Source: a virus
DNA: 64,000 nt
Strand: one strand, 5' to 3'
IMG/VR virus record: IMGVR_UViG_3300025929_000012
Coordinates: 32,001 to 96,000 of that record
Part shown: positions 1-64,000 of the stretch, one piece after another
How positions within the stretch are numbered: the stretch's first letter is position 1
Layout of the letters: every line of letters begins with the position of its first letter
Made by a program: the position numbers and the translations under genes
The notes under the pieces: model-generated
The model's database searches: none
What the model saw: only the letters and a program-made list of their open reading frames with translations
What the model was told of the DNA's origin: nothing

Positions 1-89
1 ACGGGGGTGCCGTCGTCGGCCTCCAGGGTGAGCATGGAGATGAGCACGTTGTGAACGGGGTCAGTGCTGACGATGCGCGCCAGGCCCAT
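1..89 (-). CDS. Partial hypothetical tail-region protein (MGLARIVSTDPVHNVLISMLTLEADDGTP...)
   Basis: ATG at 89 overlaps the TGA of the upstream gene; runs off the window. Confidence 0.7.
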   Translation of the reverse strand, partial: MGLARIVSTDPVHNVLISMLTLEADDGTP

Positions 90-2494
90 CAGGTGCTCAC
101 TTCCCCCGTCGTGATCTCGGTGGCCACTGAGGAGGCGACTGCCTCGGCGGCGACTGCCCCGGCCTTGATCTCACTGGCGATCCCTGCTGCGGTGACCGGG
201 GTGACGATGATCCCGGCGCGGACCCGGGGCACGATCCGCCCGGCGATCATGACCAGGAACGTGACGGTGAACGACCCGGTTGCGATGGTGACGGTGAACG
301 CGGTGCCGGTGAGGAAGATCCCGGACAGGACCGCCCCGGCAGCCACCGTGACGGTGACCGAGGTCCCGGCGATCGCCAGCCGTGCCGTGAACGCGGCCGT
401 AGCAGCCGTGCCGGACGACGCGCTGCCCGTGAGGACCGCTGTCCAGGTGAAGCCCCCGGCCGTCCCGGACGCGACAGTAGCCGCCCCGGACACGGTCATC
501 GTGAGGGTGAGGGAGCCTGACGTGGTTCCCGTGGTGACGGCGGCCCCGGTGAGGCGCCCCGGCGCGGTGAGGTCGCCGGCCGCCGAGGACGCCGTGGACG
601 CTGAGCCGGCGAGCAGCGCGGACCAGGCGAGGTTCCCCGCGGTAGCCGAGGCCGAGGCGGCGGTGCCCGTGACCGCCGCTGCCTGCGCCAGTGCCCCGGC
701 GGCAGCGCTCGGGGTAGCGGCGGTTCCCGCGATAGCCCAGTTGACGGTGCCGGACGTGACGGTGAGGTCACCTGCGCCGGCGGACGCTGATACTGCGGTG
801 CCCGTGAGGACCGCTGTCCATGCTAGTGCCCCGGACGTGGCGCTCGAGGTGGCCGCGGTGCCGGTGACCGGAGCCAGCCACGCGAGCGTGCCCGTAGCCG
901 AGGACGCGGCTGCCGAGGTGCCGGAGACCACGGCGGACCAGGTCAGGCTGCCCGCGGTGGTTCCCGCGGTCGCAGAGGCCCCGCCGAGGGCCATCGCCTG
1001 CGTGAGCGCCCCGGAGGCGGCTGTGAGGGACGCCGCGGTGCCCGTGAGCGCCATCGCCTGGGCGAGGCTGCCTGCGGACGATGACGGTGATGCTGAGGAC
1101 CCGGCCAGGGCAGCGGACCACGCCAGTGACCCTGTGGTCGCGGAAGCGGATGATGCGGTGCCGGATACCAGGGCGAGCCACGCCAGCGTCCCGGAGGCGG
1201 ACGACAGCGCGGCGGAGGTCCCGGAGGCCGTCATCGCCTGGGTGAAGCCGCCGGCTGCCGCTGATGCCTTCGCCGCGGTACCTGAGAGGGCTGCCTGCCA
1301 TGCCAGCGCGCCCGCGCCCGCGGACGGCGCCGTCGCGGTGCCCGCAAGGACCATGGCCTGCGCGAGCGCCCCGGAGGCGGTCGCCGTGCCGGGAGCCGTC
1401 CCGGACAGGGCCATCGCCTGGGTGAGCGTGCCTGACGCGGAGCTGGCCGACGCCGCAGGCCCGGACACGGCCATCGCCTGCGTGAAGGCCCCGGACGCGG
1501 CGGAGGATGAGGCGGCAGGCCCGGACAGGGCAGCGGACCATGCGAGGCTGCCGGCGGAGGATGACAGCGAGGCCGAGGTCCCTGAGATGACCGCTGTCCA
1601 CGCGAGCGCCCCGGCGGTAGCCGCTGAGTCGGGCGCGGTCCCGGCCAGGACCGTTACCTGCGTGAAGCTACCTGCGGCGGTCGCTGAGTCCGGTGCGGTG
1701 CCCGCGAGGGCCATGGCCTGGGCGAGCGATCCTGAGGTCGTGGCGGCCTTCGACGCCGTCCCGGCCAGCGCTGCGGACCATGCCAGCGATCCCGTGGTCG
1801 TGCATGCCGCCGTCGCGGTCCCGGTGAGCGCCCAGGTGGTGGTGCCGAGCTTGAACGCGCCGAGCAGCGAGCCCCACTGGGCGGTGCCGGTGTACGCCCA
1901 TGACGTGGTCTCAGCACTGCCGGTGGACGACTTGTAATCAACGAACAGGGTGGAGAAGGAAGAGGCGTTGACGTTCTTGGCGTCGGCGGTCCACCCGGTG
2001 GAGTTGCCTATGGTGACGGCGTAGCCGGGGTCCCCGTAGATCCCCATCAGGTACTCGCCGGACACGGCGGCGGTGTAGGCGCCGCACGTCGCGGGGGACG
2101 TGACGCCGTGGCCGGGGGCGGGGACGCCGTCGCACATCGCGGTGGTGTTCCCGGCGAGGAGCCCGGAGACCTCTTGCACGAGGATCGACGCGCCGAAGTT
2201 CGTGGTGATCGTCGCGGTCAGGGTCGGCTTGGCCCCGACGTCGCCGGCGGGGGTGTCGAGGGCGTACAGGCCGGTGAAGCAGTTGGCGTTGGACGTGTAG
2301 CTCGTGATGAGCGTCCAGGTGTTCAGCGCGCCGTCCTTGACGGACGTGACCGGGTTGCCTCCGGTGCTGAAGGACACGACGACGACGACGATGACCTTGG
2401 TGCCGGCTGTGAGGTTCGCGGTGGTGAACGCTACGGCGACGTTCCCGGACCCGGCGTTGGTGGCCGAGTTGGACTGGATCCGCGTCCACGCCAT
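89..2494 (-). CDS. Minor tail/fibre protein with ~26 tandem 20-aa repeats
   Basis: 801 aa, A/S/T/G-rich; repeat ALxGTAxxxSxxxGxL(AW/TQ)xx; tail module position. Confidence 0.8.
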   Translation of the reverse strand: MAWTRIQSNSATNAGSGNVAVAFTTANLTAGTKVIVVVVVSFSTGGNPVTSVKDGALNTWTLITSYTSNANCFTGLYALDTPAGDVGAKPTLTATITTNFGASILVQEVSGLLAGNTTAMCDGVPAPGHGVTSPATCGAYTAAVSGEYLMGIYGDPGYAVTIGNSTGWTADAKNVNASSFSTLFVDYKSSTGSAETTSWAYTGTAQWGSLLGAFKLGTTTWALTGTATAACTTTGSLAWSAALAGTASKAATTSGSLAQAMALAGTAPDSATAAGSFTQVTVLAGTAPDSAATAGALAWTAVISGTSASLSSSAGSLAWSAALSGPAASSSAASGAFTQAMAVSGPAASASSASGTLTQAMALSGTAPGTATASGALAQAMVLAGTATAPSAGAGALAWQAALSGTAAKASAAAGGFTQAMTASGTSAALSSASGTLAWLALVSGTASSASATTGSLAWSAALAGSSASPSSSAGSLAQAMALTGTAASLTAASGALTQAMALGGASATAGTTAGSLTWSAVVSGTSAAASSATGTLAWLAPVTGTAATSSATSGALAWTAVLTGTAVSASAGAGDLTVTSGTVNWAIAGTAATPSAAAGALAQAAAVTGTAASASATAGNLAWSALLAGSASTASSAAGDLTAPGRLTGAAVTTGTTSGSLTLTMTVSGAATVASGTAGGFTWTAVLTGSASSGTAATAAFTARLAIAGTSVTVTVAAGAVLSGIFLTGTAFTVTIATGSFTVTFLVMIAGRIVPRVRAGIIVTPVTAAGIASEIKAGAVAAEAVASSVATEITTGEVST
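258..1831 (-). repeat. Degenerate 60-bp (20-aa) coding tandem repeat
   Basis: About 26 units counted in the translation. Confidence 0.85.
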
Positions 2495-2512
2495 AACGGC
2501 CTCTTCAGGGGA

Positions 2513-2818
2513 TCAGCGGTGCCCGGGGCGCGGGAGGCCCGTCACGGGGACGGCGATGACGGCGACGGGGCAGCGGTGCGCCCAGCGACCGAGATCAGCG
2601 CAGTCCCGGCAGGTGGCCATGCCCGCTGTTGCGGCGATGTCCTCGTGGGTGGCGCACAGGTGCAGGTCACGGGCGTGGCGGCAGGCGCAGATGCGGCGGA
2701 ACGGGGCTGCAGGGGTGGCTCCGCAGTCCTGCCCGGTGTGGTCAATAAACGCGGCGCACGGCCAGGCGCGGGGGACGCGCAGGTCAGGCGCGACCGGCTC
2801 AATCAGATGGACGGCCAC
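2513..2818 (-). CDS. Small Cys/His-rich hypothetical protein
   Basis: GTG at 2818 after a GGGAG RBS; CxCxH and CxxC motifs. Confidence 0.65.
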   Translation of the reverse strand: MAVHLIEPVAPDLRVPRAWPCAAFIDHTGQDCGATPAAPFRRICACRHARDLHLCATHEDIAATAGMATCRDCADLGRWAHRCPVAVIAVPVTGLPRPGHR

Positions 2819-2832
2819 GGTGGGCGACTCCC

Positions 2833-3261
2833 TTACAAGGTGCAAGTAAAGGCCGCTGCAGCCGCCGTCAAACTGTCCCCGACAAGAGGCGTCCGGGCGT
2901 TCGCCAAAAGGAAACTCGCGAGCACGAGGCTGGTCGTGCCCGACACGGCGTCGGTGAGGACCGCCCACGTGCAGGTTCCCGGCCCGGCGGTGGTGATCGG
3001 ACCGTAGGTGATCGTGCCCGCGTTGGAGATGACGGACGGGGACGCGGCGGTGGCGGCACCGGGGCCGAAGACCTGCCTCGCGTACCCGTCAGCGGTGCTG
3101 AACTCGGTCAGCGCCGCCATGGTCAGGTCGGTCGCGTTCGGCGCGGCAGTAATCAGCGCCAGCCAGATAGACCCGGCAGCGGCGCTCTGCGTCTTCCTGA
3201 AGATCGCTTCGAGCGCGATCTGCTCGCCGTGCTCGTTGAGCTGCCCGGATGCGAGCGCCAT
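2833..3261 (-). CDS. Tail fibre-associated structural protein
   Basis: WLALITAAP...GYARQ...ISNAGTITYG pattern typical of small fibre proteins beside repeat fibres. Confidence 0.75.
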   Translation of the reverse strand: MALASGQLNEHGEQIALEAIFRKTQSAAAGSIWLALITAAPNATDLTMAALTEFSTADGYARQVFGPGAATAASPSVISNAGTITYGPITTAGPGTCTWAVLTDAVSGTTSLVLASFLLANARTPLVGDSLTAAAAAFTCTL

Positions 3262-3528
3262 TCAGATCGCCTCCCCGTCCGTGACCTCGGTGAAGTGGGT
3301 GGAGAGGAACTCCGGGCTGACCGCCGTGTTGCGCGGCACCCCGGTCTTGTCCTTCCACGCGACGATGACCGCGCCGGTCTCCTCGTCGGTGCCCGCGTGC
3401 TCCACTTCGGTGCCGTGGGGCATGTCGAGGTCGCGCATCTCAGCCGGCAGTTCCCGGCCGTGCTCAGTGGCGTGGTGCTCACCGAAGCCGAGCGACTCCG
3501 GGTGGTCGTAGACGTACTTCGCTGGCAT
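3262..3528 (-). CDS. Hypothetical acidic protein (MPAKYVYDHP...)
   Basis: GAGAGG RBS before ATG 3528; stop abuts next start. Confidence 0.7.
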   Translation of the reverse strand: MPAKYVYDHPESLGFGEHHATEHGRELPAEMRDLDMPHGTEVEHAGTDEETGAVIVAWKDKTGVPRNTAVSPEFLSTHFTEVTDGEAI

Positions 3529-3571
3529 CAGTGCCTCTCTCAGGGCCGGGATACGGGGAAAGGGCGGGAAC

Positions 3572-3600
3572 TTGCCTCCCACGTCTTTACCAGGTAAAGT
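3572..3600 (+). promoter_or_regulatory. Leaderless promoter with operator 1 (CTTTACCAGGTAAAG, 3585-3599)
   Basis: TTGCCT-17bp-TAAAGT, ATG 7 nt downstream; motif occurs 4 times. Confidence 0.85.
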
Positions 3601-3607
3601 AAATGGC

Positions 3608-3838
3608 ATGACTAGCGTCCACGTACTGCAGGCCGTTACGCCTGCGGAGCTCCTGGCGGCTGAGGATGTCCCGGCAGGCGCTGCCCTCGTGCTTGACTGC
3701 TCATGCGGCGCGGAGATCCCGTGTGGTGGAGACGACGCCGATGCGGTCGAAGCGGCGTTCCAGGGGCACGTTCCCGGCAGCACTCTGGTGCGGGCCGGGA
3801 TGAACCTGCACGGCTCATGGCTGGAAGCGCCACAGTGA
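3608..3838 (+). CDS. Hypothetical protein (CxC...H)
   Basis: Leaderless start after operator-promoter. Confidence 0.7.
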   Translation: MTSVHVLQAVTPAELLAAEDVPAGAALVLDCSCGAEIPCGGDDADAVEAAFQGHVPGSTLVRAGMNLHGSWLEAPQ

Positions 3839-4095
3839 GCGCCGGCGAGGTGACCACTGCGGGCCTCGAAGGGGCTAACGGCAATGAGCTGACCGTTGAC
3901 GAGGTCAAGGCCATCCGCAGTCTCCACCGGCTAGCCAAGCGCTGGCCGCAGACGCTCAAGCTCGTCAGCATGGGCGGCTCGCTCTACGTGATCCACACGG
4001 CCGATGAGCGGTTCAACGACCCGTTCGCCCTCGTGCGAGGCGAAGCGATCCTTGACACCATCTTCGGCATTCCGAACGACGGGGGCGACTGGTGA
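3835..4095 (+). CDS. Hypothetical protein ending IPNDGGDW
   Basis: GTGA coupling to upstream gene. Confidence 0.75.
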   Translation: MSAGEVTTAGLEGANGNELTVDEVKAIRSLHRLAKRWPQTLKLVSMGGSLYVIHTADERFNDPFALVRGEAILDTIFGIPNDGGDW

Positions 4096-4136
4096 ACGTG
4101 CCGGGGCGCACGCCGTCCCGCCCTGCCCGGGCCATC

Positions 4137-4709
4137 TCAGGTTGCGGTGCCTGCCCCGGCGATTGACCCGAACACGCTGTTGCAAGCGAACTGGATGTCG
4201 CTGTCGGGGGGCTGCAGCTGGACGGTTCCGGTCGCCCCGCCTGCGATGGTCCCGGGAACGGGAATCGTGAACGTGTCCGCCCCGGTGACGGTGACCTGCC
4301 ACACGCCGTTGACGGCGTCGTTGACCTGGTGCCCGGCGATGGTGACCCACTGCCCGTCTGACAGGCCGTGCGCTGCGGTGGCCGTGATGGCGGCGGGGAA
4401 CGCGCCCGTGGTGGACGCGACCGGGATGAACGGCCCGACGTCGGCGGCGACGGACACGTTCGACGCGACCGCCCACGCGAACTGCGCAACCCACGGCACC
4501 CCGATAGCAGCGCCGGCGCCGGATGGCAGCCGGGACCCTTGCAGGATCGCGGCGGCGAGGTTGTGCCGCAACTGGTACGTGGTGAGGTCCATCGACCCGA
4601 CCGCCTCAGCGGCCACGTCGACCGCCGCGGTGACCATCGCGGCCTGAACCCTGGCCTGGAACAGCGGGTCGGTGGCGAGGAGCGCGGTGGCCTGGAGGCT
4701 GGCGGGCAT
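4137..4709 (-). CDS. Tail-associated protein with FCCH-like beta domain
   Basis: ITATAAHGLSDGQWVTIAG...NGVWQVTVTGADTFTI motif; AAGGA RBS. Confidence 0.75.
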   Translation of the reverse strand: MPASLQATALLATDPLFQARVQAAMVTAAVDVAAEAVGSMDLTTYQLRHNLAAAILQGSRLPSGAGAAIGVPWVAQFAWAVASNVSVAADVGPFIPVASTTGAFPAAITATAAHGLSDGQWVTIAGHQVNDAVNGVWQVTVTGADTFTIPVPGTIAGGATGTVQLQPPDSDIQFACNSVFGSIAGAGTAT

Positions 4710-4726
4710 CGGGGGTCCTTTCCGGG

Positions 4727-5197
4727 CTAGCCGAAGGCGGCGAGGAGGGCGTTGACCCGGTTGATGGTCGCCTGCGTGTCAGCGACGTGCGCGTTGTAGG
4801 TGGCCTGGAAGCTGTTGAGCCAGTTGGTGCCGTTCACGGTGAAGGTGCCGCCACCCGGGATGGTGGTGGTGAACTGGTCGCCCATGATGCTGCCCTGGCC
4901 GCCGTCCCCCGTGGTGCCGATCGCGGTCAGCGGCCCGCCGACCGCCCCGCCGCTGGCGACGAGGGCGACCGCGGGCGCGCAGGCGGCCACGTGGGCGTTG
5001 AGGCGGGTTTCGACGCTGTACGCCTTCGCGGCCGTCCTCGCCTGGACGGCGAGGTTCCCGATGGCGGCGACCGCGAGGATGCCGAGCGGCCCGCGGAGCA
5101 GTGCCTTCCCGGGCAGCCCCGTGACCCCCCAGGTGACCGCTGCCGCCATCCCCGCGGTGGCGGCACGGCGGGCCGCCCGCCTCTGCCCAGGCGTCAT
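4727..5197 (-). CDS. Hypothetical membrane/tail protein
   Basis: Two N-terminal hydrophobic stretches; GGGGAG RBS. Confidence 0.7.
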   Translation of the reverse strand: MTPGQRRAARRAATAGMAAAVTWGVTGLPGKALLRGPLGILAVAAIGNLAVQARTAAKAYSVETRLNAHVAACAPAVALVASGGAVGGPLTAIGTTGDGGQGSIMGDQFTTTIPGGGTFTVNGTNWLNSFQATYNAHVADTQATINRVNALLAAFG

Positions 5198-5219
5198 CAG
5201 GCTCCCCCCTTCTCCCTGC

Positions 5220-5876
5220 TCAGGCGGCGCGGAGGCGGTAGCCGATCCCGCGGACGGTCTCGATGCGGACGCTGGTGCCGGACAGCTTGACGCGGGCCCG
5301 CATCACGTGGACGGCGATGGCGTTCGACGCGGGCTCGTACTCCCACACGTGCCGGGCGACCTCAGCGCGGCTGACGACGGCGGGCGACCGGCGGATCAGC
5401 ACCTCGAGGATCCCCGCCTCGGTGAGGGTCAGGGGCAGTTCCCGGCCGGCGGCGCGGGCTTCCCGGACGGCAGGATCCCAGGTGACGTCCCCGGCGGCAA
5501 GGACCGGCGGGGCGGCGTCGCGGGGGCGGCGGTGCACCGCCCGGAGGCGGGCGGCGAGCTCGCCGGGGTCGGGTGGTGAGGGGAGGAAGTCGTCGGCGCC
5601 GGCGTCGAGGCCCGCTGCCCGTTCGGCGGCGGGGACGTCGCCGAGGAGGAGCACGGGGAGGCGGGCGTCACGGATCCGGATCCGGCGGGTCACGGTGATG
5701 CCGGGCAGGACAGGGAGCCGCCAGGCGATGACGGCGGCGCTGTAGCCGCAGCACCGAATGCAGGCCAGCGCTGCCTCGCCGTCGGCGGCGAGGTCGGTGA
5801 CGTACCCGTGGCCGCGGAGCGCGCGGGCGAGCTGCGCCCCCGCAAGCCTGTCACCCTCCGCTATCAGCAGTCGCAC
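5220..5876 (-). CDS. OmpR/PhoB-family response regulator with atypical receiver domain
   Basis: GLDAGADDF, ELAARLRA, winged helix SNAIAVHVMRARVKL...IETVRGIGY; GTG 7 nt after TACATT. Confidence 0.85.
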   Translation of the reverse strand: MRLLIAEGDRLAGAQLARALRGHGYVTDLAADGEAALACIRCCGYSAAVIAWRLPVLPGITVTRRIRIRDARLPVLLLGDVPAAERAAGLDAGADDFLPSPPDPGELAARLRAVHRRPRDAAPPVLAAGDVTWDPAVREARAAGRELPLTLTEAGILEVLIRRSPAVVSRAEVARHVWEYEPASNAIAVHVMRARVKLSGTSVRIETVRGIGYRLRAA

Positions 5877-6062
5877 GCACCGTAATGTATCGCGGCTTGG
5901 GCGTGGCGGCGGGGGCTTCACGGCGCGCTGGCTGCCGCGGCCTGGCTAGCGGCACGGGGAACCGCCCGCCGGCCGCGCGGCAGCCAGCACGATGACGCCG
6001 GCGGCGTTCGCGCCGCCGCCGGCTGGCCCCATGATAGGACGCGGCGTGACGGTTCCGCCGCG

Positions 6063-7214
6063 TTAAGCCACGGTGACCGGGGTGAGTACCATGGACCGCT
6101 CGCTCAGAAGCCCCGTGAGCGATTGATCCAGTGACTGGAACGCGCTGACCTGCGCGGTCTGCGTCTGGTCATCGTAGGAGTAACCGCCCACGATGAACGA
6201 CACCGGTCCCGGGACTACCTCCCCGCCGTAGGACCCATCCGTGAGGATCAGCCGGCAGACCGTGCCCGCTTGCTCGCATCCCAGGTCGACGGGTTGCCCG
6301 CCAAGGTTGAGGAGCTGCCCGGGGCCGACCGTGAAGGGCCCGGCGAATGAGGCGCGCGTGTAAGCGGCCAATACGCTTGAGCCAACTCCCTGCGCCGCTG
6401 CGAGGGTCATCGTCCCGGCGCTGCTCAGGTCCACGTAGGTTTCCATCGTCCCGTGGGCGGCGACGGAGGCGGCGTTGGACACGTAGGTGAGCGAGAACGT
6501 CGCCGCGGCCCCGGTGGCGGCGTTGTCGGCCGCTGACTGGTACCGGATGTAGATGGCGTTGATGTCGCCGCCGAGCGTCCGCGGGACCGGCGTGTTGCAC
6601 ACCAGCAGCCGGTTGACGGTGGTGGGCAGCGGGAAGACGGACAGGTCGTTGCCGGGCACGCCGCCGGGCTGGCTGGAGACGTACCAGGTGAGGCCGCCCC
6701 TGGAGCACACGAGGTTGAGGAGGTCGGTGACGGTCCCGGCTGCCGGGTCGGGGGCCTGCCCGAGCCACATCCCGGCGGGGGTGCCGATGCCCGGGTTGAC
6801 CCATTGCAGGCCGCGGGACAGGGTCCGGTTCACTGCCTCGTCGGGGTTCCCCGTCGGCCAGGTGAGGGCGTAGTACGCCTGGAAGTCACTGCCCTGGTTG
6901 CCAACGCCGACTGCCGCGAGGTTCCAGCCGGAGGCGGTGGGGACCGGCTCGTCCAGCTTCCCCGCCCACACCTGGTGCCCGCCCCGGATCACGGACACGG
7001 TGCGGCCCGGGTTGATCGCCGGCACCCGCTCGGTGGCGGGGACCTGCAGCGTGCAGGTGAGCTGATCAGGGCCGCCCGGCATTACGGTCGACCAGTTCAA
7101 TCCCGTCACATGCCCGATGGAGCCGAGCCAGCGGGGATCGCCGCCGCCGGGGAGGCTGGTGACCACCTGGGAGCTATCGGGGACTGTGTAAGCCATCGGC
7201 TCCGCCACCGTCAC
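6063..7214 (-). CDS. Minor tail protein (baseplate hub-like)
   Basis: 383 aa after distal tail gene; VIRGGHQVWAGKL motif. Confidence 0.75.
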   Translation of the reverse strand: MTVAEPMAYTVPDSSQVVTSLPGGGDPRWLGSIGHVTGLNWSTVMPGGPDQLTCTLQVPATERVPAINPGRTVSVIRGGHQVWAGKLDEPVPTASGWNLAAVGVGNQGSDFQAYYALTWPTGNPDEAVNRTLSRGLQWVNPGIGTPAGMWLGQAPDPAAGTVTDLLNLVCSRGGLTWYVSSQPGGVPGNDLSVFPLPTTVNRLLVCNTPVPRTLGGDINAIYIRYQSAADNAATGAAATFSLTYVSNAASVAAHGTMETYVDLSSAGTMTLAAAQGVGSSVLAAYTRASFAGPFTVGPGQLLNLGGQPVDLGCEQAGTVCRLILTDGSYGGEVVPGPVSFIVGGYSYDDQTQTAQVSAFQSLDQSLTGLLSERSMVLTPVTVA

Positions 7215-10200
7215 CCAGTGCGGTCATACCACCACCTGCTGTAGTAGCTGAGGCCGATCGCGGGGGCCGAGGCGTCCGCCGAGTAGGTCAAGAGCATGCA
7301 GTCATTGGGAGGGATCGTCAGCGGTCCCCCGGAGATCGCCTGGCAGGCGTCCATCACCGATATGGCCTGCGGCCGGCCTGACTGGCTGCCCATGTGGAGG
7401 CCGAGGTCAAAGAGCGGGGTCGGCTCGTCCAGGTAGTACTGCACGTAGCCGGACCCGCTGGCCTCGTTGATGATCACGCTTTGGCCGGCCACGTCCAGCA
7501 TGAGCACGTCGTAGAACCGGTCTGACGTGTTCGTGTCGGTCACTGACACCGTGTAGTACCCGGCGGTGTTGTCCCCCGCTACCGCCTTCACGGGGAGGGT
7601 GAGGACCCCGGCGATGAGTATCCCGTTGTTGACCTGGTTCCCCGGCCCGATGATGCTGGCGACCCCGGGGGACACAGTGACCGGCACCGTCGACACCGAG
7701 TAGGAGGATCCGCCGGGTGCCTCGTACTGCTTCACGGTGACCGTGACATTCCTCGATGCCGTCGGGTTGTTCCACGATGACGCGATGAGGACGACGGTGT
7801 AGGTGCCGTCGAAGTCGGCGTTGACTGCCCCGGCTGAGGCGGGGACTGAGACGGCGCAGACGGCCCCGGTGGTGGCCGTGCCGATGTTAGAGACGGACAG
7901 CGCCGCGCCCGGCGAGGTGATGATCACGGGCGCCTGCGGGTAGGCGCCCGCCGCCCCCAGGTTGACTGACGTGGCGACGACGGTGGTGCCGATCTTCAGC
8001 TGGAAGTTGTTGACGTCGGCGGCCGAGAGGGTGCCGGACAGGGTGACGGTCCAGTTGACGGTGTAAGTACCGGGGGGCACCCAGGGGCCGGCGACGATGA
8101 CGTGCCCCGCCGCGGGTGAGGTGGATGACCCGGATGCGGCCTGCCACCCGGAGGCCATCGGCACCGCGTACTCGGTAGCCCCGTTGGGGACGTCAGACCC
8201 GCCGCCGACGGGGACGAGCGGCATCAGCGACGGGGTCGCGGCCGGGCCGGGCCGGTGCACGATGAGCGTCTTGAACGGCGGTGACGCGTACGGGGTGACG
8301 GTGAGCTGACCCGCTGCCCCGGCACCGCCGGCGACGGAGGTGCCGCTTGAGTCGGCGCCTCCGCCCGCGCCACCGGGCGCTGATCCGGCCGAGCCTGCCG
8401 TGCCCGCGGTGCCGCCGCCCGCTCCGCCTGCCCCGCCGCCTACTACGGCGACGGCCCCGTTGGACGTAGGCGCGCCGCCGGGGTAGGACAGGATGATGGT
8501 TCCCGCAGCGCCGTTGCCGCCTGCGTAGCCGCCGACGTAGGAGCCGCCTCCGCCGCCTCCGGGGACCTGCCCGTTGCTGCCCGTCCCCGACTGTGGCCCG
8601 GAGCCGTTGCCGCCGTTCCCGCCGCCGCCCGGCGCGATGCCGCCGACGCTGTAGCCACTGCCCGCGTTGCCGCCCGCCGCGGTGCCAGCGCTTGAGCCGC
8701 CGCCGCCCGCGTAGGGGGTGGCGTTGCCACCTGCGCCGCCGCGATGCGGGCCGACCGGGGCACCGGTCCCGCCCGCGCCTCCCGCCCCTGACCCGGTGTA
8801 GCAGGGGCCGCCGCCGCCGCCGTGCGCGGTCACCACCGCGGACGCGGTGAACGTGCTGTTGCCGCCCGCGGAGCCTGCGTGGCCGCCGCCGCCGGACCCC
8901 AGTCCCCCGGCCCCGCCTGCCGCGACCGAGTAGGCGTAGCCGGTGCCGGGGACGACGGTGACGGTCGTGGTGACGGACTCGCCGCCTCCGCCGCCGGACC
9001 CGTTGACGCTCGATGACCCTGACCCGCCGCCGCCGCCGCCGCCGACCGCGTACACGGTGACCTGGGTGACCCCCGCCGGGGCGGTCCACGTCCCGGCCCC
9101 GGTGAGGGTGACCGCTGAGGTGCCCATCGGGGTGTTCCCCGCGGACGCAGGCCCGGCTGAGCTGCCCCCGCCGCCTCCCACGGACCCGGACGCGGTGCGC
9201 CCCGCCCCGCCCGGGTAGGTGACGGCGTTCCCCGAGACGAGGCCGCCCGCGGCGCCTGCGGTGGAGTTCTGCGCGGCTGACGCGCCGCCGTTCGCGGTGA
9301 CGGCGAGGGTCCCGGACGGGCCGGGGCCGAACACGGTCGCCTGCCCGGGCAACGGGGTCGCGCCCGCGGTTCCCCCGGCGCCGACGCTGTACGGGATCAC
9401 CTGCCCTGGCACGGCGGGGAAGACGTTCTCCCGCGCGTACCCGGCCCCGCCGCCGCCTCCGCCGAACCCGGCCACGGTCTGGGATGCCCCGGCTCCGCCG
9501 CCGCCCCAGCACTCGACTTTCAGCCACGCCGTGCCGCCGGGCACCGTGTACGTCCCTGCCCCGGCGGCGGTGACCGTCGTCGGGGTGCCGGGCGCGGGAG
9601 GCTGCTGGAACTGCGCCGAGACAGGCGCCGGGGCTGAGCCTTGCGTGCCGTACAGGGTGTGGATGGCACCCCGGACCACTGGGACGGCGGAGGCGCTTGG
9701 AGGGTAGGCGGTGAGGTTGTCGAGGTAGCCGGTGACCCACCTCAGGCTCGCCGGGGAGAAGTCCTTGGAGGTGACGGTGATCTGGTAGGAGGCGACGTTG
9801 GCGTAGTTGAAGAACGCGCGGGCGGGGATGGTGGCGGTGACCCGGGTGAACATCGGCACGCCGGCGTCCTGGCTGGCGGGCAGCCGGACCCCTGTGCGGG
9901 CGAACGCCGCCGTGACCCCGTTCACGTCAGTCAGGGTGATGTAGAAGGAGCAGGTGACGTGCCCGGCCTTGGCCCGCAGGTTCCAGAACCACCGCGAGCC
10001 GAGGCCGAACCACCATTGCAGCGACGTCATCCCGGTCAGGTTCAGCGGCGCCGGGAACGTCGCCCCGTAATTCATCGGGCTGTTCTGGCCCCCCGGGTCC
10101 CCGAAGCCGTCCGGGTCCCAGCACGCCGACCACGGGCCGATGACGCATCGCGGCGACTGGAAGAACAAGTTGCTGCTGATGGTGGTGAAGTTGTCGAGGA

Positions 10201-10732
10201 CCACGGGGGGCAGCGGGGGAGGCGGGGACGCGGGGACCGGGGCGGCGAACGCGATCTGCACCTGCGTGTCTGACCGGCCGTACGGCAGTGCCTCAAATGA
10301 GATGGTGAGTGCCGCGATCTGGGCTTGCTTCTCCCACTGCGTGTTGTACACCGGGACCGTCGGGCGGGCGCGGAAGCAGTCCAGGACCAGCGGCAGCGCG
10401 GTACCGCCCGGCCCCGGGTCCCTCGTCCAGGTGAGTGACCACGCCTGCGCGTCGATGACCTCGGCGAGCACCTCACGCGCGCCCGCGAGGATCGCCCGCG
10501 TCGGCGCACGGATGATCAAAGGAAGCGTCAGGACCCTGTTGCTGGCCCGACGGCCGAAGGGCCGTTCCCCATCCAAGATCAACGACGCTACGTAGTCGGC
10601 AGTTGGCTGAGGGCTACCTAGGTCGAATCCGGGGGCGAGCATGAACTGCGCGCCGGGGCAGCGGGGGTCAGCCGAGACGGCCTGGTCTCCGAGTAGCTCG
10701 ACACGTCCGCCCAGGAGCAGGGAATCCGCCAT
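7211..10732 (-). CDS. Minor tail protein: distal-tail-like N-terminus plus glycine-rich domains
   Basis: ATG 10732 after GGAGGG; two VECWGGGGAG / VYAVGGGGGGG glycine-rich modules. Confidence 0.8.
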   Translation of the reverse strand: MADSLLLGGRVELLGDQAVSADPRCPGAQFMLAPGFDLGSPQPTADYVASLILDGERPFGRRASNRVLTLPLIIRAPTRAILAGAREVLAEVIDAQAWSLTWTRDPGPGGTALPLVLDCFRARPTVPVYNTQWEKQAQIAALTISFEALPYGRSDTQVQIAFAAPVPASPPPPLPPVVLDNFTTISSNLFFQSPRCVIGPWSACWDPDGFGDPGGQNSPMNYGATFPAPLNLTGMTSLQWWFGLGSRWFWNLRAKAGHVTCSFYITLTDVNGVTAAFARTGVRLPASQDAGVPMFTRVTATIPARAFFNYANVASYQITVTSKDFSPASLRWVTGYLDNLTAYPPSASAVPVVRGAIHTLYGTQGSAPAPVSAQFQQPPAPGTPTTVTAAGAGTYTVPGGTAWLKVECWGGGGAGASQTVAGFGGGGGGAGYARENVFPAVPGQVIPYSVGAGGTAGATPLPGQATVFGPGPSGTLAVTANGGASAAQNSTAGAAGGLVSGNAVTYPGGAGRTASGSVGGGGGSSAGPASAGNTPMGTSAVTLTGAGTWTAPAGVTQVTVYAVGGGGGGGSGSSSVNGSGGGGGESVTTTVTVVPGTGYAYSVAAGGAGGLGSGGGGHAGSAGGNSTFTASAVVTAHGGGGGPCYTGSGAGGAGGTGAPVGPHRGGAGGNATPYAGGGGSSAGTAAGGNAGSGYSVGGIAPGGGGNGGNGSGPQSGTGSNGQVPGGGGGGSYVGGYAGGNGAAGTIILSYPGGAPTSNGAVAVVGGGAGGAGGGTAGTAGSAGSAPGGAGGGADSSGTSVAGGAGAAGQLTVTPYASPPFKTLIVHRPGPAATPSLMPLVPVGGGSDVPNGATEYAVPMASGWQAASGSSTSPAAGHVIVAGPWVPPGTYTVNWTVTLSGTLSAADVNNFQLKIGTTVVATSVNLGAAGAYPQAPVIITSPGAALSVSNIGTATTGAVCAVSVPASAGAVNADFDGTYTVVLIASSWNNPTASRNVTVTVKQYEAPGGSSYSVSTVPVTVSPGVASIIGPGNQVNNGILIAGVLTLPVKAVAGDNTAGYYTVSVTDTNTSDRFYDVLMLDVAGQSVIINEASGSGYVQYYLDEPTPLFDLGLHMGSQSGRPQAISVMDACQAISGGPLTIPPNDCMLLTYSADASAPAIGLSYYSRWWYDRTG

Positions 10733-10770
10733 CACCCTCCGTCGCGGGCGAGTGGTGGCAGGATGAGCGC

Positions 10771-11196
10771 GTGAACCTGACCGAGTTCCTGACGGCGCGG
10801 CTAGACGAGGACGAGGCCATGGCGAAGGCCGCGCCAGGCAACGCTTGGCAGGCATTCGGCGAGGCTGACGTTGCCGGCGCGGCGGTCTATGACGAGCAGT
10901 GGGTCCTGCTGAACCCGGTGCGCTACGACCATGACAACGCGCTGAGCAGCAAGCCGGGCGCGACCGGCCCGCAGTACATCCAGCGGAGCCGGGACGAGTT
11001 GTGCGCCCACATCGCCCGCCATGACCCGGCCCGCGTCCTGCGCGATGTAGCCGCCAAGCGGGCGATCCTGGCCGAATGTGCCCGCTCAATCGAGTGCGGA
11101 GACGATGGACGCGTCCTGGCCGAGGCTGTCATCGTGAACATGGCCGGCGCATGGGGTGACCACCCGGACTATGCCGAGGCAATGCAGTTCGCCTAG
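10771..11196 (+). CDS. DUF6221-like protein
   Basis: EFLTARLDEDE, HIARHDPARVLRDVAAKRAIL, DHPDY motifs; CAGGAT 6 nt before GTG. Confidence 0.85.
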   Translation: MNLTEFLTARLDEDEAMAKAAPGNAWQAFGEADVAGAAVYDEQWVLLNPVRYDHDNALSSKPGATGPQYIQRSRDELCAHIARHDPARVLRDVAAKRAILAECARSIECGDDGRVLAEAVIVNMAGAWGDHPDYAEAMQFA

Positions 11197-14100
11197 CTGT
11201 GCGGGTACCTTGCCCTGAGGCTGGCTGCCCTCGCGGTGCCGTTGATGACGTCACCGACCCCGGCCGCCGTCGCGTGGGGCAGGGAGGCGAGGATGCCGGC
11301 GATGCGGTCCAGCTTCGCGCACACGTCATTCCCCGCCACCGCTGACGTCAGCTTGTCCCACTGGCCGCCGGTCAGCACCGGCTCCGGCCGCCCGGTCCTG
11401 TTCATCACCATCGTCGCGCCGGGCTTCAGCCAGCCGCCCTCGTCATAACCATGACCGTGGCCGATTACCGATGCCATTCCCGCGCCGCCGTAACGCGCGG
11501 CGGCATAATGGATTCCGGCATAGATCTGGGCCATTGCGTTCTCGGATACGGGGCCACCGCCAAAATTCACCAATGGTGGCGTGTTCCGGTAAGGCCCAGC
11601 GTATGCGGCAAAAGTCGCAGGTATCAATTGCAATAGACCCACAGATGGATGACCAGCCTGGGCGTTAGAATCTGTGAGGTTCACTGCCGTCAGCGACCCG
11701 CCGCTTTCTGTCTGAATCTGTGATAGCCAATTGCCAACCAGGGTCAGCGGCAGGCCCATTGACCGCAATACCGTGGTAATGTCGGCGGCGTAATTCGATG
11801 ACCCGGGGCCGAGTGAGCCCGCGCCTGCCGTGACGAACCCGCCCTTGGGGACCCGGTAGCCGACAGCGTTGGAGATCGGCTGGACGATCGTGCCGACCGC
11901 GTGCCCGGACGCCGACACGTACGCGGACGGGTTCAGGGTGATGCCGACATGGCCCGGATTGGCGAAAATGCCGTCATTAAAAAATACCAATGCCCCGGTC
12001 TGATTGCCTGACGACTGGGTTAGCGGGTCAACAAACTGGGATTCCGACGTGCCATGCCTATTTCCCTGCTTCTCAGGGAAATAGCCGAAATGCTCATAAA
12101 CAAATGCAGAGAAGCCTGAGCAATCCCAGCCATTCGGCGATGCGCCGCCTAGGACATATGGATGGCCCAATCCGGTGGCGAATGTCTTCGCGTAGTTCGC
12201 GACGGACGCGCCGGATCCGCCGCCTACCCCGGCTCCGGGGTCCTTGGACTTGATGTAGCCGATGAGGTCGGTGACGAGGGCCCGGGGGACTGCCTCGATC
12301 ATGCCCTCGGCGCCACTGGCGGGCTTGGGCATGAGGCCCAGGAGCGCGTCGGCGGCGGGCGTGAACGTGGCCGCGAGCGCGCCGAGGGTGAGGTTCTTCG
12401 CCCAGTTGAGGGCGCCGGCGATCGTGCCGGTGACGTGGCCCCAGAGGCCGCCGAGGCCGCCCGGGTTGCCGCCCGCTGTCGCGGCGGGGGTGCCTGCCGC
12501 GTAGCCGGGGAACACCCCGGGCCCGGCGAGCCGCTGCGACAGCGGCGACGGCAGGACGACCTCGCCGCCCTTCATGTAGACAAGCTCAGGCCCTTCCTCC
12601 CCGGTCCACGCCCACCCGGGCGGCGCCCCGCCGGTGCCCCTGGCGAACCTTGGGACCTTCGGGATCTGCGGCAGGTGGACGAAGGAAAGGACGGCGTCGG
12701 CGTCGCCGATGAGGGGGTTGATGACGTTGTTGACCACGAACCGGGCGGGGCCGATGAAGGCGTTCTCGATCCCGGACCAGGCGCCCTTGACCCGCGCGAC
12801 GGCGGTGGCGAAGTAGCCGGGGATCGTCTGGGTGAGCCACCGGGCGATGGGGGTGCCGAAGTTGGCCATCAGCCAGTTCCAGGTGCCCCGGAACGCGGAC
12901 TCGAGGGGCGACACGAAGTTCGCCCTGAGGAACCTGATGGCGGCGTTGAAGTAGCCGGGCAGGGTAGAGGTGAAGAACCGGCTGAGGGGCACCGCGAAGT
13001 TCGCCACGAGCCAGTTCCAGGCGCCCCGGAGGCCGGCCTCGAACGGGCCGATGAGCCCGGACCGCAAATGGGCGATGGCGTCCTTGCCCATCCGGGTCAC
13101 GGTGCCGACCGTGTTGTTGTAGATGATTGCCCAGATGTGCGCGGTCTCCCGGCGCATCCCGTCGAAGATGACGGCGGCCTGGTGGCGGAGCGCGGCGAGG
13201 TCAGTGGCGGCGGCGTGGCGGATCCGGTCGAACCCGGACGCGGTGACGTGGAGGAGGTCATCGGTCCAGCGGGCGAAGTCGTGGCGGATCTCAGCGAAGT
13301 GGGCGGCGAAGTCATGCTCGACCCGCTGCCAGAACGCGCGGACGTGCGTTTCCACCGGCTTGACGAGGAGGTCTGACCAGCCGGACGCGGCGAGGGTCAG
13401 GATGCCGCCGACGCCGGACAGCGCCTTGGGGATGTCGCCGGCGATGGCATTCCAGCCGGCCTTCATGTCTTCGCGGATCTTCAGGATGAGCCCGGCGGCG
13501 ATCGCGGCGCCGCCGATGGCGATGCCTGACTTGCCGAGGATGCCGATCCCGCTGCTGACGACCCCGCCGCCGGCTGCCCCTGCGCCGGCGCCTGCGGCCT
13601 TCCCCCCGGCGCCCCCGGCTTTCCCCGCGCCGGCGTCAGCGCCGATCATCGTGTCGGCGGCCCGCTGCATCGCCGCCGCGGCGGTGACCATCGTGTCGGC
13701 CGCTACCTGCATCGCGGTCGCCGCCGTCTGCTGCGCGGTCGCGGCGACGGTGACGGTGGCACCGGACAGCAGCCTGCTGATCCACCCGGCTGCCGCGCCG
13801 ATGACCTTCACGCCGACGCTGACCACGCCGAGCTTGTTGAGGATCAGCAGCCACCCGGCTACCTCGGCGATGGGCTTCGCGAACGACGGCGGCAGCTTCG
13901 CGATGAGGTTGAAGAACCCGGTGAGCACCTGGATCTCGCCGGTCCCGCCGGCGGTGAGGCCGGGGGCGAGGGCCTTCAGCGCCCCGCCGATGGACTGCAG
14001 CAGCCCCCAGACCTTGGGTCCGTTCTGGCTGAACCACTGCATGAACCGCTGGATGTCGTCGGATGCCTTCTTCGACTGCGACCACTTCAGGACGGCGGGG

Positions 14101-15320
14101 CCGAGGTCGGCGATGTGGCCGACGGCCTCGCGGATCAGCGGGTCGAACTGGGGCAAGAGGGTGATGAACGACTTGACGAGGTCGATGATCGTGGAGCCTG
14201 CGGCGGAGACCGTCGCGGTGCCGGTGGAGGAGATAAAGTCCCGGAACCGCGTGAACGCCTGTGAGTTGACGAGGTCGCCGAACTGCTGGCCTAGCCCCTT
14301 GATGACCGGTGATACGGCCTGGATGATGGGCGGGAGGGCCTTGGTGAGGCTGGTGACGGACGTCAGCCATGGGACGAGCGCCCCGGCGATGACGGGGGCC
14401 TGGGCTGCCTTGAGGTCTTTCCAGCCTTGCGACATGGTGCCGAGCTGCCTGGACAGGTCGATTTGCGCCTGGGACATGCCCGCGTAGGCGGCCTTCACGG
14501 CCAGCGCCTGGTTGGATGCCGCGGTGGCGTCCGCCTTGCGGAGCGCGGACAGGGCGGCGACCTGCTGGGCGTGGGTTTTCGCGGCCCCGGACGCGACCTG
14601 GTACTGGGCAGCGGCCTTCCCGATCGCCGTGTTGTACGTCGTCTGCGCGGCGGCGGCGGCCTTCTGGGCTGCCTCCGCCCCGGCGAGGACCGGCTTGGCG
14701 ACGGCCCCGAACGCGGCGAGTGCCCCGGCGCCGGCGGTGAACGCCCCCGCGAGGCCCACCGCTGCGCCGGTCGCGACCCCGGCGGCGGTGCCGAGCGCCC
14801 CGACAGACAGCAGTGCGGGGCCGAGCCAGAACGGGCCGCCGGCGTTCCTCAGCTTGTCAGCGAGCCCCTGGACTTTCGCGGTCACCTTGTCCAGGTCGCT
14901 GTTCGCCTGCGCGGTGTCGGCCCTGACCCTGACCGTGGGGGACTTGCGGCCGAGCGCGTCCGCCTTGGCGGCGGCCTTGCCCAGCCCGGCGTCGGCCTCG
15001 GTGGTGTCGGCCTTGACCTTGACGACGGGGGCTTTCTTGCCGAGCTGGTCAGCTTTCGCGGCGGTCTTGTCGAAGTCGGCGAGCGCGTGGGTGCTGTCGC
15101 CCCGCACGCGGACGACGGCGGTCTTGCGGCCGAGGCTGTCGGCGTTCTTGCGGACGTCGGCGAAGGTTTTCCGGGCGTCTTCGGCGTCGGCCTTGACCTT
15201 GACGGTGACGGGCTTGCCGGAGAACTTGGCGGCGTCGGCTTTCGCTGCGTCGAGGTCCCGCGTGAACTCGTCGCGCTTCAGGACAAGCCTGGCCTCCACG
15301 CTGCCGGCGTCGAAGCTCAT
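11193..15320 (-). CDS. Tape measure protein with C-terminal NlpC/P60 and lytic transglycosylase domains
   Basis: 1375 aa helical; WTGEEGPELV; PYVLGG...WDCSG...GHVG; QIQTESGG...SVGLLQLIPATF; GYDEGG...NRTGRPEPVL. Confidence 0.92.
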   Translation of the reverse strand: MSFDAGSVEARLVLKRDEFTRDLDAAKADAAKFSGKPVTVKVKADAEDARKTFADVRKNADSLGRKTAVVRVRGDSTHALADFDKTAAKADQLGKKAPVVKVKADTTEADAGLGKAAAKADALGRKSPTVRVRADTAQANSDLDKVTAKVQGLADKLRNAGGPFWLGPALLSVGALGTAAGVATGAAVGLAGAFTAGAGALAAFGAVAKPVLAGAEAAQKAAAAAQTTYNTAIGKAAAQYQVASGAAKTHAQQVAALSALRKADATAASNQALAVKAAYAGMSQAQIDLSRQLGTMSQGWKDLKAAQAPVIAGALVPWLTSVTSLTKALPPIIQAVSPVIKGLGQQFGDLVNSQAFTRFRDFISSTGTATVSAAGSTIIDLVKSFITLLPQFDPLIREAVGHIADLGPAVLKWSQSKKASDDIQRFMQWFSQNGPKVWGLLQSIGGALKALAPGLTAGGTGEIQVLTGFFNLIAKLPPSFAKPIAEVAGWLLILNKLGVVSVGVKVIGAAAGWISRLLSGATVTVAATAQQTAATAMQVAADTMVTAAAAMQRAADTMIGADAGAGKAGGAGGKAAGAGAGAAGGGVVSSGIGILGKSGIAIGGAAIAAGLILKIREDMKAGWNAIAGDIPKALSGVGGILTLAASGWSDLLVKPVETHVRAFWQRVEHDFAAHFAEIRHDFARWTDDLLHVTASGFDRIRHAAATDLAALRHQAAVIFDGMRRETAHIWAIIYNNTVGTVTRMGKDAIAHLRSGLIGPFEAGLRGAWNWLVANFAVPLSRFFTSTLPGYFNAAIRFLRANFVSPLESAFRGTWNWLMANFGTPIARWLTQTIPGYFATAVARVKGAWSGIENAFIGPARFVVNNVINPLIGDADAVLSFVHLPQIPKVPRFARGTGGAPPGWAWTGEEGPELVYMKGGEVVLPSPLSQRLAGPGVFPGYAAGTPAATAGGNPGGLGGLWGHVTGTIAGALNWAKNLTLGALAATFTPAADALLGLMPKPASGAEGMIEAVPRALVTDLIGYIKSKDPGAGVGGGSGASVANYAKTFATGLGHPYVLGGASPNGWDCSGFSAFVYEHFGYFPEKQGNRHGTSESQFVDPLTQSSGNQTGALVFFNDGIFANPGHVGITLNPSAYVSASGHAVGTIVQPISNAVGYRVPKGGFVTAGAGSLGPGSSNYAADITTVLRSMGLPLTLVGNWLSQIQTESGGSLTAVNLTDSNAQAGHPSVGLLQLIPATFAAYAGPYRNTPPLVNFGGGPVSENAMAQIYAGIHYAAARYGGAGMASVIGHGHGYDEGGWLKPGATMVMNRTGRPEPVLTGGQWDKLTSAVAGNDVCAKLDRIAGILASLPHATAAGVGDVINGTARAASLRARYPHS

Positions 15321-15361
15321 CCGCCATCACCGCCGCCACTCAAGGTGAGATGATGTGCGCC

Positions 15362-15526
15362 ATGAGTGACGAGAAGCGGGGCGCGCGGGTGAGGGCAGCC
15401 GTGAAGCGCTGCCCGGGCAAGGGGCTGCTCACCGTCCGGGGCGTCGTGTGCGCTACAGCAGGGCTAGCCGTCGCCGGGGCCGTGGCGTGGGCTGCCGTGA
15501 AGGTGGCGGGCCGCCGTGCCGGGTGA
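15362..15526 (+). CDS. Small membrane protein
   Basis: 54 aa, one TM segment; GATGAT 7 nt upstream. Confidence 0.6.
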   Translation: MSDEKRGARVRAAVKRCPGKGLLTVRGVVCATAGLAVAGAVAWAAVKVAGRRAG

Positions 15527-15707
15527 CGTCCTGCCGCCGCCGGACGAGTGGAACCGGGCCGTTGAGCACAGCCGCGCCTGCCCGGGGCACAGCCTCGGGC
15601 CCTACGAGGACGACGACGGCAACACGCACATGTCCTGCGACGGCAGCGGCGACCCGTATGAGCCGTCGAACTGCGGCTTCGACACCGCTACCGGGGCGCG
15701 GACATGA
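15516..15707 (+). CDS. Hypothetical protein
   Basis: ORF in coupled plus-strand cassette. Confidence 0.55.
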   Translation: MPGDVLPPPDEWNRAVEHSRACPGHSLGPYEDDDGNTHMSCDGSGDPYEPSNCGFDTATGART

Positions 15708-16066
15708 GCGAGGACGACAACGGGCGGCTAGAAGATGCCAACGCCCGTCTAGGCGAGGCGATCACCGGGGCAGCCGAGGCGGTAGCCCGGTCCCTCGGAT
15801 CACTGACCGGATGCGTCATCGCGGCGCTGCGGGTCCTCGCCGCTGACCCGGTGGTGCGGTTCGCGATGGAGCACCCGGAACTGCTCCGGGCAGAGCGGCC
15901 TAAGCCGTGCTGGTGCCTGTGCGCTAAGGCCCACCCGGGGCTAGCGGTCTGCGACGGCGAGGGCGTCGCCACCGGGACGGTCACCCTGGAGGGCTACGGG
16001 CCGGTGACGGTGCAGTACTGCGCCGCGTGCGCCGCCGCGCAGGCGAGCCGGAGGTTCCGCTCGTGA
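15704..16066 (+). CDS. Hypothetical Zn-binding protein
   Basis: CxCxC..H..C..CxxC; ATGA overlap. Confidence 0.65.
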   Translation: MSEDDNGRLEDANARLGEAITGAAEAVARSLGSLTGCVIAALRVLAADPVVRFAMEHPELLRAERPKPCWCLCAKAHPGLAVCDGEGVATGTVTLEGYGPVTVQYCAACAAAQASRRFRS

Positions 16067-16386
16067 CCGTGACCGCCCCGGCTAGCACGGCCGAGTCCCG
16101 GGCTGCCGCCCTCACCATGTTCGAGGGACGGGTTCCGTGCCTGTTCCATCTCGCGGACCCGGCATGCGCGGCGGTTGCCCGGTGGCTGGCGTGGTTCGCC
16201 CATGAGGAGAACACCGCACGCTGCGAGAGCGACGAGCCGTGGCCTGTCTGCGACCAGCACAAGCAGGTGATCCAGGCGAGCAGTGACCCGTTCTGGCGTA
16301 CCTGGCACAACATGCAGCCGGTTCTCTGCACGCGGTGCGGGACGCCGCTGCGGCTGGAGCGTTTCGAGCCGCTGTCATCGCCTTAG
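16063..16386 (+). CDS. Hypothetical Zn-binding protein
   Basis: CxxH and CxxC; GTGA overlap. Confidence 0.65.
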   Translation: MTVTAPASTAESRAAALTMFEGRVPCLFHLADPACAAVARWLAWFAHEENTARCESDEPWPVCDQHKQVIQASSDPFWRTWHNMQPVLCTRCGTPLRLERFEPLSSP

Positions 16387-16716
16387 CGCCGCTGCCCTTC
16401 CAGGCTGGCGATCATCCCGGCGAGGTCGAACGCCTCCGCTTCAGCAGCTTCCACGGCCCGGTACCCGGACCCTGCGGCGGTGAGTGACCGAATGTCATCG
16501 GGGACGGTCATGTCCGCGTTCAGCGGCACCTCAGGCCGGGTCAGGAGCTCTTCGGCGTAGAAGCCTTCCAGGTACGCCTGCTGGTGCGCCCAGGGCAGTC
16601 CCGCCCATGCCTGCGGCGAGTAGCCCAGGTACCGGCGGGCCAGGTACAGGATGAGCCTGTTGTTGGCTAGCTGACGGACCTTAGCGCCGGCCTCGAAGCG
16701 GCGCCGCCTGCTTCCG
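16383..16716 (-). CDS. Tail assembly chaperone -1 frameshift extension
   Basis: Open -1 frame with no start codon (...LILYLARRYLGYSPQAWAGLPW...EGQRR*) entered at C_CCG_GAA 16718-16712. Confidence 0.75.
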
Positions 16717-17083
16717 GGTTCAGCTCACCGGCCAGCCAGCTGAAGAACGCGAGCCGCACCCTGGGGGGCAGCTTGGAGATCTGCGCGAGGGTCGGGGAGC
16801 CGCCGCACAGGTCCGCGTACGGCTTGGTCAGCACTGACAGCACTGATGGGAGCTGGCCTTCGGGGAGCGCGGCGATCGCGGTGAGGATCGCCTCCGGGTC
16901 GGTCCCGGCCGCCTCGACGCCTGCCATCGACGCCGCGTTCTTCGCCTGGCTGACGGCGAGGTCGGTGATGAACTTGTCGAGGCGCTTCTCGGACGGCTCG
17001 GGGACGGTGCCCTTCCCGCCGTTGTACGCGGTGAAGTCCCATTCGAGGGGCTCCACCACCGTGCCACTGTCGAAACCTGGCAT
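16667..17083 (-). CDS. Tail assembly chaperone
   Basis: Between tail tube and tape measure; ends ...GELNPE; GAAGGA RBS. Confidence 0.8.
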   Translation of the reverse strand: MPGFDSGTVVEPLEWDFTAYNGGKGTVPEPSEKRLDKFITDLAVSQAKNAASMAGVEAAGTDPEAILTAIAALPEGQLPSVLSVLTKPYADLCGGSPTLAQISKLPPRVRLAFFSWLAGELNPEAGGAASRPALRSVS

Positions 17084-17148
17084 GCAGGGGGTCCTTCCAT
17101 CAGCGTGTCGGCAACCTAGAGGACATTGAGATCCTGTAGGATTGGGGC

Positions 17149-17502
17149 ATGGATGAGATGAGCATCGAGCAGGCACGGCTGAAGCTCGGGGAGGTCGTTG
17201 ACCGGGCGCGGATCGCGGATCAGTTCACGACGATCACCCGCCAGGGGAAGCCCGCCGGCGTGGTCGTGTCACCGGGCTGGCTTGAGCGCACGCGGGCAGC
17301 GCTCGCCGCCTTCGCGGGCAGCGAAGACCCGCCAGTCTCGGCCAGTGAGGTACGCAAGCACGTCGTTCACCTGGGCGGCCTGCTGGACGGGATGCGCAAG
17401 ATCATGCTCACGGACGAGGTGCGGGACTACTGGAAGCACCTTCAGGACGAGGTCGTTGCCCTCGCCGCCTTGCTACCGGAGAACGCAGAGGGAGAGCAGT
17501 AA
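17149..17502 (+). CDS. Phd/YefM-family antitoxin-like protein
   Basis: MSIEQARLKLGEVVDRA...ITRQGKPAGVVV; TAGGAT 6 nt before ATG. Confidence 0.8.
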   Translation: MDEMSIEQARLKLGEVVDRARIADQFTTITRQGKPAGVVVSPGWLERTRAALAAFAGSEDPPVSASEVRKHVVHLGGLLDGMRKIMLTDEVRDYWKHLQDEVVALAALLPENAEGEQ

Positions 17503-17592
17503 TGACGGAGCACGCGGACCACGACACCGGGGGCTACCCGGCTGGGGCGATCACCATTACGTGGAACTGGACGCGGAAGGGCGCGAGAAGCG

Positions 17593-17832
17593 ATGACCGC
17601 CGACTTCGACTGTGAGGCGTACGGCCCGGAAGGCCGGAAGATCGGCGCGCTGTGCTTCATCACCGCTGACCTGGGCGGCCGGATGTGCGCCACGGCGGCG
17701 GACTGCCACCGGGTGACCGGCGCCGAACGGCAGGAGATATTCCGCGACGCCCGCGAGAGGGCCGCCGCAGGTGACCCGGTAAGCGAGGAGTGCCTTGAGG
17801 ACGCGTTCCTGTGGCCCGGAGGCGGATCATGA
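17593..17832 (+). CDS. Hypothetical protein
   Basis: Coupled ORF in cassette. Confidence 0.6.
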   Translation: MTADFDCEAYGPEGRKIGALCFITADLGGRMCATAADCHRVTGAERQEIFRDARERAAAGDPVSEECLEDAFLWPGGGS

Positions 17833-18044
17833 GCGGGCTAGGCGTGCCAGCCGGGCAGGGAGTGTTCGCTGAGATCGGCTTCCTTGAGCCCTGGGGACGC
17901 GACGACATGTCCGAGGGCGTCACCGGCTGCCTGCTGCCCAGTTACCCGGAGGCTGAGATGTGGGTGATCGAGCAGAAGGGCCTGCACCGGAACTGGCTGG
18001 TCACGAGCGTGCAGATCACCGCCGAGGGGGAGGGCGGCGGGTGA
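17829..18044 (+). CDS. Hypothetical protein
   Basis: ATGA overlap. Confidence 0.6.
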   Translation: MSGLGVPAGQGVFAEIGFLEPWGRDDMSEGVTGCLLPSYPEAEMWVIEQKGLHRNWLVTSVQITAEGEGGG

Positions 18045-18343
18045 TGGCCAGGTTCAAGAGGCTGACTGACGCCGAGGCCCGCACCCTGACGCGCCGCGAG
18101 CTACTGGACCGGATCGAGGCCGAGCAAGCCTACTGGTTCCGCAAGAAGACCCGCACGGGCGCGGATGATGCCGCGTTCCGCGAGTTCACACGGATCATGT
18201 ACGCCTACCTGGACCCTGCCGCCGCGATGCAGGACACGATCGACCACATTGAGGGCCGCTCGGCCGGCGGCTACTGGAAGACCCGCCCGGGTGAGGATGT
18301 CGCTGAGGCGGCGGCCCTCCTCGGTGGTGGTGAGGGCTCGTGA
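18044..18343 (+). CDS. Hypothetical protein
   Basis: TGATG overlap. Confidence 0.65.
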   Translation: MARFKRLTDAEARTLTRRELLDRIEAEQAYWFRKKTRTGADDAAFREFTRIMYAYLDPAAAMQDTIDHIEGRSAGGYWKTRPGEDVAEAAALLGGGEGS

Positions 18344-18648
18344 ACGCCGCCATCGTCTCGGGCTTCCTCGCCATCCTGGCCGGGATCATCGCGGAGAACG
18401 CCCACGTCTACTGGCATCGCAAGTGGCTGCGATGGCTGTCGCTAGGACTGAACATCCCCGGTGCCCTGCTGCTCACCTGGGGGGCGGACATGGCGCACAG
18501 GAGCATCCTGGCAGCCACGGCGGTCGTCGTCTGCGCGGCGTTCGTCCTAGCCGTAGGCGGGTCGCTGGCGTTCATCGCCTTCATGGCCGAGGTCAGGCAC
18601 CAGGGGTGGGCGCCGGTCGTGAGGCGCATGCGGAAGCCGCCCCGGTAG
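18340..18648 (+). CDS. Membrane protein (about 3 TM)
   Basis: Hydrophobic segments; GTGA overlap. Confidence 0.65.
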   Translation: MNAAIVSGFLAILAGIIAENAHVYWHRKWLRWLSLGLNIPGALLLTWGADMAHRSILAATAVVVCAAFVLAVGGSLAFIAFMAEVRHQGWAPVVRRMRKPPR

Positions 18649-18654
18649 CTCCCC

Positions 18655-18786
18655 CTACGAGTGCGACGCGCCGCCGCAAGGTGTCTCGTATGGCCACCTC
18701 TCGCAGCGAGGGCAGCGGCCCATGGTCGTCACCTTCGGAACGGACGCCTGCGGGTTCGCTGTCGTGTCACCTGGGATGGCAGCCAT
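18655..18786 (-). CDS. Small Cys-containing peptide (43 aa)
   Basis: GAGAGG RBS; MAAIPGD...CPRC...C...H. Confidence 0.45.
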   Translation of the reverse strand: MAAIPGDTTANPQASVPKVTTMGRCPRCERWPYETPCGGASHS

Positions 18787-18807
18787 CAGGGGCACCTCTC
18801 GTTTCCT

Positions 18808-19461
18808 TTAGTGCTTCGCCACGTACAGGAGGGTGAAGATCACCAGGGACAGCAGGAACCCGGCGACGGCGAGGACGGTCCCGGTGTTCAGCCGCGTCTC
18901 ATTCCGCTGCCCCGACGCGCCCGCCTCGCTGCCCTCGCCCCGGTCAAGCCGGGACGTGAGCCTCAGCTCCAGCGCGGACAGCCGGTCAGTCAGCCCGGTC
19001 ACCCGCTCAGCCAGCGCGTCGTGGGCCGTGTCGTACTCGGGGCGGGGCAGGAACGTCGCCGTCTGGTCGGCGAGCGCCTTCCTGAACTCATTCACCGACT
19101 CGAACCGGGCGTTAGCCGCCAGCTCCGCTTTCGCGGTGGCCTTCTCCGCGTTCGCCAGCGCCACGGCCACGGCCTGCTCAGCGGCCTTGAACGCCGCGTC
19201 CAGGGCCTTCGTCTGCGTCGCGTACCGCTCATCGAGAAGCGCCCGCATGTCCGCGATCTGCTGCCGGTGGGCGGCCTGCTGGTCGGTGAACTGCAGCCGG
19301 GCGTACTCCCGGCTGTCGATGATCCTGCCGTTGAGGGTGTCCCGGTCGGCGGCGAGCTGCCGGGTTAGCGCCTCATGCTGCATCGTCATCTGCTGCGTGA
19401 AGTGCTCACGGAGGGTGTCTACCGTCCAGCCGCTGGCAGCCGCCTCAGTCTCGCCGCTCAA
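18808..19461 (-). CDS. Coiled-coil protein with C-terminal membrane anchor (lysis-region type)
   Basis: RFESVNEFRKAL motif; C-terminal TM. Confidence 0.75.
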   Translation of the reverse strand: MSGETEAAASGWTVDTLREHFTQQMTMQHEALTRQLAADRDTLNGRIIDSREYARLQFTDQQAAHRQQIADMRALLDERYATQTKALDAAFKAAEQAVAVALANAEKATAKAELAANARFESVNEFRKALADQTATFLPRPEYDTAHDALAERVTGLTDRLSALELRLTSRLDRGEGSEAGASGQRNETRLNTGTVLAVAGFLLSLVIFTLLYVAKH

Positions 19462-19476
19462 CCGCGCCCCCCGGGG

Positions 19477-20091
19477 CTAGAAGAGCATGCCCTCCGGTGG
19501 CGGGGGGACGGCTAGCGCGATGCGGCGGAAGGCGCGGGCCAACTGCGTCCGGCTAATCCCCGACTCGGCAGCCAGCGCCAGGACGGTTGCCCCGGCCCGC
19601 CAGCGCGCGTACAGGGCGGTGTACACCTCATCGTCGTACTTGGTGTTGACGCCGCGCTCCGCGTTGACCTTCTGGGGGACTGGCTCCAGATGATTCGGGT
19701 TGACGCACCGCCTGTGAAGGCACTGCCGCCCGCCGGGGCACGTCAGCCGCTCGCGGGTGTGGCACAGGTGGTCAAGTTGGAGGCCAGCCGGGACCGGCTT
19801 CACGAAGCGCTCATACGCCCAGCGATGCGGGCCGACTACCTTCCTAGCGCCGTTCCCGAACTCGCCGTAACCGTCGCGATTGACGCTAGCCGTCCACGTC
19901 CAGCACCCGCCGGGCTCCTTGCGGACATGAGAGAAGAACCGCTCCTCCATGTCTTCGATGACCGTGGAGCGTGCCCCGCCGAGGTTGCCGCTGTTGCGCT
20001 GCCGCAGGTAGTGCATGTTGCACAACCCGAGCGCGTAGTGAGGCTTGGGGCAACTGCCGTCACCGGCATAGCCGCAAGTACGCTGTTGCAT
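19477..20091 (-). CDS. Free-standing HNH (His-Cys box) homing endonuclease
   Basis: CWTW...GYG...HRWAYE...LDHLC...CVNPNHLEPV...N; N-terminal C..C..GLCNMHY; C-terminal HTH. Confidence 0.92.
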   Translation of the reverse strand: MQQRTCGYAGDGSCPKPHYALGLCNMHYLRQRNSGNLGGARSTVIEDMEERFFSHVRKEPGGCWTWTASVNRDGYGEFGNGARKVVGPHRWAYERFVKPVPAGLQLDHLCHTRERLTCPGGRQCLHRRCVNPNHLEPVPQKVNAERGVNTKYDDEVYTALYARWRAGATVLALAAESGISRTQLARAFRRIALAVPPPPEGMLF

Positions 20092-20199
20092 GTCGATGCC
20101 TCTGACCAGGTGTCGGCGGTGCTCCGGGGTCTGCGTCTGGGAAGTCCAGACTCCGGAGCCTTATTCGTACAGTCTATCGCATTACCGCCATTATCCTGC

Positions 20200-20808
20200 C
20201 TATGAGGTCGCGATGGCGGTCAGGTCAATTAGAGAGACCGAGGACATGGGGCAGGTCGCTGAAAGGGTCACGGGATAGAGCCGCGCATTAGCGGCTCTCC
20301 GGAAATCTGTCTTCACGCTCCCGGCGCTCATGACGGTGGGCACCGACAGTACCCGGGCGAAGCCGAGCTGGTTCTTGCCGACGACCGCACAGGCAAGGCT
20401 CGCGAAACTTGTCGAAAGTACGAGCGTGGACTTGCCGGGCTGGCTGGCGCCGGGGGCGGTGACCGAGATCGAGCCACCGTTGCCGTACGCCAAGTTGACG
20501 TTCGCCAGCGTCTCCTCGGAGAGGCTCGTGGTTATCTGAAGGCTGACGTTGGTGACGATCACCGCGACCGGCGTCGTTTGCTCTTCGACATTGATGTCGT
20601 TAGTCGACGGAGCGTAGTTGACGGAAACACCCTGGTCGGTGGCCCCGACGTAGGACCAGCCGCCGGACACCCAGGAGGAGCCGACGCCGAGGTTCTGATC
20701 GGACGGGAGGGCGGTGCCGACGGGGGCGGTAAATAGAACACCAATTCCATACAAGACGTTGGTGCTCGTGTAGGCGGGAGGGGTGTAGAGCAGCGGCGCA
20801 CCAGGCAT
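20200..20808 (-). CDS. Major tail (tube) protein
   Basis: YVGATDQGV...VEEQ...LSEETLANV; strong AAGGAGG RBS; position before TAC. Confidence 0.85.
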   Translation of the reverse strand: MPGAPLLYTPPAYTSTNVLYGIGVLFTAPVGTALPSDQNLGVGSSWVSGGWSYVGATDQGVSVNYAPSTNDINVEEQTTPVAVIVTNVSLQITTSLSEETLANVNLAYGNGGSISVTAPGASQPGKSTLVLSTSFASLACAVVGKNQLGFARVLSVPTVMSAGSVKTDFRRAANARLYPVTLSATCPMSSVSLIDLTAIATS

Positions 20809-20929
20809 GGGCGGGGGCCTCCTTCAGGCGGCGGGCATGGAGAAGGCCCGCGCCAGGACGGGCGGGCCGGGGTGGCGTACGGGGCGTTTAAGCGCGGCGG
20901 GATGCGGGAAGGGCGCTACGATTGGTGAC

Positions 20930-21166
20930 ATGGGCGACACGCTGACGAGGCCGGCGGCGGCATGCCGTGACGTGATGGGCACGCTCGCGGTCCGCCTGTG
21001 CACGCTGCAGGAGGCGCGGATGGCTTCCGGGGCGGTGCTGCTGCTCCCCGCCGGGACCTGCCCCGATGCCGGGGACCGCTACTGCGGCTGGCCCGTGGTC
21101 AGGTGCTGCTGCATCCGGGAGCCGATGATCGGACTGCCGGGTCGCGATCGGGGGCGCGTGGCGTGA
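20930..21166 (+). CDS. Hypothetical protein
   Basis: TACGAT 7 nt before ATG (leaderless). Confidence 0.65.
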   Translation: MGDTLTRPAAACRDVMGTLAVRLCTLQEARMASGAVLLLPAGTCPDAGDRYCGWPVVRCCCIREPMIGLPGRDRGRVA

Positions 21167-21528
21167 GCAGCCCCTTGAAGCTGACCGTCATGACCGGGGC
21201 GGAGGGCGAGCCGACCGGGTTCGACTCCGCGATCGCATCCGTGCCCGGCCGCCTCTGGCACGTCACCGCGGACGGGGAGCGGATGCTGCTGCTGTCGGTG
21301 GCCCGCCGTGAGCTGCGGGAACTGTCGGAGAAGCTCGCCGCGGGCATCAGGGAAAGGCTTCATCACGCCGACTGGGTGATCACCGCCGACCCGGATGAGG
21401 TCGCCGCGCTGGGGCTGATGCATGACTGCGCGTCCTGCCGGGCCGGGGTTGACCAGGCGCTTGCGCGGATGCGGGAGAAGCCCGGCACGGACATGGCCGT
21501 CGGGCAGTTGTGGTGGGCGCGGCAGTGA
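21163..21528 (+). CDS. Hypothetical protein
   Basis: GTGA overlap; HDCASC. Confidence 0.65.
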   Translation: MSSPLKLTVMTGAEGEPTGFDSAIASVPGRLWHVTADGERMLLLSVARRELRELSEKLAAGIRERLHHADWVITADPDEVAALGLMHDCASCRAGVDQALARMREKPGTDMAVGQLWWARQ

Positions 21529-21776
21529 GCGGCCGGTGGGAGCACGACGACGGCGAAGCCCGGTGGGAGCTGGTCGCCTACCGCGAGGACGTCCCCAGGA
21601 TGACCACGGACCGGATTGTCGGCGCATGGGTGACTGACGAGATGATCGCGTCGGTGGCCAGCCCGCAGAGGCTCGCCGTGAGCCTGTTCAATACGATCGG
21701 GTCGGTGCCGCCCCCGCTGGAGGAGCACCTTCCGCCGTGGGACCCGAACGTGGTCACCTGCGGGGCCGGATCGTGA
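21525..21776 (+). CDS. Hypothetical protein
   Basis: GTGA overlap. Confidence 0.6.
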   Translation: MSGRWEHDDGEARWELVAYREDVPRMTTDRIVGAWVTDEMIASVASPQRLAVSLFNTIGSVPPPLEEHLPPWDPNVVTCGAGS

Positions 21777-22087
21777 GCGGCTTCAATAAGCCGGTGCCGA
21801 AGGTTGCCCGGGTGCTGCTGCGGGTTGAGTGGATGGACGGGCAGGTCCGGGAGTTCGACGCCGAGGAACCGCACGGGCTGGAGGTGGCCATCGGGCGGGA
21901 GCCGCCACCGCCGGACTTCGACGCGTGGGCGGAGGCGCTGGGGAATGAAGCGGGCCTGTGGAGGCCAGAGCACCTGCTGGGCCCGGAGGCGATCTACGAC
22001 GGGGGCGCGTTCGGCGTCGAGGTGAGGTTCAAGGCCAACTCGGACAGCAGCAGGCACCCGTTCACGATCCGGGAGCCGGAACTGTGA
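21773..22087 (+). CDS. Hypothetical protein
   Basis: GTGA overlap. Confidence 0.6.
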   Translation: MSGFNKPVPKVARVLLRVEWMDGQVREFDAEEPHGLEVAIGREPPPPDFDAWAEALGNEAGLWRPEHLLGPEAIYDGGAFGVEVRFKANSDSSRHPFTIREPEL

Positions 22088-22260
22088 CCGCGCCCGCGTT
22101 CACCTGCCCGTGCTGCGGCGCGGTGTCGCATCACCCTGCCGACGTTGAGTTCCGCTACTGCGGACGCTGCCACTGGTACACGGGTGATCCTGAGCTCGGC
22201 CCGGTGCACCTCGCGGATGCGTGCGAGGCCCGGACTGCGCCTACAGCTCGCGGAGGGTGA
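22084..22260 (+). CDS. Small Zn-ribbon protein
   Basis: FTCPCC...SHHPADV..RYCGRCH. Confidence 0.7.
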   Translation: MTAPAFTCPCCGAVSHHPADVEFRYCGRCHWYTGDPELGPVHLADACEARTAPTARGG

Positions 22261-22621
22261 GCCCGGCTGCCTGCGCTGCCGCGTAAGCCCGTTCAGCGAC
22301 CGCGTCCGGTACCTCGGTGCCGTACACGTCGATGGTGACCGTCTCCCCGCCAGCCTCAAGGGGGGGCACGATCAGCTCGGTCATCGGGGGGACGGTGGCG
22401 AGGTTCACGTGCCCTTCGCGGGCGGGCTCCATCGGCTGGGGGAAGACGGCGGTGCCGGTGTCGGTGACCGCCACCCCGCCGGCCTGCGCGGTACCCTCCT
22501 CGGCAGGCGGGGGGAACCCGGTGGGGATCGGCGGCGGCACGGGCGGGTCCTCTACGGGCACCACGGGCGGGTCCGCGGCGTCCGCCGGCTCCGGCGCGTC
22601 TTGCTCGGGCGTGAAGGGCAC
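22241..22621 (-). CDS. Pro/acidic-rich hypothetical virion protein
   Basis: AGGAGG RBS; between head-tail and tail tube genes. Confidence 0.7.
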   Translation of the reverse strand: MPFTPEQDAPEPADAADPPVVPVEDPPVPPPIPTGFPPPAEEGTAQAGGVAVTDTGTAVFPQPMEPAREGHVNLATVPPMTELIVPPLEAGGETVTIDVYGTEVPDAVAERAYAAAQAAGLTLREL

Positions 22622-22631
22622 TGCGAGCCTC

Positions 22632-23003
22632 CTAAGGGACGGGAACGCACTGATACAGCGTGACGCTGTTGCCGGTGACCACGGAGAAGTCGACGTAGGC
22701 CATGCCGGAGCCGTCGGCCTGGGTGAAGTCAGCGGCGGACCACGGGCCGAAGATGTAGTTGGTGGAGTTCGCCACCGCGGCCTGGATCGTGGACGCCGGG
22801 TACGCCTGGCCTTGCACCTTCCGGCCGATGTTCGACTGGACGTTCCCGGCCCCCGCAGCGCCGACGTACACGACGAGGAAGACCATCCCGTTGTTCGTGA
22901 ACTGGACGCCGGTGAAGGTCGCGAGAGACTGGGCGCCTGACGTGGGGAGGAGCAGGCCGGATGGCCCGGCGAGGTTGACCGGGGTGAGGGTGACGCGTGC
23001 CAT
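22632..23003 (-). CDS. Virion structural protein (beta-rich)
   Basis: FTNNGMVFLVVY...YIFGPW...YVDFS. Confidence 0.75.
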   Translation of the reverse strand: MARVTLTPVNLAGPSGLLLPTSGAQSLATFTGVQFTNNGMVFLVVYVGAAGAGNVQSNIGRKVQGQAYPASTIQAAVANSTNYIFGPWSAADFTQADGSGMAYVDFSVVTGNSVTLYQCVPVP

Positions 23004-23044
23004 CGCCGCCGCCTTCCGCTAGTGGGACTGGTAGGGCAGCCGGG

Positions 23045-23476
23045 TCACGTGGAGTCAGCCAGCCACTTCTGGAAATCGCCGTAGACGATGATCGGGCACG
23101 ACGTGACGGTGCTCCCGGCGGTGATGCCGAGGCGGATGTAGGAGCCGGGGAAGCCGCCGTTGACGGGGATGATGAAGCTCGCGCCCGTGACCGCGGTGAT
23201 CGCGGTGATGGTGGTGCCGACTCCGTTGAGGGGGTTGGTGATCAGCCCGGCGGCAGCTGCTCCGGAGGCGCCGATCCACGTGGTGCCGTTGTCGGGGCTT
23301 ACCTGGAGGAACGGCAGGATCGTGGGGGTGCCGGCGATGGTGCCGAAGATCCCGTACACGTAGCCGCGGACCCAGTCCGACGCGCTGAACGCGGGGCCGT
23401 AAGTGGTCGCCGCGGCGGCTAGGGTGGTCTGGGGGTAAAGCTTGACGACGTCGCTCTCGTACCCGATGGGACTCAA
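23045..23476 (-). CDS. Virion structural protein (jelly-roll-like)
   Basis: LQVSPDNGTTW...YIRL; AAGGAG RBS. Confidence 0.75.
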   Translation of the reverse strand: MSPIGYESDVVKLYPQTTLAAAATTYGPAFSASDWVRGYVYGIFGTIAGTPTILPFLQVSPDNGTTWIGASGAAAAGLITNPLNGVGTTITAITAVTGASFIIPVNGGFPGSYIRLGITAGSTVTSCPIIVYGDFQKWLADST

Positions 23477-23501
23477 CTCCTTGACACGGAGGCCAGCGGC
23501 C

Positions 23502-23936
23502 TCAGTTGCTCACTTCGATGAGGTACTGGCAAACAAAACTGAACCTGTCTGCGTCGTCAGGCTCCCCTGACAGCGGCGCTGGTGCCCCCGACAGCCGGTG
23601 CGCGGTCACGATCACCTGGCCGGACGGCAGCGTCACCGGGTAGGCCGCGGCGAAGATGAGGGCATCGAGGCGGTGGGCGAGCGCCTCAGCGGCGGACTGG
23701 GCGCCCGGGGAGCCGTCGCCGCCCTGCGGCCCCCGTACGCGGGCCTGGAAGCCGCACACGTCGGTGGCGCCCTCAAGGCGGTACCCGGCCCCGGGGGTCG
23801 GCGTGATCACGCACACCTGGTCAGGGCTATCGGGGATGTACGGGCCGAGGTAGAACGGGACGCCGGTCTCCTGGTTAGAGTCCCACCCGCCGAGGGTCGA
23901 AAGCCACGAGATCAACGCTGCGGACGGGACGGGCAT
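23502..23936 (-). CDS. Tail terminator
   Basis: PDSPDQVCVIT...FQARVRG...DDADR; position. Confidence 0.8.
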   Translation of the reverse strand: MPVPSAALISWLSTLGGWDSNQETGVPFYLGPYIPDSPDQVCVITPTPGAGYRLEGATDVCGFQARVRGPQGGDGSPGAQSAAEALAHRLDALIFAAAYPVTLPSGQVIVTAHRLSGAPAPLSGEPDDADRFSFVCQYLIEVSN

Positions 23937-24465
23937 CGCTCACCCCGGGCGTGGTCTCGGAGCCGGAGCACTGCCCGTCAATGGCCTGATGGCAGCCGTT
24001 GTCCTGCCAGACTGCGGCCGGGCAGGAGCATTCCGGGCCTTGACTAGGGCGGACCGGGCACCCGGGATGGGAATACGCGCACCAGTGCAGTCCGGCGAAG
24101 GTGACGCCGCCCGGCTGGCAGGCGAGGACGGCGAGGCCCCGGGCGAGGTGGTTGAACACTTCCCCGGCGGACCAGGACGGCTCACCGCGCACGTGGCAGT
24201 AGCACTTCGGGCTGACACAGCCTTCACCGTGGCAGCGGCAGTCCCTCACCGTGCAGCGCGGCCCGGAAAGGTGCCCGGCCAGTTCTTTCGCCCCGTGGCC
24301 GAACCGGGGGCCGCCGCCGTACTGGAGGACGTCGCCCTGTGACCCGGTGACGCTGGCCGCCTCTTCCGCGATCCGGTGGCGTTCCGCGAACGGCAGGCCC
24401 CGCACCTCGGCGAGGTGCATCGGGACGGCGACTTCAAGGGTGATCGCGAGGACCCCGCTATCCAC
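23875..24465 (-). CDS. Hypothetical Cys-rich protein
   Basis: GDVLQYGG...FNHLARGLAVLACQPGGVTFAGLHWC; GTG overlaps the upstream stop. Confidence 0.7.
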   Translation of the reverse strand: MDSGVLAITLEVAVPMHLAEVRGLPFAERHRIAEEAASVTGSQGDVLQYGGGPRFGHGAKELAGHLSGPRCTVRDCRCHGEGCVSPKCYCHVRGEPSWSAGEVFNHLARGLAVLACQPGGVTFAGLHWCAYSHPGCPVRPSQGPECSCPAAVWQDNGCHQAIDGQCSGSETTPGVSDARPVRSVDLVAFDPRRVGL

Positions 24466-25110
24466 GGGCTGCCCTCGCCTTGTCCCGTTCCCGGCGGCGC
24501 AGGACCCCCATGACGCTGTCGTTGCCGGAACGGCACACGTGAGCGCCCCGCCGGTCATTGCCCCACAGCCGCGACGGCTGCTCGCCCTCATGCCACAGGC
24601 GCAGGAACCGCAGCCGGGCCAGCCGGACGCGCCGGTAGTAGGCGCCCATCCGCAGCCCCAGCGCAGCCGCGGCCTTGCCGTACTCGTCATGCACCGCCAG
24701 CGCCAGCAGCGCTTCCCGGTCCACGTCGCGGAGCCGCGCCCACACCTGCCACAGCGCGAGCCGCTCCACGATGCCGTTCTCCGGCGAGGGAGTGACCCGC
24801 ACTGCCTCATTCCAGTACAGGGCGTAGCTGGGCCTCTCGCTGCCGTCCGGTTTCAGGCCCCAGTGGTGCCGCTCGTCGGTCAGGAACCCCGACAGTGCCT
24901 CCCACCCGGCATGCACTAGCTCAGACGGCTCAGGGCGGTCCTCAGCGGCGTACAGGGCCTCCGCGATGCCTGACCAGGCGAGGTGGTAGCGGAGCCGCCG
25001 GTCAGCGTTCCTCGCCCATCCCCGGGACAGCGCCGAGCGTGCCAGGACGTCCAGGTCGGCGAGGTTGTAGCCGTGGCGCAGCGCGTGAACGTCCTCGTAA
25101 GCGAGTTGCA
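24458..25110 (-). CDS. Sigma-factor region 4-like DNA-binding protein
   Basis: IVERLALWQVWARL...REALLALA...YGKAAAALG...RVRLARLRF; start uncertain (25110 or 25144). Confidence 0.65.
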
Positions 25111-25322
25111 CCCTCACCCGCCCGCAGTGCTCGGAGCCGCTCACGGGCGGCGGGATCGGCGGGCAGCCCCCAGCGCCCCGACTTCTGCCGCGCCAGCCCT
25201 GCGTCTGCGGGGTCCTTGCACAGGACGGGTGGGACGCGCTTGCGGTCTACGTCGTGGTGGCGGTCGAACGCGGTCAGGCCGGTGAACCAGCGCAGGCAGG
25301 CGGCGCACTGGCAGGCGGGCAT
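25002..25322 (-). CDS. FDXHR-type zinc-binding protein
   Basis: CAAC..WFTGLTAFDRHH...CKDP..AGL. Confidence 0.75.
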   Translation of the reverse strand: MPACQCAACLRWFTGLTAFDRHHDVDRKRVPPVLCKDPADAGLARQKSGRWGLPADPAARERLRALRAGEGATRLRGRSRAAPRLQPRRPGRPGTLGAVPGMGEER

Positions 25323-25351
25323 CGCTCACCTCAACCGGCTACGGTGAGCGG

Positions 25352-25738
25352 ATGACACTTCACGATGAGCTAACAACCGAGGTCCGCCGTATCAACTGGG
25401 GCTGGTTCGGGGAGCCATGGCCGTCAGGCATCTGCTACGGCGACGACGGCCGGCTGCTGGAGGAGATGCGCAAGCCGTTCCCCGCAGGTGAGAACTGCCT
25501 GTACTGCGATGAGCCGTTCGACGAGGCCGCCGGTGATTCCGGGCAGGCGAGACCGCTCACCGGGCCGTCCGGCCGGTCAGAGATCCGCCATGTCCACAAG
25601 GAGTGCGGGCTCCGTGAGGTGACCGGTTCGGTTGCCTGCCTTGAAGGCCACCACCGGCACGACACGGGGCAGTCCCGGCGGCAGGAGGCGCTTGCAGCAT
25701 GGGCGTGGGTTCAGGAGCACGGGACGGCGGGCGGATGA
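25352..25738 (+). CDS. Hypothetical Zn-binding protein
   Basis: CLYC...HKECGLR; TACGGT 6 nt before ATG. Confidence 0.75.
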   Translation: MTLHDELTTEVRRINWGWFGEPWPSGICYGDDGRLLEEMRKPFPAGENCLYCDEPFDEAAGDSGQARPLTGPSGRSEIRHVHKECGLREVTGSVACLEGHHRHDTGQSRRQEALAAWAWVQEHGTAGG

Positions 25739-25944
25739 CCGGCGACACGGCGGCGCAGACTGAATCGCGGTCCGTGCCCGCCTTCCTGGTGCGGAACGTG
25801 CAGGAGCTAGCCTTCAGGATCGCGCAGGACCCGTACGCATGGCAGGTGGCCAGCGACCTGCGCAAGCTCGGGCTTGAGGTAGCGCTCCAGGTCCAGCCGC
25901 TCAGAAGCCCCGGCTCCACAGGAAGCGGAGCTGTTTCGCCGTGA
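25735..25944 (+). CDS. Hypothetical protein
   Basis: ATGA overlap. Confidence 0.55.
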   Translation: MTGDTAAQTESRSVPAFLVRNVQELAFRIAQDPYAWQVASDLRKLGLEVALQVQPLRSPGSTGSGAVSP

Positions 25945-26399
25945 ACCGTGACGGCACGGGGTGATGCAGCCGGTAAAGCGCCTTCAGTTCCTCTTCGGAC
26001 AGGCGATGCTGACGCGGGGGGCGGTCGTAGACGGTGACGCCGTCACTAGTCACGCTCGGGTGGCCGGAGGCCCGCAGGTTGGCGTACAAGACCGGAGCCC
26101 TGGTTGCGACCCCGCCCTCTTCGGCAAGGTTCTCCATGCTCTCAGCAAGCGACGCCTCGCCGCCATCCTTAAGCAGCCGGTCAGCGTACGCCTGAAGGTA
26201 GCGGGGGTGGTTGTCTAGCAGCGGCTGGGAGAGGTACAGCGCCTGCCCGCCCCTGGGATGCCTTAGGTCCAGGCCCTCGGGTAAGTGCTGGTAGCGCGCG
26301 TACATCTAAAATCTGGTCGACAACTACACTGCCGACCAGATCGCCGCTACCAACGATTTCCTTCAGGGCATCGATGCGCTCGCCAAAGGTGGAAGCCAT
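25901..26399 (-). CDS. Head-tail joining/tail completion protein, split by a 7-nt and a 6-nt TTA-initiated insert
   Basis: First 30 codons (...GSVVVDQI) in one frame, YARYQH[LP]EGLDLRHPRGGQALYL in another. Confidence 0.75.
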
Positions 26400-26457
26400 G
26401 ACCCCCTATCACCTCCCCTCAGCGACTGAGGCGAGCCGCGCGGACGCGGCGCTGGCC

Positions 26458-26667
26458 GTGATCTTCAGCAACCCGTGCGCCTGCCCGGAACGCCACGCGG
26501 GCAGCCCGGACGGCGCTTGTGGGCTCCGGGCTGCGAATACGATCAGTCACGCCGGAGCGGACCTCGCGGTGTGCATCCCCTGCGTGCGGTGCCTGCTTGA
26601 CGTAGAATTCGCGGTACCCCCGGGGCGCGCAAGCGGGTCAGCGAGCAGGCGCCTGCGGACTGGCTAG
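26458..26667 (+). CDS. Possible small Cys-rich protein
   Basis: CxC..H..C..CxxCxxC; no clear RBS or -10. Confidence 0.35.
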   Translation: MIFSNPCACPERHAGSPDGACGLRAANTISHAGADLAVCIPCVRCLLDVEFAVPPGRASGSASRRLRTG

Positions 26668-26766
26668 GGACCGTGATACTGCGCGGGGCACGAGCCTGCT
26701 CGATCGGCAGGCCGGTGCGGCGCAAGTCACGGGAACGGCCCCGGGGGGATCACAGGACGGGTGCGC

Positions 26767-27120
26767 TCACGGCGGGAAGCCGAGCCGCCGCATCGTGTCG
26801 GCCGCCTCGGGCAGCTTCATGCTCAGACCGTTCGGGGTGCTGGACCATCCGGGGTAGGCAGCCGAGTAGTCCCGGTCCAGCTGCACCGCTTCCTTCTCCA
26901 GGGCATCCCCGTACTCGGCCTGCGTGATGACGCCCTTGCTGACCAGCAGCCCGGTCAGCGCGGTCACCTCGGCGCGGAGCAGGATGGTGACCTCACGGTG
27001 ATCACGGACGGCCTTCGACTCCCCGTCGCTGTCGGGGCGGGTGCCGAGCTGCCAGCCGGTGAAGAACTTCCGCCACTTGGCCAGCTTCTCCAGCGCCGCC
27101 ATCAGGCTCTCGTCACTCAT
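26767..27120 (-). CDS. Hypothetical protein
   Basis: 117 aa, normal codon usage; WRKFFTGWQLGTR. Confidence 0.75.
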   Translation of the reverse strand: MSDESLMAALEKLAKWRKFFTGWQLGTRPDSDGESKAVRDHREVTILLRAEVTALTGLLVSKGVITQAEYGDALEKEAVQLDRDYSAAYPGWSSTPNGLSMKLPEAADTMRRLGFPP

Positions 27121-27162
27121 GGTGAGTCACCGTATCGCCTGCGCTGAGGCGATGACGGCCAT

Positions 27163-27672
27163 TCACCGCCACCCGTCAGCGAGCCGTGAACCCGGTGCCC
27201 CGGCTGGCATGATGCCGCCCCGGCCGTCGGGTTCGGTGCCGCTGTCTTCCCAGGTGAAGATCCTCGGCAGCCGGTTGACGACCTTCCCTGGACGGTCAAC
27301 GGGGTCAGCGGGGCCGGTGGGCGCGACGTCGATCCTTCCCGCCGCCACGTCCTTGAGCGTCGAGATGGCGTCAAGATAACCCAGGTAGACCGGGTCCATT
27401 GGCGAAAGGTCTTTGCCTTTCCTGTACGTTAGCGTTCCGTAAAACGTGCCGATCTGGATGGTGCACGTTTTTACGAGGTCGGGGACCGTCACCGTGGGGT
27501 TGGCGGCATCCACGGCGTAACTCGTGCCGACGTAACTCGAAACCTTGGCGCTGGCCTGGGCGATCGCCGCCGAGAGCTGGTCATCGCCGAGCTGCGCGCA
27601 AGTCCCGGTTCCGGCGTCGGTACCTGCGACGTTGGCCCGGATGTCGCTTGGCAGACAATACATGGCGGCCAT
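27163..27672 (-). CDS. Head-tail adaptor (Mu gp36/DUF1320-like)
   Basis: MYCLPSDIR...AIAQASAKVSSYVG...Y.DAISTLKDVAAGRI. Confidence 0.8.
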   Translation of the reverse strand: MAAMYCLPSDIRANVAGTDAGTGTCAQLGDDQLSAAIAQASAKVSSYVGTSYAVDAANPTVTVPDLVKTCTIQIGTFYGTLTYRKGKDLSPMDPVYLGYLDAISTLKDVAAGRIDVAPTGPADPVDRPGKVVNRLPRIFTWEDSGTEPDGRGGIMPAGAPGSRLADGWR

Positions 27673-27851
27673 CAGGGCACCGGCCTCTCGCTCGCCTCAC
27701 GGCCGTCGAGGCTGTGGTGTACCAGCAGCCATCCGTCTGAGCCGTCAGCGAGCGCCACGAGCCGCGCCTGGGGCACGCAGGCGCATTCCTCGCTGACCTC
27801 ATGCTCAATCAGGTCGCCCAGGGGGATGACGTGGGCCTCGTTGCCGCTCAT
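27672..27851 (-). CDS. Small Zn-binding phage protein
   Basis: HVIPLGDLIEH...CAC.P...GWLLVHHSLDGRE; TGATG overlap. Confidence 0.7.
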   Translation of the reverse strand: MSGNEAHVIPLGDLIEHEVSEECACVPQARLVALADGSDGWLLVHHSLDGREASERPVP

Positions 27852-27856
27852 GACCG

Positions 27857-28024
27857 TCAGGCCGGGTCGTCTGGTGCGCCGGCACAGCAGCAGCAGTCCC
27901 GGTCAGTGCAGCGGTCGCAGCGGCCACGCTTGCACGGGGGGCACACCCAGTCGCCGTCCAGGTCCGCGTCCGCCGGCTCCCCTGGGGCCGTCTCAGCGGC
28001 GGGAAGGCTGCCCTGCGCGGTCAC
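27857..28024 (-). CDS. Small Cys-rich protein
   Basis: CPPCKRGRCDRCTDRDCCCC; GTGA overlap. Confidence 0.55.
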   Translation of the reverse strand: MTAQGSLPAAETAPGEPADADLDGDWVCPPCKRGRCDRCTDRDCCCCAGAPDDPA

Positions 28025-28257
28025 GGCACGAGGTCCCCGTCGTCATCGCCGTCGTCCCCGGCCGGCTGCCGCGCTCCCAGGTCACGGAGGGCTGACATGA
28101 GCTCGGCGATGCCCTCCGCCACGCACCCCGGCAGCCCCGCCGCCTCAGCCGGGGTCATCCCCGAGATCAGCGCACTGGCCGCGTGGGCACGGGCGATGAA
28201 CGACGCCACCGGCTCCACGTCGGCGACAGTGACCTTGACGACGGCGTAACGGGCCAC
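28021..28257 (-). CDS. Hypothetical protein
   Basis: Fits operon spacing. Confidence 0.55.
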   Translation of the reverse strand: MARYAVVKVTVADVEPVASFIARAHAASALISGMTPAEAAGLPGCVAEGIAELMSALRDLGARQPAGDDGDDDGDLVP

Positions 28258-28266
28258 GGCCAGCCC

Positions 28267-28731
28267 TTACCTGTCCTTCGCCGCGTCCGGGTCAACCGAG
28301 AAATCGGTCTTCGGGTCGGTGGCCTCCGGGGCGTTCCTCGGGTCCGCCGGGTCGGTGACCTCCACCCGGGACGCGCCGGGCGGGTCGGGGCGGGCGCCGA
28401 ACTGCTCAGCCTTAGGCCGCTCCCCGAACAGGTCTCGTGCCCGGATCGCCGCCGCCGGGTCGTTCTGGTCCTTCGCGGGGCGGATCACCGGGACACGGTG
28501 GCGGGTCAGGAACCCGCGGGCGGTGTCCTCGTCCAGGACGACTGTCTCGCCCTTGTGGACGATGTCGGCCATCTTCTCCCCGCTCTTGGGGTCCGTGATG
28601 GTCCTGCTGATCGACAGGTTCGTGAGGGCTTCCCACAGGCGCGTGGTGACCTTCGGCTTCGGGTCGGCCTCTGCGGTCGCCGGCCTGGCCTCGGGCGGCG
28701 CAGCGGGCTCTGCGGGCTTTGCTGGGGGCAT
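28267..28731 (-). CDS. Hypothetical head-associated protein
   Basis: GGAGG RBS; position after capsid. Confidence 0.75.
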   Translation of the reverse strand: MPPAKPAEPAAPPEARPATAEADPKPKVTTRLWEALTNLSISRTITDPKSGEKMADIVHKGETVVLDEDTARGFLTRHRVPVIRPAKDQNDPAAAIRARDLFGERPKAEQFGARPDPPGASRVEVTDPADPRNAPEATDPKTDFSVDPDAAKDR

Positions 28732-28782
28732 GGGTGACGTACCTCCATGGCGGTAGGGGAAATGCCCGCCACGGAGGGCGGG

Positions 28783-30087
28783 TCAGGTCAGGGTGGGGAC
28801 GGGCTGGCTAAGGACCGGCTCTGGCGGCAGGAACGGCTTCCATGTGCCCTTGCCGAGCATGAACGCCGTGCCGCACATCGAGTGCTTGCCGCCAACCCCG
28901 TGGTTGCACGCGGCGCACGCTGGCAAGATGTTCGCCCACGCGTCCGTCCCGCCCTTGCACAGCGGGAAGTAGTGCTCAACTTCCTCGGATGGGGCACCGC
29001 AGTAGAAGCACGGGTCCCCGGTCATCTCGATGCACCGGGCCAGCGACAGCAGCCGCTCCAGGTCGGTCAGGCCCTCTTCGGCGCGCATCCGCCGGCGCAT
29101 CCTCGCCGCTGAGCGCAGGCCGGGGTTCTCACGCGCCCAGCGGCGCGCGTTCTCCCGGTGCTCCTCCACGTAGACCGCGCGGTACAGCCGGGCGTATTCG
29201 AGGCGCGCCGCCTGCGTGTCCCGGTAGTACTCGCGGTTGTACTCCTTGCGTGACGGCGACAGGTACCTGTGCTCGCGGCAGAAGCCGATCGCGTTGTCGG
29301 CGTTGATCGTCTTCCCGCATCCGCCCTTGGCGCACTTGCGGGCGTCCGGTGCCCAGTACTCGCCCCGGTGCTCGATGCAGCGGCCGAGGGTATTGGTCGT
29401 CGTCATGCGGTTATCGCAGCCGCCGACCGTGCACTCCGGCAGTTCCAGCGGGATATAGCGGTGCTCCGCAGTGCAGCGGCCGGTCATGTTGTCTGAGCGC
29501 AGCCGGTTGTAGCAGCCCTCCTGCGAGCACTCGGCGCGCTCATCGGGGCGCAGCCTTGTCAGCTCCCGCTGCCTTGCGTTCTCCCGGTCCTTGTACACCC
29601 GCATCAAGGGAGACTCCGCGAAGTGCTCCGGGCAGTAGCCGCACGTGTTGTCCACCCGGAGTTGCCGGTCGCAGCCCCGGGCGCTGGCGCAGAACCGGGC
29701 CGGAGCGCGGGCGGTCGCGTACTTGTGCTCCTCGCAGTACCCGCTCTGGTTGTCGCGCCGGACGGCCTTCCCGCAGTGGGCGCATGCGCCCATGCCCTCG
29801 CCGATGTAGCGGTGCTCCTGGCAGCGGCCGATGCTGTTGTTCCTGCGGAGGGGAGCGCCGCACTCGGTGCAGCCGGGGCGCGCTAGCCGTGCTGCCGCAC
29901 GGTCGGCCTTGCGCTTGGCCAGCTTCCGCAGGTGGGCTTCATGGGCCACGATCGCGGCGCGCACTTCCTGGCAGTCCGGGCAGCGGACCTGCTTAGTGGA
30001 TGCGCGGGCGAATGAGACCTGGCAATCTGCGCACGTGCCCGGCTTGAAGACTCGCGGAGACCTGCGCGCGGGGGTTATATCATGCAT
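28783..30087 (-). CDS. HNH endonuclease with six tandem CxxC...CxxH repeats
   Basis: C-terminal CFYCG...EHYFPLCKGG...NILPACAACN; repeats listed in findings. Confidence 0.9.
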   Translation of the reverse strand: MHDITPARRSPRVFKPGTCADCQVSFARASTKQVRCPDCQEVRAAIVAHEAHLRKLAKRKADRAAARLARPGCTECGAPLRRNNSIGRCQEHRYIGEGMGACAHCGKAVRRDNQSGYCEEHKYATARAPARFCASARGCDRQLRVDNTCGYCPEHFAESPLMRVYKDRENARQRELTRLRPDERAECSQEGCYNRLRSDNMTGRCTAEHRYIPLELPECTVGGCDNRMTTTNTLGRCIEHRGEYWAPDARKCAKGGCGKTINADNAIGFCREHRYLSPSRKEYNREYYRDTQAARLEYARLYRAVYVEEHRENARRWARENPGLRSAARMRRRMRAEEGLTDLERLLSLARCIEMTGDPCFYCGAPSEEVEHYFPLCKGGTDAWANILPACAACNHGVGGKHSMCGTAFMLGKGTWKPFLPPEPVLSQPVPTLT

Positions 30088-30213
30088 GCGTGTTGCACCG
30101 CCGTAATCGGTGTGGCCACGTCCCGGTGCCTGTTAGCGCAGGTGCCGGGACCTTTACGTACACGAGTCTATCAGACTTTCTAAGCCCGATAACCGGCCCA
30201 TGCACGTGTTCGA

Positions 30214-31128
30214 TTATACCCCGCTGAGCAGCACAATTGCGCTTGGCTGATCTAGACCTACGGCTGACGCCCTTTGCACGTCGCTCCTCGAAGCCTTGCG
30301 GCTCTCATCCCGATAGAGCGGAGAAGCCTGGTACGGCAATTCGTCGGCAATGAAGCCGCACCTATTGCGCTGCATGATAATGGCATTCCCGGCCGGTATT
30401 TGCCTCGATACCATAACATCGAGGTTAAATATCCGATTGGGAAGCACCCCCGTATACTGTAGCGATTCCGATGCGATATCGCCAATATAGGGCGCGGCGA
30501 ATGAGGATGACTGAAGAAGGGTATTCTTCGTTCCGTGATTGATTATCATGGTGTCTGCCTCGAATCCGAGGAAAGACGAAAGGCCGGTGATCGGGCTTGC
30601 TATTGAGGCGTTTTCGATCAAATACACGCCATTGGCGATGTCCGCGCGGATGGTGGCGTTGCTTGACGCCCACGCGTTGGACACCGCCAGGGTCTGGATG
30701 CCCGCGTTAGCTACTACAGCGCTGTAGAAGGCCGCGTTCCACGAGTACACCATCGTGTTCTTGACCTGCGTCAACTGCCGCGTGACCGGGTCGACGGACT
30801 GCCGGCGCCGCATCTCGTCGGAGACCATGATGGCCATCGCCCGCTCATGCGAGAACACGACCCGGGGAATGCCGACGGACGTCGGGACGACAGGGACCTC
30901 GGCGAACTCAGCGCGGATTTCCGGCACGTCATCCGCATATAGCGGAGTGCTCTCGGAATAGCGGACGGCACCGGACTCGGCGAGGCCACCGGAGCGCAAG
31001 ACGGCGTCTACGATGAACTCGTTCTTCGTCATGTCGAGGATCAGCGCGGGGATCGTCAGGGGGTCCTTGAGGAGGGCATCAACGGTAATCCGCGGGCCGT
31101 CCATGCTGGTGTACGCGGGCGTGGGCAT
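30214..31128 (-). CDS. Major capsid protein
   Basis: 304 aa after scaffold and cement genes; ITVDALLKDP...AEFAEVP...SDEMRRR; GAAGGA RBS. Confidence 0.9.
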   Translation of the reverse strand: MPTPAYTSMDGPRITVDALLKDPLTIPALILDMTKNEFIVDAVLRSGGLAESGAVRYSESTPLYADDVPEIRAEFAEVPVVPTSVGIPRVVFSHERAMAIMVSDEMRRRQSVDPVTRQLTQVKNTMVYSWNAAFYSAVVANAGIQTLAVSNAWASSNATIRADIANGVYLIENASIASPITGLSSFLGFEADTMIINHGTKNTLLQSSSFAAPYIGDIASESLQYTGVLPNRIFNLDVMVSRQIPAGNAIIMQRNRCGFIADELPYQASPLYRDESRKASRSDVQRASAVGLDQPSAIVLLSGV

Positions 31129-31238
31129 GTCTGTGTCCTTCCGGGGTCGCTCAGTGCACCCGGCGCGGCAGGGCTGCCCAGGGCATGTCGTTCACGGGTG
31201 ATGGCCCCGGGGGAGTCAGCAGGGCGGGAAGGGGGCGG

Positions 31239-31697
31239 TTAACCGAAGATGCGGGCGCGGCCGACGGCGTTGGTGGCGACGACGACGCCGCCGGGCTGGG
31301 TGCAGCGCCCGACGATGGTCGCGGGGAGGGTGTCGGTGCCGGACACCCACGGGGTCACCTGGCCGTTCGCGGCGGCCTTCAGGAGGGTGCCGAACGCGCA
31401 GTTCGCGGCGAAGACGACGTGCATGTCCTCCCCGTGGTGGACGGAGACGTAGTCGCTGACCACGCTCACGTCCAGCAGCGGTGCCCCGCCGGCGAGGGTG
31501 TCGGTCGCGCCGGCCTGGGTGGGGATCGGGGCGGCGTCGTTCCCGGCGACGCCGAGCACGAGGATCGAGCCTGCGCCCGCGGTGGAGACCGTCGTGGCTG
31601 CAGCGCCGTCAGCGGCGACGAGGGTTCCGCCTGCGACGGCCGCGCTGACCTGGTAGGAATCGGGGCCGGACTTAAAATGCGGTAGCGAGCCGGGCAC
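31239..31697 (-). CDS. Capsid decoration/cement protein
   Basis: VLGVAGNDA...GTLLKAAANGQV...IVGRC. Confidence 0.8.
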   Translation of the reverse strand: MPGSLPHFKSGPDSYQVSAAVAGGTLVAADGAAATTVSTAGAGSILVLGVAGNDAAPIPTQAGATDTLAGGAPLLDVSVVSDYVSVHHGEDMHVVFAANCAFGTLLKAAANGQVTPWVSGTDTLPATIVGRCTQPGGVVVATNAVGRARIFG

Positions 31698-31727
31698 TGT
31701 GAGTCACCATCCTGTTCGTGGGGCATG

Positions 31728-31750
31728 AAAAAACCCGCACGCGGCGGGTG
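31728..31750 (-). terminator. Intrinsic terminator-like hairpin
   Basis: ACCCGC-CGCGT-GCGGGT followed by a T tract. Confidence 0.7.
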
Positions 31751-31774
31751 AGTGAACTGCGGGGGCGAGGCGGG

Positions 31775-33058
31775 CTAGATGCCAGTGCGGCGGCGGAACT
31801 CCGAGACGAGCGCGGCACGGTCCTGCGCGGCCTTCTCCTCCGCCTGGCGCTCCGCGTCCGCGCTGAAGTCCAGGGGGGTGCCGAGCTCGCCGGACAGGTC
31901 CAGCATCCTGACTGTCTGCCCGACCTCCTTCAGTACCTTCCGCACGATCGCCCCGGCGTCGATGGAGGAGCCGTTGGACAGTTCCACGACGTGGCCCTCA
32001 CCTTCGAGGACGGGCCGGGCGAGGTCGGTGATCCTGGGGGGGATGCCGTACTCGCGGGAGTACCAGTCGCGTTCCTTCTCGAACGCGGCACGGTTGAGCG
32101 CCTGGGTGACGCGGGCCAGTTCCAGGGACGTTTCCTCGGCGCGGCTGTTGGCGAGGTCAATCTGCGCCTGCGCCTCAGCGGACAGGGAAGCCCCGGCGGT
32201 GACAGGCTCCCGGTCGCCTTCCTTGTCGCCCCCGGCCCCGCCGTCACCGCTTGTGCCGTCGCCTTCCCCCTCGCCGTCTTCGGGGAGGGAGTCGATGAGC
32301 TCCTGCAGCTGCTCATCAGTCAGCTGGTCATCAGCGCCTTCCCCTGCGGCGGTTTCCCCCCCGGCGGCGAGGACGGCGTTGAACTGGTCGTCGGGGAGGT
32401 CCAGCAGCCGGGCTAGCCGGGCCTCCTGCGCGTCTGTGAGTGCCATGCGGTGTTCCTCCTGCGTGGGAGTGCCGGGTTCGGCTGGCGGCTGTGATGCGGG
32501 CGGGGGCGGCGGCTCAGGGGCCTGCCCTGGCGGGGCGTACTGCTCGGCGGTCAGGTCGAGTACCTCGCCGTCGCCGTCGTTGGCGGCCTCGATCGCCTGC
32601 CACGGGCGCATGCCGGTGATGCGGGGGTCGAGGGTGCCGAGGACGTGCTGGATCGCGGCGGGGAAGAACGCGCCGTCAGCGCGGTGGTAGTCCTCCACGA
32701 TGCGGGCTGAGACGCCGAGCGCCGGGTTCTTCCGCAGCACCTCATCGCCGTCCTCGGTGGCGGCGAGGATCAGGTCGAGGCCGTCGTCGGTGGCCTCGAA
32801 GCCGCGGACCTCGCCGCGGAACCGCTCCGGGTCGTTGGTGTGGGAGTTGTCGCCGGGAGCGAGCTGGAACGGCACCTGGTCGAATGCCCGCGCATTGAAG
32901 GCTTTGGCAAGGCCGGCGAGGTACTCGGGCGTGAACGCGATCTTGCGGCCCTTGTACGAGATCTCGCCGACGGGGAGAATCTGCTTCCGCCACAGGCGGG
33001 ACGCGCCGGACGGGCGGGCCTTCCCCCGGTCTACCGGGGTGAGCATGGTCGTGGTCAC
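31775..33058 (-). CDS. Prohead protease/scaffold (Mu I-like)
   Basis: WRKQILPVG...H..DPE..RG...GVSARI...HVLGTLDPRITGM; acidic coiled-coil C-terminus; GGAGG RBS before GTG 33058. Confidence 0.85.
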   Translation of the reverse strand: MTTTMLTPVDRGKARPSGASRLWRKQILPVGEISYKGRKIAFTPEYLAGLAKAFNARAFDQVPFQLAPGDNSHTNDPERFRGEVRGFEATDDGLDLILAATEDGDEVLRKNPALGVSARIVEDYHRADGAFFPAAIQHVLGTLDPRITGMRPWQAIEAANDGDGEVLDLTAEQYAPPGQAPEPPPPPASQPPAEPGTPTQEEHRMALTDAQEARLARLLDLPDDQFNAVLAAGGETAAGEGADDQLTDEQLQELIDSLPEDGEGEGDGTSGDGGAGGDKEGDREPVTAGASLSAEAQAQIDLANSRAEETSLELARVTQALNRAAFEKERDWYSREYGIPPRITDLARPVLEGEGHVVELSNGSSIDAGAIVRKVLKEVGQTVRMLDLSGELGTPLDFSADAERQAEEKAAQDRAALVSEFRRRTGI

Positions 33059-33159
33059 TGGCCGCCTCCGCTTCTTTTCCGGGTTGCCGTGCTGAGCGGC
33101 CGGGACCGCGCGCAGCCAACCCCCCAGCAACTGCGCGCGGACCGGGCGGCTCAGCCTGC

Positions 33160-33188
33160 TTGCCATCCGTGTCTTTACCGGGTAAAGT
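33160..33188 (+). promoter_or_regulatory. Promoter with operator 2 (CTTTACCGGGTAAAG, 33173-33187)
   Basis: TTGCCA-17bp-TAAAGT; ATG 8 nt downstream. Confidence 0.85.
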
Positions 33189-33196
33189 CTGGCGTC

Positions 33197-33472
33197 ATGA
33201 CTGACATGACCGCCGAGGCCCGTGACGAGTTCGACCCGGTCGGCCTCACCGAGATAGCCACGATGACCGACCCGCCGATGACGCGCCAGCACGCGCTTTG
33301 GGTGATGGGCCAGGAAGGGGCACCGGAGCCGAGGCTGCTGGCGCGGATGAAGGTGTGGCGGCGGTCGGAGGTCGAGCCGTACCTGAAGGAGCATGCCGCC
33401 CGGGTTGCCGCCGGGTGGCGTCCCGTTCCCCGCGACCCCGCGTCGGGGCGGTTCAAGGGGAAGGAGTCGTAA
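33197..33472 (+). CDS. AlpA-like HTH DNA-binding protein (candidate repressor of the operator)
   Basis: VGLTEIA...TRQ...PEP...KVWRRSEVE. Confidence 0.75.
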   Translation: MTDMTAEARDEFDPVGLTEIATMTDPPMTRQHALWVMGQEGAPEPRLLARMKVWRRSEVEPYLKEHAARVAAGWRPVPRDPASGRFKGKES

Positions 33473-33482
33473 GGCCGTCCGC

Positions 33483-33516
33483 TTGCCGTCCTTCACTTTA
33501 CCTGGTAAAGTGAAGG
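33483..33516 (+). promoter_or_regulatory. Promoter with extended operator 3 (27-bp palindrome, 33490-33516)
   Basis: TTGCCG-17bp-TAAAGT; CCTTCACTTTACC-T-GGTAAAGTGAAGG. Confidence 0.85.
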
Positions 33517-33558
33517 TGTAGCGAGGGGAGATGCCCCGCGCGGAGGGGGCAGGAAATC

Positions 33559-33852
33559 ATGAGTTACCGCGATGAGGACCCGTGGGCGGAGGTCGAGGCA
33601 GAAGAGGCCGAGCGGTTCGATGCTGACCTGCTCCAGGCTGAGATGGACGCGCAGGGCGACGCCATCGCTCGCGCCTGGAAGGCCGGCCGTTGCACCCACG
33701 GCTCTACGGCCGGGTACATGCGCCAGTCGCCCCGCCCGGAGCAGGCAGGGCTGAAGCCGGGGCAGTCGCGGTGCACCGCCGGGTGCGAGGCCGTGTTCGG
33801 CTCTGACCAGGACTGGTATGACGCGATGGACGCGGCACTGGAGGGCGTGTGA
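33559..33852 (+). CDS. Hypothetical acidic protein
   Basis: First gene after operator 3. Confidence 0.75.
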   Translation: MSYRDEDPWAEVEAEEAERFDADLLQAEMDAQGDAIARAWKAGRCTHGSTAGYMRQSPRPEQAGLKPGQSRCTAGCEAVFGSDQDWYDAMDAALEGV

Positions 33853-34880
33853 TGATCACCATCAGCCACAGCTACGCGGACGGGACCCTCATCGGAGGGT
33901 CCCGGAAAGGCGACGGCGTCTGGCAGATCCTGGTCGCGCTCCGCAGCGCCGGCCAGGGGAACTGGCGGTCATCCCGCGACGTGGGCCTGTACCTCGGCCA
34001 GTCACGCGACAAGGACGCCCAGACCTGGAAGATAGACAAGGCCGCTGAGGCGCTGCGGGCAGCCGGGTTCGAGGTCACCGTCGAGGTTGACGAGGGCGAG
34101 GCACGCCCGTTCGCCGAGCAGGAAGCCGACCGGAACGCGCGGGCGGAGGAACGCGCTGAGCGGTACGCCGGCTACGCGGACAGTGCCGCCGCGCGGTCCA
34201 CTGCCGCCTATGAGGGCGTCCGGCGGATCTCAGACGGCATCCCGTTCGGGCAGCCGATCCTGGTTGGCCATCACTCCGAGCGCCGCGCCCGCCGTGACAT
34301 CGCCCGGATGGACAGCGGGATGCGCAGGAGCATCGACGAGGGCAAGAAGGCCGATTACCACGCCGGCCGGGCAGCCGCCGCCGAAAGCTACCAGCAGCAC
34401 CGTGAGGATGTCCCAAGGACCCTGCGGCGCATCGGGAAGCTTGAGGCTGAGGAGCGGGGCGTGCAGCGCCGCCTCGCCGGCACTGGGCTGGCCATGCACG
34501 GTGAGGACAAGCCCGCCACCGGACGCTACCGGGAGCAGTTGGAGCGCCGCGCCGAGAACTTGGCCCGGGAGCTTGCCTACTGGCGGGAGCACGTCGCCGC
34601 CCGCGAGGACGAGGGCGTCAAGGTGTGGTCCCGCGCGGACTTCGCCAAGGGTGATTACGTCCGCTACTCAGGCCGCTGGTATCAGGTGGAGCGGGTCAAC
34701 CCGAAGTCACTGTCGGTGCCGCACGGCAACAATGACCACCTGCTGGCCGTGGTGACCCGGGACAAGGTGACGCATGCGCTGGGGCCGTCACAGTGGACTA
34801 GCAAGGTCACCTATGACGAGGTGCGGGGGCGGAAGACGGCCGCCGAGATGGCCGCCGCGCTCGGTGCGGCGGCGGAGTAA
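33849..34880 (+). CDS. DUF3560-containing protein
   Basis: IPFGQPILVGHHSERRARRD signature. Confidence 0.9.
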   Translation: MMITISHSYADGTLIGGSRKGDGVWQILVALRSAGQGNWRSSRDVGLYLGQSRDKDAQTWKIDKAAEALRAAGFEVTVEVDEGEARPFAEQEADRNARAEERAERYAGYADSAAARSTAAYEGVRRISDGIPFGQPILVGHHSERRARRDIARMDSGMRRSIDEGKKADYHAGRAAAAESYQQHREDVPRTLRRIGKLEAEERGVQRRLAGTGLAMHGEDKPATGRYREQLERRAENLARELAYWREHVAAREDEGVKVWSRADFAKGDYVRYSGRWYQVERVNPKSLSVPHGNNDHLLAVVTRDKVTHALGPSQWTSKVTYDEVRGRKTAAEMAAALGAAAE

Positions 34881-34887
34881 GGGACAA

Positions 34888-34922
34888 GCCCGTCATTCCC
34901 CTTGCCGGGGGGTGGCGGGCTT
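34888..34922 (+). terminator. Hairpin terminator
   Basis: GCCCGTCATTCCCC...GGGGGGTGGCGGGC stem with G-U pairs. Confidence 0.6.
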
Positions 34923-34924
34923 AC

Positions 34925-34953
34925 TTGCCTTCCATGTCTTTACCAGGTAAAGT
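34925..34953 (+). promoter_or_regulatory. Promoter with operator 4 (CTTTACCAGGTAAAG, 34938-34952)
   Basis: TTGCCT-17bp-TAAAGT; nearly identical to 3572-3600. Confidence 0.85.
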
Positions 34954-34995
34954 AAAGGCGTGAGGGGGAAACGCCCCCGGGGGAAGGGAACCGAG

Positions 34996-35181
34996 ATGAC
35001 AGTCACCACCTGCACCGGATGCGATGAGGAATGCGGATCTGAGGACTCCTACAGCGACTGCTGCAACGAGCCCGTCACCGCCAGCGCCCCGTACGGCCTG
35101 TACGGCGACCCGGACGGCTACGACCGCAACGGCGCCTGGGACGGCTTCCAGGTCACCAGCGACGCGGAAGGAGGGCTGTGA
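34996..35181 (+). CDS. Small acidic Cys-rich protein
   Basis: CTGC...C...SDCC; GAAGGGA RBS. Confidence 0.7.
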   Translation: MTVTTCTGCDEECGSEDSYSDCCNEPVTASAPYGLYGDPDGYDRNGAWDGFQVTSDAEGGL

Positions 35182-35396
35182 TGACCTACCCGGTTATCTA
35201 CGCTCCAGGCGGAGACGTCATCGGGAAAGCCAGCACCGAACGCGGGGCCATCCAGTGCGCGGGCGGCATCGTCAAGGCCAGCTTCGAGCGGTGGACAGCA
35301 TCCTTGCGCGAGACCCTGGACCGTGGCGACATGGCAGACTTCACGCTGGCGTGGTTCGTTGGCCCGCAACTCAGGACCCGGACAGTGGGCCTGTGA
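35178..35396 (+). CDS. Hypothetical protein
   Basis: AGGAGG RBS; coupled. Confidence 0.65.
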   Translation: MMTYPVIYAPGGDVIGKASTERGAIQCAGGIVKASFERWTASLRETLDRGDMADFTLAWFVGPQLRTRTVGL

Positions 35397-35734
35397 TGGG
35401 CGGCACGTACATGGCCGAGCGGGCAGCGGGCGCGACCGCCGAGGAGGCGCTTGAGGCTCTCCGCGCGGCTTTCCGGGAGCGTGGCTACACCGACGTGGAC
35501 GACCCCAGCGGTGATTGGCCTGAGGATGGCCCGCAGTCGTGGCCTGACCCGTTCGCGAAGGGCTGCGTGCAGGTGTGGGGCAAGCCGGTCAAGGACCACG
35601 CAGCCGAGTGGATGCGCGGATGGGTAGCGCAGCACCCGCCGGCCGGGGTGGACCCTGACGACAAGTGGGGGCCGTGGATGACGTTCCCGCTGGAGTCCGG
35701 GGGATGGATGTTCTTCGGGTGGGTGAACACGTGA
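35396..35734 (+). CDS. Hypothetical protein (DDKWGP...GWMFFGW)
   Basis: TGATG overlap. Confidence 0.7.
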   Translation: MGGTYMAERAAGATAEEALEALRAAFRERGYTDVDDPSGDWPEDGPQSWPDPFAKGCVQVWGKPVKDHAAEWMRGWVAQHPPAGVDPDDKWGPWMTFPLESGGWMFFGWVNT

Positions 35735-35964
35735 AGCTCCAGCGGCAGCCGCTCGCGTTCGGGATGACCCGCTGGGGGCCGCTGCCCGGCACCACGGACC
35801 TGTTCCTGTCCTGGGGTCCCGGTGACGGGATCTACCTGCACAAGGGCGAAGACGGCCCGCAGAAGCGGATACGGCATGAGTCGGCGTCCGGCATCTACGA
35901 CACGGCCAAGGCGGCGCAGCGAGCAGTCGACGCGTTCATCGCGGCAGGGGATGAGGCACCGTGA
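35731..35964 (+). CDS. Hypothetical protein
   Basis: GTGA overlap. Confidence 0.65.
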   Translation: MKLQRQPLAFGMTRWGPLPGTTDLFLSWGPGDGIYLHKGEDGPQKRIRHESASGIYDTAKAAQRAVDAFIAAGDEAP

Positions 35965-36530
35965 CCACCACGGCCGACAGCGCGAGCGCCACCTACGCGC
36001 TCGCCAGGAAGGTCGCCGCCGGACTCGGCGGCGGCGCTGCGGCCCGTCCCGGTGAGTACGGGGCTGAGATCACCGACGGCGCGACCCGGCTGCACCTGAC
36101 GATCTCCTGGCATGACCCGAGTCGCCTGGAAGTGTCCGGGGTTTACCCGTCCACGAGGCAGGAGCGCCTCAGGCGGACCAGCATCAGCGTCCGCATCGAC
36201 CGGGGGCCGGCAGTCATCGCCCGCGAGATCCGCTCCCGGCTGCTGCCCGGCTACCACGCCGAGCTCGCCCGGGTTACCGAGCTCAACGCCGGGGAGGCGC
36301 ACGACGCCGGGATGCGGGAGGCGCTGGCCGGGAAGATAACCGGCATGTTCCCCGGCGCGTTCACCCGCGTCACCGGCTACACGGGCCACGGCACTGAGGT
36401 GGTCATCCCCGGCGGCGACGGGCCGGGTGGCACCGTGAGCCTGTCCGGCAGCGGGGCCTCGGTGGCGATGACGTTCCGCTGCGTACCCCCGGAGACGGCG
36501 GTCCGCATGCTGGCGGTCCTCGCCGGGTGA
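35961..36530 (+). CDS. Hypothetical protein (IAREIRSRLLPGY)
   Basis: GTGA overlap; 189 aa. Confidence 0.75.
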   Translation: MTTTADSASATYALARKVAAGLGGGAAARPGEYGAEITDGATRLHLTISWHDPSRLEVSGVYPSTRQERLRRTSISVRIDRGPAVIAREIRSRLLPGYHAELARVTELNAGEAHDAGMREALAGKITGMFPGAFTRVTGYTGHGTEVVIPGGDGPGGTVSLSGSGASVAMTFRCVPPETAVRMLAVLAG

Positions 36531-36550
36531 CCTGAGCGCCCCGGTGAGCG

Positions 36551-36584
36551 GGCCGTCCCCCTTGACCGGGGTGGCGGCCTTTTT
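36551..36584 (+). terminator. Intrinsic terminator
   Basis: GGCCGTCCCCC...GGGGTGGCGGCC followed by TTTTT. Confidence 0.75.
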
Positions 36585-36772
36585 CAGTCCTTCATGAGGG
36601 CGTGGTCGAACGGGACGTCGGCTACCTGCCCGGCGGGGATCGCGGCGACCTCCGCCTCGATCTGCGCGAACAGGGCCCGGTTACGGGTCGTCTGCGGGGC
36701 CCCGGATTCCTCGAACGGCTTCCCCGACGCGGCGGCCATCAGCATCAGGTGGGCTGCCTCGCCGCGCTCCAT
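36584..36772 (-). CDS. Small protein coupled to the zeta toxin gene (candidate antitoxin/immunity)
   Basis: AAGGAG RBS; TGATG overlap; 62 aa. Confidence 0.65.
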   Translation of the reverse strand: MERGEAAHLMLMAAASGKPFEESGAPQTTRNRALFAQIEAEVAAIPAGQVADVPFDHALMKD

Positions 36773-38127
36773 CACTGGTTCTCCTTCGCCAGGAACCGGG
36801 CGTACGCCGCGCGGTCCTTCACTGACCATGCGCCGCCGCGGGGCTTGGCGCCGATCAGGGTGGCGGGGGTGCCCTGGGGGCCGTTGTTGTCGTGGAGCGT
36901 CGCGGAGTCGAACAGGTCACGGGCGATCGCCTGCCGGAACGTGCCGGACACGGCGGCGTGGGTTTCCCGCAGGAACGTCTCCGGGACGGCCCGGCCGGTC
37001 TTCGCTGCGCGGGCCTGCGCCCGCTTCAGTGCCTCGCCCGTGTCGACGGTGACGTACTGGCCGTGGACGTGATAGCCGGCCTTCCGCGCCGCGGTGACCT
37101 TCCCGGCGAGCTTCTCATAGTGGGAGTCACCGGTGCCGTCGAGGGTGAAGTCACGTTTCCCGGCGACCGCCCGGTCCATGATCTTCTTCGCGACCCGCGA
37201 TGACTCCTCATGGACGTACGCGGCGGCGGCCTTGTCCCCGGCGGCCTTCATCGCGGCGTACTCCGGCAGCTGCGCCTTGACGTCGTCCGGGTTGATGACG
37301 ACGCCGCGCATCTTGCCCGTCGCCGACTTCCCCGACGCCGGGCCGCCGCCCATGAACGTCGCCGTCGGGTCCGCGGACCGGGCAGACCCGGCGAGCGCCC
37401 CGGCGATGATCTTCTCGTGGAGGGCCTGCCGTTCGGGGGTGAGCTGCCCGCCCCTGGTGTGCGCGTCGAGGCTGTCGGCGGCGGGGCCGGCCCCGTCGAG
37501 CTTGACCCAGCCGTGCTTGTACCGGTACGGCGCGTGAGCGAGGTTGATCACGTCGCGGTGCCTGCCGCTGAGGGCTGGCTTCCCCGTGAACGCCGGGTTG
37601 GCCATCACCCCGGCCTTGCGCCTCGCGATGCCCTGCGCGGCGGCGAAGGCGCCGGCCTCCTTGAGGAGGGCAGTAATCGGCAGGCCGGCGCGGACCACCG
37701 GCATCCCCGCCGGGACCTTCGCGCCGCCCTCGGAGTCGGCGAGGACCCTGCCCGCCCAGGTGTGGTGCCCGTCAAGGACCCGGTTGTCGGAGCTGATGAT
37801 GACCGGCTTGGTGTCGGTGCCGGCCTTGACGGAATCAGCGATGCCCCGTATCGCGGCCGTGTCCCCGGTCGCCTGCGTCGGGCGCAGCGACCTGGCGGGC
37901 ACCCTGGCGGAGGTGACCGTGATCCCCTTGGCCTGCAAGTGCGCGATGAACTTCGGCATGAGCGCTTTCGACGGCACGTACTGCCCGTTCACGGTGCCGG
38001 AAAGCTGGGGCATGTCGCCGCGGTCGATGCCGAGGTTCCCGTGGTAGGTGACCGTGCCCCCGGACGGGACCCCGATGAGCCGCCAGCCGTGCGTGTACCG
38101 CTGCGGGGCGCCGGCCAGGTCGATCAC
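36772..38127 (-). CDS. ParB-like nuclease plus zeta-toxin (P-loop kinase) fusion
   Basis: RGDMPQL...LRPTQ...VIISSDNRVLDGHHTW; GGGPASGKS, INPDDVK, VHEESS, LDGT, TGRAVP. Confidence 0.85.
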   Translation of the reverse strand: MIDLAGAPQRYTHGWRLIGVPSGGTVTYHGNLGIDRGDMPQLSGTVNGQYVPSKALMPKFIAHLQAKGITVTSARVPARSLRPTQATGDTAAIRGIADSVKAGTDTKPVIISSDNRVLDGHHTWAGRVLADSEGGAKVPAGMPVVRAGLPITALLKEAGAFAAAQGIARRKAGVMANPAFTGKPALSGRHRDVINLAHAPYRYKHGWVKLDGAGPAADSLDAHTRGGQLTPERQALHEKIIAGALAGSARSADPTATFMGGGPASGKSATGKMRGVVINPDDVKAQLPEYAAMKAAGDKAAAAYVHEESSRVAKKIMDRAVAGKRDFTLDGTGDSHYEKLAGKVTAARKAGYHVHGQYVTVDTGEALKRAQARAAKTGRAVPETFLRETHAAVSGTFRQAIARDLFDSATLHDNNGPQGTPATLIGAKPRGGAWSVKDRAAYARFLAKENQ

Positions 38128-38168
38128 CTGGAGCAGTTCACCCCACCGGGCCGGGCTGAGGCCGCCGC

Positions 38169-39005
38169 CTACGCCGCCGCTGAGGCTTTTGGGCCTGCCG
38201 CCTTCCCGTGCATCGCCGCTGCCCGCTTCGCCATCGCCATCGCCACGGCTGGCTTCATCCCCTTGGCGAGCAGTTTCCGGTAGATGGCCGCCACGTCAGG
38301 TGACAGCCCCCCGGCTGGCTTGGCTGTCGCCGCTGGCTTCCCGGTGCCCATCGTGGTGACCCGCGGGCCGTCCACCGACGTGGCGGCCGACGTGAACGGC
38401 AGCGCCCCCGCGAGGTCCACTGCCCCGTCCTGCTCGCCTGCGTACGACGCCGTGCCATCCTGCTGAGCCGCCGGGAAGCCCCGCGCCCGCTTGTTGTGAT
38501 GGTCGATCAGCCCCGCCAGGGCGCCCTGCTGCGACCCGGACGCCCCGGTGGGAGTCCCGTCAGCGTGCTTCCCGGCGTAACCGCGCCCCTTCGCGGTGAT
38601 GACGCCGATCTTCATGCCGCTGCTCTTATGCTGAGCGGTGATCATCCCCGGAGCCGAACGGGACAACTGGACGTCAGCCGGGCCGCGGACCACCGGCATG
38701 CGTCTGGTCATGGTGGCCAAGCTGATCGCCTCCGTGTCGTTATTCGCGCCCTGGAAAGGCCATGTCCCCTTCACCCCGGGCGCGTTAGTGGCTTTGAGCT
38801 GCCTCGCCCGCTTGCGGATCAGCCGGGCCAGCGCCGGGCGCTTAGGCGCGGGCGCACGTCCCACAGACCGGATAGCGCGCTTGAGGTAGTCCAGGTTCGG
38901 GACCGGGAAAGCCGGCGGCTGGCCGTCAGCAGCGGGGAGCGCCTGTCCCTTCGCGGCGAGTTTCTTCCGGGACGCGGCGCGCTGAACTGGCGGGGTCTTG
39001 ACCAT
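38169..39005 (-). CDS. Basic putative internal head protein
   Basis: FPVPNLDYLKRAIRSVGRA...LIRKRARQL, as in prohead-associated proteins; GAGAGGA RBS. Confidence 0.75.
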   Translation of the reverse strand: MVKTPPVQRAASRKKLAAKGQALPAADGQPPAFPVPNLDYLKRAIRSVGRAPAPKRPALARLIRKRARQLKATNAPGVKGTWPFQGANNDTEAISLATMTRRMPVVRGPADVQLSRSAPGMITAQHKSSGMKIGVITAKGRGYAGKHADGTPTGASGSQQGALAGLIDHHNKRARGFPAAQQDGTASYAGEQDGAVDLAGALPFTSAATSVDGPRVTTMGTGKPAATAKPAGGLSPDVAAIYRKLLAKGMKPAVAMAMAKRAAAMHGKAAGPKASAAA

Positions 39006-39039
39006 GCAGCTTCCTCTCGCGAGCGCTACGCTGGCCCGA

Positions 39040-39148
39040 TGAAAGGGCGGGACGTACTAGTCCCCGCCGCCCGGAGAGCTAAAGCCGGTCAGTGTGATCC
39101 CGGGCAGGAGCGCGAGGGCCGGGCCAGGCGCGCTCTCCCGCCCTTTCA
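39040..39148 (-). promoter_or_regulatory. Mutually exclusive terminator/antiterminator RNA structure
   Basis: Perfect 13-bp inverted repeat 39040-52/39136-48 competing with a local hairpin at 39046-68. Confidence 0.55.
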
Positions 39149-40648
39149 CTTCGCCGTAACCAGCAGGTCATTCGCCTGCCACTCAAAACCGGGAGGGCAC
39201 AGGATCGTCGCCCGCACCCGGGTGCGCTGCGCAGGCCCCATGCTGTTGATCACCTCAGCAGTCCGTTCCGGGGTGTCATGGCGGGTGAACTGCGGCGGGC
39301 GGGGAGTGAACTGGCCGCCTTCCCGCACCCCCGGGGGGACGCGCTCAGCGGGGGCGATGAGGCGGCGGACCTCTGGGGCGGGCACCGTGAGGGCGTCAGC
39401 GATGGCGAGGTCGAGGAACCGGCCGCCGTCCCCGCTGAGCCTGATGGCGTTCGCTTGCCTGTCCAGTGCCCCGGCCTGCGCCCGCAGCGCCTTCGCCTTG
39501 CCTGTGAGGGCCGCCACCGTGGCCCGGTTCCGCGCCAGCGTCCGCCGCGGTGCCCCCGCGGAGGACTTGGTTGCCGCGTTCCCGGCCTTCCTCGGGGCCG
39601 CCTTCGCCAGCGCCGCCGTAGCCTTCGCCGCCGCCGTCGGGGCCACCTTCCTGGCCGCCTTGGCCGCTGCCGTGGCCTTCACCTGCGCCGCGATAACCTT
39701 CTGAATGCCGGCGATCTGCTGGTCGATGCCCGCTGCCTTCACCCGGTCGGCGTTCGCCTGGGCGTGGAGGGCATCCTTCCGCGCCCTGGGCGCCAGCGGG
39801 GCCGACGCTTTCGGCGTGCCCGGCTTCGGGGTACCCGGCTTGACGGCTGCCGTCTTCGGCGTGGTCGGCTTCGCCTTGGCGGGAGTTGTTCCCGTGCCTC
39901 CCGCCGGCTTAGCGGTGCCGACTGCCTTCGCCTTCGGCTTCGCGGCGGCCTTCTTCTTCACGGGCGCGTCCGGGAGCGGGTGCGCCGCGATCGCCGCAGC
40001 AGCCGCCGCCTCCGTCGCCGCCGCAGTCCCCGGCTTCGGCTTCCCCTTCGGCGCGTTCAGTGCCTTCAGCAGCCCCGCCAGCTCCTGCCGCTGCGCCGGG
40101 GTCGCCTTACCTGTCGCCACCAGGTGCTGCAGGTGGGCAATGTGGGCCATGTGCAGGGCATGCTGCTGCGCGGCTGTCTTGCCTGCCGTGCCGCCCGAGT
40201 TCGTGCCCTTCCCCGACGTGGTCCCGAACTGGCCGCCGGCCGGTGAACCTGCCGGGACATGAGGCGGCACGTAGCCGAGGTCGATGGACTGCCCGTTCCA
40301 GGTGAGCGCGATCACGGCACCGCCCTCGTTCGCATGGGCGTGGGCGACAGCGGACTTCGCGGCGAGGTCAGCCAGCGCCGCCTGAGCCGCCGCGACAACC
40401 TCAGGGTGGGCCTTCCCGCCGCCCCGCGCCCACCTGCGGATAGCGCCCCAGGTGATCGCGTACGCCACGGCGGGCGGGTGACCGGAGCGGATGAGAGCAT
40501 CCCTGACGTGCTGAAAGTACGGCAGTTATGGAGGCAGCTCCATCCCCTTCACGTGGTAAAGGCCGGGACCGCCCGGTTTCCCCGCCGGGGCTGGCGTCAC
40601 TGCCAGCCGCGCGGTATCCGCGGACATCTCGATTGGTGCTGCGCTCAC
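39146..40648 (-). CDS. Ala/Lys-rich putative internal head protein with in-frame TAA at codon 41
   Basis: GTG 40648 with GGGGGTGA RBS is in frame with ORF 39146-40468; TAA at 40526-40528. Confidence 0.7.
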
Positions 40649-40667
40649 TTGCCGATCACCCCCAGCC

Positions 40668-41111
40668 CTAGTTCGATCGACGGGCATGCATGACGTCCCA
40701 CGGGCCTGTGGCGGTCTTCGCGGTGCCTACCCATGCGGTCACCGGGCGGCCGAGCGCGATGCTCGCCAGTGCGCGGCTGTGGCCGTCCACGAGGCGGAGG
40801 AGCCTCGTGCCGGGCCGCCGGATCGCGACGACCGGCTTCCTGGCCCCCGCCCTGAGTGAGCTGACCATGGAAGCCACCTTGAGGCGGTCCTTCGCGGCCA
40901 GCGCCCAGTTCGGGTCGTTGTCGCGGTCTAGCTGCCGGGCCGGGACCATGACGGGTTGCGCCCGCCATTGGACCTCGTCAACCCAGCCGAGGGAACCGGG
41001 CGGGTAGTCGCGGGCGAGCTGGATCTTCACCTCTTGCGCCACGGTCAGCTTCTGCGGCGTGGCGAGGGGGGCGTGGGCGTCGGAGACGGGCTGGACGGAC
41101 GGAACGGCCAC
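40668..41111 (-). CDS. ParB/Srx N-terminal-like protein
   Basis: KPVVAI...LVDGHSRALA. Confidence 0.8.
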   Translation of the reverse strand: MAVPSVQPVSDAHAPLATPQKLTVAQEVKIQLARDYPPGSLGWVDEVQWRAQPVMVPARQLDRDNDPNWALAAKDRLKVASMVSSLRAGARKPVVAIRRPGTRLLRLVDGHSRALASIALGRPVTAWVGTAKTATGPWDVMHARRSN

Positions 41112-41143
41112 CGGTCACCGCCGTCGCCTTGTACCTTATCGGT

Positions 41144-42007
41144 GTGACCGACAGTGAGCACACCACTACGAAGCTGGCGCGGGCCCTGGAAGCCATCCCC
41201 GGGGTGCCCGAGGACATGATCGAGAAGGCCAGGACCGGGCACTACCATGACTACCTGTCGCCTCTTGACTTCCCCGAGATGCAACTCTTCGCCGACCTGC
41301 GGAACCTGGCCGGGCGGCGCACGATGCCCCCGGCATCCCGGCGGATGCTCCTGAACCTCGCCAAGGACGTCATCAACGGCAAGCACGGCGCCAGCAAAGA
41401 GGAATCCGAAGAGTGGGCCCGCTCCCCGGACGGGCAGGAGACGATGGCGCTCCTCACCGGGCAAGCACCCGGGGACGCCCCCGGCGAGGCCGGCCCCGGG
41501 ATCTGGATCAAGTCCACGCGCGGTCCCGACGATGAGCCTGCCTGCGAGGTCACCTGGGGGCCGCTGCAGTGCTACGCCCCGGTTGCCGACGTCCGCGACA
41601 CGGCGATCGACCTGGTCACCTGCGCCGCCTACGCGGAGATGATGATGACCCTCATCGTGCGAGTGGACCTCTCAGCTGCGATCGTGTCCCAGTTCGCCAC
41701 GGAACTGCTCGCCGGGCGGGACAAGCGCTACTTCGGGGCGAAGACCACGATGACGCTGCTGCCCGCCGGGTCATCGAAACGGCGGCAGGCCCTCGTGCTG
41801 CTGAAACGGGGGTCGCTGGAAGGCGCGCTCAGCCCGGATGAGGCACGGGCGATGGCGCTGGCCTGGCTGGAGGTCGCGGAGGCCACCGAATCCGACCAGC
41901 TCGTCAGCGAGGCCCTCCGCGGGACAGGCGTCCCCGGTGACGCGCAGGACAGGCTGTTCGGCTACCTGCGGCACCTGCGGAAGCAGCCGGAAGGCCAGTC
42001 GCGGTGA
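41144..42007 (+). CDS. Hypothetical protein
   Basis: TACCTT 6 nt before GTG; MIEKARTGHYHDYLS. Confidence 0.8.
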   Translation: MTDSEHTTTKLARALEAIPGVPEDMIEKARTGHYHDYLSPLDFPEMQLFADLRNLAGRRTMPPASRRMLLNLAKDVINGKHGASKEESEEWARSPDGQETMALLTGQAPGDAPGEAGPGIWIKSTRGPDDEPACEVTWGPLQCYAPVADVRDTAIDLVTCAAYAEMMMTLIVRVDLSAAIVSQFATELLAGRDKRYFGAKTTMTLLPAGSSKRRQALVLLKRGSLEGALSPDEARAMALAWLEVAEATESDQLVSEALRGTGVPGDAQDRLFGYLRHLRKQPEGQSR

Positions 42008-42594
42008 GCGCGCCGCCACGTGACGTTTTCGCCGCTGCCGCCCGGCTGGCCATCGAACGGCATGACGAGTGGGACGCCCCGCACGCCTTCGAGACGCTCC
42101 ACTGGGACGGGGTCAAGCTCACGACGATGACCTACGCGTGCATCATGCCCGACGTTGACCCGCCGGACTACCCGAAGCTGATGGCCAGGCTCGCGCGGGA
42201 GGAACTGGAGAAGCACCCGGACGATCCCGCCTACGGGTACCTGGTTCAGGCCGAAGGGTTCAAGGTGGTGACGCCGGCACCGGGGACCAGGGAGGCGGAG
42301 GCGTTCGACTGGGAGCAGTATCACCGGGACCGCCTCGGAAGGACGTTCCACAAGCGCCCGGATGCCGTTGAGACATGCACCGCGTGGGCCGCCGACATTC
42401 ACGGCCGGCTGTGGTGGGCGGAGAAGGCCCGCGGCGTGGAGGGCGTCCGGGAAGCATTCTTCGGGCCGGACGGCACCTCATCGGGCCAGATGCGGCGCAT
42501 GGGCGGACCGTGGCCGGAGGCGCTGCTGGCCGTCGCCTACGCTACCGGCATGACCGCGTGGGGGCTGCCGGGGCCGCAAGGGCGGATGAACTGA
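42004..42594 (+). CDS. Hypothetical protein
   Basis: GTGA overlap; EWDAPH...AADIHGRLW. Confidence 0.75.
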   Translation: MSAPPRDVFAAAARLAIERHDEWDAPHAFETLHWDGVKLTTMTYACIMPDVDPPDYPKLMARLAREELEKHPDDPAYGYLVQAEGFKVVTPAPGTREAEAFDWEQYHRDRLGRTFHKRPDAVETCTAWAADIHGRLWWAEKARGVEGVREAFFGPDGTSSGQMRRMGGPWPEALLAVAYATGMTAWGLPGPQGRMN

Positions 42595-42596
42595 CC

Positions 42597-43154
42597 ATGG
42601 GCGCGGCACGGGGGCGGCTGCTCCGCGCGGGACTGGCGGTGATCCTCGCCGGGTTCGCGTGCGGGGTCGCGTCGGCAACCCTGTCGTTCGCGTGGGCGTA
42701 CACCAGGGCAGGCGGCCTCTCTGAGGCGTCATGGTGGCTGACGTGGCTCGCCCGGGGGTGCTTCGCCATCGCGGTGGCGTGCGCGGTCCTGCAGCGGCGG
42801 CTGCGGGCACAGGAGGCCAGGATGCTGCACGATACCCGGCCGCGCCCCGACTACGCTGCCATCGCCGCGATGGAGACCGAGATCTGGGGGCACCCGTTCC
42901 ATCACGCGGGAGCGCCGTGGCGCTGTGAATGGCCTGCCTGGTGCGGGCCGGGCCGGGAAGCCGACGCGGCGGAGGCCCTCAAGGCGCGGGGCATCCTGGT
43001 TACCCGGGTCACCGGTCACCCTGCCATCCCGGACGGGGAAGTGGTCCTGGTGAACCCTGACAGCGGCTACCAGCCCGGCTACGGCAGCACCTCGGCGCCC
43101 TTAAACGGGGCAATGGCACGGCACCTGCAGTTGGGATGCGCGGACCCGGGGTAG
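42597..43154 (+). CDS. Membrane protein (2 TM; RPDYAAIAAME motif)
   Basis: Hydrophobic N-terminus; 3' end overlaps MuF gene. Confidence 0.6.
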   Translation: MGAARGRLLRAGLAVILAGFACGVASATLSFAWAYTRAGGLSEASWWLTWLARGCFAIAVACAVLQRRLRAQEARMLHDTRPRPDYAAIAAMETEIWGHPFHHAGAPWRCEWPAWCGPGREADAAEALKARGILVTRVTGHPAIPDGEVVLVNPDSGYQPGYGSTSAPLNGAMARHLQLGCADPG

Positions 43155-43744
43155 GCAGGGTGGCCTTCGACGACAGGCGGATGGTCAGCCCTGAAGTTCT
43201 TCCCGCTGGCAGCAGCGCAGCCCGGCGAGCACCTCGGGTCAAGCTTGGCCTGCCAGCCCAGGAGGTTGCCGTGCTTCGCGGCCATCCCGTCGACCGCCGC
43301 CGCCGCCGCAACTCGCTGCGCCGAGGCTTCCACGTGGAGGCCGAGGTAGCGCTTCTCCGTGGCCAGCGCGTCCCTGATCGCGGTCATGGCCGGCTGATCC
43401 TTCGACCGTGCCGCCTTGACCGCCTGCTGAACCCGCCTCGCTGCGGCCAGGAAAAACTGCGCCTTCCGGAGAAGGTTCTGCCGCGCGGCGAATCGTGACG
43501 CCGGCCCGGCGCCCTTCACGGCCTCACCCGGCCCGGAGGAGAACAGGGCGGCCACGGCGGACAGGACGGCGGCGGAGATCCCCGCCGCCTTAAAGGGTGC
43601 CCGTAGCGCCGCGCTGAGCGCCTTCACGGTCCCGTAGGCGGCGAGGGCAGCGACGATCAGGGCAATGAGGTGATCATCGGGAGACGGCGGGGGCTGCTGG
43701 CCCGGTGCGGGCTGCTGCTGCGGGGCTTGCGGGGCGGGCGGCAC
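43079..43744 (-). CDS. MuF-like minor head protein
   Basis: GWQAKLDPRCSPGC...PGSAHPNCRC. Confidence 0.9.
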   Translation of the reverse strand: MPPAPQAPQQQPAPGQQPPPSPDDHLIALIVAALAAYGTVKALSAALRAPFKAAGISAAVLSAVAALFSSGPGEAVKGAGPASRFAARQNLLRKAQFFLAAARRVQQAVKAARSKDQPAMTAIRDALATEKRYLGLHVEASAQRVAAAAAVDGMAAKHGNLLGWQAKLDPRCSPGCAAASGKNFRADHPPVVEGHPAYPGSAHPNCRCRAIAPFKGAEVLP

Positions 43745-43747
43745 GGC

Positions 43748-43909
43748 TCACCTCACGCCCCTGGGCCTCCGCAAGTCATCCCCGGCCAGCGCCACGCCGT
43801 CAGTGCAGATCAGCACCGGCCACCCGGAGGAGGTCACCCCGACCGCCATCTCATGATCATCAGGCAGGTCTGTCGCCTTCACGCCGCACGCCGGGCAGGT
43901 CACCGCCAC
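43748..43909 (-). CDS. Small Zn-ribbon protein
   Basis: MAVTCPACG...H...C; AGGGG RBS. Confidence 0.55.
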   Translation of the reverse strand: MAVTCPACGVKATDLPDDHEMAVGVTSSGWPVLICTDGVALAGDDLRRPRGVR

Positions 43910-43918
43910 GGCGACCCC

Positions 43919-44194
43919 CTACGCTTTTGGATCGCCGTGGGCAGGCACGCGCCAGAGTGCGTCGGGTGCGGTATCCAGCACCTCGGCCAGCGCGATCAGC
44001 TCATCGGCCTGCACGTAGCGTTCGCAGCGTTCAACGGCTCCCACGGTCTGCGGGTGCCAGTTGCCGTAGCCGAGGTGCCGCATGCCGTCCGCTACCTGTT
44101 TCTGGGACAGTCGCCGCCGGGCCCGCTCGGCGCGGATGTTCGCCGCTATGGACAGGCGCACGCTTACATAGCGACCTGCACCGGTATCAGCCAT
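43919..44194 (-). CDS. XRE-family HTH regulator (leaderless)
   Basis: NIRAERARRRLSQKQVA...TVGAVERCER; TAAAAT 6 nt before ATG. Confidence 0.9.
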   Translation of the reverse strand: MADTGAGRYVSVRLSIAANIRAERARRRLSQKQVADGMRHLGYGNWHPQTVGAVERCERYVQADELIALAEVLDTAPDALWRVPAHGDPKA

Positions 44195-44250
44195 GCGTGC
44201 ATTTTACATGATCTGCTTGCGCTGCACGCGGTAGGCTGGTATCATCGTAG

Positions 44251-44417
44251 ATGTAAGCAAAGCAGTTAGCCCGGCGGGGGTTCGCTACCGTCACCGGGCG
44301 CGTGGGAGGACAGGCCTTATGCACCCCGGGCCTGCCAAGTGGCCACCAGACCACCAGGGGTGAAGTAGCGGCCAGGGACCGGGTCTAGCTAACCCGGGGT
44401 CCTGGCCGTTGCGTTTC
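44251..44417 (+). ncRNA. Putative structured small RNA divergent from XRE
   Basis: TTGCGC-17bp-TATCAT (44217-44245); several hairpins; terminal hairpin followed by TTGCGTTT. Confidence 0.45.
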
Positions 44418-44418
44418 C

Positions 44419-45948
44419 CTAAGCCTTCGGTATCCCGAGGGTGGGCATCCCGAACGGCTCGGCGATGTTCTCCGGCAGCGGCTCACGGCCCGCCTGGGCG
44501 AGGGCCTGCTGCGCCACCCGGGTAGCAGCCGCCGTCCCCCCCGCCAGCCGCCCCAGTGACGCCGCTGCTTCCTTCGGCATCCCCGGCGGCGCCGTCGCCA
44601 CCACGTGGGCCTCCCGGTCCCTAGCGCCCTGCTGCACGATCTGCGACACCGCGTCCACGTCCAGGTTCAAGACCGTCGCCAGCCGTTCCGTGATCAGGTC
44701 GAGGATCGCGGGCGGCACCTGCAGCGACGGGGCAACGGCCAGCTCCTGGAACAGGCCCACCAGCTGGGATGACGACTCGTCGGTGAGCGCCCCGAACTTG
44801 AACACCGGGTAGGCGGCGGACGGCCCGAAGTTCAATGTGACTAGCGGCGCTATCACGTCATGGGTGAGGGACTCGGCGATCTCCGCCGAGATGGCCTGCC
44901 GGGACTTCAGGAAGAACGCGCTCTGGTCCTGGGACAAGGCGAGGCTGCCCTTGCCCATGGACGCGAGGCTGGACAGCCCCGTGAAGCCTGCGAGAACCGA
45001 TGCGGTCTGCCACGTCTCCAGGAACGCGAGCGCATCGGCAAATTGTGAGGCGCCTTTCCCTGAGCTTTCGAGCACCTCGAAGTCTTTTGCGCCCTGCGGG
45101 CCTCTTGTGAATCCCGCCACCCCGGAAGCCCGCATTGAGGCGACGTCATCAGCTCGCGCATTGGCCTCACGCTGATCCTGGCCGTACACGATCACTTTAG
45201 GCAACGACTGTTGCTCAAGGAACGCCAGCCACAAAAAGACCAACTTTAGCTTCGTTTTGTAACACCAGTAACAGACCGCTAGCTCGGACGTGCCGGTTAG
45301 CGGCTCACGGTGCCGGCCATTTACGTGGACGAACGAGCGCACCTTCGGGATGTCCACCCAGCCCGGCGTGGACCCCGGTCTCGTGCTCAGCGCCTGGCCG
45401 CCGAGCAGGAACAACTGCTGGCGGAAGCCCATCTCAGCGGCCGTCTTCGGATCGCGGCGCAGCTCGCACGTGGCGGTCGGGCGGTGCGCGAGCTTCTCGT
45501 AGGTGACCGCGCCGTCTTCCTCGCGAATCCGGAAAATCTTTTCGTGAAAGGATTTTCTATAGATTTGCGCTGACGTGACTTGCCCGATGACATCCTGCAG
45601 CGGCGTCTTCATGCCGCCGGACGTGGCGGGGGCGAACAGCGCGGAGTTGCAAAGCTCTGCCTCGCCGCTGTCGCCCTTGGACGGCTCGATCGCCCGCGAT
45701 GCCTGCCTGATGGGCAGGGTCAGGACGGCCTCAAGCGCAGACGCCTGGCCGTCCTGGTCAAGCATCTTCGCAACGTCACGACTTGACCACTCTCCGTAGT
45801 CGAGTACCGAGCCGTCACCGAACGTGGAGAACATGCGGGTCATGGAGTCGTACTGAGTCCCGAGTTCCCCGCCGAGGATCTGGTTGCGAGTCGCGGGCTT
45901 CAGGTCGGGGAACTTGACGATGCGCGCCGTCTGCGGGTCGGGAGCCAC
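44419..45948 (-). CDS. Portal protein (DUF935/Mu gp29-like)
   Basis: 509 aa after TerL; GSLALSQDQS...IAPLVTLNFG. Confidence 0.9.
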   Translation of the reverse strand: MAPDPQTARIVKFPDLKPATRNQILGGELGTQYDSMTRMFSTFGDGSVLDYGEWSSRDVAKMLDQDGQASALEAVLTLPIRQASRAIEPSKGDSGEAELCNSALFAPATSGGMKTPLQDVIGQVTSAQIYRKSFHEKIFRIREEDGAVTYEKLAHRPTATCELRRDPKTAAEMGFRQQLFLLGGQALSTRPGSTPGWVDIPKVRSFVHVNGRHREPLTGTSELAVCYWCYKTKLKLVFLWLAFLEQQSLPKVIVYGQDQREANARADDVASMRASGVAGFTRGPQGAKDFEVLESSGKGASQFADALAFLETWQTASVLAGFTGLSSLASMGKGSLALSQDQSAFFLKSRQAISAEIAESLTHDVIAPLVTLNFGPSAAYPVFKFGALTDESSSQLVGLFQELAVAPSLQVPPAILDLITERLATVLNLDVDAVSQIVQQGARDREAHVVATAPPGMPKEAAASLGRLAGGTAAATRVAQQALAQAGREPLPENIAEPFGMPTLGIPKA

Positions 45949-45978
45949 GAGCGCCCCCCGTCGCTACGCTGGGGTTTC

Positions 45979-46263
45979 ATGACCGGGCCGAAGACGTCCG
46001 CCGACCGCCTCCGCGAGTATCTCTACCACCGGCCGCGAGCCATGTGGGCGTACGCGAGCGAGCCGCTCTACCACGCTGAGGTCGAGTGGACGTGCCGCCT
46101 GCTGGGCATCGTGGACGAGGCAGCCGACGCGGAGACGGCGGAGAGGGTCACCGCCGCGATCTGCGAACGGCTAGCAGGCGACAGCGTCACCGAGGCCATT
46201 GAGCGGGCGCAGGACAGGCAGGCTGAGATGGACCGCCTGATGGGGCGGGGCGCTCCCGGCTAG
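45979..46263 (+). CDS. Hypothetical protein
   Basis: TACGCT 8 nt before ATG; shares CTAG stop overlap with the convergent gene. Confidence 0.75.
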   Translation: MTGPKTSADRLREYLYHRPRAMWAYASEPLYHAEVEWTCRLLGIVDEAADAETAERVTAAICERLAGDSVTEAIERAQDRQAEMDRLMGRGAPG

Positions 46264-46490
46264 TTCGCGACGCCAGTCTTCAGCCCGGGAACGCCCCTCA
46301 GAACATTCGCCGGCGTGGTCGTGTCTACCGAATTCGGGGGCGCAAGCAAGATCTTGCCCTCGGCGAGGAGACGAATCGTGGACGCCTTAGCCGGGTTAAG
46401 CGGCAGCACGTCCCCGGGCTCCGCAAACCAGTCATCGATCACGGAGTAGACGCGCAGCGGGACCAGGGCCGTGTACAAGAGAGTGGCCAC
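46260..46490 (-). CDS. Small hypothetical virion protein
   Basis: GGAGGTGA RBS. Confidence 0.7.
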   Translation of the reverse strand: MATLLYTALVPLRVYSVIDDWFAEPGDVLPLNPAKASTIRLLAEGKILLAPPNSVDTTTPANVLRGVPGLKTGVAN

Positions 46491-46493
46491 GGC

Positions 46494-48194
46494 TCACCTC
46501 CACGTGCGGACGTTGGGCCGGTCGGGGCGGCCGTCGTCGTCCTGCGGCGCCCACGCGTCCGGGGAATCCCACCCGTCCCGCCTGTCCCGGTCATCCGGAC
46601 CACCGGGACGGCGACGCGACCTGTCCTCCGTCAGCCGCTCCAAGTCGGTGTGCGCCGCCCACTGCCTCGCCGACGGAGAATGAGGCAGTGAACGCGGCCA
46701 GTAGCTCTGAACGCAGGCGTCACCGTCGTCCGTGCTGCGGCCAAGCCGCTTCTCGATCTCGTCCTTGGACTCCACCGCGATCTTGCCCCCGGAGGTGACC
46801 GTCCACTGAGGGGCCGACAGGTCGCCGAGCAGCATCTCGTCGTCGGGGAGGCACAGGTCCGAGCCCGCCGACGGGTCAAGCTGTTCCCTGAGGCCCCACC
46901 AGGCCGCGCTGCGGGTGCAGTTGAAACCGAGGGTGCCTGTGCTGTCCATGCGATCCGTGCGGTTCGACGCGCCGAACGCCTCCACCTTGCAGCCCTGCTC
47001 ATGCAGCCGGTCGTACACGCCGCCGCCGACGCCGACCACGTCAATGACCGCGGTGCGGGCCGGGTCCGCGTCGAGAACAGCCTTTACCTTGCCCGCGGTG
47101 ACCATCGTGCTTTCCTTGGCCGTCTTCCGCAGCTCCACCAGCACCGGGCCGTTGCGGACCGCGATTACCGTCTTCGCGGTCCCGTACCTGGCGACGTCCA
47201 CGCCCGCCGTGCGCGGGTAGTCCATGTCGGTGCCCGGCCTGCCCGCGAGGTCCCACTCATGCCAGCGCTCAACCGCCGCCTCGGCCCACGCCAGGGGGAT
47301 GACCGAGTCCTCATCGCCGGCGTGGAACTCGCCCAGCACCCGGTTCTGGTAGATGCTCGAATCGGGGCCCCACTGGAGCGCACGCTGGGCGGCCCATGCC
47401 GGGTCGATCTGCCCCGCCGCTATCGCCTGGTCGAGGGTTATGTGGACGGCGTGCCAGTCCTCGTAGCCGGGCTTGCGGGACTGGATGTCATAGAAGCGGC
47501 CAGACGGCGCACCGGGCGTTGACAGGGCCAGCGCGAACGCTTCCCCGGTGCCGTTCAGCGCGCCCTCGCAGGCGTCGAACGTGCCCGCCGGGATCGCCTT
47601 AGCCTCATCGAAGACGAACAGGAGGCTGTCAGCGTGCGCGCCCTCAATGAGGGCCGAGTTGGCGGACGCGCTGGCGAACGCCGCGCCGTGGTTGAGGCGC
47701 AGGTTCAGGTTCATCAGCTCATTGGGGCTGAACGGGTGGCCGCGAAGGCGGACGTTGAGCTCCTCGTGGGCGGTCAGCCGGTCACCGCGGACCTTGTCCC
47801 AGCGGACCCGGACGGCCCAGCGGTGGATCTCCCTCCACAGGAACTTGGAGATCTGATGCCATGACCCGGCGGTGGTCGCGACCTTCCAGTCCACCCCGGC
47901 GGCCTCGCGGGTCAGCGCGAACCACAAGACTGTTATCGCGGACAGCGCCGACTTGCCTGCGCCGTGCGGCGAGCGGACGCATACCCGCTTAGCGGCAGGC
48001 AGGCCGCCGATGATCTCCCGCTGGTAGGCGGTGAGGCTCTTGCCGCGCCAGTCGATGCAGTCCTCGGCGAACGCTACCGGGTCGTTGTAGTACCGCTGCG
48101 ACGCCGCTGCCTGGCTGGCCGCTGCCTGCCGCTGAAGGTCACGGAGGTAGCGGAGACGGTCAGGCGGTGCCTGTACCAGCCGGGTCGTTGGCAC
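46494..48194 (-). CDS. terL: Terminase large subunit
   Basis: Walker A SPHGAGKS, Walker B FVFDEA, STP, nuclease GVDVARYG, RSTDDGDA. Confidence 0.95.
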   Translation of the reverse strand: MPTTRLVQAPPDRLRYLRDLQRQAAASQAAASQRYYNDPVAFAEDCIDWRGKSLTAYQREIIGGLPAAKRVCVRSPHGAGKSALSAITVLWFALTREAAGVDWKVATTAGSWHQISKFLWREIHRWAVRVRWDKVRGDRLTAHEELNVRLRGHPFSPNELMNLNLRLNHGAAFASASANSALIEGAHADSLLFVFDEAKAIPAGTFDACEGALNGTGEAFALALSTPGAPSGRFYDIQSRKPGYEDWHAVHITLDQAIAAGQIDPAWAAQRALQWGPDSSIYQNRVLGEFHAGDEDSVIPLAWAEAAVERWHEWDLAGRPGTDMDYPRTAGVDVARYGTAKTVIAVRNGPVLVELRKTAKESTMVTAGKVKAVLDADPARTAVIDVVGVGGGVYDRLHEQGCKVEAFGASNRTDRMDSTGTLGFNCTRSAAWWGLREQLDPSAGSDLCLPDDEMLLGDLSAPQWTVTSGGKIAVESKDEIEKRLGRSTDDGDACVQSYWPRSLPHSPSARQWAAHTDLERLTEDRSRRRPGGPDDRDRRDGWDSPDAWAPQDDDGRPDRPNVRTWR

Positions 48195-48672
48195 TCAGCG
48201 CGCCCTCAAGGCGGGCGATCTCATCCTCGATCAGCTCGGCGGTGATCACCTCAACACGGGACCGGGACGGGGCGTACAGGCCGGTGAGCTTCGCCTCATG
48301 GTCATCGAAGCGGAGCAGCCGGTCCAGGGCATGCAGGACAGGGGCGTCATCAAGGAGCGGGTCACCGGTCACCGGGTGCAAGGCGACCTGCCCGGACGCG
48401 GTGGTGGCGTAATGCTTGGAGGTCGCTACCCGCCAGGCGAGCCGCCGGTAATCCTGCAGCCGGTCGAGCATCACCTGCAGCGCTTCCGGCCCTGCCAGCG
48501 TGTCAGCGGCGGTGGTGCGGGCGTGGCGGCGGATCGCGTCCCCCACCGACTGCGGTGACCGGTAGCCGAGCTGCTTCGCTATCTGCCGGTAGGACAGGCC
48601 CCGCCGGTACAGGTCAGCGGACTGCGCGTCACGCTCCATCACAGCCAGGGAAGGGCGCTGAGGCATGGCCAC
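48160..48672 (-). CDS. terS: Terminase small subunit
   Basis: HTH GLSYRQIAKQLG; AKLTGLYAP; directly before terL. Confidence 0.85.
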   Translation of the reverse strand: MAMPQRPSLAVMERDAQSADLYRRGLSYRQIAKQLGYRSPQSVGDAIRRHARTTAADTLAGPEALQVMLDRLQDYRRLAWRVATSKHYATTASGQVALHPVTGDPLLDDAPVLHALDRLLRFDDHEAKLTGLYAPSRSRVEVITAELIEDEIARLEGALSANDPAGTGTA

Positions 48673-48716
48673 CCCCTCGGGCTTTTGTCCAGCGTTCAGT
48701 GTCCGGTGGACAGGGG

Positions 48717-49988
48717 TCAGGCGAAGGAGACGGGGACGGTAGTGCCGTCAGGCTGGACATGCTCGGGCTTGATCCCCGTCTGGCGTTCCCAGCGTGCCGC
48801 GATCACGTCGCAATACGCTGGCTCCATCTCAAGCAGCGCCGCCGTGCGGCCGGTGTTGTGAGCGGCGATGAGCGTGGACCCGGAGCCGGCGAAGGCGTCA
48901 AGGACCACCGTGCGCTCGCCCTTGGGGTCGATCACCGAGAAGGCCCACTCGGCGAGCGCCACGGGCTTCTGCGTCGGATGCACGCGCTTACCGCGCTCGG
49001 AGGCCCGCAGCATCCCGTTCCACATGTGGCGCAGCAGGCGAACGGCCCCGGGGTGGTTCGTCCAAGCGAGCTCACAGTCGGCGAAGTCACCGTTTGTGTC
49101 CTTGTCCCAGACCAGCCAGCAGGAGGAGTCGGACAGGCCGGCGGAGGCGGCGTAGTGATTGCCGCCCCACCAGACGTGCAGGGCGGTGGGGTACTCGGTA
49201 GACAGGAGGCGGAACGCGTCGGCAGCGGTCTCTGTCGTGCTATCGCCAGCCACCGGCCTGTACTGGGTCCAGGTGACGTTCCCGAAGCCGGGCCGGTAGC
49301 GCCCCCCTGATGCCGGATCGTAGCCACCGACGTTGCCGGTTTCCCTCACGATGCCGATCCCGTACGGCGGGTCGGTGTAGACGATCCCGACCGTTCCCAG
49401 CCCTTCAGTGACCCGTTTGAGGTCATCCGGGCTGGTGGCGTCACCGCACAAAAGCCGGTGCGGGCCGAGCAAGTACAGGTCACCTAGCGCGCTGACCGGT
49501 TCCGCTGGCGGTTCCGGCACGTCATCCGGGTCACCGCTGCCACCAGTGCTGCCCGGTTCGTCCCTGCCGAGCAGGTCCGCGAGGTCATCCAGGTCATGGA
49601 CGCCCCACCCGGTGCCGTCATAGTCGCCGTCCAGCGCCAGCAGCAGCTCAGCGAGCGCCCGGTCGTCATACCGCTCACCCGTCTCCGGGTCCGGCAGTTC
49701 CCCGGTGCGGTTGTCCGCTAGGTTCACGCGGCGGGCTTCGTCGTCGGTGCAGGTGATGACCTCGCACCGTGCCGTCTCATGCCCTTCGGCCTCGAGCGCG
49801 TCGGCGGTGTGGTTCCCGGCCAGGATCACGAGGCCGGTGCCGGTGTCGCGGACGACGATGGCCCGGTACTGGCCGAGGCGGGCGACGCTCTTGCGGATCT
49901 CGGGGACGTTGCCGCGCCGGGCGTTGCCGGGGAAGCGGGTGAGCTCAGCGATCGGGACCTCCCGGATCCCCTCGGGCTGGATGGCCAC
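48717..49988 (-). CDS. ParB-domain N6A/N4C DNA methyltransferase
   Basis: ILAGNHT, LADNRT; HRLLCGD, TDPPY, HPTQKP, DAFAGSGSTL. Confidence 0.92.
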   Translation of the reverse strand: MAIQPEGIREVPIAELTRFPGNARRGNVPEIRKSVARLGQYRAIVVRDTGTGLVILAGNHTADALEAEGHETARCEVITCTDDEARRVNLADNRTGELPDPETGERYDDRALAELLLALDGDYDGTGWGVHDLDDLADLLGRDEPGSTGGSGDPDDVPEPPAEPVSALGDLYLLGPHRLLCGDATSPDDLKRVTEGLGTVGIVYTDPPYGIGIVRETGNVGGYDPASGGRYRPGFGNVTWTQYRPVAGDSTTETAADAFRLLSTEYPTALHVWWGGNHYAASAGLSDSSCWLVWDKDTNGDFADCELAWTNHPGAVRLLRHMWNGMLRASERGKRVHPTQKPVALAEWAFSVIDPKGERTVVLDAFAGSGSTLIAAHNTGRTAALLEMEPAYCDVIAARWERQTGIKPEHVQPDGTTVPVSFA

Positions 49989-50014
49989 GCGCCTGCCCCG
50001 CCCGGCTCTCTTGG

Positions 50015-50377
50015 CTAGTTCGAAGTTCCCGCGGCCGGGGGTGCCGGGGGCGCGAGGTCAGTCACCGACGACACGGAGGAGTCCAGGGACGCGGCGGTGC
50101 CCTGCGCGGCGGCGACGGCAGCGTCCAGGGCAGACGTGTCCACCGAGGCGGGGAGGGCGGCGAGGGCGGCCTTGATCGCGTCGATGTCGGTCCCCAGCTG
50201 GGCGACGTTCGCGGCGACGTCGCCGGTGAGGGCGGTCAGGGCCTGCGTGGCCAGGTCGATCGACTGCTGCTGCTCGCTCACGGTATCCAGCTTTCTCTCA
50301 AGGGCGGTCAGGGACTTGCGGATGGCTTGCAGTTCCGGGGAGTGGTCGCAGGGCCGGCGTCCCCATTCGGGCTCCAT
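50015..50377 (-). CDS. Small coiled-coil protein
   Basis: Heptad pattern; TGATG overlap. Confidence 0.7.
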   Translation of the reverse strand: MEPEWGRRPCDHSPELQAIRKSLTALERKLDTVSEQQQSIDLATQALTALTGDVAANVAQLGTDIDAIKAALAALPASVDTSALDAAVAAAQGTAASLDSSVSSVTDLAPPAPPAAGTSN

Positions 50378-50641
50378 CAGGCTGCCTCCGCCCGCCGTGG
50401 GCGGCCTCGTAGCTGCCGGGGGTCGGTGCCCGATGCGGTGATGCCGTGCTCCCGGACCAGCCTCTCAGCGGCCCTGAGCGCTTCGGGGGTGTGGAGCGGC
50501 CTGCCGCGCTCGTCAAGGCCCTGGGTGGCGAGCCAGCCGCGCCAGCGCCAGGACCGGATCGTGGCGGGGCTGACGCCGATGTACCGGGCGGCCTGGACGG
50601 TGCCGAGCATGCCGTCATCACGGGTCGGGACCACGGTCACC
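50377..50641 (-). CDS. MerR-like HTH protein
   Basis: AARYIGVSPATIRSWRWRGWL; start approximate. Confidence 0.75.
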
Positions 50642-50917
50642 GCCCTGTTACATGCGAAATGCCCCCGTACGCGAGGTGCGCAGGGGACAGTTGTTCTAGT
50701 GGTGGCTAGTGTTGCACCTTGCTCGTGAGCTGGCAAGTTACGGCGGCTGACGGCGTGGCCGCCTAACCACTCGTCATCGTCGCCCCAGCCACTAGACGGG
50801 CACCAGCAGTCCCGGCACAGGCACAGGCAATCGTCCCCGCATGAGCAGTCCGCGACCTCGTTGCCGTCCACGTCGGTGCGCCCGCTGTAGGTGTCGGCGG
50901 GGCAGCATTGCAGCGGC

Positions 50918-52045
50918 TCAGGCGGCGGCACGGCCCCGGCCCCCGCAACATGAGCACGACGCCCAGGAACATTCAGGATGCCGGTCCAGGTCGGGGCGCA
51001 TCTCGCAGCGGCGGCAGGTGAGCAGCCCCGACCCCCGCACCCACGCCGCGTACATCACGGCCCACGCGGTCAATTCCGGGCGGGTCATCTCGTCCCCGCA
51101 CTCCGCGCACCGTGTCCACCGTGGCGGCGGCTGGGCCGGGTCCGGTGGCGGCTGCTCCAGCACCGTGAGGGCTGACATGGCCTCGCACGACCGGCACGGC
51201 ATCCCGTCGAGGACCTCCGCGGACGCGGGGACCTGCCCGGTCAGCCGGCGGGCATGCCAGTCCAGGGCGAGGATCTCCGCGCCGGCGTGGACGGCGTTCC
51301 GGCGGGTCAGCACCTTCACCCACCCGTCGCCGGCGGAGACGATCTCCAGGTCGCCTAGCTCCGCCTCAGCCTCGGCGGGGACCGGCCCGGACGGCACGGC
51401 TTCCGGCACGGGGCCGGGGTCGTGGTCACAGAACCCCGCCGCCTGGCCGTCGCACGCCCACCACCAGCCCGACACCGGGGAACGGGTCACCGTCCGCCCG
51501 CACCTCCGGCACGCCCCCTGCGCCCGGTTCAGCGGGGCCGTCGCCTCGGGGAGGTCGTAGGCGCGGGTCGTCCACCCGTCCGGCAGGGCCATCAGCGGGC
51601 CGGGATGGCGGGCCAGGACGTTGCAGTCCTCCCGCACCCTGCCCGGGGTGCCCGGGGGATGCCGGGGCGGGGACAGGCGCAGGCCCGGGGTATCGCGGAC
51701 CCGGGCGGCCCACCCGGCGAGGACCGCGGACGCCTCCCGGGCCAGTGCTTCGGCGGGGGGGCTGACCAGGATCCGGGGTCCCGGAGGTACCCGGACCTTC
51801 CCCGTAGCCCGCGCGAGGGCGGCGGTACCGGAGGCTAGCAGGGAATACAGCGGGGGGAGCTCCGTCAGGCAGGTGACGATCTTTGACGTGCAGGCCGGGC
51901 AGTACGGCTGCCAGGTGAGGGCCGGATGCCATGCGCCTTCGGCGTCGCGGGTCGACGCGGCGCACCAGTCACCTCTCGAGCACGAGCGCTGCTCGTCATC
52001 GGTTACCGCCGGAACCTGGGCCTGGACTGCCTGCCGGGGAGCCAT
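50918..52045 (-). CDS. Zn-binding putative late transcription regulator
   Basis: Multiple CxxC; position before packaging genes; CATGAT 6 nt before ATG. Confidence 0.65.
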   Translation of the reverse strand: MAPRQAVQAQVPAVTDDEQRSCSRGDWCAASTRDAEGAWHPALTWQPYCPACTSKIVTCLTELPPLYSLLASGTAALARATGKVRVPPGPRILVSPPAEALAREASAVLAGWAARVRDTPGLRLSPPRHPPGTPGRVREDCNVLARHPGPLMALPDGWTTRAYDLPEATAPLNRAQGACRRCGRTVTRSPVSGWWWACDGQAAGFCDHDPGPVPEAVPSGPVPAEAEAELGDLEIVSAGDGWVKVLTRRNAVHAGAEILALDWHARRLTGQVPASAEVLDGMPCRSCEAMSALTVLEQPPPDPAQPPPRWTRCAECGDEMTRPELTAWAVMYAAWVRGSGLLTCRRCEMRPDLDRHPECSWASCSCCGGRGRAAA

Positions 52046-52192
52046 GCCCCCATCATGCCACCGGGGGTGACGGGTGCAACGCGAACAGTTAACGGGTATC
52101 AGTCGCGGGCAGCGAGAAGGGCCGCCTCCCCCCGGGAAACGGCCCTTCGCTTTAGTCCTCGCCGAGCGCCAGCCGCATGTCGCGAGGGTGAT

Positions 52193-52666
52193 CTAGTACC
52201 AGGTGTAGATCTCAGAGGGAACGGGCGGGCCAAACAGCCAGATCGCCGCGTATTGCCAGATGAGCAGCGCGTTAGGCAGCTCCATGACAGTCCCGGCGCG
52301 GGTAGCCTCTTCGTGGATCAGGTGCCGGGCGACGGTCAGCCGGTCGGCGGTCTCTCCGTCGGCGACCGGGCGTCCGAGCGAGAAGCCCTCTTCCGGGCCT
52401 GCCGCCCAGTCGGGCGCAATGGCGATCCCGCTCTGATGCAGGCCGATGGTGGTCATAATGTCGATGAGCAGGCGCAGGTCTTCCTCGGCGCGCGTGAAGT
52501 AATCACTGAAGACCGGGCTGTCCAGGGTCCCGCCGGGGGTGTCCTCGCCGAAGGTCTCGGGCTGCGCTATGTGGGGTATCGCAAGCAGGCCGAGGGGACG
52601 GGGATAGCCCGTGCTGGCGGACGCCTCGGCGGGCATGGGCTGGGTGGTTGTCTTTTTCCTGAACAT
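52193..52666 (-). CDS. Hypothetical protein
   Basis: TGATG overlap. Confidence 0.65.
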   Translation of the reverse strand: MFRKKTTTQPMPAEASASTGYPRPLGLLAIPHIAQPETFGEDTPGGTLDSPVFSDYFTRAEEDLRLLIDIMTTIGLHQSGIAIAPDWAAGPEEGFSLGRPVADGETADRLTVARHLIHEEATRAGTVMELPNALLIWQYAAIWLFGPPVPSEIYTWY

Positions 52667-52959
52667 CAGCGTCCCCGCACGCTGTACAGGACGTCGATCC
52701 ACTCGGGCCTCTCAGGGTCGAACGGGTCCTCTTCGAGCGTCACCGGGTACCCGAGTTTGCCTCCCGCCCACGCGGCGAGCTCGGCGGGAGCGAGCCCGCG
52801 CGGGCCATCCAGCGCGGCGTACGGCGGGCAGTAGAACTGCCTGTCGTAGTCGCCGCGGGTGAGCAGCGTCCAGGTACCCGGGCGGCCCGCGAGCCGGTCC
52901 CGGAGGCGGGGCTTATCCGGCTGGCTGTAGAACAGCACGTGATCGTCGTCATCCGGCAT
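52666..52959 (-). CDS. Hypothetical protein
   Basis: GAAAGGA RBS. Confidence 0.65.
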   Translation of the reverse strand: MPDDDDHVLFYSQPDKPRLRDRLAGRPGTWTLLTRGDYDRQFYCPPYAALDGPRGLAPAELAAWAGGKLGYPVTLEEDPFDPERPEWIDVLYSVRGR

Positions 52960-52976
52960 GATTCGTTTCCTTTCAG

Positions 52977-53489
52977 CTAGTACCAGTTGGGATTGGTGTG
53001 CTTCTCGTGCCACCATGCGCCGCACGGGTTGGCATAGGTGGCCGCGATGTAGTTCAGGCCCCACCTGATCTCCCAGTACGCGGACCCGCTGTTGGCCTGC
53101 CGCGCCTGGGCGTCGGTGAGGCCGAAGCCGCCGTACTCGTTTCCGAGGGTGCCGCCCCGGCCGGGCCCGCCGTGGGTCAGCGCCTGGGGGATGCCGAGCG
53201 CCCCCGACTGAGGGTTGGCGACCGACGCAGACCAGGTGTGCGCGGATTCCTCGTCCCATAGCAGGTCAAGGCAGTGCTGCTGCCTGGCCCCCCACCCGAG
53301 GGCGGCGGCCATCTCGTTGGCGAGCCGCTCGTTGGCGGGCATGCTGCTGTCCCGCACGGCCAGCACGGTCCCGCCCGAGAGTGCGTTACCCCCGGGGTGA
53401 CGGTGGGCGGCGGCGTGGCTGGCCGGCATGTACCCGGCGGCGGCGAGTACGGCGAACGTGCCCAGCGTGGCCCTGGTGCGCAGTTTCAT
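52977..53489 (-). CDS. Secreted lytic transglycosylase-like protein
   Basis: Signal peptide; CLDLLWDEES...NPQSGALGIPQAL...IRWGLNYI..TY..PCGAW..NWY. Confidence 0.88.
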   Translation of the reverse strand: MKLRTRATLGTFAVLAAAGYMPASHAAAHRHPGGNALSGGTVLAVRDSSMPANERLANEMAAALGWGARQQHCLDLLWDEESAHTWSASVANPQSGALGIPQALTHGGPGRGGTLGNEYGGFGLTDAQARQANSGSAYWEIRWGLNYIAATYANPCGAWWHEKHTNPNWY

Positions 53490-53497
53490 CGCTTGCC

Positions 53498-53587
53498 CTA
53501 GAGGTGGCCGGTGGCCCCGTAGGCGACTGCCATGATCACGGCAACGCCTACGGCCCAGGCGAGGATGAACAAGACGAGGTATTTCAC
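53498..53587 (-). CDS. 29-aa single-TM peptide
   Basis: AAGGAG RBS; MKYLVLFILAWAVGVAVIMAVAYG. Confidence 0.6.
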   Translation of the reverse strand: MKYLVLFILAWAVGVAVIMAVAYGATGHL

Positions 53588-53603
53588 GGGGGGTTTCTCC
53601 TTT

Positions 53604-54113
53604 TCAGGCCCGCGGGCGGGCGTAGCCGACGACTTTCCCAGGGCCAGTGCCGCTCAGCGCGGAATCGACCCCGAACGGGTAGGCGCCGATCGGAGTGCCG
53701 GGGGCGTACGCCTGGATCATCCGGTGAGCGCCGGTCACGAGGCCGACATGCCCCGGCGCCTTGCGGGTGCCGTCGGCCCCGGCGAAGAACACCAGGTCCC
53801 CGGGCTGCGGGCTGGTGACGTGCGGCAGTTCCGCCCACTGCTCCTGTGACGTGCGGGGGATGGTGACGCCCGCGCGGGCATACGCCTCCATGACCAGGCC
53901 AGAGCAGTCGAACGAGTCCGGGCCGGTGCCGCCCCACAGGTAAGGCTTGCCGAGCTGGGCCTCGGCGTAGGCGAGGACCCGCGCGGTGACCCGGTCCCCG
54001 GCAGGGGCGCCGTGCCGGGCGGCGCGCAGGTGCGCCGCCGTCGCGGGGGCGTGTGAGGCGACCGCGAGGACGCCGCCGGCGGCGACCACGCCCAGGAACG
54101 CGCGGCGCCTCAC
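53604..54113 (-). CDS. Secreted NlpC/P60 peptidase (Tat-like signal)
   Basis: MRRRAFL; GKPYLWGG...FDCSGL...GHVG. Confidence 0.93.
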   Translation of the reverse strand: MRRRAFLGVVAAGGVLAVASHAPATAAHLRAARHGAPAGDRVTARVLAYAEAQLGKPYLWGGTGPDSFDCSGLVMEAYARAGVTIPRTSQEQWAELPHVTSPQPGDLVFFAGADGTRKAPGHVGLVTGAHRMIQAYAPGTPIGAYPFGVDSALSGTGPGKVVGYARPRA

Positions 54114-54532
54114 CAGCGCCGTCCCCTCGAAGGGCCGGCGACCGCGGCGTGCAGGTCACGGGCGGCGCGCAGGATGTCATCGGGGCTGGCGTCCTGGTGC
54201 TCGCACGTCATCCACAGCGCCGTCTTCCGCAGGTGGTAGTCAGCGTCGCCGCCGGCTTCGCTGAGCCATGCCCGCCACTCTTCGGCGACGCCGTACACGC
54301 GGGCGCGGCCGTGGAACAGCGCGTTGCCGCGAGCCTCCAGGCGCAGGTAGCGGGCGGCGAGCGCGATCGTTACGGCCTGCGCCGCGAACAGCCGGTCAGC
54401 GACTGGCAGTTCCGGGTCAAGGCCGGTGACGCCCTTCCACCAGGGGTCGGCGTGCACGCAGGCCACGTGCGGCCCGGGGGGCGGCGGGATGGTCAACTGG
54501 TCCTCCGCTGTGTACGGGATAAGAGTGGTCAC
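54110..54532 (-). CDS. Hypothetical protein
   Basis: AGGAGG RBS; coupled. Confidence 0.7.
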
Positions 54533-56514
54533 TGGGCTGCCTCCTGGCCGCTGATGAGCGCCAGCACGGCGCCCAGGTCTTCGGGGGCCTTGAGCACGTC
54601 GCGGGCCTTGGATCCCTCACTCGGCCCGACGATGCCCCGGCTTTCCAGCAGGTCCATCAGCCGCCCGGCCTTCGCGAAGCCGACGCGGAGCTTGCGCTGG
54701 AGCATTGACGTGGAGCCGAACTGGGTGGTGATGATCAGCTCGGCGGCCTGGGCGAGGAGGTCCCGCTCGTCGTCGTCCACGATGCCCGCAGATCCCCCGC
54801 CGGCGTCCCCGTCCGGGCCGCCGCCGGCGGGCGGGGCCACGGTGGCGTAGGCGACCGGGCCGCAAGCCTTCACCTGGGCGACGACCCGGGCGATCTCCTC
54901 CTCGGACACGAACGCGTTCTGCAGCCGCACCGGGCGGGACGCGCCCATCGGCAGCCACAGGCAGTCACCCTGGCCGGTCAGCTTCTCCGCGCCCGGCTGG
55001 TCCAGGATCACCCTGGAGTCAGTCAGCGACGATGTCGCGAACGCCAGCCGCGACGGTACGTTCGCCTTGATCAGCCCCGTGACGACGTCCACCGACGGCC
55101 GCTGGGTGGCGAGCACCAGGTGGATCCCGGCAGCGCGGGCGAGCTGGGTGATCCGCACGATGGATTCCTCGACGTCACGGGGGGCGACCATCATCAGGTC
55201 GGCGAGCTCGTCGACGATAGCCACCAGGTAGGGGTAGGGCTCATACACCCGCTGCGAGCCGGGCGGCGGGACCAGCTTCCCGGCCCGCACCGCCTTGTTG
55301 AAGTCGTCCACGTGCCGGTAGCCCGAGGCCGCGAGGTCGTCGTAGCGGCGGTCCATCTCCCCGACGACCCACTCCAGGGCCTCGGCCGCCTTCTTCGGGC
55401 TGGTGATGACCGGGGTGATCAGGTGCGGCACGCCTTCGTAGACCGAGAACTCGACCCGCTTCGGGTCGATGAGGATCATCCGCACCTCCTCCAGGGTGGT
55501 GCGGGTCAGCAGGCCCGTGATCAGCCCGTTGAGGCAAACAGATTTCCCGCTCCCGGTCGCGCCGGCGATGATCACGTGCGGCATCTTCGCGAGGTTCGCC
55601 AGGACGATGCGGCCTTCCACGTCCTTGCCCAGGCCGACGGTCATCGGGTGATGGTCGGCGACCGCCTGCGGGGAACGCAGGACGTCACCGAGCATCACCG
55701 TCTCCCGGTCCTCGTTCCTGCGGGGCACGTGGACGCCGACGGCCTTCTCGCCGGGCACGGGGGCCTGGACCATGACATCGCCCGGAGTCTTCGCCTCGTA
55801 GGCGAAGTTCTTTGCCAGCGCGGCGATCTTCTCCACCTTCACCGCGCCAGTGAGGGTCAGGTCATAGCGGATGACCTGCGGGCCGCTGACCCTGCCGGTG
55901 ACGGCGGCGGGAATTTCGAACTGGGCAAGGACGGACTGCAGCGCCTTCGCGGCCGGGTCGTCCTCCAGGCTGGGATGGGGGCCGACCTGGGGTTCTGGGA
56001 GGCTGGCGAGAACAGCCGGGCCTGGCGGCGCGTACGCGGTGCCTGCCGCCGCGGGCACCGTAACGTCATCAGGGCCGGCGGGCTCGCTGGCGATGACCTG
56101 CCCGGCGAGTACCCCGGCGGCAGGCCGGGCGGCCTCGGTGACAGCAGCGGGCGGCTGGCCGGGCACGGGGTGGAAGGCCCGCCAGGAGCAGGACGCGGCG
56201 GTGAAGCCGCCGCCCGCGACCCAGGCGGCCTGCATGACCCCGCCGGCGCCGACCGGGGTGATGAGCACCGCGACAGTCAGCCACGCCGCTGCCGCCACCG
56301 CCACCATGATCACGGCCCGGCCGTCCGCGCGGGATGCCCTGGTGGCGATCATGAAGATGGTGACGGCAGCGACGGCGACGGCGGCGGCAGTGAGGCGCCC
56401 GGCGGGATGGCGGGCGGCCAGGTGGGCGATGATCGCGTAGGCGTCCCCGGCGGCGAGCAGCAGCCACGGGGCCGCTGCTCGCCTGCCCGGCATCCCGGCT
56501 GCTGGGATGGTCAC
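54529..56514 (-). CDS. ftsK: FtsK/SpoIIIE DNA translocase
   Basis: N-terminal TMs; [31 protein letters not shown]; gamma domain [21 protein letters not shown]. Confidence 0.95.
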
Positions 56515-57206
56515 GAGGCCTCCTTCGCCGGGCGCGGAGGGGCTGGCAGCCGGCCGGGACCGGGCTGGCCGCCGGCGGCCTGGGTGCCCGGGTGGGCGCG
56601 GCGCGGCGCGGCGGCCTTGCCGGCCTTGCGGTAGCCGCGGACGAACACGAGCGCGAGCACGACCAGGAAGGCCACGGCGATGATGACCACCGGGTGCCCC
56701 CCCGCCGAATGAGCGGCGGCGGCCGGGTGACGGTGACCGCCGGCGGGTGCCGTGAAGGCGGTGCCGCTGATGACGCCGGCGGCGGCGTGCCGGGCGCTGG
56801 CCAGCCCCTGACCGGTGCTGCGGGTGATCTGGTGCCACCCGCCGATCACCAGGGCCAGCGCGGCGGCGAAGGTGACGGACACCGCGATCGTCCCGTGGTG
56901 ATGATGGGCTTTACCCCGGAAGGCGCCCAGGAACGCGAAGACCCCGGTGACCGCCAGCACCGCCAGCAGGACCACCAGCCCGGCCCCGGCCCCGGTGACC
57001 TGCCACAGCACCGCGAGGCTCGGCGCGAACGCGATCATGCCGCAGAACACGGCGACCGCGAAGATGACCGCGGCGGCCCGCTCGCACGCAGCCGTCCTCT
57101 TGCCCTTCGCCTCCGCCCCGCCGCCTTTCACGTGGTTCCGCATCGTGAAGACGAGGACCCCGGCCACGGTGGCGAGCACCGCGACGGCGGCCATTGGCCC
57201 GTTCAT
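56511..57206 (-). CDS. Multi-pass membrane protein
   Basis: About 5 TM; coupled to ftsK. Confidence 0.8.
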
Positions 57207-57234
57207 GCTTTCCCCTTTCCTTTTCTCTTTGGCC

Positions 57235-57867
57235 TCATCCGAAGATGAGGATGATGAGGGCTAGCACCCCGGTAATGGCGAGCACCGTGAAAATGCGCGC
57301 GAACCGGTCACCGGCCCAGTCAATCCGGGTGCCCGCGAACACCAGCGCCTCGCCGGCGATGATGAGCGCTTTCCCGGTGAGCTTCGCCGGGGCGGTAACG
57401 GCCAGGTGGCCGGCGACGAATGCCCGCCCGGCCCACGGGGCGCCGATCTCCTCCAGGACCGGGTGGGCGGTGACGTGCCGCCAGTGCTGGCGCATCGTCT
57501 CCGTGCTGGGGCTGGCGAGCTCGGCGAGGAGGCCGCCGGGGCCGCCGCCGACCGCCTCGCTGCCGGCCAGGGTCCCCAGGTGCGCCCGCAGGCGGAGGCC
57601 GGGCGCGGAGCGGGCCTCCCGGGCGGCGGGCCCGCCGGGCCCTGTTACCCACTCGCTGGTACCGAGCCAGTCAAGCGACCGCGGGTCGTTTCCCCCGCCG
57701 GGGTGATCGCCGTTACCCGGCGGGGTAACGCCGGAGGTGACAGCGGGGGTAACGGGCGGGGTAACGCCGGGGGAAACATCCGGGGTAACAGTGCCGGGGG
57801 AAACGGCGTAGTCCGGGTCGGCCCAGTAGTCAACTGTGCCGCCGGTGTCATAGGGCATGGCGGTCAT
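57235..57867 (-). CDS. Membrane protein with VTPx repeats
   Basis: AGGAGG RBS; C-terminal TM. Confidence 0.7.
   Translation of the reverse strand: MTAMPYDTGGTVDYWADPDYAVSPGTVTPDVSPGVTPPVTPAVTSGVTPPGNGDHPGGGNDPRSLDWLGTSEWVTGPGGPAAREARSAPGLRLRAHLGTLAGSEAVGGGPGGLLAELASPSTETMRQHWRHVTAHPVLEEIGAPWAGRAFVAGHLAVTAPAKLTGKALIIAGEALVFAGTRIDWAGDRFARIFTVLAITGVLALIILIFG
57712..57804 (+). repeat. GGGTAAC array, 12-bp period
   Basis: Copies or variants at 57723, 57735, 57747, 57759, 57771, 57783, 57798; inverted copy at 57712. Confidence 0.85.
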
Positions 57868-58367
57868 CGGGGGTCCTCCTGTCCGGGTCGCCGGGCCAGC
57901 GCCCGGAACGTCGCGGTGACCGGGGCGAGCGGCGCCCACCCGGCCGGGTTGAGCTTCCGGGGCTCCCGGAACCACGGGTCGGGCTGCTCGCCGCGCTCGA
58001 CCGCGGCGGCCAGCGCGTCGATCACGTGGACCGTCGCCCAGCACCAGGCGGCGGCGTAGTGCCAGTTACGGCGGCTGGCAGGACGAAACACGCTGGTCAG
58101 GTACTCCACGGCGCGGGCCAGGGCCATGAACGGGTCAGTCTCCGCGTTGACCCTCGCGACGCCGGGAGCCCCCCGCCGGCCCCTTCCCTGCAATACCACT
58201 GCCGGGGAAGGGGTATAATCACGCGCCGGCGACGCATGCCTGCCCGTCGGGCGAGGCCACGGCCCCCCTTCGAGGGCACCCGGGCCCACGGGGGAGGGGC
58301 GTTCGGGGCGGCCCCGCGGGCCCGGCCCGGTAACGTTCTGGTCACGGATCTCTCGCATGCCGGTCAC
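57864..58367 (-). CDS. Hypothetical protein
   Basis: GTGA/ATGA overlaps. Confidence 0.6.
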   Translation of the reverse strand: MTGMREIRDQNVTGPGPRGRPERPSPVGPGALEGGPWPRPTGRHASPARDYTPSPAVVLQGRGRRGAPGVARVNAETDPFMALARAVEYLTSVFRPASRRNWHYAAAWCWATVHVIDALAAAVERGEQPDPWFREPRKLNPAGWAPLAPVTATFRALARRPGQEDPR

Positions 58368-59263
58368 TCCCCGGCCGCTGACTGCCCGGCAGCGCGGGCT
58401 TCCTTGACTCGCTTCACCAGCGGCGCGACGCGCTTCGGGGTGCCGCCGTACTCGTCCATGAAGGCGCGGACGGTGAGGTCCAGGCCGGCCCGCTCGCGCT
58501 CATCGGCGAGCTTCATCGCCAGGGCCCACATCTCGTCGTCGGCCATGGGGGGCTTGCGCATCAGGTCCGTGACGGTCGCCAGCGGGCCCGTCTCGTCCTC
58601 CGGCGGCTCGATGGCGAGGGGGGTGGCAAGGGGGAGCGCGGCCTGTCCGGCGTTACCCTCCGGGAGGCCCTGCGCGTTACCCGCGAGGCCCCCGGACGCG
58701 TTACCCCAGCCGTTACCCTCCCTGTTACCCCCGGCGTTACCCTGGCTGTTACCCCGGCTGTTACCCGGCCTGGAGAACCGGGCCGCGAGCGCCTCACGCT
58801 CCGCCTCAAGCCGCCGCGCCTCCTGCCGGGCCTCCCACCGGGCGAGGTCCGCAGACTGGGATGCCGAGTACATGAGGACCCCGACTGCCGTGAGGGCCGC
58901 CAGGTCCAGGCCGTAGGACGCGACGCCCGCCGGCACGGTGCCCATCCCCGGCGTGAGGACCTTGATGCCGGACGACGCGGACGCGAACATCAGGGCCGCG
59001 GCGATCCCGCCCACCCATATCTTCAGGGTCCAGTGGAAATTCACGTGCGCGGCCACGTGGGACAGGATCGCCACCAGCAGCGGCACCGCGAGGCCGACTG
59101 TCCAGCCGATTAGCGCGGGCATGTGCCCGAGCTTCACGTGCTGGTAAATGTTCAGCTCAACCGAAATGGTCAGCGCGATGACCGTGCCCGCCTCGCACGC
59201 GTACGCCACGTCCTTGCGGAGCGTCTTCGGACGCGGGTCGTGTAGCGCCTTAATGTCACTCAA
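58364..59263 (-). CDS. Spd/DUF2637-like membrane protein
   Basis: 4 TM, coiled coil, GNx repeats, C-terminal HTH-like segment. Confidence 0.65.
   Translation of the reverse strand: MSDIKALHDPRPKTLRKDVAYACEAGTVIALTISVELNIYQHVKLGHMPALIGWTVGLAVPLLVAILSHVAAHVNFHWTLKIWVGGIAAALMFASASSGIKVLTPGMGTVPAGVASYGLDLAALTAVGVLMYSASQSADLARWEARQEARRLEAEREALAARFSRPGNSRGNSQGNAGGNREGNGWGNASGGLAGNAQGLPEGNAGQAALPLATPLAIEPPEDETGPLATVTDLMRKPPMADDEMWALAMKLADERERAGLDLTVRAFMDEYGGTPKRVAPLVKRVKEARAAGQSAAGE
58652..58766 (+). repeat. GTTACCC array, 12/24-bp period
   Basis: 8 exact copies at 58652, 58676, 58700, 58712, 58724, 58736, 58748, 58760. Confidence 0.9.
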
Positions 59264-59415
59264 GGCCGTTTCCTTTTCTTCCGGGGGGCCTAGGGGGAAA
59301 TCGGGGATTAGTCAATCTCAATCGCGGGCATGGTGCGGGGCCTTTCCCGCAGGCGCGGCAGGCGGCCTTCCCTCGCGGCCTGCCGCGCCCTGACGGGGAG
59401 GTGTCCCAAGGGGAC

Positions 59416-59574
59416 TCAGGCCACCGCCTCGCGGCGGCGGTGGCGGACGGCCACGGTGATGAACAAGGCGGACATCACCACGAGGGCGACGAACCCGGCG
59501 GCGGCGCTATGCATCAGGTCGCCGATGAAAGCGGCTCCAACGCCGGTGATGACCGCGCTGACGAGGATGCGCAT
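59416..59574 (-). CDS. Small 2-TM protein
   Basis: GAAGGAG RBS; 52 aa. Confidence 0.65.
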   Translation of the reverse strand: MRILVSAVITGVGAAFIGDLMHSAAAGFVALVVMSALFITVAVRHRRREAVA

Positions 59575-59642
59575 GATAGGTGCTCCTTCCGAGAGCTGAC
59601 TTGTGCTGTTTCCTTGCGTGACTGCCTGGCCGGGCGGCCAGG

Positions 59643-59876
59643 TCAGGACTTGTGGCCCCGGGTCCGCCTCGCCCAGCCAGTGAGGGTGAGGATGACGGCC
59701 AGGATGATCACCACGGCGGCGATAGAGCCGGCGTGGGTCGCGGACCCGGCGGGATCCGGGTGGCTGGTGAACGCGGAGATGAACGCGTGGATCGCGGCCG
59801 GGGACTCGCGGACGGCGGAGAGCACGTCACCCGCGTAGTGGGTGAGGTGGGCTTGCCAGGGAGCCGGGCGGGCCAT
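59643..59876 (-). CDS. Small membrane protein
   Basis: TGATG overlap; C-terminal TM. Confidence 0.65.
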   Translation of the reverse strand: MARPAPWQAHLTHYAGDVLSAVRESPAAIHAFISAFTSHPDPAGSATHAGSIAAVVIILAVILTLTGWARRTRGHKS

Positions 59877-60058
59877 CAGTGACGCCTCAGCCGTATGAAC
59901 GCGACCACGAGCAAGATGAGCAGGGCGAGTAGCAGCCACCAGGCCGAAGGACCGGCATGATGGCGGGCGGCGACCGCGAGGGCGACGCCGGCGAAGGACT
60001 TGATCACCAGGGGGCTTCCTTCCGGGGGGTCAGGCGGCGCGGGGACGGCGGCGTTCAC
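59876..60058 (-). CDS. Small membrane protein
   Basis: Hydrophobic; coupled. Confidence 0.65.
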   Translation of the reverse strand: MNAAVPAPPDPPEGSPLVIKSFAGVALAVAARHHAGPSAWWLLLALLILLVVAFIRLRRH

Positions 60059-60405
60059 GCTGCACGCTCCCGGGTGCGGGGACGGGCCTCGGGGGCGGTT
60101 GCAGTGCGGGCACGGTCTAGCCTGATCCGCTCGCGTTCCGGCGCGGACTTGCCGCCGTACACGCCGTGCGGGTCACCGATCCCGTACTCAAGGCAGGGAG
60201 CCTTCACCGGGCAGGTGGCGCACACCCTCTTCGCGTACGCGACGGAGCCGCCCTTTTCCGGGTAGAAGAGGTCTGGGTCGACGGTCGCGCACAGCGCCGC
60301 CTCGGTCCAGTGGGGAGGACGGGGAAGCACTGGCGGATCATCGGGAGGCGGGAGGGCGGGCGCCTTGGCGGGCCAGTGCCTCGCGGTCCTGGTGCGGGTG
60401 CTCAC
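60055..60405 (-). CDS. whiB: WhiB-family transcription regulator
   Basis: WTEAALC..DPDLFYP...AKRVCATCPVKAPC...GVYGG..ER. Confidence 0.93.
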   Translation of the reverse strand: MSTRTRTARHWPAKAPALPPPDDPPVLPRPPHWTEAALCATVDPDLFYPEKGGSVAYAKRVCATCPVKAPCLEYGIGDPHGVYGGKSAPERERIRLDRARTATAPEARPRTRERAA

Positions 60406-60665
60406 GACGCCTCCTTCTCGCTGCCGGGCCGGGTGTTGACGGTCAGCACGGCGATCGCGAGGGTCACGTATGTGGCGGCGAGCGTCAGCCACAGCGCGTG
60501 GCGCCCGTGGCCCGCGAGGATGAGCGCGAGTTCCACGACGGCAGCCGGGATGCCCCACAGGGCGACCCGGAGGGCCTGCGCCGTGACACGGCGGGACCGC
60601 ACTGGGCCACCGGAGACCGTGATCATGTACACGGGCTCAGGGAACGGGATCACGGGGAGCCTCAT
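60402..60665 (-). CDS. Small 2-TM protein
   Basis: GGAGG RBS; coupled. Confidence 0.65.
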   Translation of the reverse strand: MRLPVIPFPEPVYMITVSGGPVRSRRVTAQALRVALWGIPAAVVELALILAGHGRHALWLTLAATYVTLAIAVLTVNTRPGSEKEAS

Positions 60666-60961
60666 GATTCCGCCTCCGTCCGGTCGCTTGCGCACTCCGG
60701 GCACCGGCCGCGGCCAGTGGCATCCCAGGTGACCGGGTCATAGCAGCGGGTGCACCCGAGCCACCAGCCGCCATCGACAGCCGGGATTGCGAGGCCGAGC
60801 ACCTGCCCGCAGGGATGAGGGCCTTCGCTGTCGATGACCAGGAGGCACCCGTCACTGGCGGGGGTCAGGTACAGGCTGGGCCTGCGGGGGATCCGCAGGG
60901 CGGACAGCACGCCGGCTTCCATCTCCGGGGAAACCCGCGCGGGGGACAGGACGGCGGTCAT
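60662..60961 (-). CDS. Zn-binding hypothetical protein
   Basis: CTRC, CPEC; GAGGAG RBS. Confidence 0.65.
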   Translation of the reverse strand: MTAVLSPARVSPEMEAGVLSALRIPRRPSLYLTPASDGCLLVIDSEGPHPCGQVLGLAIPAVDGGWWLGCTRCYDPVTWDATGRGRCPECASDRTEAES

Positions 60962-61272
60962 GACGACTCCTCCCCTGCCGGGATGACCCGCTCCAGGCAC
61001 ACGTAGGAGTCCCCGGCATGCCAGAAGATCAGGTAGTCGCCGAACCGGTCCCAGTAGCCTTGCCCGGCCATCGGGGTGGCGGGCCTGTCCTCAACCGGGC
61101 CTGTCCCCCTGTCGCGCTCGCCGGCGAGGAACCTCGCCACCTCAGTGACGCCCAGCTGGCCGTACTCGCTGATGTGCCGCAGGTACCAGCGTGCGTAGTC
61201 GTGCTCCAGGTGCGCGACATGCTGGTAGCGGTCACCCGGCACCGGGGACCATCCGCTCTTGTGCCCGGTCAC
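60958..61272 (-). CDS. Hypothetical protein
   Basis: Coupled at both ends. Confidence 0.65.
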   Translation of the reverse strand: MTGHKSGWSPVPGDRYQHVAHLEHDYARWYLRHISEYGQLGVTEVARFLAGERDRGTGPVEDRPATPMAGQGYWDRFGDYLIFWHAGDSYVCLERVIPAGEESS

Positions 61273-61712
61273 GCGGTCACCTGCTCTCGTGCCTGGTCCC
61301 ACGCAGCGGCCAGGACGACCCGGAGCGGCGGTGAGCAAGGCAGCCCGCCCGCGTGCCCGCAGGCGTCAAGGAGGAGGTCCCCGGCAGTGCCCGGGTCGCC
61401 GTCAGCGGCAGTGAGGAGGGCGAGCGACGCCGCGTTCAGCGCATGCCACAGGCCCGCCCGCCACGGCGCATCGGCGTTCGACGGCCTGGAGGCGGCGAGG
61501 ACCAGGCCGAGGGCGTGGACGACCTCAGGCGCGGCGGTGACCCCGGAGGCGGCGTCACGGGCTGCCCCCCATGCGGCCCGCGCCCGGTGAGGCCTGCCCG
61601 AGCCTGCCTCGTCGACCGCGACAGCGCACAGGTCAAGGGCGTCGTACAAGGCGAACAGCGCCTCCGGCGGCGGGCCCTCATGGCCGCACCCCGGGGCGCA
61701 GGGCGCGGTCAT
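61269..61712 (-). CDS. Hypothetical protein
   Basis: ATGA overlap with 61709-61906. Confidence 0.6.
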   Translation of the reverse strand: MTAPCAPGCGHEGPPPEALFALYDALDLCAVAVDEAGSGRPHRARAAWGAARDAASGVTAAPEVVHALGLVLAASRPSNADAPWRAGLWHALNAASLALLTAADGDPGTAGDLLLDACGHAGGLPCSPPLRVVLAAAWDQAREQVTA

Positions 61713-61906
61713 GACACGGCCTGCAGGTGCCGCCGCTTCCCCGCAGGGCGCGGGAAAATGCGGGCCTCGGTGTCGGCGCACCCCTGCTCGTAGGCGGCTG
61801 CGGCGATCTGCCCGTGCAGTTCCCCGGCGCGCAAGGCCCGCAGGAACTCCCGCTGCTGCTCGGTCAGTTCCGGGGCCGGGGCGTCGCCGGGTGATAGTGT
61901 GTCCAT
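61709..61906 (-). CDS. Hypothetical protein
   Basis: GAAAGG RBS; ends RRHLQAVS. Confidence 0.65.
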   Translation of the reverse strand: MDTLSPGDAPAPELTEQQREFLRALRAGELHGQIAAAAYEQGCADTEARIFPRPAGKRRHLQAVS

Positions 61907-62070
61907 CAGTCGTGAACCTTTCAGTGGGGGAATGACTTACGGCGGGTCCCGGCGTGGCAGCGTCACGGGGCCCGCTTTCATTGGCGGGGCTGTTACCGGT
62001 GGTACGGGCACCCCGCGCCGACGTTGGCGCACAGGATGCAGTGGTCGCGGTCGGGTCCGTCTTCGCGCAT

Positions 62071-62702
62071 GACAGCGCTCCTTCACTCGCCCGGGGCGAG
62101 CAGCCAGGGCACGGCAGGCCAGCCCACTTCGGGGACCCGCAGTTCAGGCAGACCCCGGTCTGGTCAAGGGCGTCCGGGACGGCTGCGGTCACGCGGGTGA
62201 CAGGCTGCATCGGATGCCCGCACGTCGGGCACGCGCCCGGCGCCGAGGACATGTTCCCGTGGCAGGCGTAAGCGGGGGCGGCGGCCGGAGGGTAAGGGAT
62301 GAAGGGGGTGCCGTCGGGGAGCGCCCCCGGCAGCGGCGGCAGTGCCGGGAGCCGCACCGCGCCCCGCTTGTCCGGCGGCTGGCTGGCCATCTTGGCGTAC
62401 TGGCGCAGGACGATCTCAGCGACCCTGCACGACGGGCACGGGTACCCGGCCTCGATGACGTGCCGCCAAGCCAGGCAGCACTCGTGAACCGGGCCGTCGC
62501 CGTCAGCGCGCCACGACGGGCGGGCGCAGATGCGGCACGGGGCCGCTTCCAGTACAGCGCTGGTCCGGTTCAGGTTCTGCGGCGGCACCGGGGTGTACGC
62601 CATGCCGGCCGGCCGTGGCGGCGCGCAGGCGGCGCACAGCCGGCCACCGGGGTACAGGCCCGCCGGGGACCCGCCGCACGTGCTGCACGGCGCGGTCATC
62701 AC
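62071..62702 (-). CDS. Cys-rich hypothetical protein (3' end uncertain)
   Basis: Multiple CxxC; frame stays open to 61269. Confidence 0.45.
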
Positions 62703-62875
62703 GCAGCCGCCTTCACAGCCGGGGCGGTCATCGTGACCTCCGGGGCGTCCATCTGATGGGTCGCGCCGTCTGCCGGGCAGATCCCCCGGGCACCGCCACC
62801 TACCGGGGCCAGCTCACGATCCGGGTGGACCGGGCAGGCGACGGCGGCGCGGATGCGGAGAGCGGAGGTGGTCAT
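62699..62875 (-). CDS. Small hypothetical protein
   Basis: 58 aa; coupled at both ends; CPVH...CPAD. Confidence 0.6.
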   Translation of the reverse strand: MTTSALRIRAAVACPVHPDRELAPVGGGARGICPADGATHQMDAPEVTMTAPAVKAAA

Positions 62876-63147
62876 CAGGCCACCGCCTCGGGGGCTGCGT
62901 TACGGGTCGCCCACTCGGCTGCGAACGCTTCAACATCCACGTTGCGGCCAGAGCAGATCTCGCCGATCAGGGCAAGCACGAACGGCCGGTAGAGGTCGAT
63001 CTTGCGGCCGAACCTGCGACCGGGGAACTGGCCGGCGTTGAAGCGCCGGTAGACCGTGAGCGGGCTGACCTTCAGGAGTCCCGCCGTCTCCCTGACGGAG
63101 ATGTACGTGGACTCCTGTTCGCCCGCTTGTTTCCCGAAGCTCTGCAC
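62875..63147 (-). CDS. Excisionase/Cro-like HTH_17 protein
   Basis: YISVRETAGLLKVSPLTVYRR...FPGRRFGR; leaderless, TTGCAT-17bp-TAACTT. Confidence 0.85.
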   Translation of the reverse strand: MQSFGKQAGEQESTYISVRETAGLLKVSPLTVYRRFNAGQFPGRRFGRKIDLYRPFVLALIGEICSGRNVDVEAFAAEWATRNAAPEAVA

Positions 63148-63206
63148 ACTCCGAAGTTAACTCATCGTATCGCATAATGCAAGCATTGCCAGAGATATGC
63201 GATACT
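63148..63206. promoter_or_regulatory. Divergent promoter/operator region
   Basis: AT-rich; inverted repeat GTATCGCATA (63167-76) / TATGCGATAC (63196-205). Confidence 0.7.
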
Positions 63207-63337
63207 GACGGTGCCAGGTTCCGCACCCCGGGTGGGCGCGTACCCCGGCTGACCGCACGTCAGCCGGGGTACGTTGCTCGCAGCCTCGCAATTTGGGAGC
63301 ATGGAAGCGGCAATGCGGAACCAAGGAGGTACCAGCC

Positions 63338-63550
63338 ATGAAGTTCGACCAGATCGAGTTCCTGTGGAAGACCGCCGACTCAGGCGGCGGCAACTGCCCG
63401 TCGCTCAGCCGGGTCGCGGGCGGTTACATCGTCAACGGCGTCCCCGTGGACGAGGAGACGCGCGCCACGATCCCGCACGCCGCAGCAGGCGGCGAGGCTG
63501 CCGTGTTCGTCCCCGCCGACGTCCTGGACCGCCTGAAGGGACTTATGTGA
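63338..63550 (+). CDS. Small protein preceding DUF6879 gene
   Basis: AAGGAGG RBS; SGGGNCPSL...GYIVNG...AVFVP. Confidence 0.8.
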   Translation: MKFDQIEFLWKTADSGGGNCPSLSRVAGGYIVNGVPVDEETRATIPHAAAGGEAAVFVPADVLDRLKGLM

Positions 63551-64000
63551 CCCTGCTCGACGACGCCAAGTTCTCCGAGGTGCTGCTCAGCTTCGAGCAC
63601 ACCGCCTTCAGGCTTGAGCTTCAGCGCTCCTACGCCGTCGCCCACGAGGCACCGCAGTTCGCGGCCTTCCTCCGGGGCGACCCTCAGCCGGGGCCGGACG
63701 ACCCTGAGCTGCGGGACTGGTACAAGGGCGTCGCCGGGCATGTCGCGCAGGGCGGCAAGGTGGAGCGAGTGCGCGTCCAGGAGGACCCGCCGACCGACTA
63801 CCAGCGGTTCGAGCGGTGGCTTGACCAGTGGAACATCGAGGCCGGCGAGGTCATGCGGTACATGACCCGGCAGCGTGCGCACGAGGTCGGGCTGCTGCCG
63901 GCGGCGGGAGACGCTGACTGGTGGCTGCTCGACTCAGCGCGGCTGATCGTGATGCGGTTCGATGACGCAGGGCACCGGATCGCAAGCGAGCTCGTCACCG
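63547..64000 (+). CDS. DUF6879-family protein (partial)
   Basis: FEHTAFRLEL..Y...RVRV..PPTDYQRFE...N.EAGE...DWWLLD. Confidence 0.85.
   Translation, partial: MTLLDDAKFSEVLLSFEHTAFRLELQRSYAVAHEAPQFAAFLRGDPQPGPDDPELRDWYKGVAGHVAQGGKVERVRVQEDPPTDYQRFERWLDQWNIEAGEVMRYMTRQRAHEVGLLPAAGDADWWLLDSARLIVMRFDDAGHRIASELVT

Follow-up and report, generated by a model that had tools for sequence, protein, structure and literature searches.

Two virion-assembly genes of an uncultured, high-GC, soil-type phage are interrupted by three inserts of 6 to 9 nt, each of which opens with TTA or TAA and ends with a codon resembling the one that precedes it. These inserts are probably short gaps of the type known from the actinophage phiHau3, which, judging from the sequence, would be passed by translational bypassing triggered by a hungry codon or a stop codon. 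We know of publications on UUA- or stop-initiated gap hopping of this design for only a few terminase genes of Streptomyces phages, and, to our knowledge, programmed bypassing is backed by experiment only for T4 gene 60 and its relatives, the byps of yeast mitochondria, and one Streptomyces phage terminase gene. If the gaps described here are hopped, the phiHau3 design extends to an unrelated group of uncultured phages and, in these, to genes for connector-like and head proteins, the portal, and a methylase.

Three inserts in two virion-assembly genes

The window analyzed here consists of 64,000 nt (positions 32,001 to 96,000) of the IMG/VR record IMGVR_UViG_3300025929_000012; the relevant features are collected in Table 1. 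The earlier note on this DNA had described three small coding gaps in two morphogenesis genes. The inserts are real: each of the three motifs occurs once, on the minus strand, and the insert is absent from every homologue that is uninterrupted at the respective junction. A matter of detail has to be amended, namely, that inserts 2 and 3 are both in frame, the latter with a TAA stop.

Table 1 Features of the window discussed in the text (all on the minus strand; the motifs are given 5' to 3').
Feature	Position	Strand	Sequence and motif	Take-off codon	Last codon of gap	Resuming codon	Description
Gene 1	25901..26399	-					gp18 homologue (Streptomyces phage Microdon), in the head-tail joining region; encoded in two frames
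Gap 2	26279..26284	-	TTACCC, 6 nt, in frame; CAC-TTACCC-GAG at 26276-26287	CAC	CCC	GAG	
Gap 1	26303..26309	-	TTAGATG, 7 nt; ATT-TTAGATG-TAC at 26300-26312	ATT (26310-26312)	ATG	TAC (26300-26302)	
Predicted hairpin	26310..26343	-					14 bp, with the 3' arm extending to the take-off codon of gap 1
HNH endonuclease gene	28783..30087	-					434 aa; Pfam HNH and HNH_5; inside the structural module; nearest homing-endonuclease candidate in the window
Gene 2	39146..40648	-					Head-region protein; 40 codons, gap, then 457 codons
Gap 3	40520..40528	-	TAACTGCCG, 9 nt, in frame, TAA-opened; CCA-TAACTGCCG-TAC at 40517-40531	CCA (40529-40531)	CCG (synonymous)	TAC	

Gene 1 is flanked by a Mu gp36-like gene on one side and the major tail protein gene on the other, and shows only a weak match, to PHROG 556 ('minor head protein'). 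It is split into a 72-aa ORF, starting from the ATG at 26399, and a 134-aa ORF, starting from an ATG within the 7-nt insert; with both gaps skipped, the product is 161 aa long, exactly as are the uninterrupted homologues L008, L009, L049, L055, and L056. Microdon gp18 (...VVVDQVYAKYQHERMDLKHP) aligns with gene 1 in two frames over the 7-nt insert, with a 2-residue gap at the Leu-Pro of gap 2, and these two residues are missing in all homologues. Among the related gp18-like loci, 23 of 38 are uninterrupted at the gene 1 junctions and read DQ[IVL]YAxxQHE. Other relatives carry different inserts at the same places: AGA-led gaps in L003/L046 and L004 (13 and 11 nt) at the junction of gap 1, and TTAC in L005 at that of gap 2. 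For gene 2, no family match was found in Pfam or PHROG; its similarity to Microdon gp9 is between the conserved N-terminal domain and the gp9 N-terminus. The 9 nt of gap 3 are lacking in the relatives G001-G004, L016, and L017, which read GMELPP-Y or the equivalent, and L135-137 contain CCG[TTAGGCG]TAC at this very Pro-Pro/Tyr junction.

The record is supported by a Logan assembly of the source run, that is, an independent assembly of the same sample, in which a 55-kb contig is 100% identical over 25901-40700; given that the sample is the same, this rules out an assembler artefact and leaves room for a population variant. No insert-free variant was found among the contigs of the source run. 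RNA contigs that match the region come from relatives, and the gap sites lie outside their coverage. A search for nucleotide matches to phage records returned none, and no prophage relatives were found by scanning a genome collection with the gp18-like profile; the genomes of this lineage are about 100-110 kb long.

Two further statements of the earlier note, on the integrity of the other core genes and on the scarcity of TTA, were borne out. When the record was compared with four related genomes, the sole in-gene stop was the TAA of gap 3. Across the 22 morphogenesis gene segments of the window (about 6,640 codons), in-frame TTA occurs only at the gaps, once at gap 2 and once just after the upstream piece of gene 1, compared with 14 and 21 occurrences in the other two frames. 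Another TTA lies upstream of where homology starts in the gp13-like gene, at codon 9 if its ORF is taken at maximal length, and most of the other TTA 'codons' that result from crude gene calls fall outside the regions of homology.

Bypassing would require the following sequence of events. A ribosome translating the mRNA of gene 1 or gene 2 would encounter a very slow UUA or an undecoded UAA; with the A site empty, the peptidyl-tRNA would let go of AUU, CAC, or CCA, the mRNA would slide by 6-9 nt, and the tRNA would re-pair with AUG, CCC, or CCG, the look-alike codon that closes the gap. Translation would resume at the next codon and yield proteins collinear with the uninterrupted homologues, with the predicted junctions ...VVVDQI-YAR..., ...YQH-EGLD..., and ...GMELPP-YFQ... 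and the diagnostic peptides VVVDQIYAR, YQHEGLDLR, and GMELPPYFQHVR. Ordinary decoding would instead lead to a 72-aa dead end at gap 1 and to a stop after 40 codons at gap 3; at gap 2, which is in frame, it would just add Leu-Pro, so that this gap is either skipped or else decoded. In L006 and similar relatives, the downstream part of the gene has no in-frame start codon near the junction. The hop, how efficiently it proceeds, and any reliance on the level of tRNA-Leu(UAA) are inferred.

A series of gaps in related phages

The suggestion of the earlier note that relatives might carry different TTA- or stop-led inserts at other sites was substantiated many times over. Altogether, we counted 32 distinct gaps of 4-15 nt, the 3 in the window and 29 in relatives, all located 90-170 nt into their gene. 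The portal gene accounts for 17 of these, within its first ~55 codons and at no fewer than five junctions; 12 are in the gp18-like gene, spread over four junctions that all lie in a stretch of eight codons; both gaps in gene 2 are at one junction; and the remaining one is in an N6/N4 methylase gene, where it splits the GSGF-PKS motif. Gaps were found in about 15 of the 38 gp18-like loci, 12 of the 80 portal loci, and 4 of the ~67 gene 2 loci (the window and L135-137). Between sister sequences, the site and content of the gap differ, or the gap is absent. Gapped genes are present also in G001, a complete genome with direct terminal repeats.

The first non-homologous codon, read in the upstream frame, is TTA in 24 of the 32 gaps, AGA in 3, and a stop in 5. 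When the gaps were collapsed to 24, the take-off codon and the last codon of the gap were identical at 49 of 72 positions, compared with a shuffle mean of 19.5, and none of the 20,000 shuffles reached 49 matches. Perfect pairs include ACC/ACC, CAA/CAA, and TTC/TTC, and synonymous ones include CCA/CCG, ACT/ACC, and GGT/GGC. In each of the window pairs (ATT/ATG, CAC/CCC, and CCA/CCG), two of the three positions agree; at two of these gaps, the landing is imperfect, with the mismatch at the middle position in CAC/CCC and at the third position in ATT/ATG.

Selection on the coding sequence is seen on both sides of the gaps. Upstream of the gap in gene 2, comparison with G002 reveals 19 codons with synonymous and 5 with non-synonymous differences, indicative of purifying selection, and the N-terminus of gene 1 yields 7-15 synonymous against 4-6 non-synonymous codons (10 for L003, the most divergent pair).

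Comparison with known bypassing systems

In the large terminase gene of phiHau3 (g6/g7/g8), bypassing is supported by a junction peptide and by reporter data, and UUA-initiated terminase bypass has been described also for the StrepC.1 and S. catenulae prophages (Antonov et al. 2023, PMC10732093). The phiHau3 gaps, as read from JX182369, are GGC[TTACTCC GGT]AAG and TCT[TTAACGG TCC]ACG, with the same layout of take-off codon, slow codon, and look-alike codon that the earlier note had recognized in the window. Here as there, a short non-coding insert (7-10 nt in the terminase genes) resides in a late, conserved gene of an actinophage with high GC content and interrupts an otherwise collinear ORF, the opener is TTA, the rarest codon and otherwise very seldom used (or a stop), the end codon is similar to the pre-gap codon, and a gene may have more than a single gap; TTAACGG itself recurs in the portal gaps of L207 and L216. 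The differences are that the gapped gene in phiHau3 encodes the terminase, whereas here the gapped genes encode the connector-like gp18 homologue, the gp9-like head-region protein, the portal, and the methylase; that the phage lineages are unrelated; that the gaps here span 4-15 nt, include AGA- and stop-led versions, and form dense hot spots with fast turnover; and that some landing codons here agree at positions 1 and 3 only.

Bypassing in T4 gene 60 reportedly goes together with the mobA homing endonuclease (Bonocora et al. 2011). The logic is alike, in that take-off and landing codons flank a gap with a stop or hungry opener some 40-55 codons into the gene, and in some of the relatives analyzed here, though not in the window, a free-standing HNH gene is located just upstream, sometimes decayed or lost while the gap stays. 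However, the gap in T4 is 50 nt long, compared with 4-15 nt here, and no conserved take-off stem-loop, internal Shine-Dalgarno sequence, or nascent-peptide signal is in evidence for the 6-9 nt gaps of the window, which are not members of the T4 gene 60 family.

The short hops seen with E. coli reporters (Weiss et al. 1987; Gallant and Lindsley; as cited in PMC10732093) are similar in covering a few nucleotides, from a codon to a similar codon, across a stop or a starved (hungry) codon, without elaborate signals. Those hops, however, occurred at a low level in artificial constructs, whereas the gaps described here are fixed in essential genes and inherited across diverged lineages. Genes 50/51 of mycobacteriophage Bxb1 (DNA primase), for which a frameshift or bypass near a rare UUA is suspected, are likewise an actinophage gene in two frames with a rare UUA at the junction, where a change abolished viability; in contrast to the present case, the ORFs overlap, the mechanism is undefined, and a matched-codon gap is not described there (PMC12646305). 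The byps of Magnusiomyces, GC-rich mobile inserts of 27-55 nt in mitochondrial genes that the earlier note had invoked as a parallel, were ruled out as a class for the gaps of the window, which are 6-9 nt long, start relatively AT-rich, and come from a phage genome.

Alternative explanations and origin of the gaps

Recoding without a hop, that is, a +1 or -1 frameshift at the hungry codon, readthrough of TAA, and plain decoding of TTACCC, appears quite improbable. Hungry codons are known to promote frameshifting, gap 2 requires no recoding at all, and a +1 shift might restore the frame after gaps of 4, 7, 10, or 13 nt. However, the +1 frame at gap 1 runs immediately into TAG, and many relatives likewise contain TTAG or TTAA; neither gap 3 nor the gaps of 5, 8, and 11 nt nor in-frame gaps with an internal stop (L212: TTA GAA CGC TAA) would be rescued; the added residues would land in the invariant motifs QHE, PP/Y, and GF/PK; and the matched flanking codons would be left unexplained. 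Programmed +1 frameshifting, considered separately, was rejected given the TAG at gap 1, the in-frame gaps 2 and 3, and the 5-, 8-, 11-, and 15-nt gaps of relatives. Even less credible is the notion that the genes are simply broken, through decay of a defective phage, duplication scars, or assembly errors, or that the inserts are excised from the DNA or the RNA before translation. A pseudogene would indeed be expected to show frame-breaking inserts and a nonsense codon, and the record is a metagenomic contig without terminal repeats. Nevertheless, a single design is shared by 32 gaps from many samples, the coding sequence flanking the gaps on either side is under selection, no other core gene is disrupted, the second assembly is identical, and the complete genome with terminal repeats is gapped as well. 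Removal is countered by the failure to find an insert-free variant among the source-run contigs, and we know of no excision or splicing system acting on 4-15 nt.

With bypassing as the preferred mode of decoding, the question becomes why the gaps exist. The earlier note had proposed control through slow UUA decoding or slow termination. In such a selected sensor, full-length connector and head proteins would form only as long as tRNA-Leu(UAA) runs short or termination lags, and assembly would track the growth stage of the host. The same idea has been put forward for phiHau3 (Smith et al. 2013, as cited in PMC10732093), gap 1 would give the full-length product only if UUA is not promptly decoded, TTA is avoided elsewhere, and no tRNA-Leu(UAA) gene was found in any of the five genomes. 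We nonetheless consider a sensor unlikely on the whole, given that the gaps are patchily distributed and turn over rapidly between closely related phages, unlike a conserved switch, that AGA- and stop-led gaps do not need UUA, that the methylase gene is gapped too, and that bldA-type control is known for Streptomyces only. Alternatively, and with slightly less reservation, the gaps could be scars or immunity marks left by free-standing homing endonucleases: an insert in a conserved target would stop cleavage, only hoppable inserts would survive in essential genes, and UUA regulation would be a by-product, as argued for the T4 mobA/gene 60 cassette. In T4, the insert blocks self-cleavage by MobA, and the bypass outlives the nuclease in some phages (Manning and Atkins, bioRxiv 10.1101/2022.08.31.505936). 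This origin would account for the extreme hot spots (four junctions in an eight-codon stretch of the gp18-like gene, the Pro-Pro/Tyr junction of gene 2 hit twice by different inserts, and the portal N-terminus), the fast turnover between sister sequences, and the location of the gaps at a distance into the gene comparable to that in T4 gene 60. In G001, an HNH_3 gene is directly upstream of the gapped portal gene, and a NUMOD4+HNH_3 gene immediately precedes the gapped gp18-like gene. The same NUMOD4+HNH_3 gene, with an in-frame TGA, is found in G004 next to a gp18-like gene that is gapped as well; in G002 and G003, it is missing and the gp18-like gene is uninterrupted. An HNH gene whose product is related to the 434-aa HNH protein of the window is located ~350 nt upstream of the gene 2 gap in L135-137, and endonuclease genes also adjoin gapped genes in L215 and L217. 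Against this stand the window itself, where neither gapped gene adjoins an endonuclease gene and 2.4 kb separate gene 1 from the nearest HNH gene; the loci L060, L063, and L065, with endonuclease genes beside uninterrupted gp18-like genes; and the portal loci, where, in a small query panel, an endonuclease gene is adjacent to 2 of 12 gapped and 3 of 68 intact genes (Fisher p=0.16). Taken together, the patchiness, the differences between sisters, and the adjoining HNH genes suggest that a selfish or scar origin fits at least as well as a conserved switch.

Implications

It is conceivable, though on balance doubtful, that bypassable short gaps make up a general class of elements, one that is actively generated in high-GC phages. 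If so, endonuclease attack on conserved 5' regions of essential genes would keep creating small inserts, and selection would retain those with a hungry or stop opener and a matching landing codon. T4 gene 60 and the UUA gaps of actinophages would then be two ends of one phenomenon, and almost any phage gene might bear such a gap. The 32 gaps form a natural mutational series in which both the opener (TTA, AGA, or a stop) and the match of the landing codon (perfect, synonymous, or imperfect) vary, so that the rules of short hops, their dependence on tRNA supply, and the possible homing-endonuclease link become directly testable. In practical terms, gene callers split or truncate gapped genes, so that essential phage genes look broken when they probably are not.

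Local features of gap 1

A 91-nt fold at the predicted hairpin preceding gap 1 had a z-score that was not significant, and local folds were no better than shuffles; the pairing is lost in the DLT/VSQ variants, in which the gaps are still present. The ATG in the gap 1 insert is in frame with the downstream part of gene 1, and a truncated 134-aa product may be made from it.

Two morphogenesis genes carry short gaps

The whole record, of which the window makes up bases 32001-96000, comprises 110,328 bp at a G+C content of about 70%; CheckV rates it as complete, and a search for terminal repeats in it found none. The order of its morphogenesis genes is that of Streptomyces phage Microdon, with protein identities of 29-45%. 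Comparison of 23.5 kb with phage records by megablast yielded no nucleotide-level match, and tblastn with the gp9-like gene against phage records produced no match. Prophage relatives, sought in a genome collection with a gp18-like profile, were not found.

The earlier note had described three short inserts in two of these genes, and each of the three motifs was found once, where it had been placed. The gp18-like gene encodes 30 residues (MASTF...VVVDQI) followed by gap 1, TTAGATG, after which YARYQH is read in the +1 frame, followed by gap 2, TTACCC, and EGLDLRHP.... In the gp9-like gene, 40 codons precede CCA TAA CTG CCG TAC, where gap 3, 9 nt long, is led by TAA. Alignment with homologues confirmed the inserts: Microdon gp18, which reads VVVDQVYAKYQHERMDLKHP, spans gap 1 in two frames and shows a two-residue gap at gap 2, and the N-terminus of Microdon gp9 and the four related phage genomes (G001-G004) run through gap 3, leaving three residues unmatched precisely at P*L, the close relatives without the insert reading GMELPPYFQN or GMELPPYIQN. 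A 55-kb contig from an independent reassembly of the source run is identical across the whole gap region; contigs from three further runs, one of them an RNA run, represent roughly 90%-identical relatives, gave no demonstrable coverage or bridging of the gap sites and are uninformative on inserts or expression. The other core genes are intact, as had been proposed: a pairwise protein-to-DNA scan with the four related genomes detected no further in-gene stop in the record, the remaining apparent stops being located at gene starts.

Searches of Pfam and PHROGs found no family for either gapped gene; the exception was a weak match of uninterrupted gp18-like homologues to PHROG 556 ('minor head protein'). 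Profile comparison with solved structures yielded chance hits to designed repeat proteins and nothing else, and AlphaFold2, run on a 12-sequence alignment of the gp18-like protein, gave a model with a mean pLDDT of 50.

Rarity of TTA, another element of the earlier note, was borne out by a census of 22 morphogenesis gene segments (~6,640 codons), which contain a single in-frame TTA, located in gap 2 (in gap 1, TTA immediately follows the upstream piece of the gene), with 14 and 21 TTA in the two other frames. The gp13-like segment was counted out of frame in this census, making its other codon counts unreliable, but contains 0 TTA in all three frames, so that the TTA result holds. ARAGORN detected no tRNA-Leu(UAA) gene in the record or the four relatives; the sole tRNA gene of the record is that for tRNA-Ser(GCU).

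Features of the window, the whole record and related genomes and loci
Feature	Source	Position	Strand	Remark
Terminase	window	46494-48194	minus	
Portal	window	44419-45963	minus	uninterrupted
Protease	window	43079-43747	minus	
gp9-like gene	window	39146-40648	minus	GTG start at 40648; gap 3
Zeta-toxin/AAA_33 protein	window	36772-38127	minus	451 aa
DUF3560 protein	window	33849-34880	plus	
Scaffold	window	31239-31697	minus	
Major capsid protein	window	30214-31128	minus	
HNH endonuclease	window	28783-30087	minus	434 aa, directly after major capsid gene
Mu gp36-like gene	window	27163-27672	minus	
Cys-rich ORF	window	26374-26667	plus	
gp18-like gene	window	25901-26399	minus	ATG at 26399, stop at 25901; gaps 1 and 2
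Major tail protein	window	20200-20784	minus	
Tape measure	window	11193-15326	minus	
tRNA-Ser(GCU)	whole record (G000)	20984-21076		outside the window
HNH_3 gene	G001	45109-45984		
Portal gap	G001	about 46153 (L028:6110-6200)		TTC[TTAGTCC]GAC
NUMOD4+HNH_3 gene	G001	59519-60082		
N6/N4 DNA methylase	G002	103518-105060 (L037:3518-5060)		gapped
NUMOD4+HNH_3 gene	G004	L043, 20264-20839	minus	in-frame TGA
HNH-AP2 gene	L063	1015-1848	minus	between gp17-like and gp18-like genes
Endonuclease VII-like gene	L065	764-1387	plus	between gp17-like and gp18-like genes
Endonuclease VII-like gene	L060	1413-1907	plus	between gp17-like and gp18-like genes

Relatives contain differently built gaps

Different inserts led by TTA or a stop, which the earlier note had suggested seeking elsewhere in relatives, were found in the gp18-like gene, the gp9-like gene, the portal and a methylase; these differently built gaps are the decisive evidence. 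The gp18-like series consists of 13 viral and 25 metagenomic loci, of which 15 of 38 are interrupted, all inside the eight codons DQ[IV]-Y-A-x-Y-Q-H-E and at four junctions (the gap is bracketed here, preceded by the take-off codon and, where given, ending in the landing codon). After Ile/Val, the window has TTAGATG, L003 and L046 have GTA[AGACCCACCG GTC], and L004 has GTA[AGACCCCG GTC]; after Tyr, L047 and L059 have TAC[TTAGC]; after Gln, the gaps are TTACCCGG (L006), TTATCCGA (L007), TTACGCGG (L010), TTACCCGA (L051-54) and AGACGCGCGG (L048); after His, TTACCC in the window is joined by TTAC in L005. In the tree of the gp18-like C-terminal domain, gapped and uninterrupted states are intermingled: the sister loci L005 and L006 have their gaps at different junctions, the gapped L007 forms a sister pair with L008, which is uninterrupted, and the small clade including the window combines five different gap states with one uninterrupted member.

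Among 66 loci with the gp9-like gene, three distant relatives (L135-137) have CCC CCG[TTAGGCG]TAC, that is, a different insert at the Pro-Pro/Tyr junction of the TAA gap in the window. G001, a complete phage genome given its direct terminal repeats, has an interrupted portal, the gap lying 170 nt downstream from an HNH_3 gene. In 80 further portal loci, 12 are interrupted by 16 gaps of 4-15 nt, all within the first ~55 codons, for example, ACC[TTAG ACC], CAA[TTACC CAA], TTC[TTAGAACGCTAA TTC], ACT[TT ACC] and GGT[TTAA GGC], along with the stop-led TAT[TAG TGT], TAT[TAGT TAA] and TAT[TGAT TAA]. The gaps are not limited to virion genes, since the N6/N4 DNA methylase of G002 is split at its GSGF/PKS motif by TTC[TTACCTG TTC]CCG. 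TTAGATG at the terminase/portal junction of G003 was rejected as a gap, being an ordinary gene start.

Across 32 gaps read in the upstream frame, homology is first lost at a TTA codon in 24, at AGA in 3 and at a stop in 5. In the 24 gaps left after collapsing related ones, the pre-gap codon and the last gap codon are identical at 49 of 72 positions, against an average of 19.5 for shuffled pairings, and none of 20,000 shuffles reached 49. TTAACGG opens gaps in the terminase of phiHau3 (L071, g7/g8) and in two unrelated portal genes (L207, L216), and TTACC and TTAG are further recurrent openers; such strings suggest that gap content is constrained beyond the first codon.

Judging by the substitutions upstream of the gaps, the gapped genes have not fallen out of use. 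Of the 35 codons preceding gap 3, 19 differ from G002 only synonymously and 5 non-synonymously; against five relatives, the 30-codon stretch that precedes gap 1 shows 7-15 codons with synonymous-only and 4-10 with non-synonymous differences, and the picture is the same when gapped relatives are compared among themselves. L006 is one of the relatives in which the downstream part lacks an in-frame start codon close to the junction.

Ribosome hopping as the candidate mechanism

Ribosome hopping, the simplest single explanation for the gaps, is the probable mechanism. The ribosome would halt when its A site holds UUA, AGA or a stop, and the peptidyl-tRNA would then unpair and re-pair a few bases downstream; the product would yield the tryptic junction peptides VVVDQIYAR, YQHEGLDLR and GMELPPYFQHVR. 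Ordinary decoding would instead give YQHLPEGLDLR, together with products of 72 aa (gp18-like gene) and 40 aa (gp9-like gene). Some landing codons are imperfect, with mismatches at the middle position (CAC/CCC, CAG/CGG, TTC/TCC). Gap 2 may be plainly decoded as Leu-Pro, and a truncated product might start from the ATG inside gap 1. A +1 frameshift at gap 1 is excluded because the +1 frame reads TAG, and no such shift could rescue a gap of 5, 8 or 11 nt or an in-frame gap with a stop inside it. For four gaps, folding of the surrounding RNA was not superior to that of shuffles (z from -1.4 to +0.9). A 14-bp hairpin 5' of gap 1 is accounted for by conserved coding of DLV...VDQI, and its pairing is absent in DLT/VSQ variants that still have gaps.

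The gaps in the window display every defining phiHau3-type feature that could be tested. They do not show what defines mitochondrial byps or the T4 gene 60 bypass with its 50-nt gap. The phiHau3 terminase gaps, read from JX182369 as GGC[TTACTCC GGT]AAG and TCT[TTAACGG TCC]ACG, have the same layout; a junction peptide and reporter data have been reported for this terminase, and of 100 terminase genes just 3 had gaps of this kind (Antonov et al., PMC10732093). Descriptions of such gaps in the searchable literature are confined to terminase genes, plus a suspected case in the Bxb1 primase; the value of the gaps in the window lies in their being part of a large natural series.

Why the gaps exist

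The proposal of the earlier note that the gaps sense host physiology is possible; their patchy distribution and quick turnover are unlike a conserved switch. An origin in conflict with homing nucleases, by analogy with T4 mobA/gene 60, is compatible with hopping, and we consider it a tentative alternative that falls somewhat short of an even chance. In T4, the 50-nt gene 60 bypass insert shields DNA from MobA, the nuclease encoded next to it, and is retained in some phages that have lost this nuclease (bioRxiv 10.1101/2022.08.31.505936). This adjacent arrangement is mirrored in G001, where an HNH_3 gene, with no counterpart at that position in the window, directly precedes the gapped portal and a NUMOD4+HNH_3 gene directly precedes the gapped gp18-like gene; in G004, which shares the latter gene beside its gapped gp18-like gene; and in L135-137, where an HNH gene lies ~350 nt upstream of the gp9-like gap. 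G002 and G003 have neither the NUMOD4+HNH_3 gene nor the gp18-like gap. The G004 gene is probably a decaying nuclease that left its gap behind; its in-frame TGA was rejected as a gap, being a substitution rather than an insert.

Against a nuclease origin, neither gapped gene in the window adjoins a nuclease gene, the nearest being the HNH endonuclease, which recurs in G001 and G004 as a conserved gene and has a relative upstream of the L135-137 gap. Moreover, L060, L063 and L065 have nuclease neighbours yet uninterrupted gp18-like genes, and the association between gaps and endonucleases is not significant (p=0.16, with a small six-protein query panel). The hot-spot motif is unusually divergent in L063 and L065 (RYAHRQHEEL, VYSHWIHEGI) and ordinary in L060.

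Other genes around the gapped loci

Just downstream of the gp9-like gene is a gene for a head-region protein with a Zeta-toxin/AAA_33 kinase-like domain (Pfam E=3e-26). Several antisense ORFs are interleaved with the late genes, one of them encoding the DUF3560 protein midway through the structural operon; those flanking the gapped genes had no match in a PHROGs search. The small Cys-rich ORF (CxCPxxH...C...CxxCxxC), for which no family match was found, is divergent from and directly upstream of the gp18-like gene, and is kept in L006, L009, L010 and L059, beside gapped and uninterrupted genes alike.

Follow-up and report, generated by a model that had tools for sequence, protein, structure and literature searches.

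Programmed translational bypassing is among the rarest departures from standard decoding. To our knowledge, the published natural cases comprise T4 gene 60 and its relatives, the byps of yeast mitochondria, and, still tentatively, a UUA-led case that involves three terminase genes of Streptomyces phages or prophages. In E. coli, spontaneous hopping at hungry codons was reportedly described by Weiss in 1987, by Kane in 1992 and by Gallant and Lindsley, and Smith et al. in 2013 are said to have dealt with the UUA-led bypass of the phiHau3 large terminase. UUA-led bypassing has been proposed for the terminase of phiHau3 (g6/g7/g8), for the StrepC.1 prophage and for that of S. catenulae (Antonov et al. 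2023, PMC10732093), and for the first phiHau3 gap, GGC[TTACTCCGGT], a bypass junction peptide was reported in E. coli with the UUA changed to UAA (PMC10732093). As the same paper summarises, the mitochondrial byp elements of Magnusiomyces capitatus are many short non-coding inserts inside protein genes, in which the take-off codon matches the landing codon and the A-site codon is unassigned or rare (PMC10732093). Here we examined a neck-module gene for which sequence comparisons suggest, with a probability of about 0.77, that ribosomes produce the full-length protein by a short translational bypass of a 7-nt gap. We class this as a putative bypass of a known kind; the gene family is new for it, and its natural series is much larger.

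The window, by which we mean the whole 64,000-nucleotide stretch of DNA that was analysed, belongs to a high-GC actinobacterial phage genome and comes from a metagenome-derived virus contig. When joined, its neck-module gene encodes about 161-163 aa and lies in two frames on either side of the 7-nt gap. The minus-strand letters at the junction are GTC GAC CAG ATT TTA G ATG TAC GCG CGC TAC CAG CAC, and both letters and coordinates agree with the sequence-only reading, which had singled out the ATT-TTA-G-ATG-TAC arrangement. The features of the gene and its neighbourhood are as follows.

27163-27672: head-tail adaptor, Mu gp36-like (PF07030, phrog_195)
26409..26416, minus strand: Shine-Dalgarno sequence of the neck gene (GGAGGTGA), read from the sequence
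26310..26399, minus strand: coding segment 1, codons 1-30 (MASTFGERIDALKEIVGSGDLVGSVVVDQI), 73% identical to P0004 residues 1-30
26310..26342, minus strand: predicted 5' stem-loop (folding prediction), with a 14-bp stem, a 5-nt loop and a 3' arm ending in the putative take-off codon
26312-26310, minus strand: putative take-off codon ATT, read from the sequence; codon 30, the last of coding segment 1
26303..26309, minus strand: 7-nt coding gap TTAGATG, from the sequence and from DP placement against the in-frame homologue profile
26307-26309, minus strand: rare codon TTA at the 5' end of the gap, read from the sequence
26306, minus strand: single G inside the gap, after the TTA, read from the sequence
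26303-26305, minus strand: putative landing triplet ATG at the 3' end of the gap, the sole gap triplet pairable at positions 1 and 2 with the ATT-reading tRNA
26300-26302, minus strand: putative resume codon TAC, first codon of coding segment 2
26289..26300, minus strand: predicted 3' arm of an outer helix, pairing with 26342-26352 and closing a 10-nt internal loop that holds the gap
26279..26284, minus strand: TTACCC insert, 6 nt and in frame, between His36 and Glu37, missing from all in-frame homologues
25901..26302, minus strand: coding segment 2, to the stop TGA (25901-25903), 89% identical to P0004 residues 30-161
26181..26309, minus strand: zero-frame dead end if the TTA is decoded normally, 42 out-of-frame codons and then the stop TGA (26181-26183)
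23502-23936: tail-terminator-like gene, found in the window annotation

Read without interruption, the 5' part of the gene is ORF1 (26399..26181), a 72-aa frame in which family similarity ends at the TTA. The dead end at 26181 had been anticipated from the letters and the frames bear it out, its tail being without family similarity. The 3' part is ORF2 (26305..25901), of 134 aa and in the +1 frame relative to ORF1; in its own frame a TAG stands immediately 5' of ATG 26305, and we found no purine-rich stretch in the sequence 5' of that ATG, i.e. no evident ribosome-binding site. Coding segment 2 comes to 133 codons as it stands and to 131 should the TTACCC insert be skipped too. Removal of TTAGATG restores the family sequence VVVDQI-YARYQH (VVVDQIYARYQH). 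That junction had been proposed beforehand, and DP alignment of the window DNA to a profile built from in-frame homologues arrives at exactly the same solution, the blocks that it removes being ATT[TTAGATG]TAC and CAC[TTACCC]GAG; with the former taken out, the window yields a perfect 31-residue family segment. Each in-frame homologue is a single ORF of about 161 aa, and the length of the segment from residue 17 to residue 47 is constant in 59 of 60 such homologues. A search with ORF2 returned 205 homologues (best 90% identical). With ORF1 as query, just two matches came up, both of them upstream ORFs from other gapped relatives; these ORFs resemble ORF1 in the N-terminal part only and have out-of-frame tails that are not conserved.

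The nearest database relatives, P0001, P0002, P0005 and P0008, are 78-90% identical to the window protein, are called as 134-aa proteins that start MYARYQH, and share an LP/LL insert. The sequence-only reading had named homologues starting at MYARYQH as an observation that would speak against a skipped gap; on their face these four relatives are such homologues, but they most likely carry the same gap. Such genes are routinely mis-called in annotation, either as pseudogenes or, like the 134-aa call here, as truncated proteins.

The arrangement recurs in 20 of 37 related loci and in a prophage of Amycolatopsis taiwanensis. By DP alignment of DNA to the in-frame homologue profile we placed 17 gap alleles, which are 4, 5, 6, 7, 8, 10, 11 or 13 nt long, all lie in codons 29-39, and begin with TTA (14/17) or AGA (3/17); in every gapped locus the deletion of one or two blocks gives a perfect family segment. 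Since the gap lengths cover both non-zero frame classes, no single +1 or -1 slip accounts for the alleles, and in TTAG alleles a TAG is met at once in the +1 frame. The landing triplet can pair at positions 1 and 2 with the take-off tRNA in 15 of the 17 alleles (chance 0.158, P ~1e-10), compared with 0-4 of 17 in controls slid by 1-2 nt. The rule is broken by TAC[TTAGC]CAG and CAC[TTACCC]GAG, and several site-B gaps hold earlier pairable triplets once G.U pairs are allowed. The landing triplet of the window matches at two of three positions, with a G.G clash at the wobble position, and some landings in the family use a middle G.U pair (CAG to CGG); the idea that the tRNA re-pairs from ATT to ATG, put forward before any relative had been compared, fits this family-wide rule. 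The gap, its fit to the in-frame homologues, and the family grammar of rare codon, matched landing and 5' hairpin can all be read directly from these alignments and folds.

All gapped loci keep the start codon and the full downstream ORF, and a GGAGG-type ribosome-binding site is visible in most. Over codons 17-29, pN/pS is 0.31 in gapped loci versus 0.41 in in-frame loci, and both halves of the gene are under purifying selection. Gapped and in-frame alleles are interleaved on the tree, from which the counts are uncorrected for shared ancestry; one clade of nine members has eight that are gapped, with seven different alleles, and L010 (4-nt gap) and L013 (8-nt gap) are sisters. The design is present in independent metagenomes and in one isolate genome, that of Amycolatopsis taiwanensis DSM 45107, where prophage L048 reads GTA[TTACCCGGTC]TAC at the same site. 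A search for the junction DNA pattern in viral contigs and a scan of genome contigs with ORF2 alone gave no match.

The TTACCC insert places a second TTA in the window gene, so that its two TTAs are 9 codons apart and occupy both spots where relatives have gaps; at the position of TTACCC, relatives have the frame-breaking gaps TTAC, TTACCCGG and TTACCCGA. The insert is either read as Leu-Pro or skipped as well. Skipping it would mean landing on CCC, which pairs poorly; the better match, TAC at +4, would put the ribosome out of frame. If the second TTA must instead be decoded as Leu, the gene would depend on UUA being skipped at one place and read at the other.

TTA is the rarest sense codon of the genome, with 4 occurrences in 20,856 codons (crude gene calls), and the two rarest codons are TTA (0.19 per 1000) and AGA (0.43 per 1000). 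Two of the four genomic TTAs lie outside real coding sequence; the other two are those of the neck gene. The only phage-encoded tRNA is a tRNA-Ser, and none reads UUA. In Streptomyces, UUA is read by the bldA tRNA, which belongs to late growth. We scanned the genome three times for other gaps led by TTA or AGA and obtained noise or ordinary gene junctions only. As gap candidates we discarded the in-frame TTAs at 5885 and 33472, which are outside real coding sequence, and an AGA at 45932, which is out of frame with its gene and has an antisense ORF behind it. Both flanks of an in-frame TAA at 40526-40528 gave no phage homologues by tblastn.

The hairpin predicted at 26310..26342 has a folding energy of -20.5 kcal/mol and a z of -3.8, and none of 200 shuffled sequences folds as well. 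A comparison in a fixed 42-nt window found no difference in folding between gapped and in-frame loci (P 0.69), and was replaced by windows anchored on each take-off codon. With this anchoring, helices ending at take-off codon 30 have 9-14 bp in six site-A gapped alleles versus 3-9 bp in in-frame loci (P 3e-4, kinship uncorrected), and the 54 nt up to the take-off codon have a mean z of -2.49 in gapped loci versus -0.49 and -0.18 in in-frame ones (P 6e-5, kinship uncorrected). Two different 5' arms of the hairpin are found, according to lineage. The outer fold, also predicted, spans 91 nt (-38.6 kcal/mol, z -3.1); its helix cannot form while a ribosome sits on it. From the folding predictions we infer that the 5' hairpin may act as a stimulator of the hop.

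The neck gene lies between the adaptor and the terminator-like gene, and relatives keep the same order. In hhalign the family profile matched a 117-aa ORF in locus L020 with a probability of 98.6%; this ORF in turn matches phrog_5 at 1.2e-7 and PF04883 at 0.024 (under the cut-off), and is followed by a tail terminator. Neither Pfam nor PHROGs gave a direct family match for ORF1, ORF2 or the full-length homologue P0004. The AF2 model has a pLDDT of 84.6, with residues 1-29 forming a helix and a strand within the predicted fold (pLDDT 79-90). Foldseek searches of pdb and viral models gave no convincing match beyond one unnamed homologue, and VIA-align wide found no clear structural match (best Z 4.5). 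Compared with HK97 gp10-like and Neck1 proteins, those of the window family are longer by a C-terminal half of about 85 aa. A neck (Neck1/HK97 gp10-like) function is only partly supported, and the label of head-tail completion gene, which the sequence-only reading had attached, holds as far as gene order and the remote Neck1/HK97 gp10-like profile link go, but has no direct family or fold match behind it.

Several other explanations could join, or do away with, the two halves. The net change in the window is +1, and rare-codon pauses favour +1 slips, as at prfB- and Ty1-type sites. A frameshift instead of a hop could have UUA and GAU decoded (Leu-Asp) with the shift on GAU-G, giving VVVDQILD-YARYQH, or could be another single-nucleotide slip at the hungry codon, and the 4-nt and 5-nt alleles CAT[TTAC]GAG and TAC[TTAGC]CAG, where the landing fit is poor or via G.U only, are hard to tell from frameshifts. 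We nevertheless regard this as improbable: a +1 slip at AUU-UUA hits UAG immediately and AUU pairs poorly with UUU, GAU-G is not slippery, the shift would add residues to a segment that is length-invariant in 59 of the 60 in-frame homologues, the 8- and 11-nt gaps need the opposite shift, and the matched landing triplets (15/17, P ~1e-10) would have no role. No better a prospect is a split gene with two products, in which the 134-aa ORF2 is initiated at ATG 26305 and the N-terminal 30 codons are dispensable or encode a separate small peptide. It has to its credit that the ATG is exactly at the junction and that gene callers give 134-aa MYARYQH proteins for the window and for the four relatives 78-90% identical to it. 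However, as the sequence-only reading had already judged from the missing ribosome-binding site, an independent start there is unlikely: no nearby upstream stop would provide for coupling either, most other alleles lack a start codon at the junction, segment 1 has retained a start codon and an SD of its own and is under purifying selection, residues 1-29 contribute a helix and a strand to the modelled fold, and the upstream ORFs end in out-of-frame tails that show no conservation. That the record is a metagenome-derived virus contig invites the thought of a dead gene in a decaying prophage or of an assembly or sequencing indel, for which we see hardly any chance. The 7 nt are of mixed sequence and not a homopolymer error; gaps in 20 loci from different samples, and in an isolate, are found only in codons 29-39 and start with TTA or AGA; intact conserved ORFs stand on either side of the gap in all of them; and random decay would scatter 1-nt indels over the gene. 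The sequencing indel raised as a refutation at the outset is excluded by the recurrence of gaps in other loci. Transcriptional slippage was dropped because there is no long homopolymer, and RNA-level removal because no known process excises 4-13 nt.

The remaining alternative retains the hop but gives it another reason: rather than serving chiefly to sense a tRNA, the gaps would be scars or immunity marks of selfish-DNA traffic, left where a free-standing homing endonuclease encoded just upstream cuts the unbroken target, and the hop would rescue the gene. Between the adaptor and the neck gene, 12 of 14 gapped lineages have more than 60 nt of extra DNA, versus 3 of 9 in-frame lineages (Fisher P 0.023), the spacer of L009 encodes an HNH_3 endonuclease (E 1.2e-8) with a 51% identical homologue in L010, and the gaps are 90-115 nt into the gene, resembling T4 gene 60 (codon 46; PMC5009743). 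Against this, the spacer in the window holds two ORFs, one of 117 aa and one antisense, conserved and Cys-rich, that gave no nuclease match, and the nearest HNH gene is 2.4 kb from the neck gene; a recognisable endonuclease is present in only 2 of 14 gapped lineages, and gapped L011 and L014 are almost without a spacer (-1 and 21 nt). That the gaps invariably start with TTA or AGA and have a hairpin dedicated to them also suggests selection on the hop itself, and we consider an origin in endonuclease traffic unlikely, though it has a good deal more in its favour than the explanations that dispense with the hop.

In the bypassing that we favour, ribosomes would initiate at ATG 26399 and translate 30 codons, leaving peptidyl-tRNA-Ile on AUU in the P site when UUA enters the A site and causes a stall. 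The peptidyl-tRNA would then release AUU and the mRNA would slide by 7 nt, a movement that re-folding of the 14-bp hairpin may assist, after which the tRNA would re-pair on AUG by its first two positions and decoding would restart at UAC. The product of such a hop should contain the tryptic junction peptide EIVGSGDLVGSVVVDQIYAR, whereas ribosomes that read UUA as Leu would make the 72-aa dead-end peptide. The hop itself, its efficiency and its dependence on host tRNA are what we infer from the sequences. Since a stall at UUA would be needed for the hop, less neck protein should be made when the UUA-reading tRNA is more abundant.

More tentatively, and with somewhat less than even odds, the family may maintain a 'hop cassette': an 11-codon hot spot near the 5' end of the neck gene, in which 4-13-nt gaps are gained, lost and rebuilt again and again, with a UUA or AGA trigger, a matched landing and a 5' hairpin, serving as a valve that ties virion completion to the rare-tRNA state of the host (bldA-type timing) and perhaps seeded by homing-endonuclease traffic upstream. 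Such seeding, if real, would link bypassing of the phiHau3 kind with that of T4 gene 60, and should output depend on a bldA-type tRNA, the gap would offer a phage a simple means of sensing the developmental state of its host. The series of 17 alleles, with graded landing matches, two triggers and a hairpin enriched in gapped alleles, makes rules of take-off, sliding and landing testable, and experiments are possible, since one allele is carried by Amycolatopsis taiwanensis DSM 45107, which is in culture.

Among described systems, the phiHau3 terminase is similar in many respects. Its gaps read GGC[TTACTCCGGT]AAG and TCT[TTAACGGTCC]ACG and follow the same grammar as the neck gene: they are short frame-breaking inserts (10 and 7 nt there) that are absent from homologues, with an in-frame TTA right after the last conserved codon, a 3' triplet resembling that codon, a zero-frame reading that ends early and a predicted RNA structure around the site, all in a high-GC actinophage where TTA is almost unused. 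Unlike phiHau3, the gene here belongs to the neck module and not to terminase, and the series comprises 17 alleles and 20 of 37 loci as against 3 of 100 terminase genes; the gaps are of 4-13 nt and of both non-zero frame classes, AGA replaces TTA in some relatives, landing triplets with a middle G.U pair occur, no internal Shine-Dalgarno is evident, and the case is known from sequence alone. T4 gene 60 likewise has take-off and landing triplets for one peptidyl-tRNA, a slow or non-decodable A-site codon, a gap some 30-46 codons into the gene and, in its mobA homing-endonuclease cassette, a parallel to the HNH gene just upstream in the relatives L009 and L010; its 5' stem-loop is thought to drive forward movement (10.1101/2024.12.09.627546), and a 5' stem-loop is predicted here too. 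In contrast to gene 60, the gap is of 7 nt and not 50, the A site holds the sense codon TTA with no stop at take-off, there is no room for an in-gap hairpin, the landing match is imperfect, and the ORFs flanking the window's neck gene have no nuclease match, where gene 60 has its mobA cassette. The Magnusiomyces capitatus byps are mobile, hairpin-forming mitochondrial elements of 27-55 nt, whereas the neck gaps, at 4-13 nt, are too short to fold and are limited to one 11-codon hot spot in one phage gene family. With the hungry-codon hops of E. coli the proposed event would share a forward move of a few nucleotides, by a peptidyl-tRNA, to a nearby matching triplet while the A-site codon is starved; but those hops are low-level errors in laboratory constructs, whereas the neck arrangement is conserved and selected, and its gapped alleles come with a hairpin of their own.

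On the minus strand of the window, a stretch of a 110-kb IMG/VR virus record (70.7% G+C), positions 26318-26285 read GAC CAG ATT TTA G ATG TAC GCG CGC TAC CAG CAC. This direct reading confirms the TTA-initiated, frame-breaking gap described in the sequence-only reading, every detail of whose junction was correct. The gap separates two frames, and the dead-end stop at 26181 and the lack of a ribosome-binding site before ATG 26305, both claimed earlier, were likewise found; in the ORF2 frame TAG lies immediately 5' of that ATG.

Features of the broken gene and its flanks
26416-26409, minus strand: ribosome-binding site of ORF1, GGAGGTGA
26399..26181, minus strand: ORF1, MASTFGERIDALKEIVGSGDLVGSVVVDQI, then 42 unrelated residues, then stop
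26305..25901, minus strand: ORF2, 134 aa, +1 frame
27163-27672: Mu gp36-like head-tail adaptor gene, flanking
23502-23936: tail-terminator-like gene, flanking on the other side

A homologue search with ORF2 returned 205 proteins, most of them single proteins of ~161 aa beginning MASTFGDRID...VVVDQxYARYQHEGLD. Residues 1-30 of such a homologue match the first 30 residues of ORF1 and residues 30-161 match ORF2; since the two ORFs match consecutive parts of one protein, the window carries a single gene split over two frames. Downstream of the major head protein, it sits between the adaptor and tail-terminator-like genes. The family has no match in Pfam or PHROG, and structure searches with a confident AF2 model of a family protein (pLDDT 84.6) found no clear structural neighbour. 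Its profile aligned with a 117-aa ORF in the related locus L020 (hhalign probability 98.6%); that ORF hits phrog_5 ('tail completion or Neck1'), has a weak match to HK97-gp10_like, and precedes a tail terminator. Gene order and this profile link make "neck-module protein" a reasonable but not proven label; the earlier assignment to head-tail completion is partly supported by these two lines of evidence, and drew no support from Pfam, PHROG or structure.

Viral and metagenome contigs supplied 37 related loci, whose DNA we aligned, with skipped blocks allowed, to a profile of 60 in-frame homologues, in 59 of which the segment from residue 17 to 47 comprises 31 residues. Twenty loci were broken, and in each of them taking out one or two short blocks gave back a perfect 31-residue family segment. 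In the window the blocks are ATT[TTAGATG]TAC, the skip originally proposed, and CAC[TTACCC]GAG. There were 17 distinct alleles (4, 5, 6, 7, 8, 10, 11 or 13 nt), all confined to codons 29-39 at three adjacent sites; read from the codon boundary, 14 begin with TTA and three with AGA. These are the rarest two codons of the genome (0.19 and 0.43 per 1000, respectively, on crude gene calls), whose only tRNA gene is for tRNA-Ser, and "in-frame" TTAs other than the two of the neck gene all fall outside real coding sequence.

Alleles of the neck gene, with the skipped block in brackets
Site A, after codon 30: ATT[TTAGGGCATT]TAC, GTC[TTAAAGGGTC]TAC, GTT[TTAGCGGGTG]TAC, GTA[AGACCCCGGTC]TAT
Site B, after codons 34-36: CAG[TTACCGCTCAG]CAC, CAG[TTACCCGG]CAT, CAG[AGACGCGCGG]CAT, CAT[TTAC]GAG
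Site C, after codon 39: CTT[TTAGCTA]GAC
L048:3001-3415 (NZ_KI912602.1), Amycolatopsis taiwanensis DSM 45107 prophage: GTA[TTACCCGGTC]TAC, same 5' hairpin present

The prophage allele lies in the same neck gene and is the TTA counterpart of the AGA alleles; residing in a cultured strain, it would be a tractable natural system. Among the homologous proteins, truncated or out-of-frame gene calls (P0033, P0053, P0065 and P0122) imply more alleles, such as GTT[TTACCCGGTC]TAC in P0033, and the gap of P0065 may begin with neither TTA nor AGA.

The alleles share a landing rule, by which the last triplet of the gap can pair, through Watson-Crick or G.U pairs at the first two codon positions, with the tRNA of the take-off codon, the codon preceding the gap. 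It is obeyed in 15 of 17 alleles (chance 0.158 per allele; P ~1e-10), against 0-4 of 17 for control triplets slid by 1-2 nt. At sites A and C, the first triplet 3' of the take-off codon to share its first two bases is the landing triplet, and in the window's gap ATG is the sole triplet that the ATT-reading tRNA could pair with at these positions. One exception is the 5-nt allele TAC[TTAGC]CAG at codon 34, found in two distant relatives (L029 and L040), where landing on the pairable TAG at +4 would put decoding out of frame. The other is the in-frame second insert of the window, where a better-pairing TAC at +4 would also land out of frame; its TTA would be either read, as Leu-Pro, or skipped onto the poorly matching CCC.

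A predicted 5' hairpin distinguishes gapped from in-frame loci. The 54 nt ending at the take-off codon had a mean z of -2.49 against shuffles in gapped loci (n=15) and of -0.49 and -0.18 in equivalent in-frame windows (P 6e-5, uncorrected for shared ancestry). An unbroken helix ending, on its 3' side, in codon 30 spans 9-14 bp in all six site-A alleles; among 16 in-frame sequences it reaches 3-9 bp, with a mean of 4.25 (P 3e-4, again uncorrected for ancestry). Its 5' arm varies by lineage, falling in codons 14-17 or 20-23. A fixed-window folding comparison of gapped and in-frame loci showed no difference. The predicted outer helix in the window closes a 10-nt loop containing the gap.

Predicted hairpin in the window
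26342-26310, minus strand: -20.5 kcal/mol, z -3.8

Every gapped locus keeps a start codon and a complete downstream ORF, most with a visible GGAGG-type ribosome-binding site, and pN/pS of codons 17-29, 5' of the gaps, is 0.31 in gapped and 0.41 in in-frame loci. Gapped and in-frame sequences are intermixed in the protein tree; in one well-supported clade eight of the nine members are gapped, with seven different alleles between them, and the sisters L010 and L013 carry 4-nt and 8-nt gaps at adjacent codons. Intact ORFs, purifying pN/pS and interleaved alleles of different build rule out decay and sequencing error, and this turnover suggests either that a gap is favoured for its own sake or that gaps are imposed again and again.

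Short-range translational bypassing is the best reading of this strong comparative evidence. Peptidyl-tRNA-Ile on AUU would wait for the scarce UUA reader, un-pair while the mRNA slides 7 nt, and re-pair on AUG, decoding picking up at UAC; ribosomes decoding UUA would reach the 72-aa dead end. We infer the hop, how much product it yields, the hairpin's part in it and any effect of host tRNA. The site excludes a +1 slip, since the +1 frame runs straight into UAG; the family excludes it too, with gaps of both non-zero frame classes and a segment that tolerates no extra residues. Independent initiation at ATG 26305, already doubted in the sequence-only reading, would lack a ribosome-binding site and lose a helix and a strand of the AF2-predicted fold, and initiation at the junction is no option in most alleles.

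Between the adaptor and neck genes, 12 of 14 gapped lineages carry extra DNA, compared with 3 of 9 lineages that are in frame (P 0.023). Two gapped loci carry antisense endonucleases there, and the in-frame L039 has an AP2-domain protein upstream. In the window's spacer lie a 117-aa ORF and, antisense, a conserved Cys-rich ORF, and neither matches a nuclease. Given that, the spacer association and the endonucleases point, weakly, to a possible T4 mobA-like origin of the window's gap.

Neighbouring ORFs
L009:2100-2783, minus strand: free-standing HNH_3 endonuclease, between adaptor and neck gene
L010:2266-2775, minus strand: homologue of the L009 HNH_3 endonuclease, same place
26374-26667, plus strand: 97-aa antisense ORF, conserved Cys-rich motif CxCPxxH...C...CxPCxxC
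25352-25738, plus strand: 128-aa antisense ORF, directly downstream of the neck gene
L013:3684-4307, minus strand: 208-aa antisense ORF, just downstream of the neck gene

The 97-aa ORF overlaps the neck gene start head-to-head by 26 nt and has homologues in the same place in L005, L013, L017 and L040 (30-48% identical), with no family match. The 128-aa ORF is one of the antisense cassettes interleaving the late operon; L037 has a 58%-identical homologue in the equivalent place, with a weak match to DUF7445. The L013 ORF matches the BTG family (PF07742, E 1.3e-10, above cut-off), a eukaryote-type anti-proliferative domain unexpected in a phage.

Elsewhere in the window, an in-frame TAA (40526-40528, minus strand) lies within CTG CCT CCA TAA CTG CCG TAC (40517-40543), between a 40-codon ORF that starts at a GTG of its own (40648) and a downstream 440-aa ORF in the same frame; tblastn of either side found no phage homologues. 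At 58698-58766 (plus strand) ~5.7 copies of GTTACCC plus five variable bases form a 12-nt tandem array, with 24- and 36-nt super-periods and extra TTACCC units at 58653 and 58677, which looks like an iteron or protein-binding array.

Set against T4 gene 60, the window has a gap of another length, a sense codon at take-off and no hairpin inside the gap. For phiHau3 and two prophages, UUA-led bypassing in the terminase gene has been proposed (Antonov et al. 2023, PMC10732093; Smith et al. 2013), with inserts of 10 nt and 7 nt in 3 of 100 terminase genes and support from a junction peptide in E. coli (PMC10732093). Read directly, the phiHau3 gaps, GGC[TTACTCCGGT]AAG and TCT[TTAACGGTCC]ACG, follow the same grammar as those of the neck gene, and the window's feature therefore belongs to a known, still tentative, kind of bypass. 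Our literature search found no gene family beyond terminase and no AGA-led case; the allele series across the family, AGA as a trigger and the gapped-allele-specific hairpin extend what has been published.

Follow-up and report, generated by a model that had tools for sequence, protein, structure and literature searches.

Frameshifting in the -1 direction is known to extend several phage structural proteins, e.g., gene 10A/10B of T7 and T3, the major head protein of Lactobacillus phage A2, and capsid or tail proteins that receive Ig-like domains (Atkins et al. 2016, PMC5009743). In the same work it was described that mobile domains may insert in frame or out of frame and that frameshifting then allows their expression (PMC5009743). 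Toxin genes of the MuF type are followed by small ORFs in 89% of the cases (Jamet et al. 2017, PMC5576092), and MuF-like/VIP2 gene pairs are among the unconfirmed frameshift predictions of PRFect. A further group are the polyvalent proteins. DdrB-type ParB domains, zeta-like kinases and ARTs were named as their components, and it was proposed that they are packed and injected (Iyer et al. 2017, PMC5512222).

Here, we describe a phage locus that resembles each of these systems in part. It is located in a window of 64,000 nucleotides, which is the whole stretch of DNA analysed, within the head-morphogenesis region and beside the portal and MuF genes; gene B lies between the MuF and the major capsid gene. 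We consider it likely that programmed -1 frameshifting leads to a 744-residue A-B fusion as a minority product, while GTG 38127 may also give free B. The features are as follows:

38169..39005, minus strand: gene A, 278 aa, the zero-frame product with stop TAG at 38171-38169 (ORF and translation)
38187..38193, minus strand: slippery heptamer C_CCA_AAA, the proposed -1 shift site (read from sequence)
38172..38186, minus strand: spacer GCCTCAGCGGCGGCG between heptamer and zero-frame stop, conserved across relatives
38128..38187, minus strand: 20 linker codons of the -1 frame (SLSGGVGGGLSPARWGELLQ), joining A to B in the predicted fusion (read from sequence)
38125..38127, minus strand: GTG, possible independent start of B and also the Val of the module motif V-I-D-L-A-G
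36772..38127, minus strand: gene B, 451 aa, two cargo modules
36584..36772, minus strand: 62-codon gene, candidate immunity/antidote partner of the zeta module
36772..39005, minus strand: predicted transframe product, A(1-273) + 20 linker residues + B(451) = 744 aa

Re-reading the minus strand reproduced the layout reported in the first-pass annotation, that is, the end of gene A, C_CCA_AAA at 38193-38187, and an open -1 frame leading into ORF 36772-38127. Gene A ends with GCA GGC CCA AAA GCC TCA GCG GCG GCG TAG, where C_CCA_AAA stands in the X_XXY_YYZ register and TAG 38171-38169 follows seven codons later. The -1 frame is free of stops from ~38298, reads PKSLSGGVGGGLSPARWGELLQ-V-IDLAG... and enters the downstream ORF at its GTG. 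Within the overlap of both ORFs (38171-38298), C_CCA_AAA is the sole X_XXY_YYZ heptamer in the zero frame, and CCCAAAA occurs a single time on both strands of the 110-kb genome. The two codons are indeed as unusual as had been claimed: in a crude set of 117 genes of this genome, CCA accounts for 5.4% of the Pro codons and AAA for 7.7% of the Lys codons. CCG and AAG are favoured, yet the cassette uses CCA-AAA. Phage A2 also uses C_CCA_AAA.

Judged from this genome alone, the heptamer is within chance expectation. Its 25,563 codons contain 65 in-frame X_XXY_YYZ heptamers, and six genes carry one in their last 12 codons, compared to ~3.6 expected. At 70% GC, it means little that a -1 frame stays open over 20 codons. 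Only through the relatives does the observation rise above chance.

Signals in the RNA were inspected as well. Folding of the 87 nt behind the heptamer is not better than that of shuffled sequences (z -0.13), and the same holds for 45-nt folds. Small hairpins occur 6-7 nt downstream of the heptamer in L005, L022, L095, L180, L188 and L116. In L005, L022, L095 and L180 this is GCCGC(G)/(C)GCGGC, opened by the spacer and 6 nt after the heptamer; an equivalent is absent in this phage, and none of the hairpins of the relatives beats shuffles. Transcriptional slippage was rejected because the run of four A is too short. The 64-kb window holds no tRNA genes, and no tail-chaperone frameshift pair for internal comparison was found upstream of the tape measure gene.

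An unbiased sample is provided by 25 gene ends (C-termini) of the A family from viral contigs. Three of them, namely this window, L005 and L022, have an in-frame heptamer, in all cases as CCCAAAA-GCCTCAGC, and a -1-frame module that opens with the conserved motif follows only in these three (Fisher p ~4e-4). The other 22 show neither an in-frame heptamer nor such a module in the -1 frame. Several further cassette-bearing lineages were found by the cassette search itself and thus give no measure of how frequent the cassette is. Most genome and metagenome matches to the 19-nt cassette pattern were discarded as chance matches in short ORFs or other frames.

Altogether, eight lineages exhibit an in-frame heptamer (C_CCA_AAA, G_GGA_AAA or C_CCT_TTC) at most seven codons before the upstream stop at cargo junctions. 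C_CCA_AAA is kept in L125/L130, L005, L022, L095/L121 and L048/L116. G_GGA_AAA is found in L180 and, with a different spacer, in L181, and L188 has C_CCT_TTC three codons before the stop of its head-protease protein. The spacer GCCTCAGC(G/C)GCG is identical in every CCCAAAA lineage and in L180. In five lineages the cassette CCCAAAA-GCCTCAGC shows no synonymous-site change while the flanking codons drift, and CCCAAAAGCCTCAGC(G/C)GCG is invariant though the A proteins are only ~45-70% identical to the one studied here. The codons of the adjacent conserved AKRAAAMH, unlike the cassette, vary between lineages. Proteins ending in (P/G)KASAA are P0010, P0012, P0019, P0022, P0048, P0051, P0093, P0100, P0124, P0129, P0134 and P0138. 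Junctions with a clear module ATG (L175, L178, L227) have no heptamer.

A special situation was found in L048/L116, where this cassette links unrelated genes, namely that of a DUF6582 protein and an ORF of 1367 codons that has no start for 77 codons. A comparison of the A family with the DUF6582 protein of L116 by hhalign gave no relation, and thus the shared cassette is not due to homology of the upstream genes. The linker peptide is kept (PKSLSGGVGSALSP) via the synonymous exchanges GGC>GGA, GGC>GGT and AGC>TCG. Conservation of the heptamer in relatives, which had been named as a check of the frameshift, is therefore confirmed: the cassette is invariant at synonymous sites in five lineages, and its variants keep the slippery rule.

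Among 86 modules with the opening motif in viral contigs, 57 are internal to long ORFs, which makes fusion the usual state of these modules; a few are out of frame with heptamers. Modules are shuffled among relatives; L005, for instance, carries its ParB module upstream of A and its zeta module downstream of it. A natural in-frame fusion, the other comparative check named for the frameshift, was also found, in a single sequence from one assembly. In P0136 (810 aa), the C-terminus of A is in frame with a module homologous to the -1 ORF of L022. At the junction DPKA|LSG, the protein sequence changes from zero-frame to -1-frame reading one codon after the heptamer. A search for further fusions with this junction returned P0136 only.

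Gene A is modular and comprises three parts, a basic domain at the N-terminus (aa 1-88), a middle one, and a helical one at the C-terminus, with xxDLAG-like motifs between them. It has 129 homologs of similar length and 19 longer ones. No Pfam or PHROG family matched, even at E 10, no relative was found in species-representative genomes, and blastn of positions 36000-41000 against GenBank phages gave no match. The ESM Atlas provided weak leads only (DUF6582 at 0.77, model pLDDT 0.59). The N-domain matches a domain adjoining the head maturation protease in L188 (hhalign probability 91%, E 1e-6). The head protein of the first-pass annotation is best called putative, as the name draws only on position and on a domain common to a head-protease protein. 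The 573-aa ORF 31775-33496 is unrelated to the L188 protease protein, and no head protease was identified in this phage.

Each module of gene B opens with I(D/N)LA..Y.HGW (38083-38127 and 37507-37551). For the motif in its general form, (V/I)(D/E)LVGPKGY.HGW, no Pfam model matched in the first 210 residues of B. The first module comprises a ParB/Srx-like domain (~aa 24-158); in the second, a zeta-toxin kinase spans aa 250-414 and contains the Walker A motif GGGPASGKS. The match to Pfam Zeta_toxin (PF06414) is clear, with 3.3e-26 and 92.4 bits at a cut-off of 22.3, so that both profile and P-loop identify a zeta kinase. PHROG matches are 16619 'minor head protein' (2.3e-41), phrog_2859 (5.9e-15) and the ParB-like phrog_8071 (3.9e-4); PDB sequences gave nothing. 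From the earlier label 'ParB-zeta', the zeta part stands, while the ParB part derives from PHROG matches only. An epsilon-type antitoxin upstream of the zeta module is absent. Instead, a small partner of 62 codons, which matches no family, lies downstream, and its ATG overlaps the stop of B (TGATG). L005 has a homologous small ORF behind its zeta module. This gene is a candidate immunity/antidote partner of the zeta module.

The same junction could be read as two ordinary genes, with B translated from GTG 38127 only, perhaps aided by ribosomes terminating 42 nt upstream, and with an inherited heptamer that is functionless here. The GTG stands exactly before IDLAG, just as many modules elsewhere have their own ATG directly before the same motif (e.g., MIDLVG in L005), and both the lack of a special RNA structure and a heptamer within chance for one genome are in favour of this reading. 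The start signals are less favourable. Gene A has the Shine-Dalgarno (SD) sequence GAGAGGAA at 5 nt from its ATG, while GTG 38127 is preceded only by the misplaced, weak SD-like GUGGGGUG, 11 nt upstream, in good agreement with the weak ribosome-binding site noted before. The nearest relatives, L125/L130 with 91% nucleotide identity, retain the cassette, but there GTG ATC is exchanged for GCT GTT, and this start is thus lost. In six lineages besides L125/L130, the cargo has no ATG, GTG or TTG before the opening motif. The first such codon after the heptamer follows after 55 codons in L005, 28 in L022, 44 in L095/L121, 77 in L048/L116 and 60 in L125/L130, always beyond the conserved motif, and in L180 and L188 there is none between heptamer and motif. 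Moreover, the cassette, which includes two rare codons, stays unchanged at its synonymous sites, and two of the five linker differences to L130 are synonymous third-position changes in the -1 frame, upstream of the GTG. We regard this reading as unlikely.

Even less probable, to our judgement, is that B forms, with its small partner, a toxin-immunity module that is stored without being translated and kept for recombination via the conserved junction, and of which the small gene alone is expressed. Such a cassette would be akin to orphan cdiA-CT or rhs tips. It would account for the shuffling of modules between relatives, as in L005, and for several modules without start codons, and the common opening motif could guide recombination. 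However, the frame of B shows strong codon-position bias (GC3 of 0.93-0.98), and its substitutions relative to L130 are distributed 5/3/16 over codon positions 1/2/3; judged from sequence comparison, B is under purifying selection in its frame. An untranslated module would also not need a heptamer in the register of the upstream gene, and three different X_XXY_YYZ heptamers within seven codons of the upstream stop in eight lineages are hard to reconcile with it. Finally, the ATG overlapping the stop of B implies that ribosomes reach that stop. P0136 demonstrates that a continuous version of A and B can exist, and one could suspect an assembly or sequencing indel behind the frame change. We give this hardly any credence, as the arrangement in two frames with an identical stop is seen again in assemblies made independently from different samples (L125, L130, L005, L022, L095, L121, L048, L116, L180).

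The -1 frameshift proposed in the first-pass annotation is supported by comparative genomics through cassette conservation, start-less cargo in relatives and the in-frame P0136. Very probably, the CCCAAAA site at the end of gene A makes some ribosomes slip back one base and in this way tethers a toxin-like cargo to the upstream protein. Ribosomes start at the ATG of gene A with its well-placed SD, and most would end at TAG 38171-38169. A fraction would slip one base back on C_CCA_AAA, the P-site tRNA-Pro moving from CCA to CCC and the A-site tRNA-Lys from AAA to AAA. The shifted ribosomes would read 20 linker codons and all of B, yielding the 744-aa fusion beside the 278-aa A. Tryptic peptides diagnostic for translation upstream of GTG 38127 are SLSGGVGGGLSPAR and WGELLQVIDLAGAPQR. 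GTG 38127 may add some free B in this phage. From genomic context and literature, the N-terminal part of A presumably ties the cargo to the assembling head, and we propose that thereby a ParB-like nuclease/NTPase and a zeta-type kinase are packed in sub-stoichiometric dose and reach the host together with the DNA. On the same grounds, the 62-codon gene coupled to the stop of B would protect the producing cell. The repeated motif (V/I)(D/E)L(A/V)G..Y.HGW probably identifies cargo cassettes that can be exchanged for one another, and it may serve for processing or docking.

A more general view is possible, and we offer it tentatively, as more doubtful than the frameshift itself. The portable recoding cassette (X_XXA_AAA then GCCTCAGC...) and the motif (V/I)(D/E)L(V/A)GPKGY.HGW might work together as a plug-and-play system across a large group of soil phages with high GC. 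Proteins encoded in the head-gene region would receive exchangeable enzyme cargos (zeta kinase, ParB-like, ADP-ribosyltransferase, kinase-like, peptidoglycan-binding), either by in-frame fusion or by frameshifting. Of a cargo that is otherwise toxic, the packaged dose would be set by the frameshift, and the motif would act as docking/cleavage signal and recombination joint, like VENN in CdiA toxins. If our reading is true, frameshifting would control the amount of an effector that endangers the cell in which it is made. It would also explain why many effector ORFs near MuF/portal genes seem to be start-less and why gene callers mis-annotate or truncate them. For cataloguing such cargos in metagenomes, the motif at the module openings provides a handle.

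Compared to the frameshift extensions of structural proteins (PMC5009743), the locus shares a heptamer a few codons before a stop in the virion-gene region and a predicted C-terminal -1-frame extension on a minority product. It also follows the mobile-domain pattern (PMC5009743), with 57 modules in frame and a few out of frame with heptamers. The extension, however, is a 451-aa two-enzyme effector with a coupled small gene, not a decoration or Ig-like domain, and carrier A belongs to no known family of capsid or tail subunits. A tail assembly chaperone shift of the lambda G/GT type (Xu, Hendrix and Duda 2004, cited in PMC7302621) is similar in its conserved -1 shift on X_XXA_AAR near the end of the upstream ORF. 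There, the downstream ORF lacks an own start, and a fixed product ratio is considered important. Here, other genes and another virion part are concerned, and the downstream partner is a variable cargo instead of a conserved chaperone domain.

With MuF polymorphic toxins (PMC5576092) and the MuF-VIP2 fusions of actinobacteriophages (PMC7302621) the locus has in common its head-morphogenesis region and a variable C-terminal toxin domain, and with the former also a small ORF directly downstream as putative immunity gene (62 codons, TGATG). Unlike these, A has no MuF domain, and the link would be made by recoding and not by a continuous ORF; among the ORFs scanned, MuF (PF04233) matched only the separate gene 43079-43744, and neither A nor B. 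Like polyvalent proteins (PMC5512222), B combines several effector domains in one polypeptide among virion genes, here ParB-like (by PHROG only) and zeta, whereas PMC5512222 describes continuous ORFs and no frameshift. Phage proteins extended by frameshifting are thus already known, and an effector cargo tethered to a carrier from the head region would be a different use of this mechanism.

Gene A ends in GGC CCA AAA GCC TCA GCG GCG GCG TAG, and the heptamer C_CCA_AAA within this end follows the X_XXY_YYZ pattern in the zero frame. From approximately 38298 on, the -1 frame is free of stops; it reads PKSLSGGVGGGLSPARWGELLQ and continues as V-IDLAG... into ORF B. Both slippery codons are rare in this genome (CCA is 5.4% of Pro and AAA 7.7% of Lys codons), and CCCAAAA occurs only once in it. 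The ATG of gene A has a good Shine-Dalgarno element, the GTG of ORF B (38127) a misplaced SD-like element only. All elements that the first-pass annotation described are thus present: heptamer, register, open -1 frame, rare codons and weak RBS. The junction is located in a phage late operon, within the approximately 12 kb that separate the MuF gene from the capsid gene:

46494-48194, minus strand: large terminase
44419-45948, minus strand: Mu-type portal
43079-43744, minus strand: MuF-domain protein
38169-39005, minus strand: gene A, 278 aa
38193-38187, minus strand: heptamer C_CCA_AAA
36772-38127, minus strand: ORF B, 451 aa
36584-36772, minus strand: 62-codon gene, ATG overlapping the stop of B (TGATG)
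30214-31128, minus strand: major capsid protein
11193-15320, minus strand: tape measure-sized gene

The source is a single contig of 110,328 bp with 70% GC (the window being its bases 32001-96000). No GenBank phage shows DNA-level similarity to bases 36000-41000, and the related contigs are viral, uncultured and of soil type. A single homolog derives from a Streptosporangiaceae MAG; this and the GC content suggest an actinomycete host. The stretch immediately before the tape measure gene (15320-17200, minus strand) shows no obvious frameshifted pair of tail assembly chaperones; it contains ORF 16667-17176, chaperone-like in appearance, and is interrupted by ORFs on the plus strand. Outside the window, the crude gene set of genome C1 holds lambda-type G_GGA_AAG sites 11 codons before the stop of ~12415-12876 (+) and 4 codons before that of ~13226-13639 (+).

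ORF B consists of two modules that share one opening motif, which reads VIDLAGAPQRYTHGW where B begins and VINLAHAPYRYKHGW ahead of a clear zeta-toxin kinase domain (aa 250-414, Pfam 3.3e-26, P-loop GGGPASGKS). For the N-terminal half, no Pfam model matched, and the matching PHROG families include ParB-like proteins; the best PHROG for B is a 'minor head protein' family. The 62-codon gene has no family match. A homolog of it lies 3' of the zeta module in the relative locus L005, and its product is a candidate immunity protein. Module shuffling is seen in the same 110-kb relative: at L005:3600-6700, the ParB-like module precedes A and is itself fused behind one beginning MIDLVGPKGYVHNW that looked ADP-ribosyltransferase-like by eye, and the zeta module alone follows A via a CCCAAAA junction.

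Gene A belongs to no Pfam or PHROG family. It has 148 homologs, conserved over the N-terminal ~88 residues, and many of them carry further modules behind this domain, each opened by the common motif; an ADP-ribosyltransferase and a PI3/4-kinase-like domain are among them. The N-domain has a homologous counterpart adjoining the head maturation protease in a protein of another phage (hhalign 91%, E 1e-6). From this link and its position, the designation of A as a head protein is plausible. The 440-aa gene upstream of A is listed from GTG 40468 (minus strand), and conserved coding sequence precedes this codon (40468-40545). An in-frame TAA is followed there by CTG CCG TAC TTT CAG... (LPYFQHVRDALIRSGH), with GGAG 12 nt upstream, and the homologous protein P0136 begins MPYFENIRNALIRSGH. 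Judged from these sequences, translation may actually begin at the CTG, or a further recoding event may take place.

Taken alone, the heptamer is within chance expectation for this genome. The crude gene set contains 65 in-frame X_XXY_YYZ heptamers, and 6 genes carry one in their last 12 codons versus ~3.6 expected; a 20-codon open -1 stretch at 70% GC means nothing. We therefore rely on relatives. Among 47 viral loci gathered by homology to A, and not by heptamer, every A-type C-terminus was inspected (n = 25). In 22, the protein ends in MHAKAAKAA* or similar, with neither an in-frame heptamer nor a motif-opened module in the -1 frame. The other three (this window, L005 and L022) end in (G/D/P)PKASAA(A)*, encoded by CCCAAAA GCCTCAGC(G/C)GCG, and exactly in these the -1 frame runs PKSLS(G/R)VG... 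into a (V/I)(D/E)L(A/V)G..(Y/F).HGW module. Given a split of 3 versus 22, so perfect an association has a chance of ~4e-4.

An independent scan of viral contigs for GPKG(Y/F)xHGW, regardless of any heptamer, gave 86 distinct modules: 57 lie within long ORFs, 25 may have a start of their own, and 4 have none. The evaluable no-start modules are L005 and L022 (both C_CCA_AAA) and L188 (C_CCT_TTC). At L188 (8202-11179, minus strand), the upstream gene encodes 750 residues that include an RNA-ligase/2H-like N-terminus and a head maturation protease domain, and its stop follows the site by 3 codons; a 252-codon ORF lacking a start continues in the -1 frame as PFRLSPAGSGEFVGPKGYVHGW. Since heptamers with Y = A or T occupy only ~0.05% of codons in this genome, their presence at every no-start junction, in shift windows of 9-10 codons (L022, L188), is far beyond chance. 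Two further A-family genes carry G_GGA_AAA: L180, from a 59%-GC phage, which shares the spacer GCCTCAGCCGCG and lacks a start downstream of the heptamer, and the distant L181, where the site is 3 codons before the stop. Where a clear ATG just precedes the motif (L175, L178, L227), the junction has no heptamer. The longer form of the motif, (V/I)(D/E)L(V/A)GPKG(Y/F)xHGW, heads these modules, at least 86 distinct ones in IMG/VR contigs (L161-L238), which mostly lie inside very long ORFs and number up to three per locus. Its behaviour resembles that of a boundary motif in front of toxins.

Many modules have an ATG of their own immediately in front of the motif. Independent initiation is therefore a normal route for their expression, and GTG 38127 may work as a start in this phage. 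That B is made by initiation at this GTG only is improbable. The first ATG/GTG/TTG follows the heptamer by 55 codons in L005, 28 in L022, 44 in L095/L121, 77 in L048/L116 and 60 in L125/L130, in all five past the conserved opening motif. L125/L130, the closest relatives (91% nucleotide identity across 1.75 kb), have the cassette of heptamer and spacer letter for letter, and GCT GTT GAC versus GTG ATC GAC in the window, where the GTG coincides with the Val of the motif. The GTG is thus unconserved even among near relatives. CCCAAAA, whose conservation the frameshift proposal called for, is kept in L005, L022, L095/L121, L125/L130 and L048/L116. No stimulatory structure stands out: the 87 nt 3' of the heptamer fold at -44.9 kcal/mol versus -44.5 for shuffles. 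Four relatives (L005, L022, L095 and L180) have a small hairpin, GCCGC(G)/(C)GCGGC, at a distance of 6 nt 3' of the heptamer, with no equivalent in the window and L130, and other hairpins occur downstream in L188 and L116; none is better than shuffles.

A silent orphan cassette is a less probable explanation still, contradicted by codon-position statistics and by the in-register heptamers, and an assembly error, contradicted by independent assemblies, is the least credible. The cassette also occurs at the end of another gene. In L048/L116 (141-kb viral contig, 61% GC; L116 3-6115, plus strand), a gene for a DUF6582 protein unrelated to A carries the same GGCCCAAAAGCCTCAGCGGCGG, 7 codons from its stop, and this opens a 1367-codon -1 ORF with no start for 77 codons and no family match. 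Its linker peptide PKSLSGGVGSALSP matches PKSLSGGVGGGLSP of the window via synonymous changes, including Ser AGC to TCG; this conservation indicates that the stretch 3' of the zero-frame stop is likely translated. A natural in-frame fusion, also anticipated by the frameshift proposal, was found in P0136 (810 aa), where an A-type C-terminus is followed in frame by ...RRADPKALSGQPRHVIELVGPKGFIHGW..., a homolog of the -1 ORF of L022. Across the junction, PKA corresponds to the zero-frame reading and the next residues, LSG, to the -1 reading, as expected if one base had been inserted in the spacer. The support is modest, because this is a single sequence and no second such fusion was found.

Under the proposed -1 frameshifting, most ribosomes would produce A alone, and a minority would slip on C_CCA_AAA to yield a fusion of 744 residues, of which 273 come from A, 20 from the linker and 451 from B. 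As in the models for MuF toxins (PMC5576092) and polyvalent proteins (PMC5512222), the carrier part would take the cargo into the head, to be delivered together with the DNA, in a dose determined by how often ribosomes shift. The 62-codon gene, coupled to the stop of B, would be expressed at a level matching that of B and shield the producing cell. We infer all of the packaging, dosing, processing and immunity steps.

It is well established that phage structural proteins can be extended by frameshifting. Our literature search found no paper on effector or toxin cargo attached by frameshift. For Ig-like domains, a published idea holds that mobile domains inserted out of frame come to be expressed through frameshifting (PMC5009743), and MuF-like/VIP2 pairs are among the unconfirmed predictions of PRFect (PMC10885494). 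ORF B and the 62-codon gene show the same layout as the MuF toxins, in which a toxin gene is accompanied by an immunity gene (PMC5576092).
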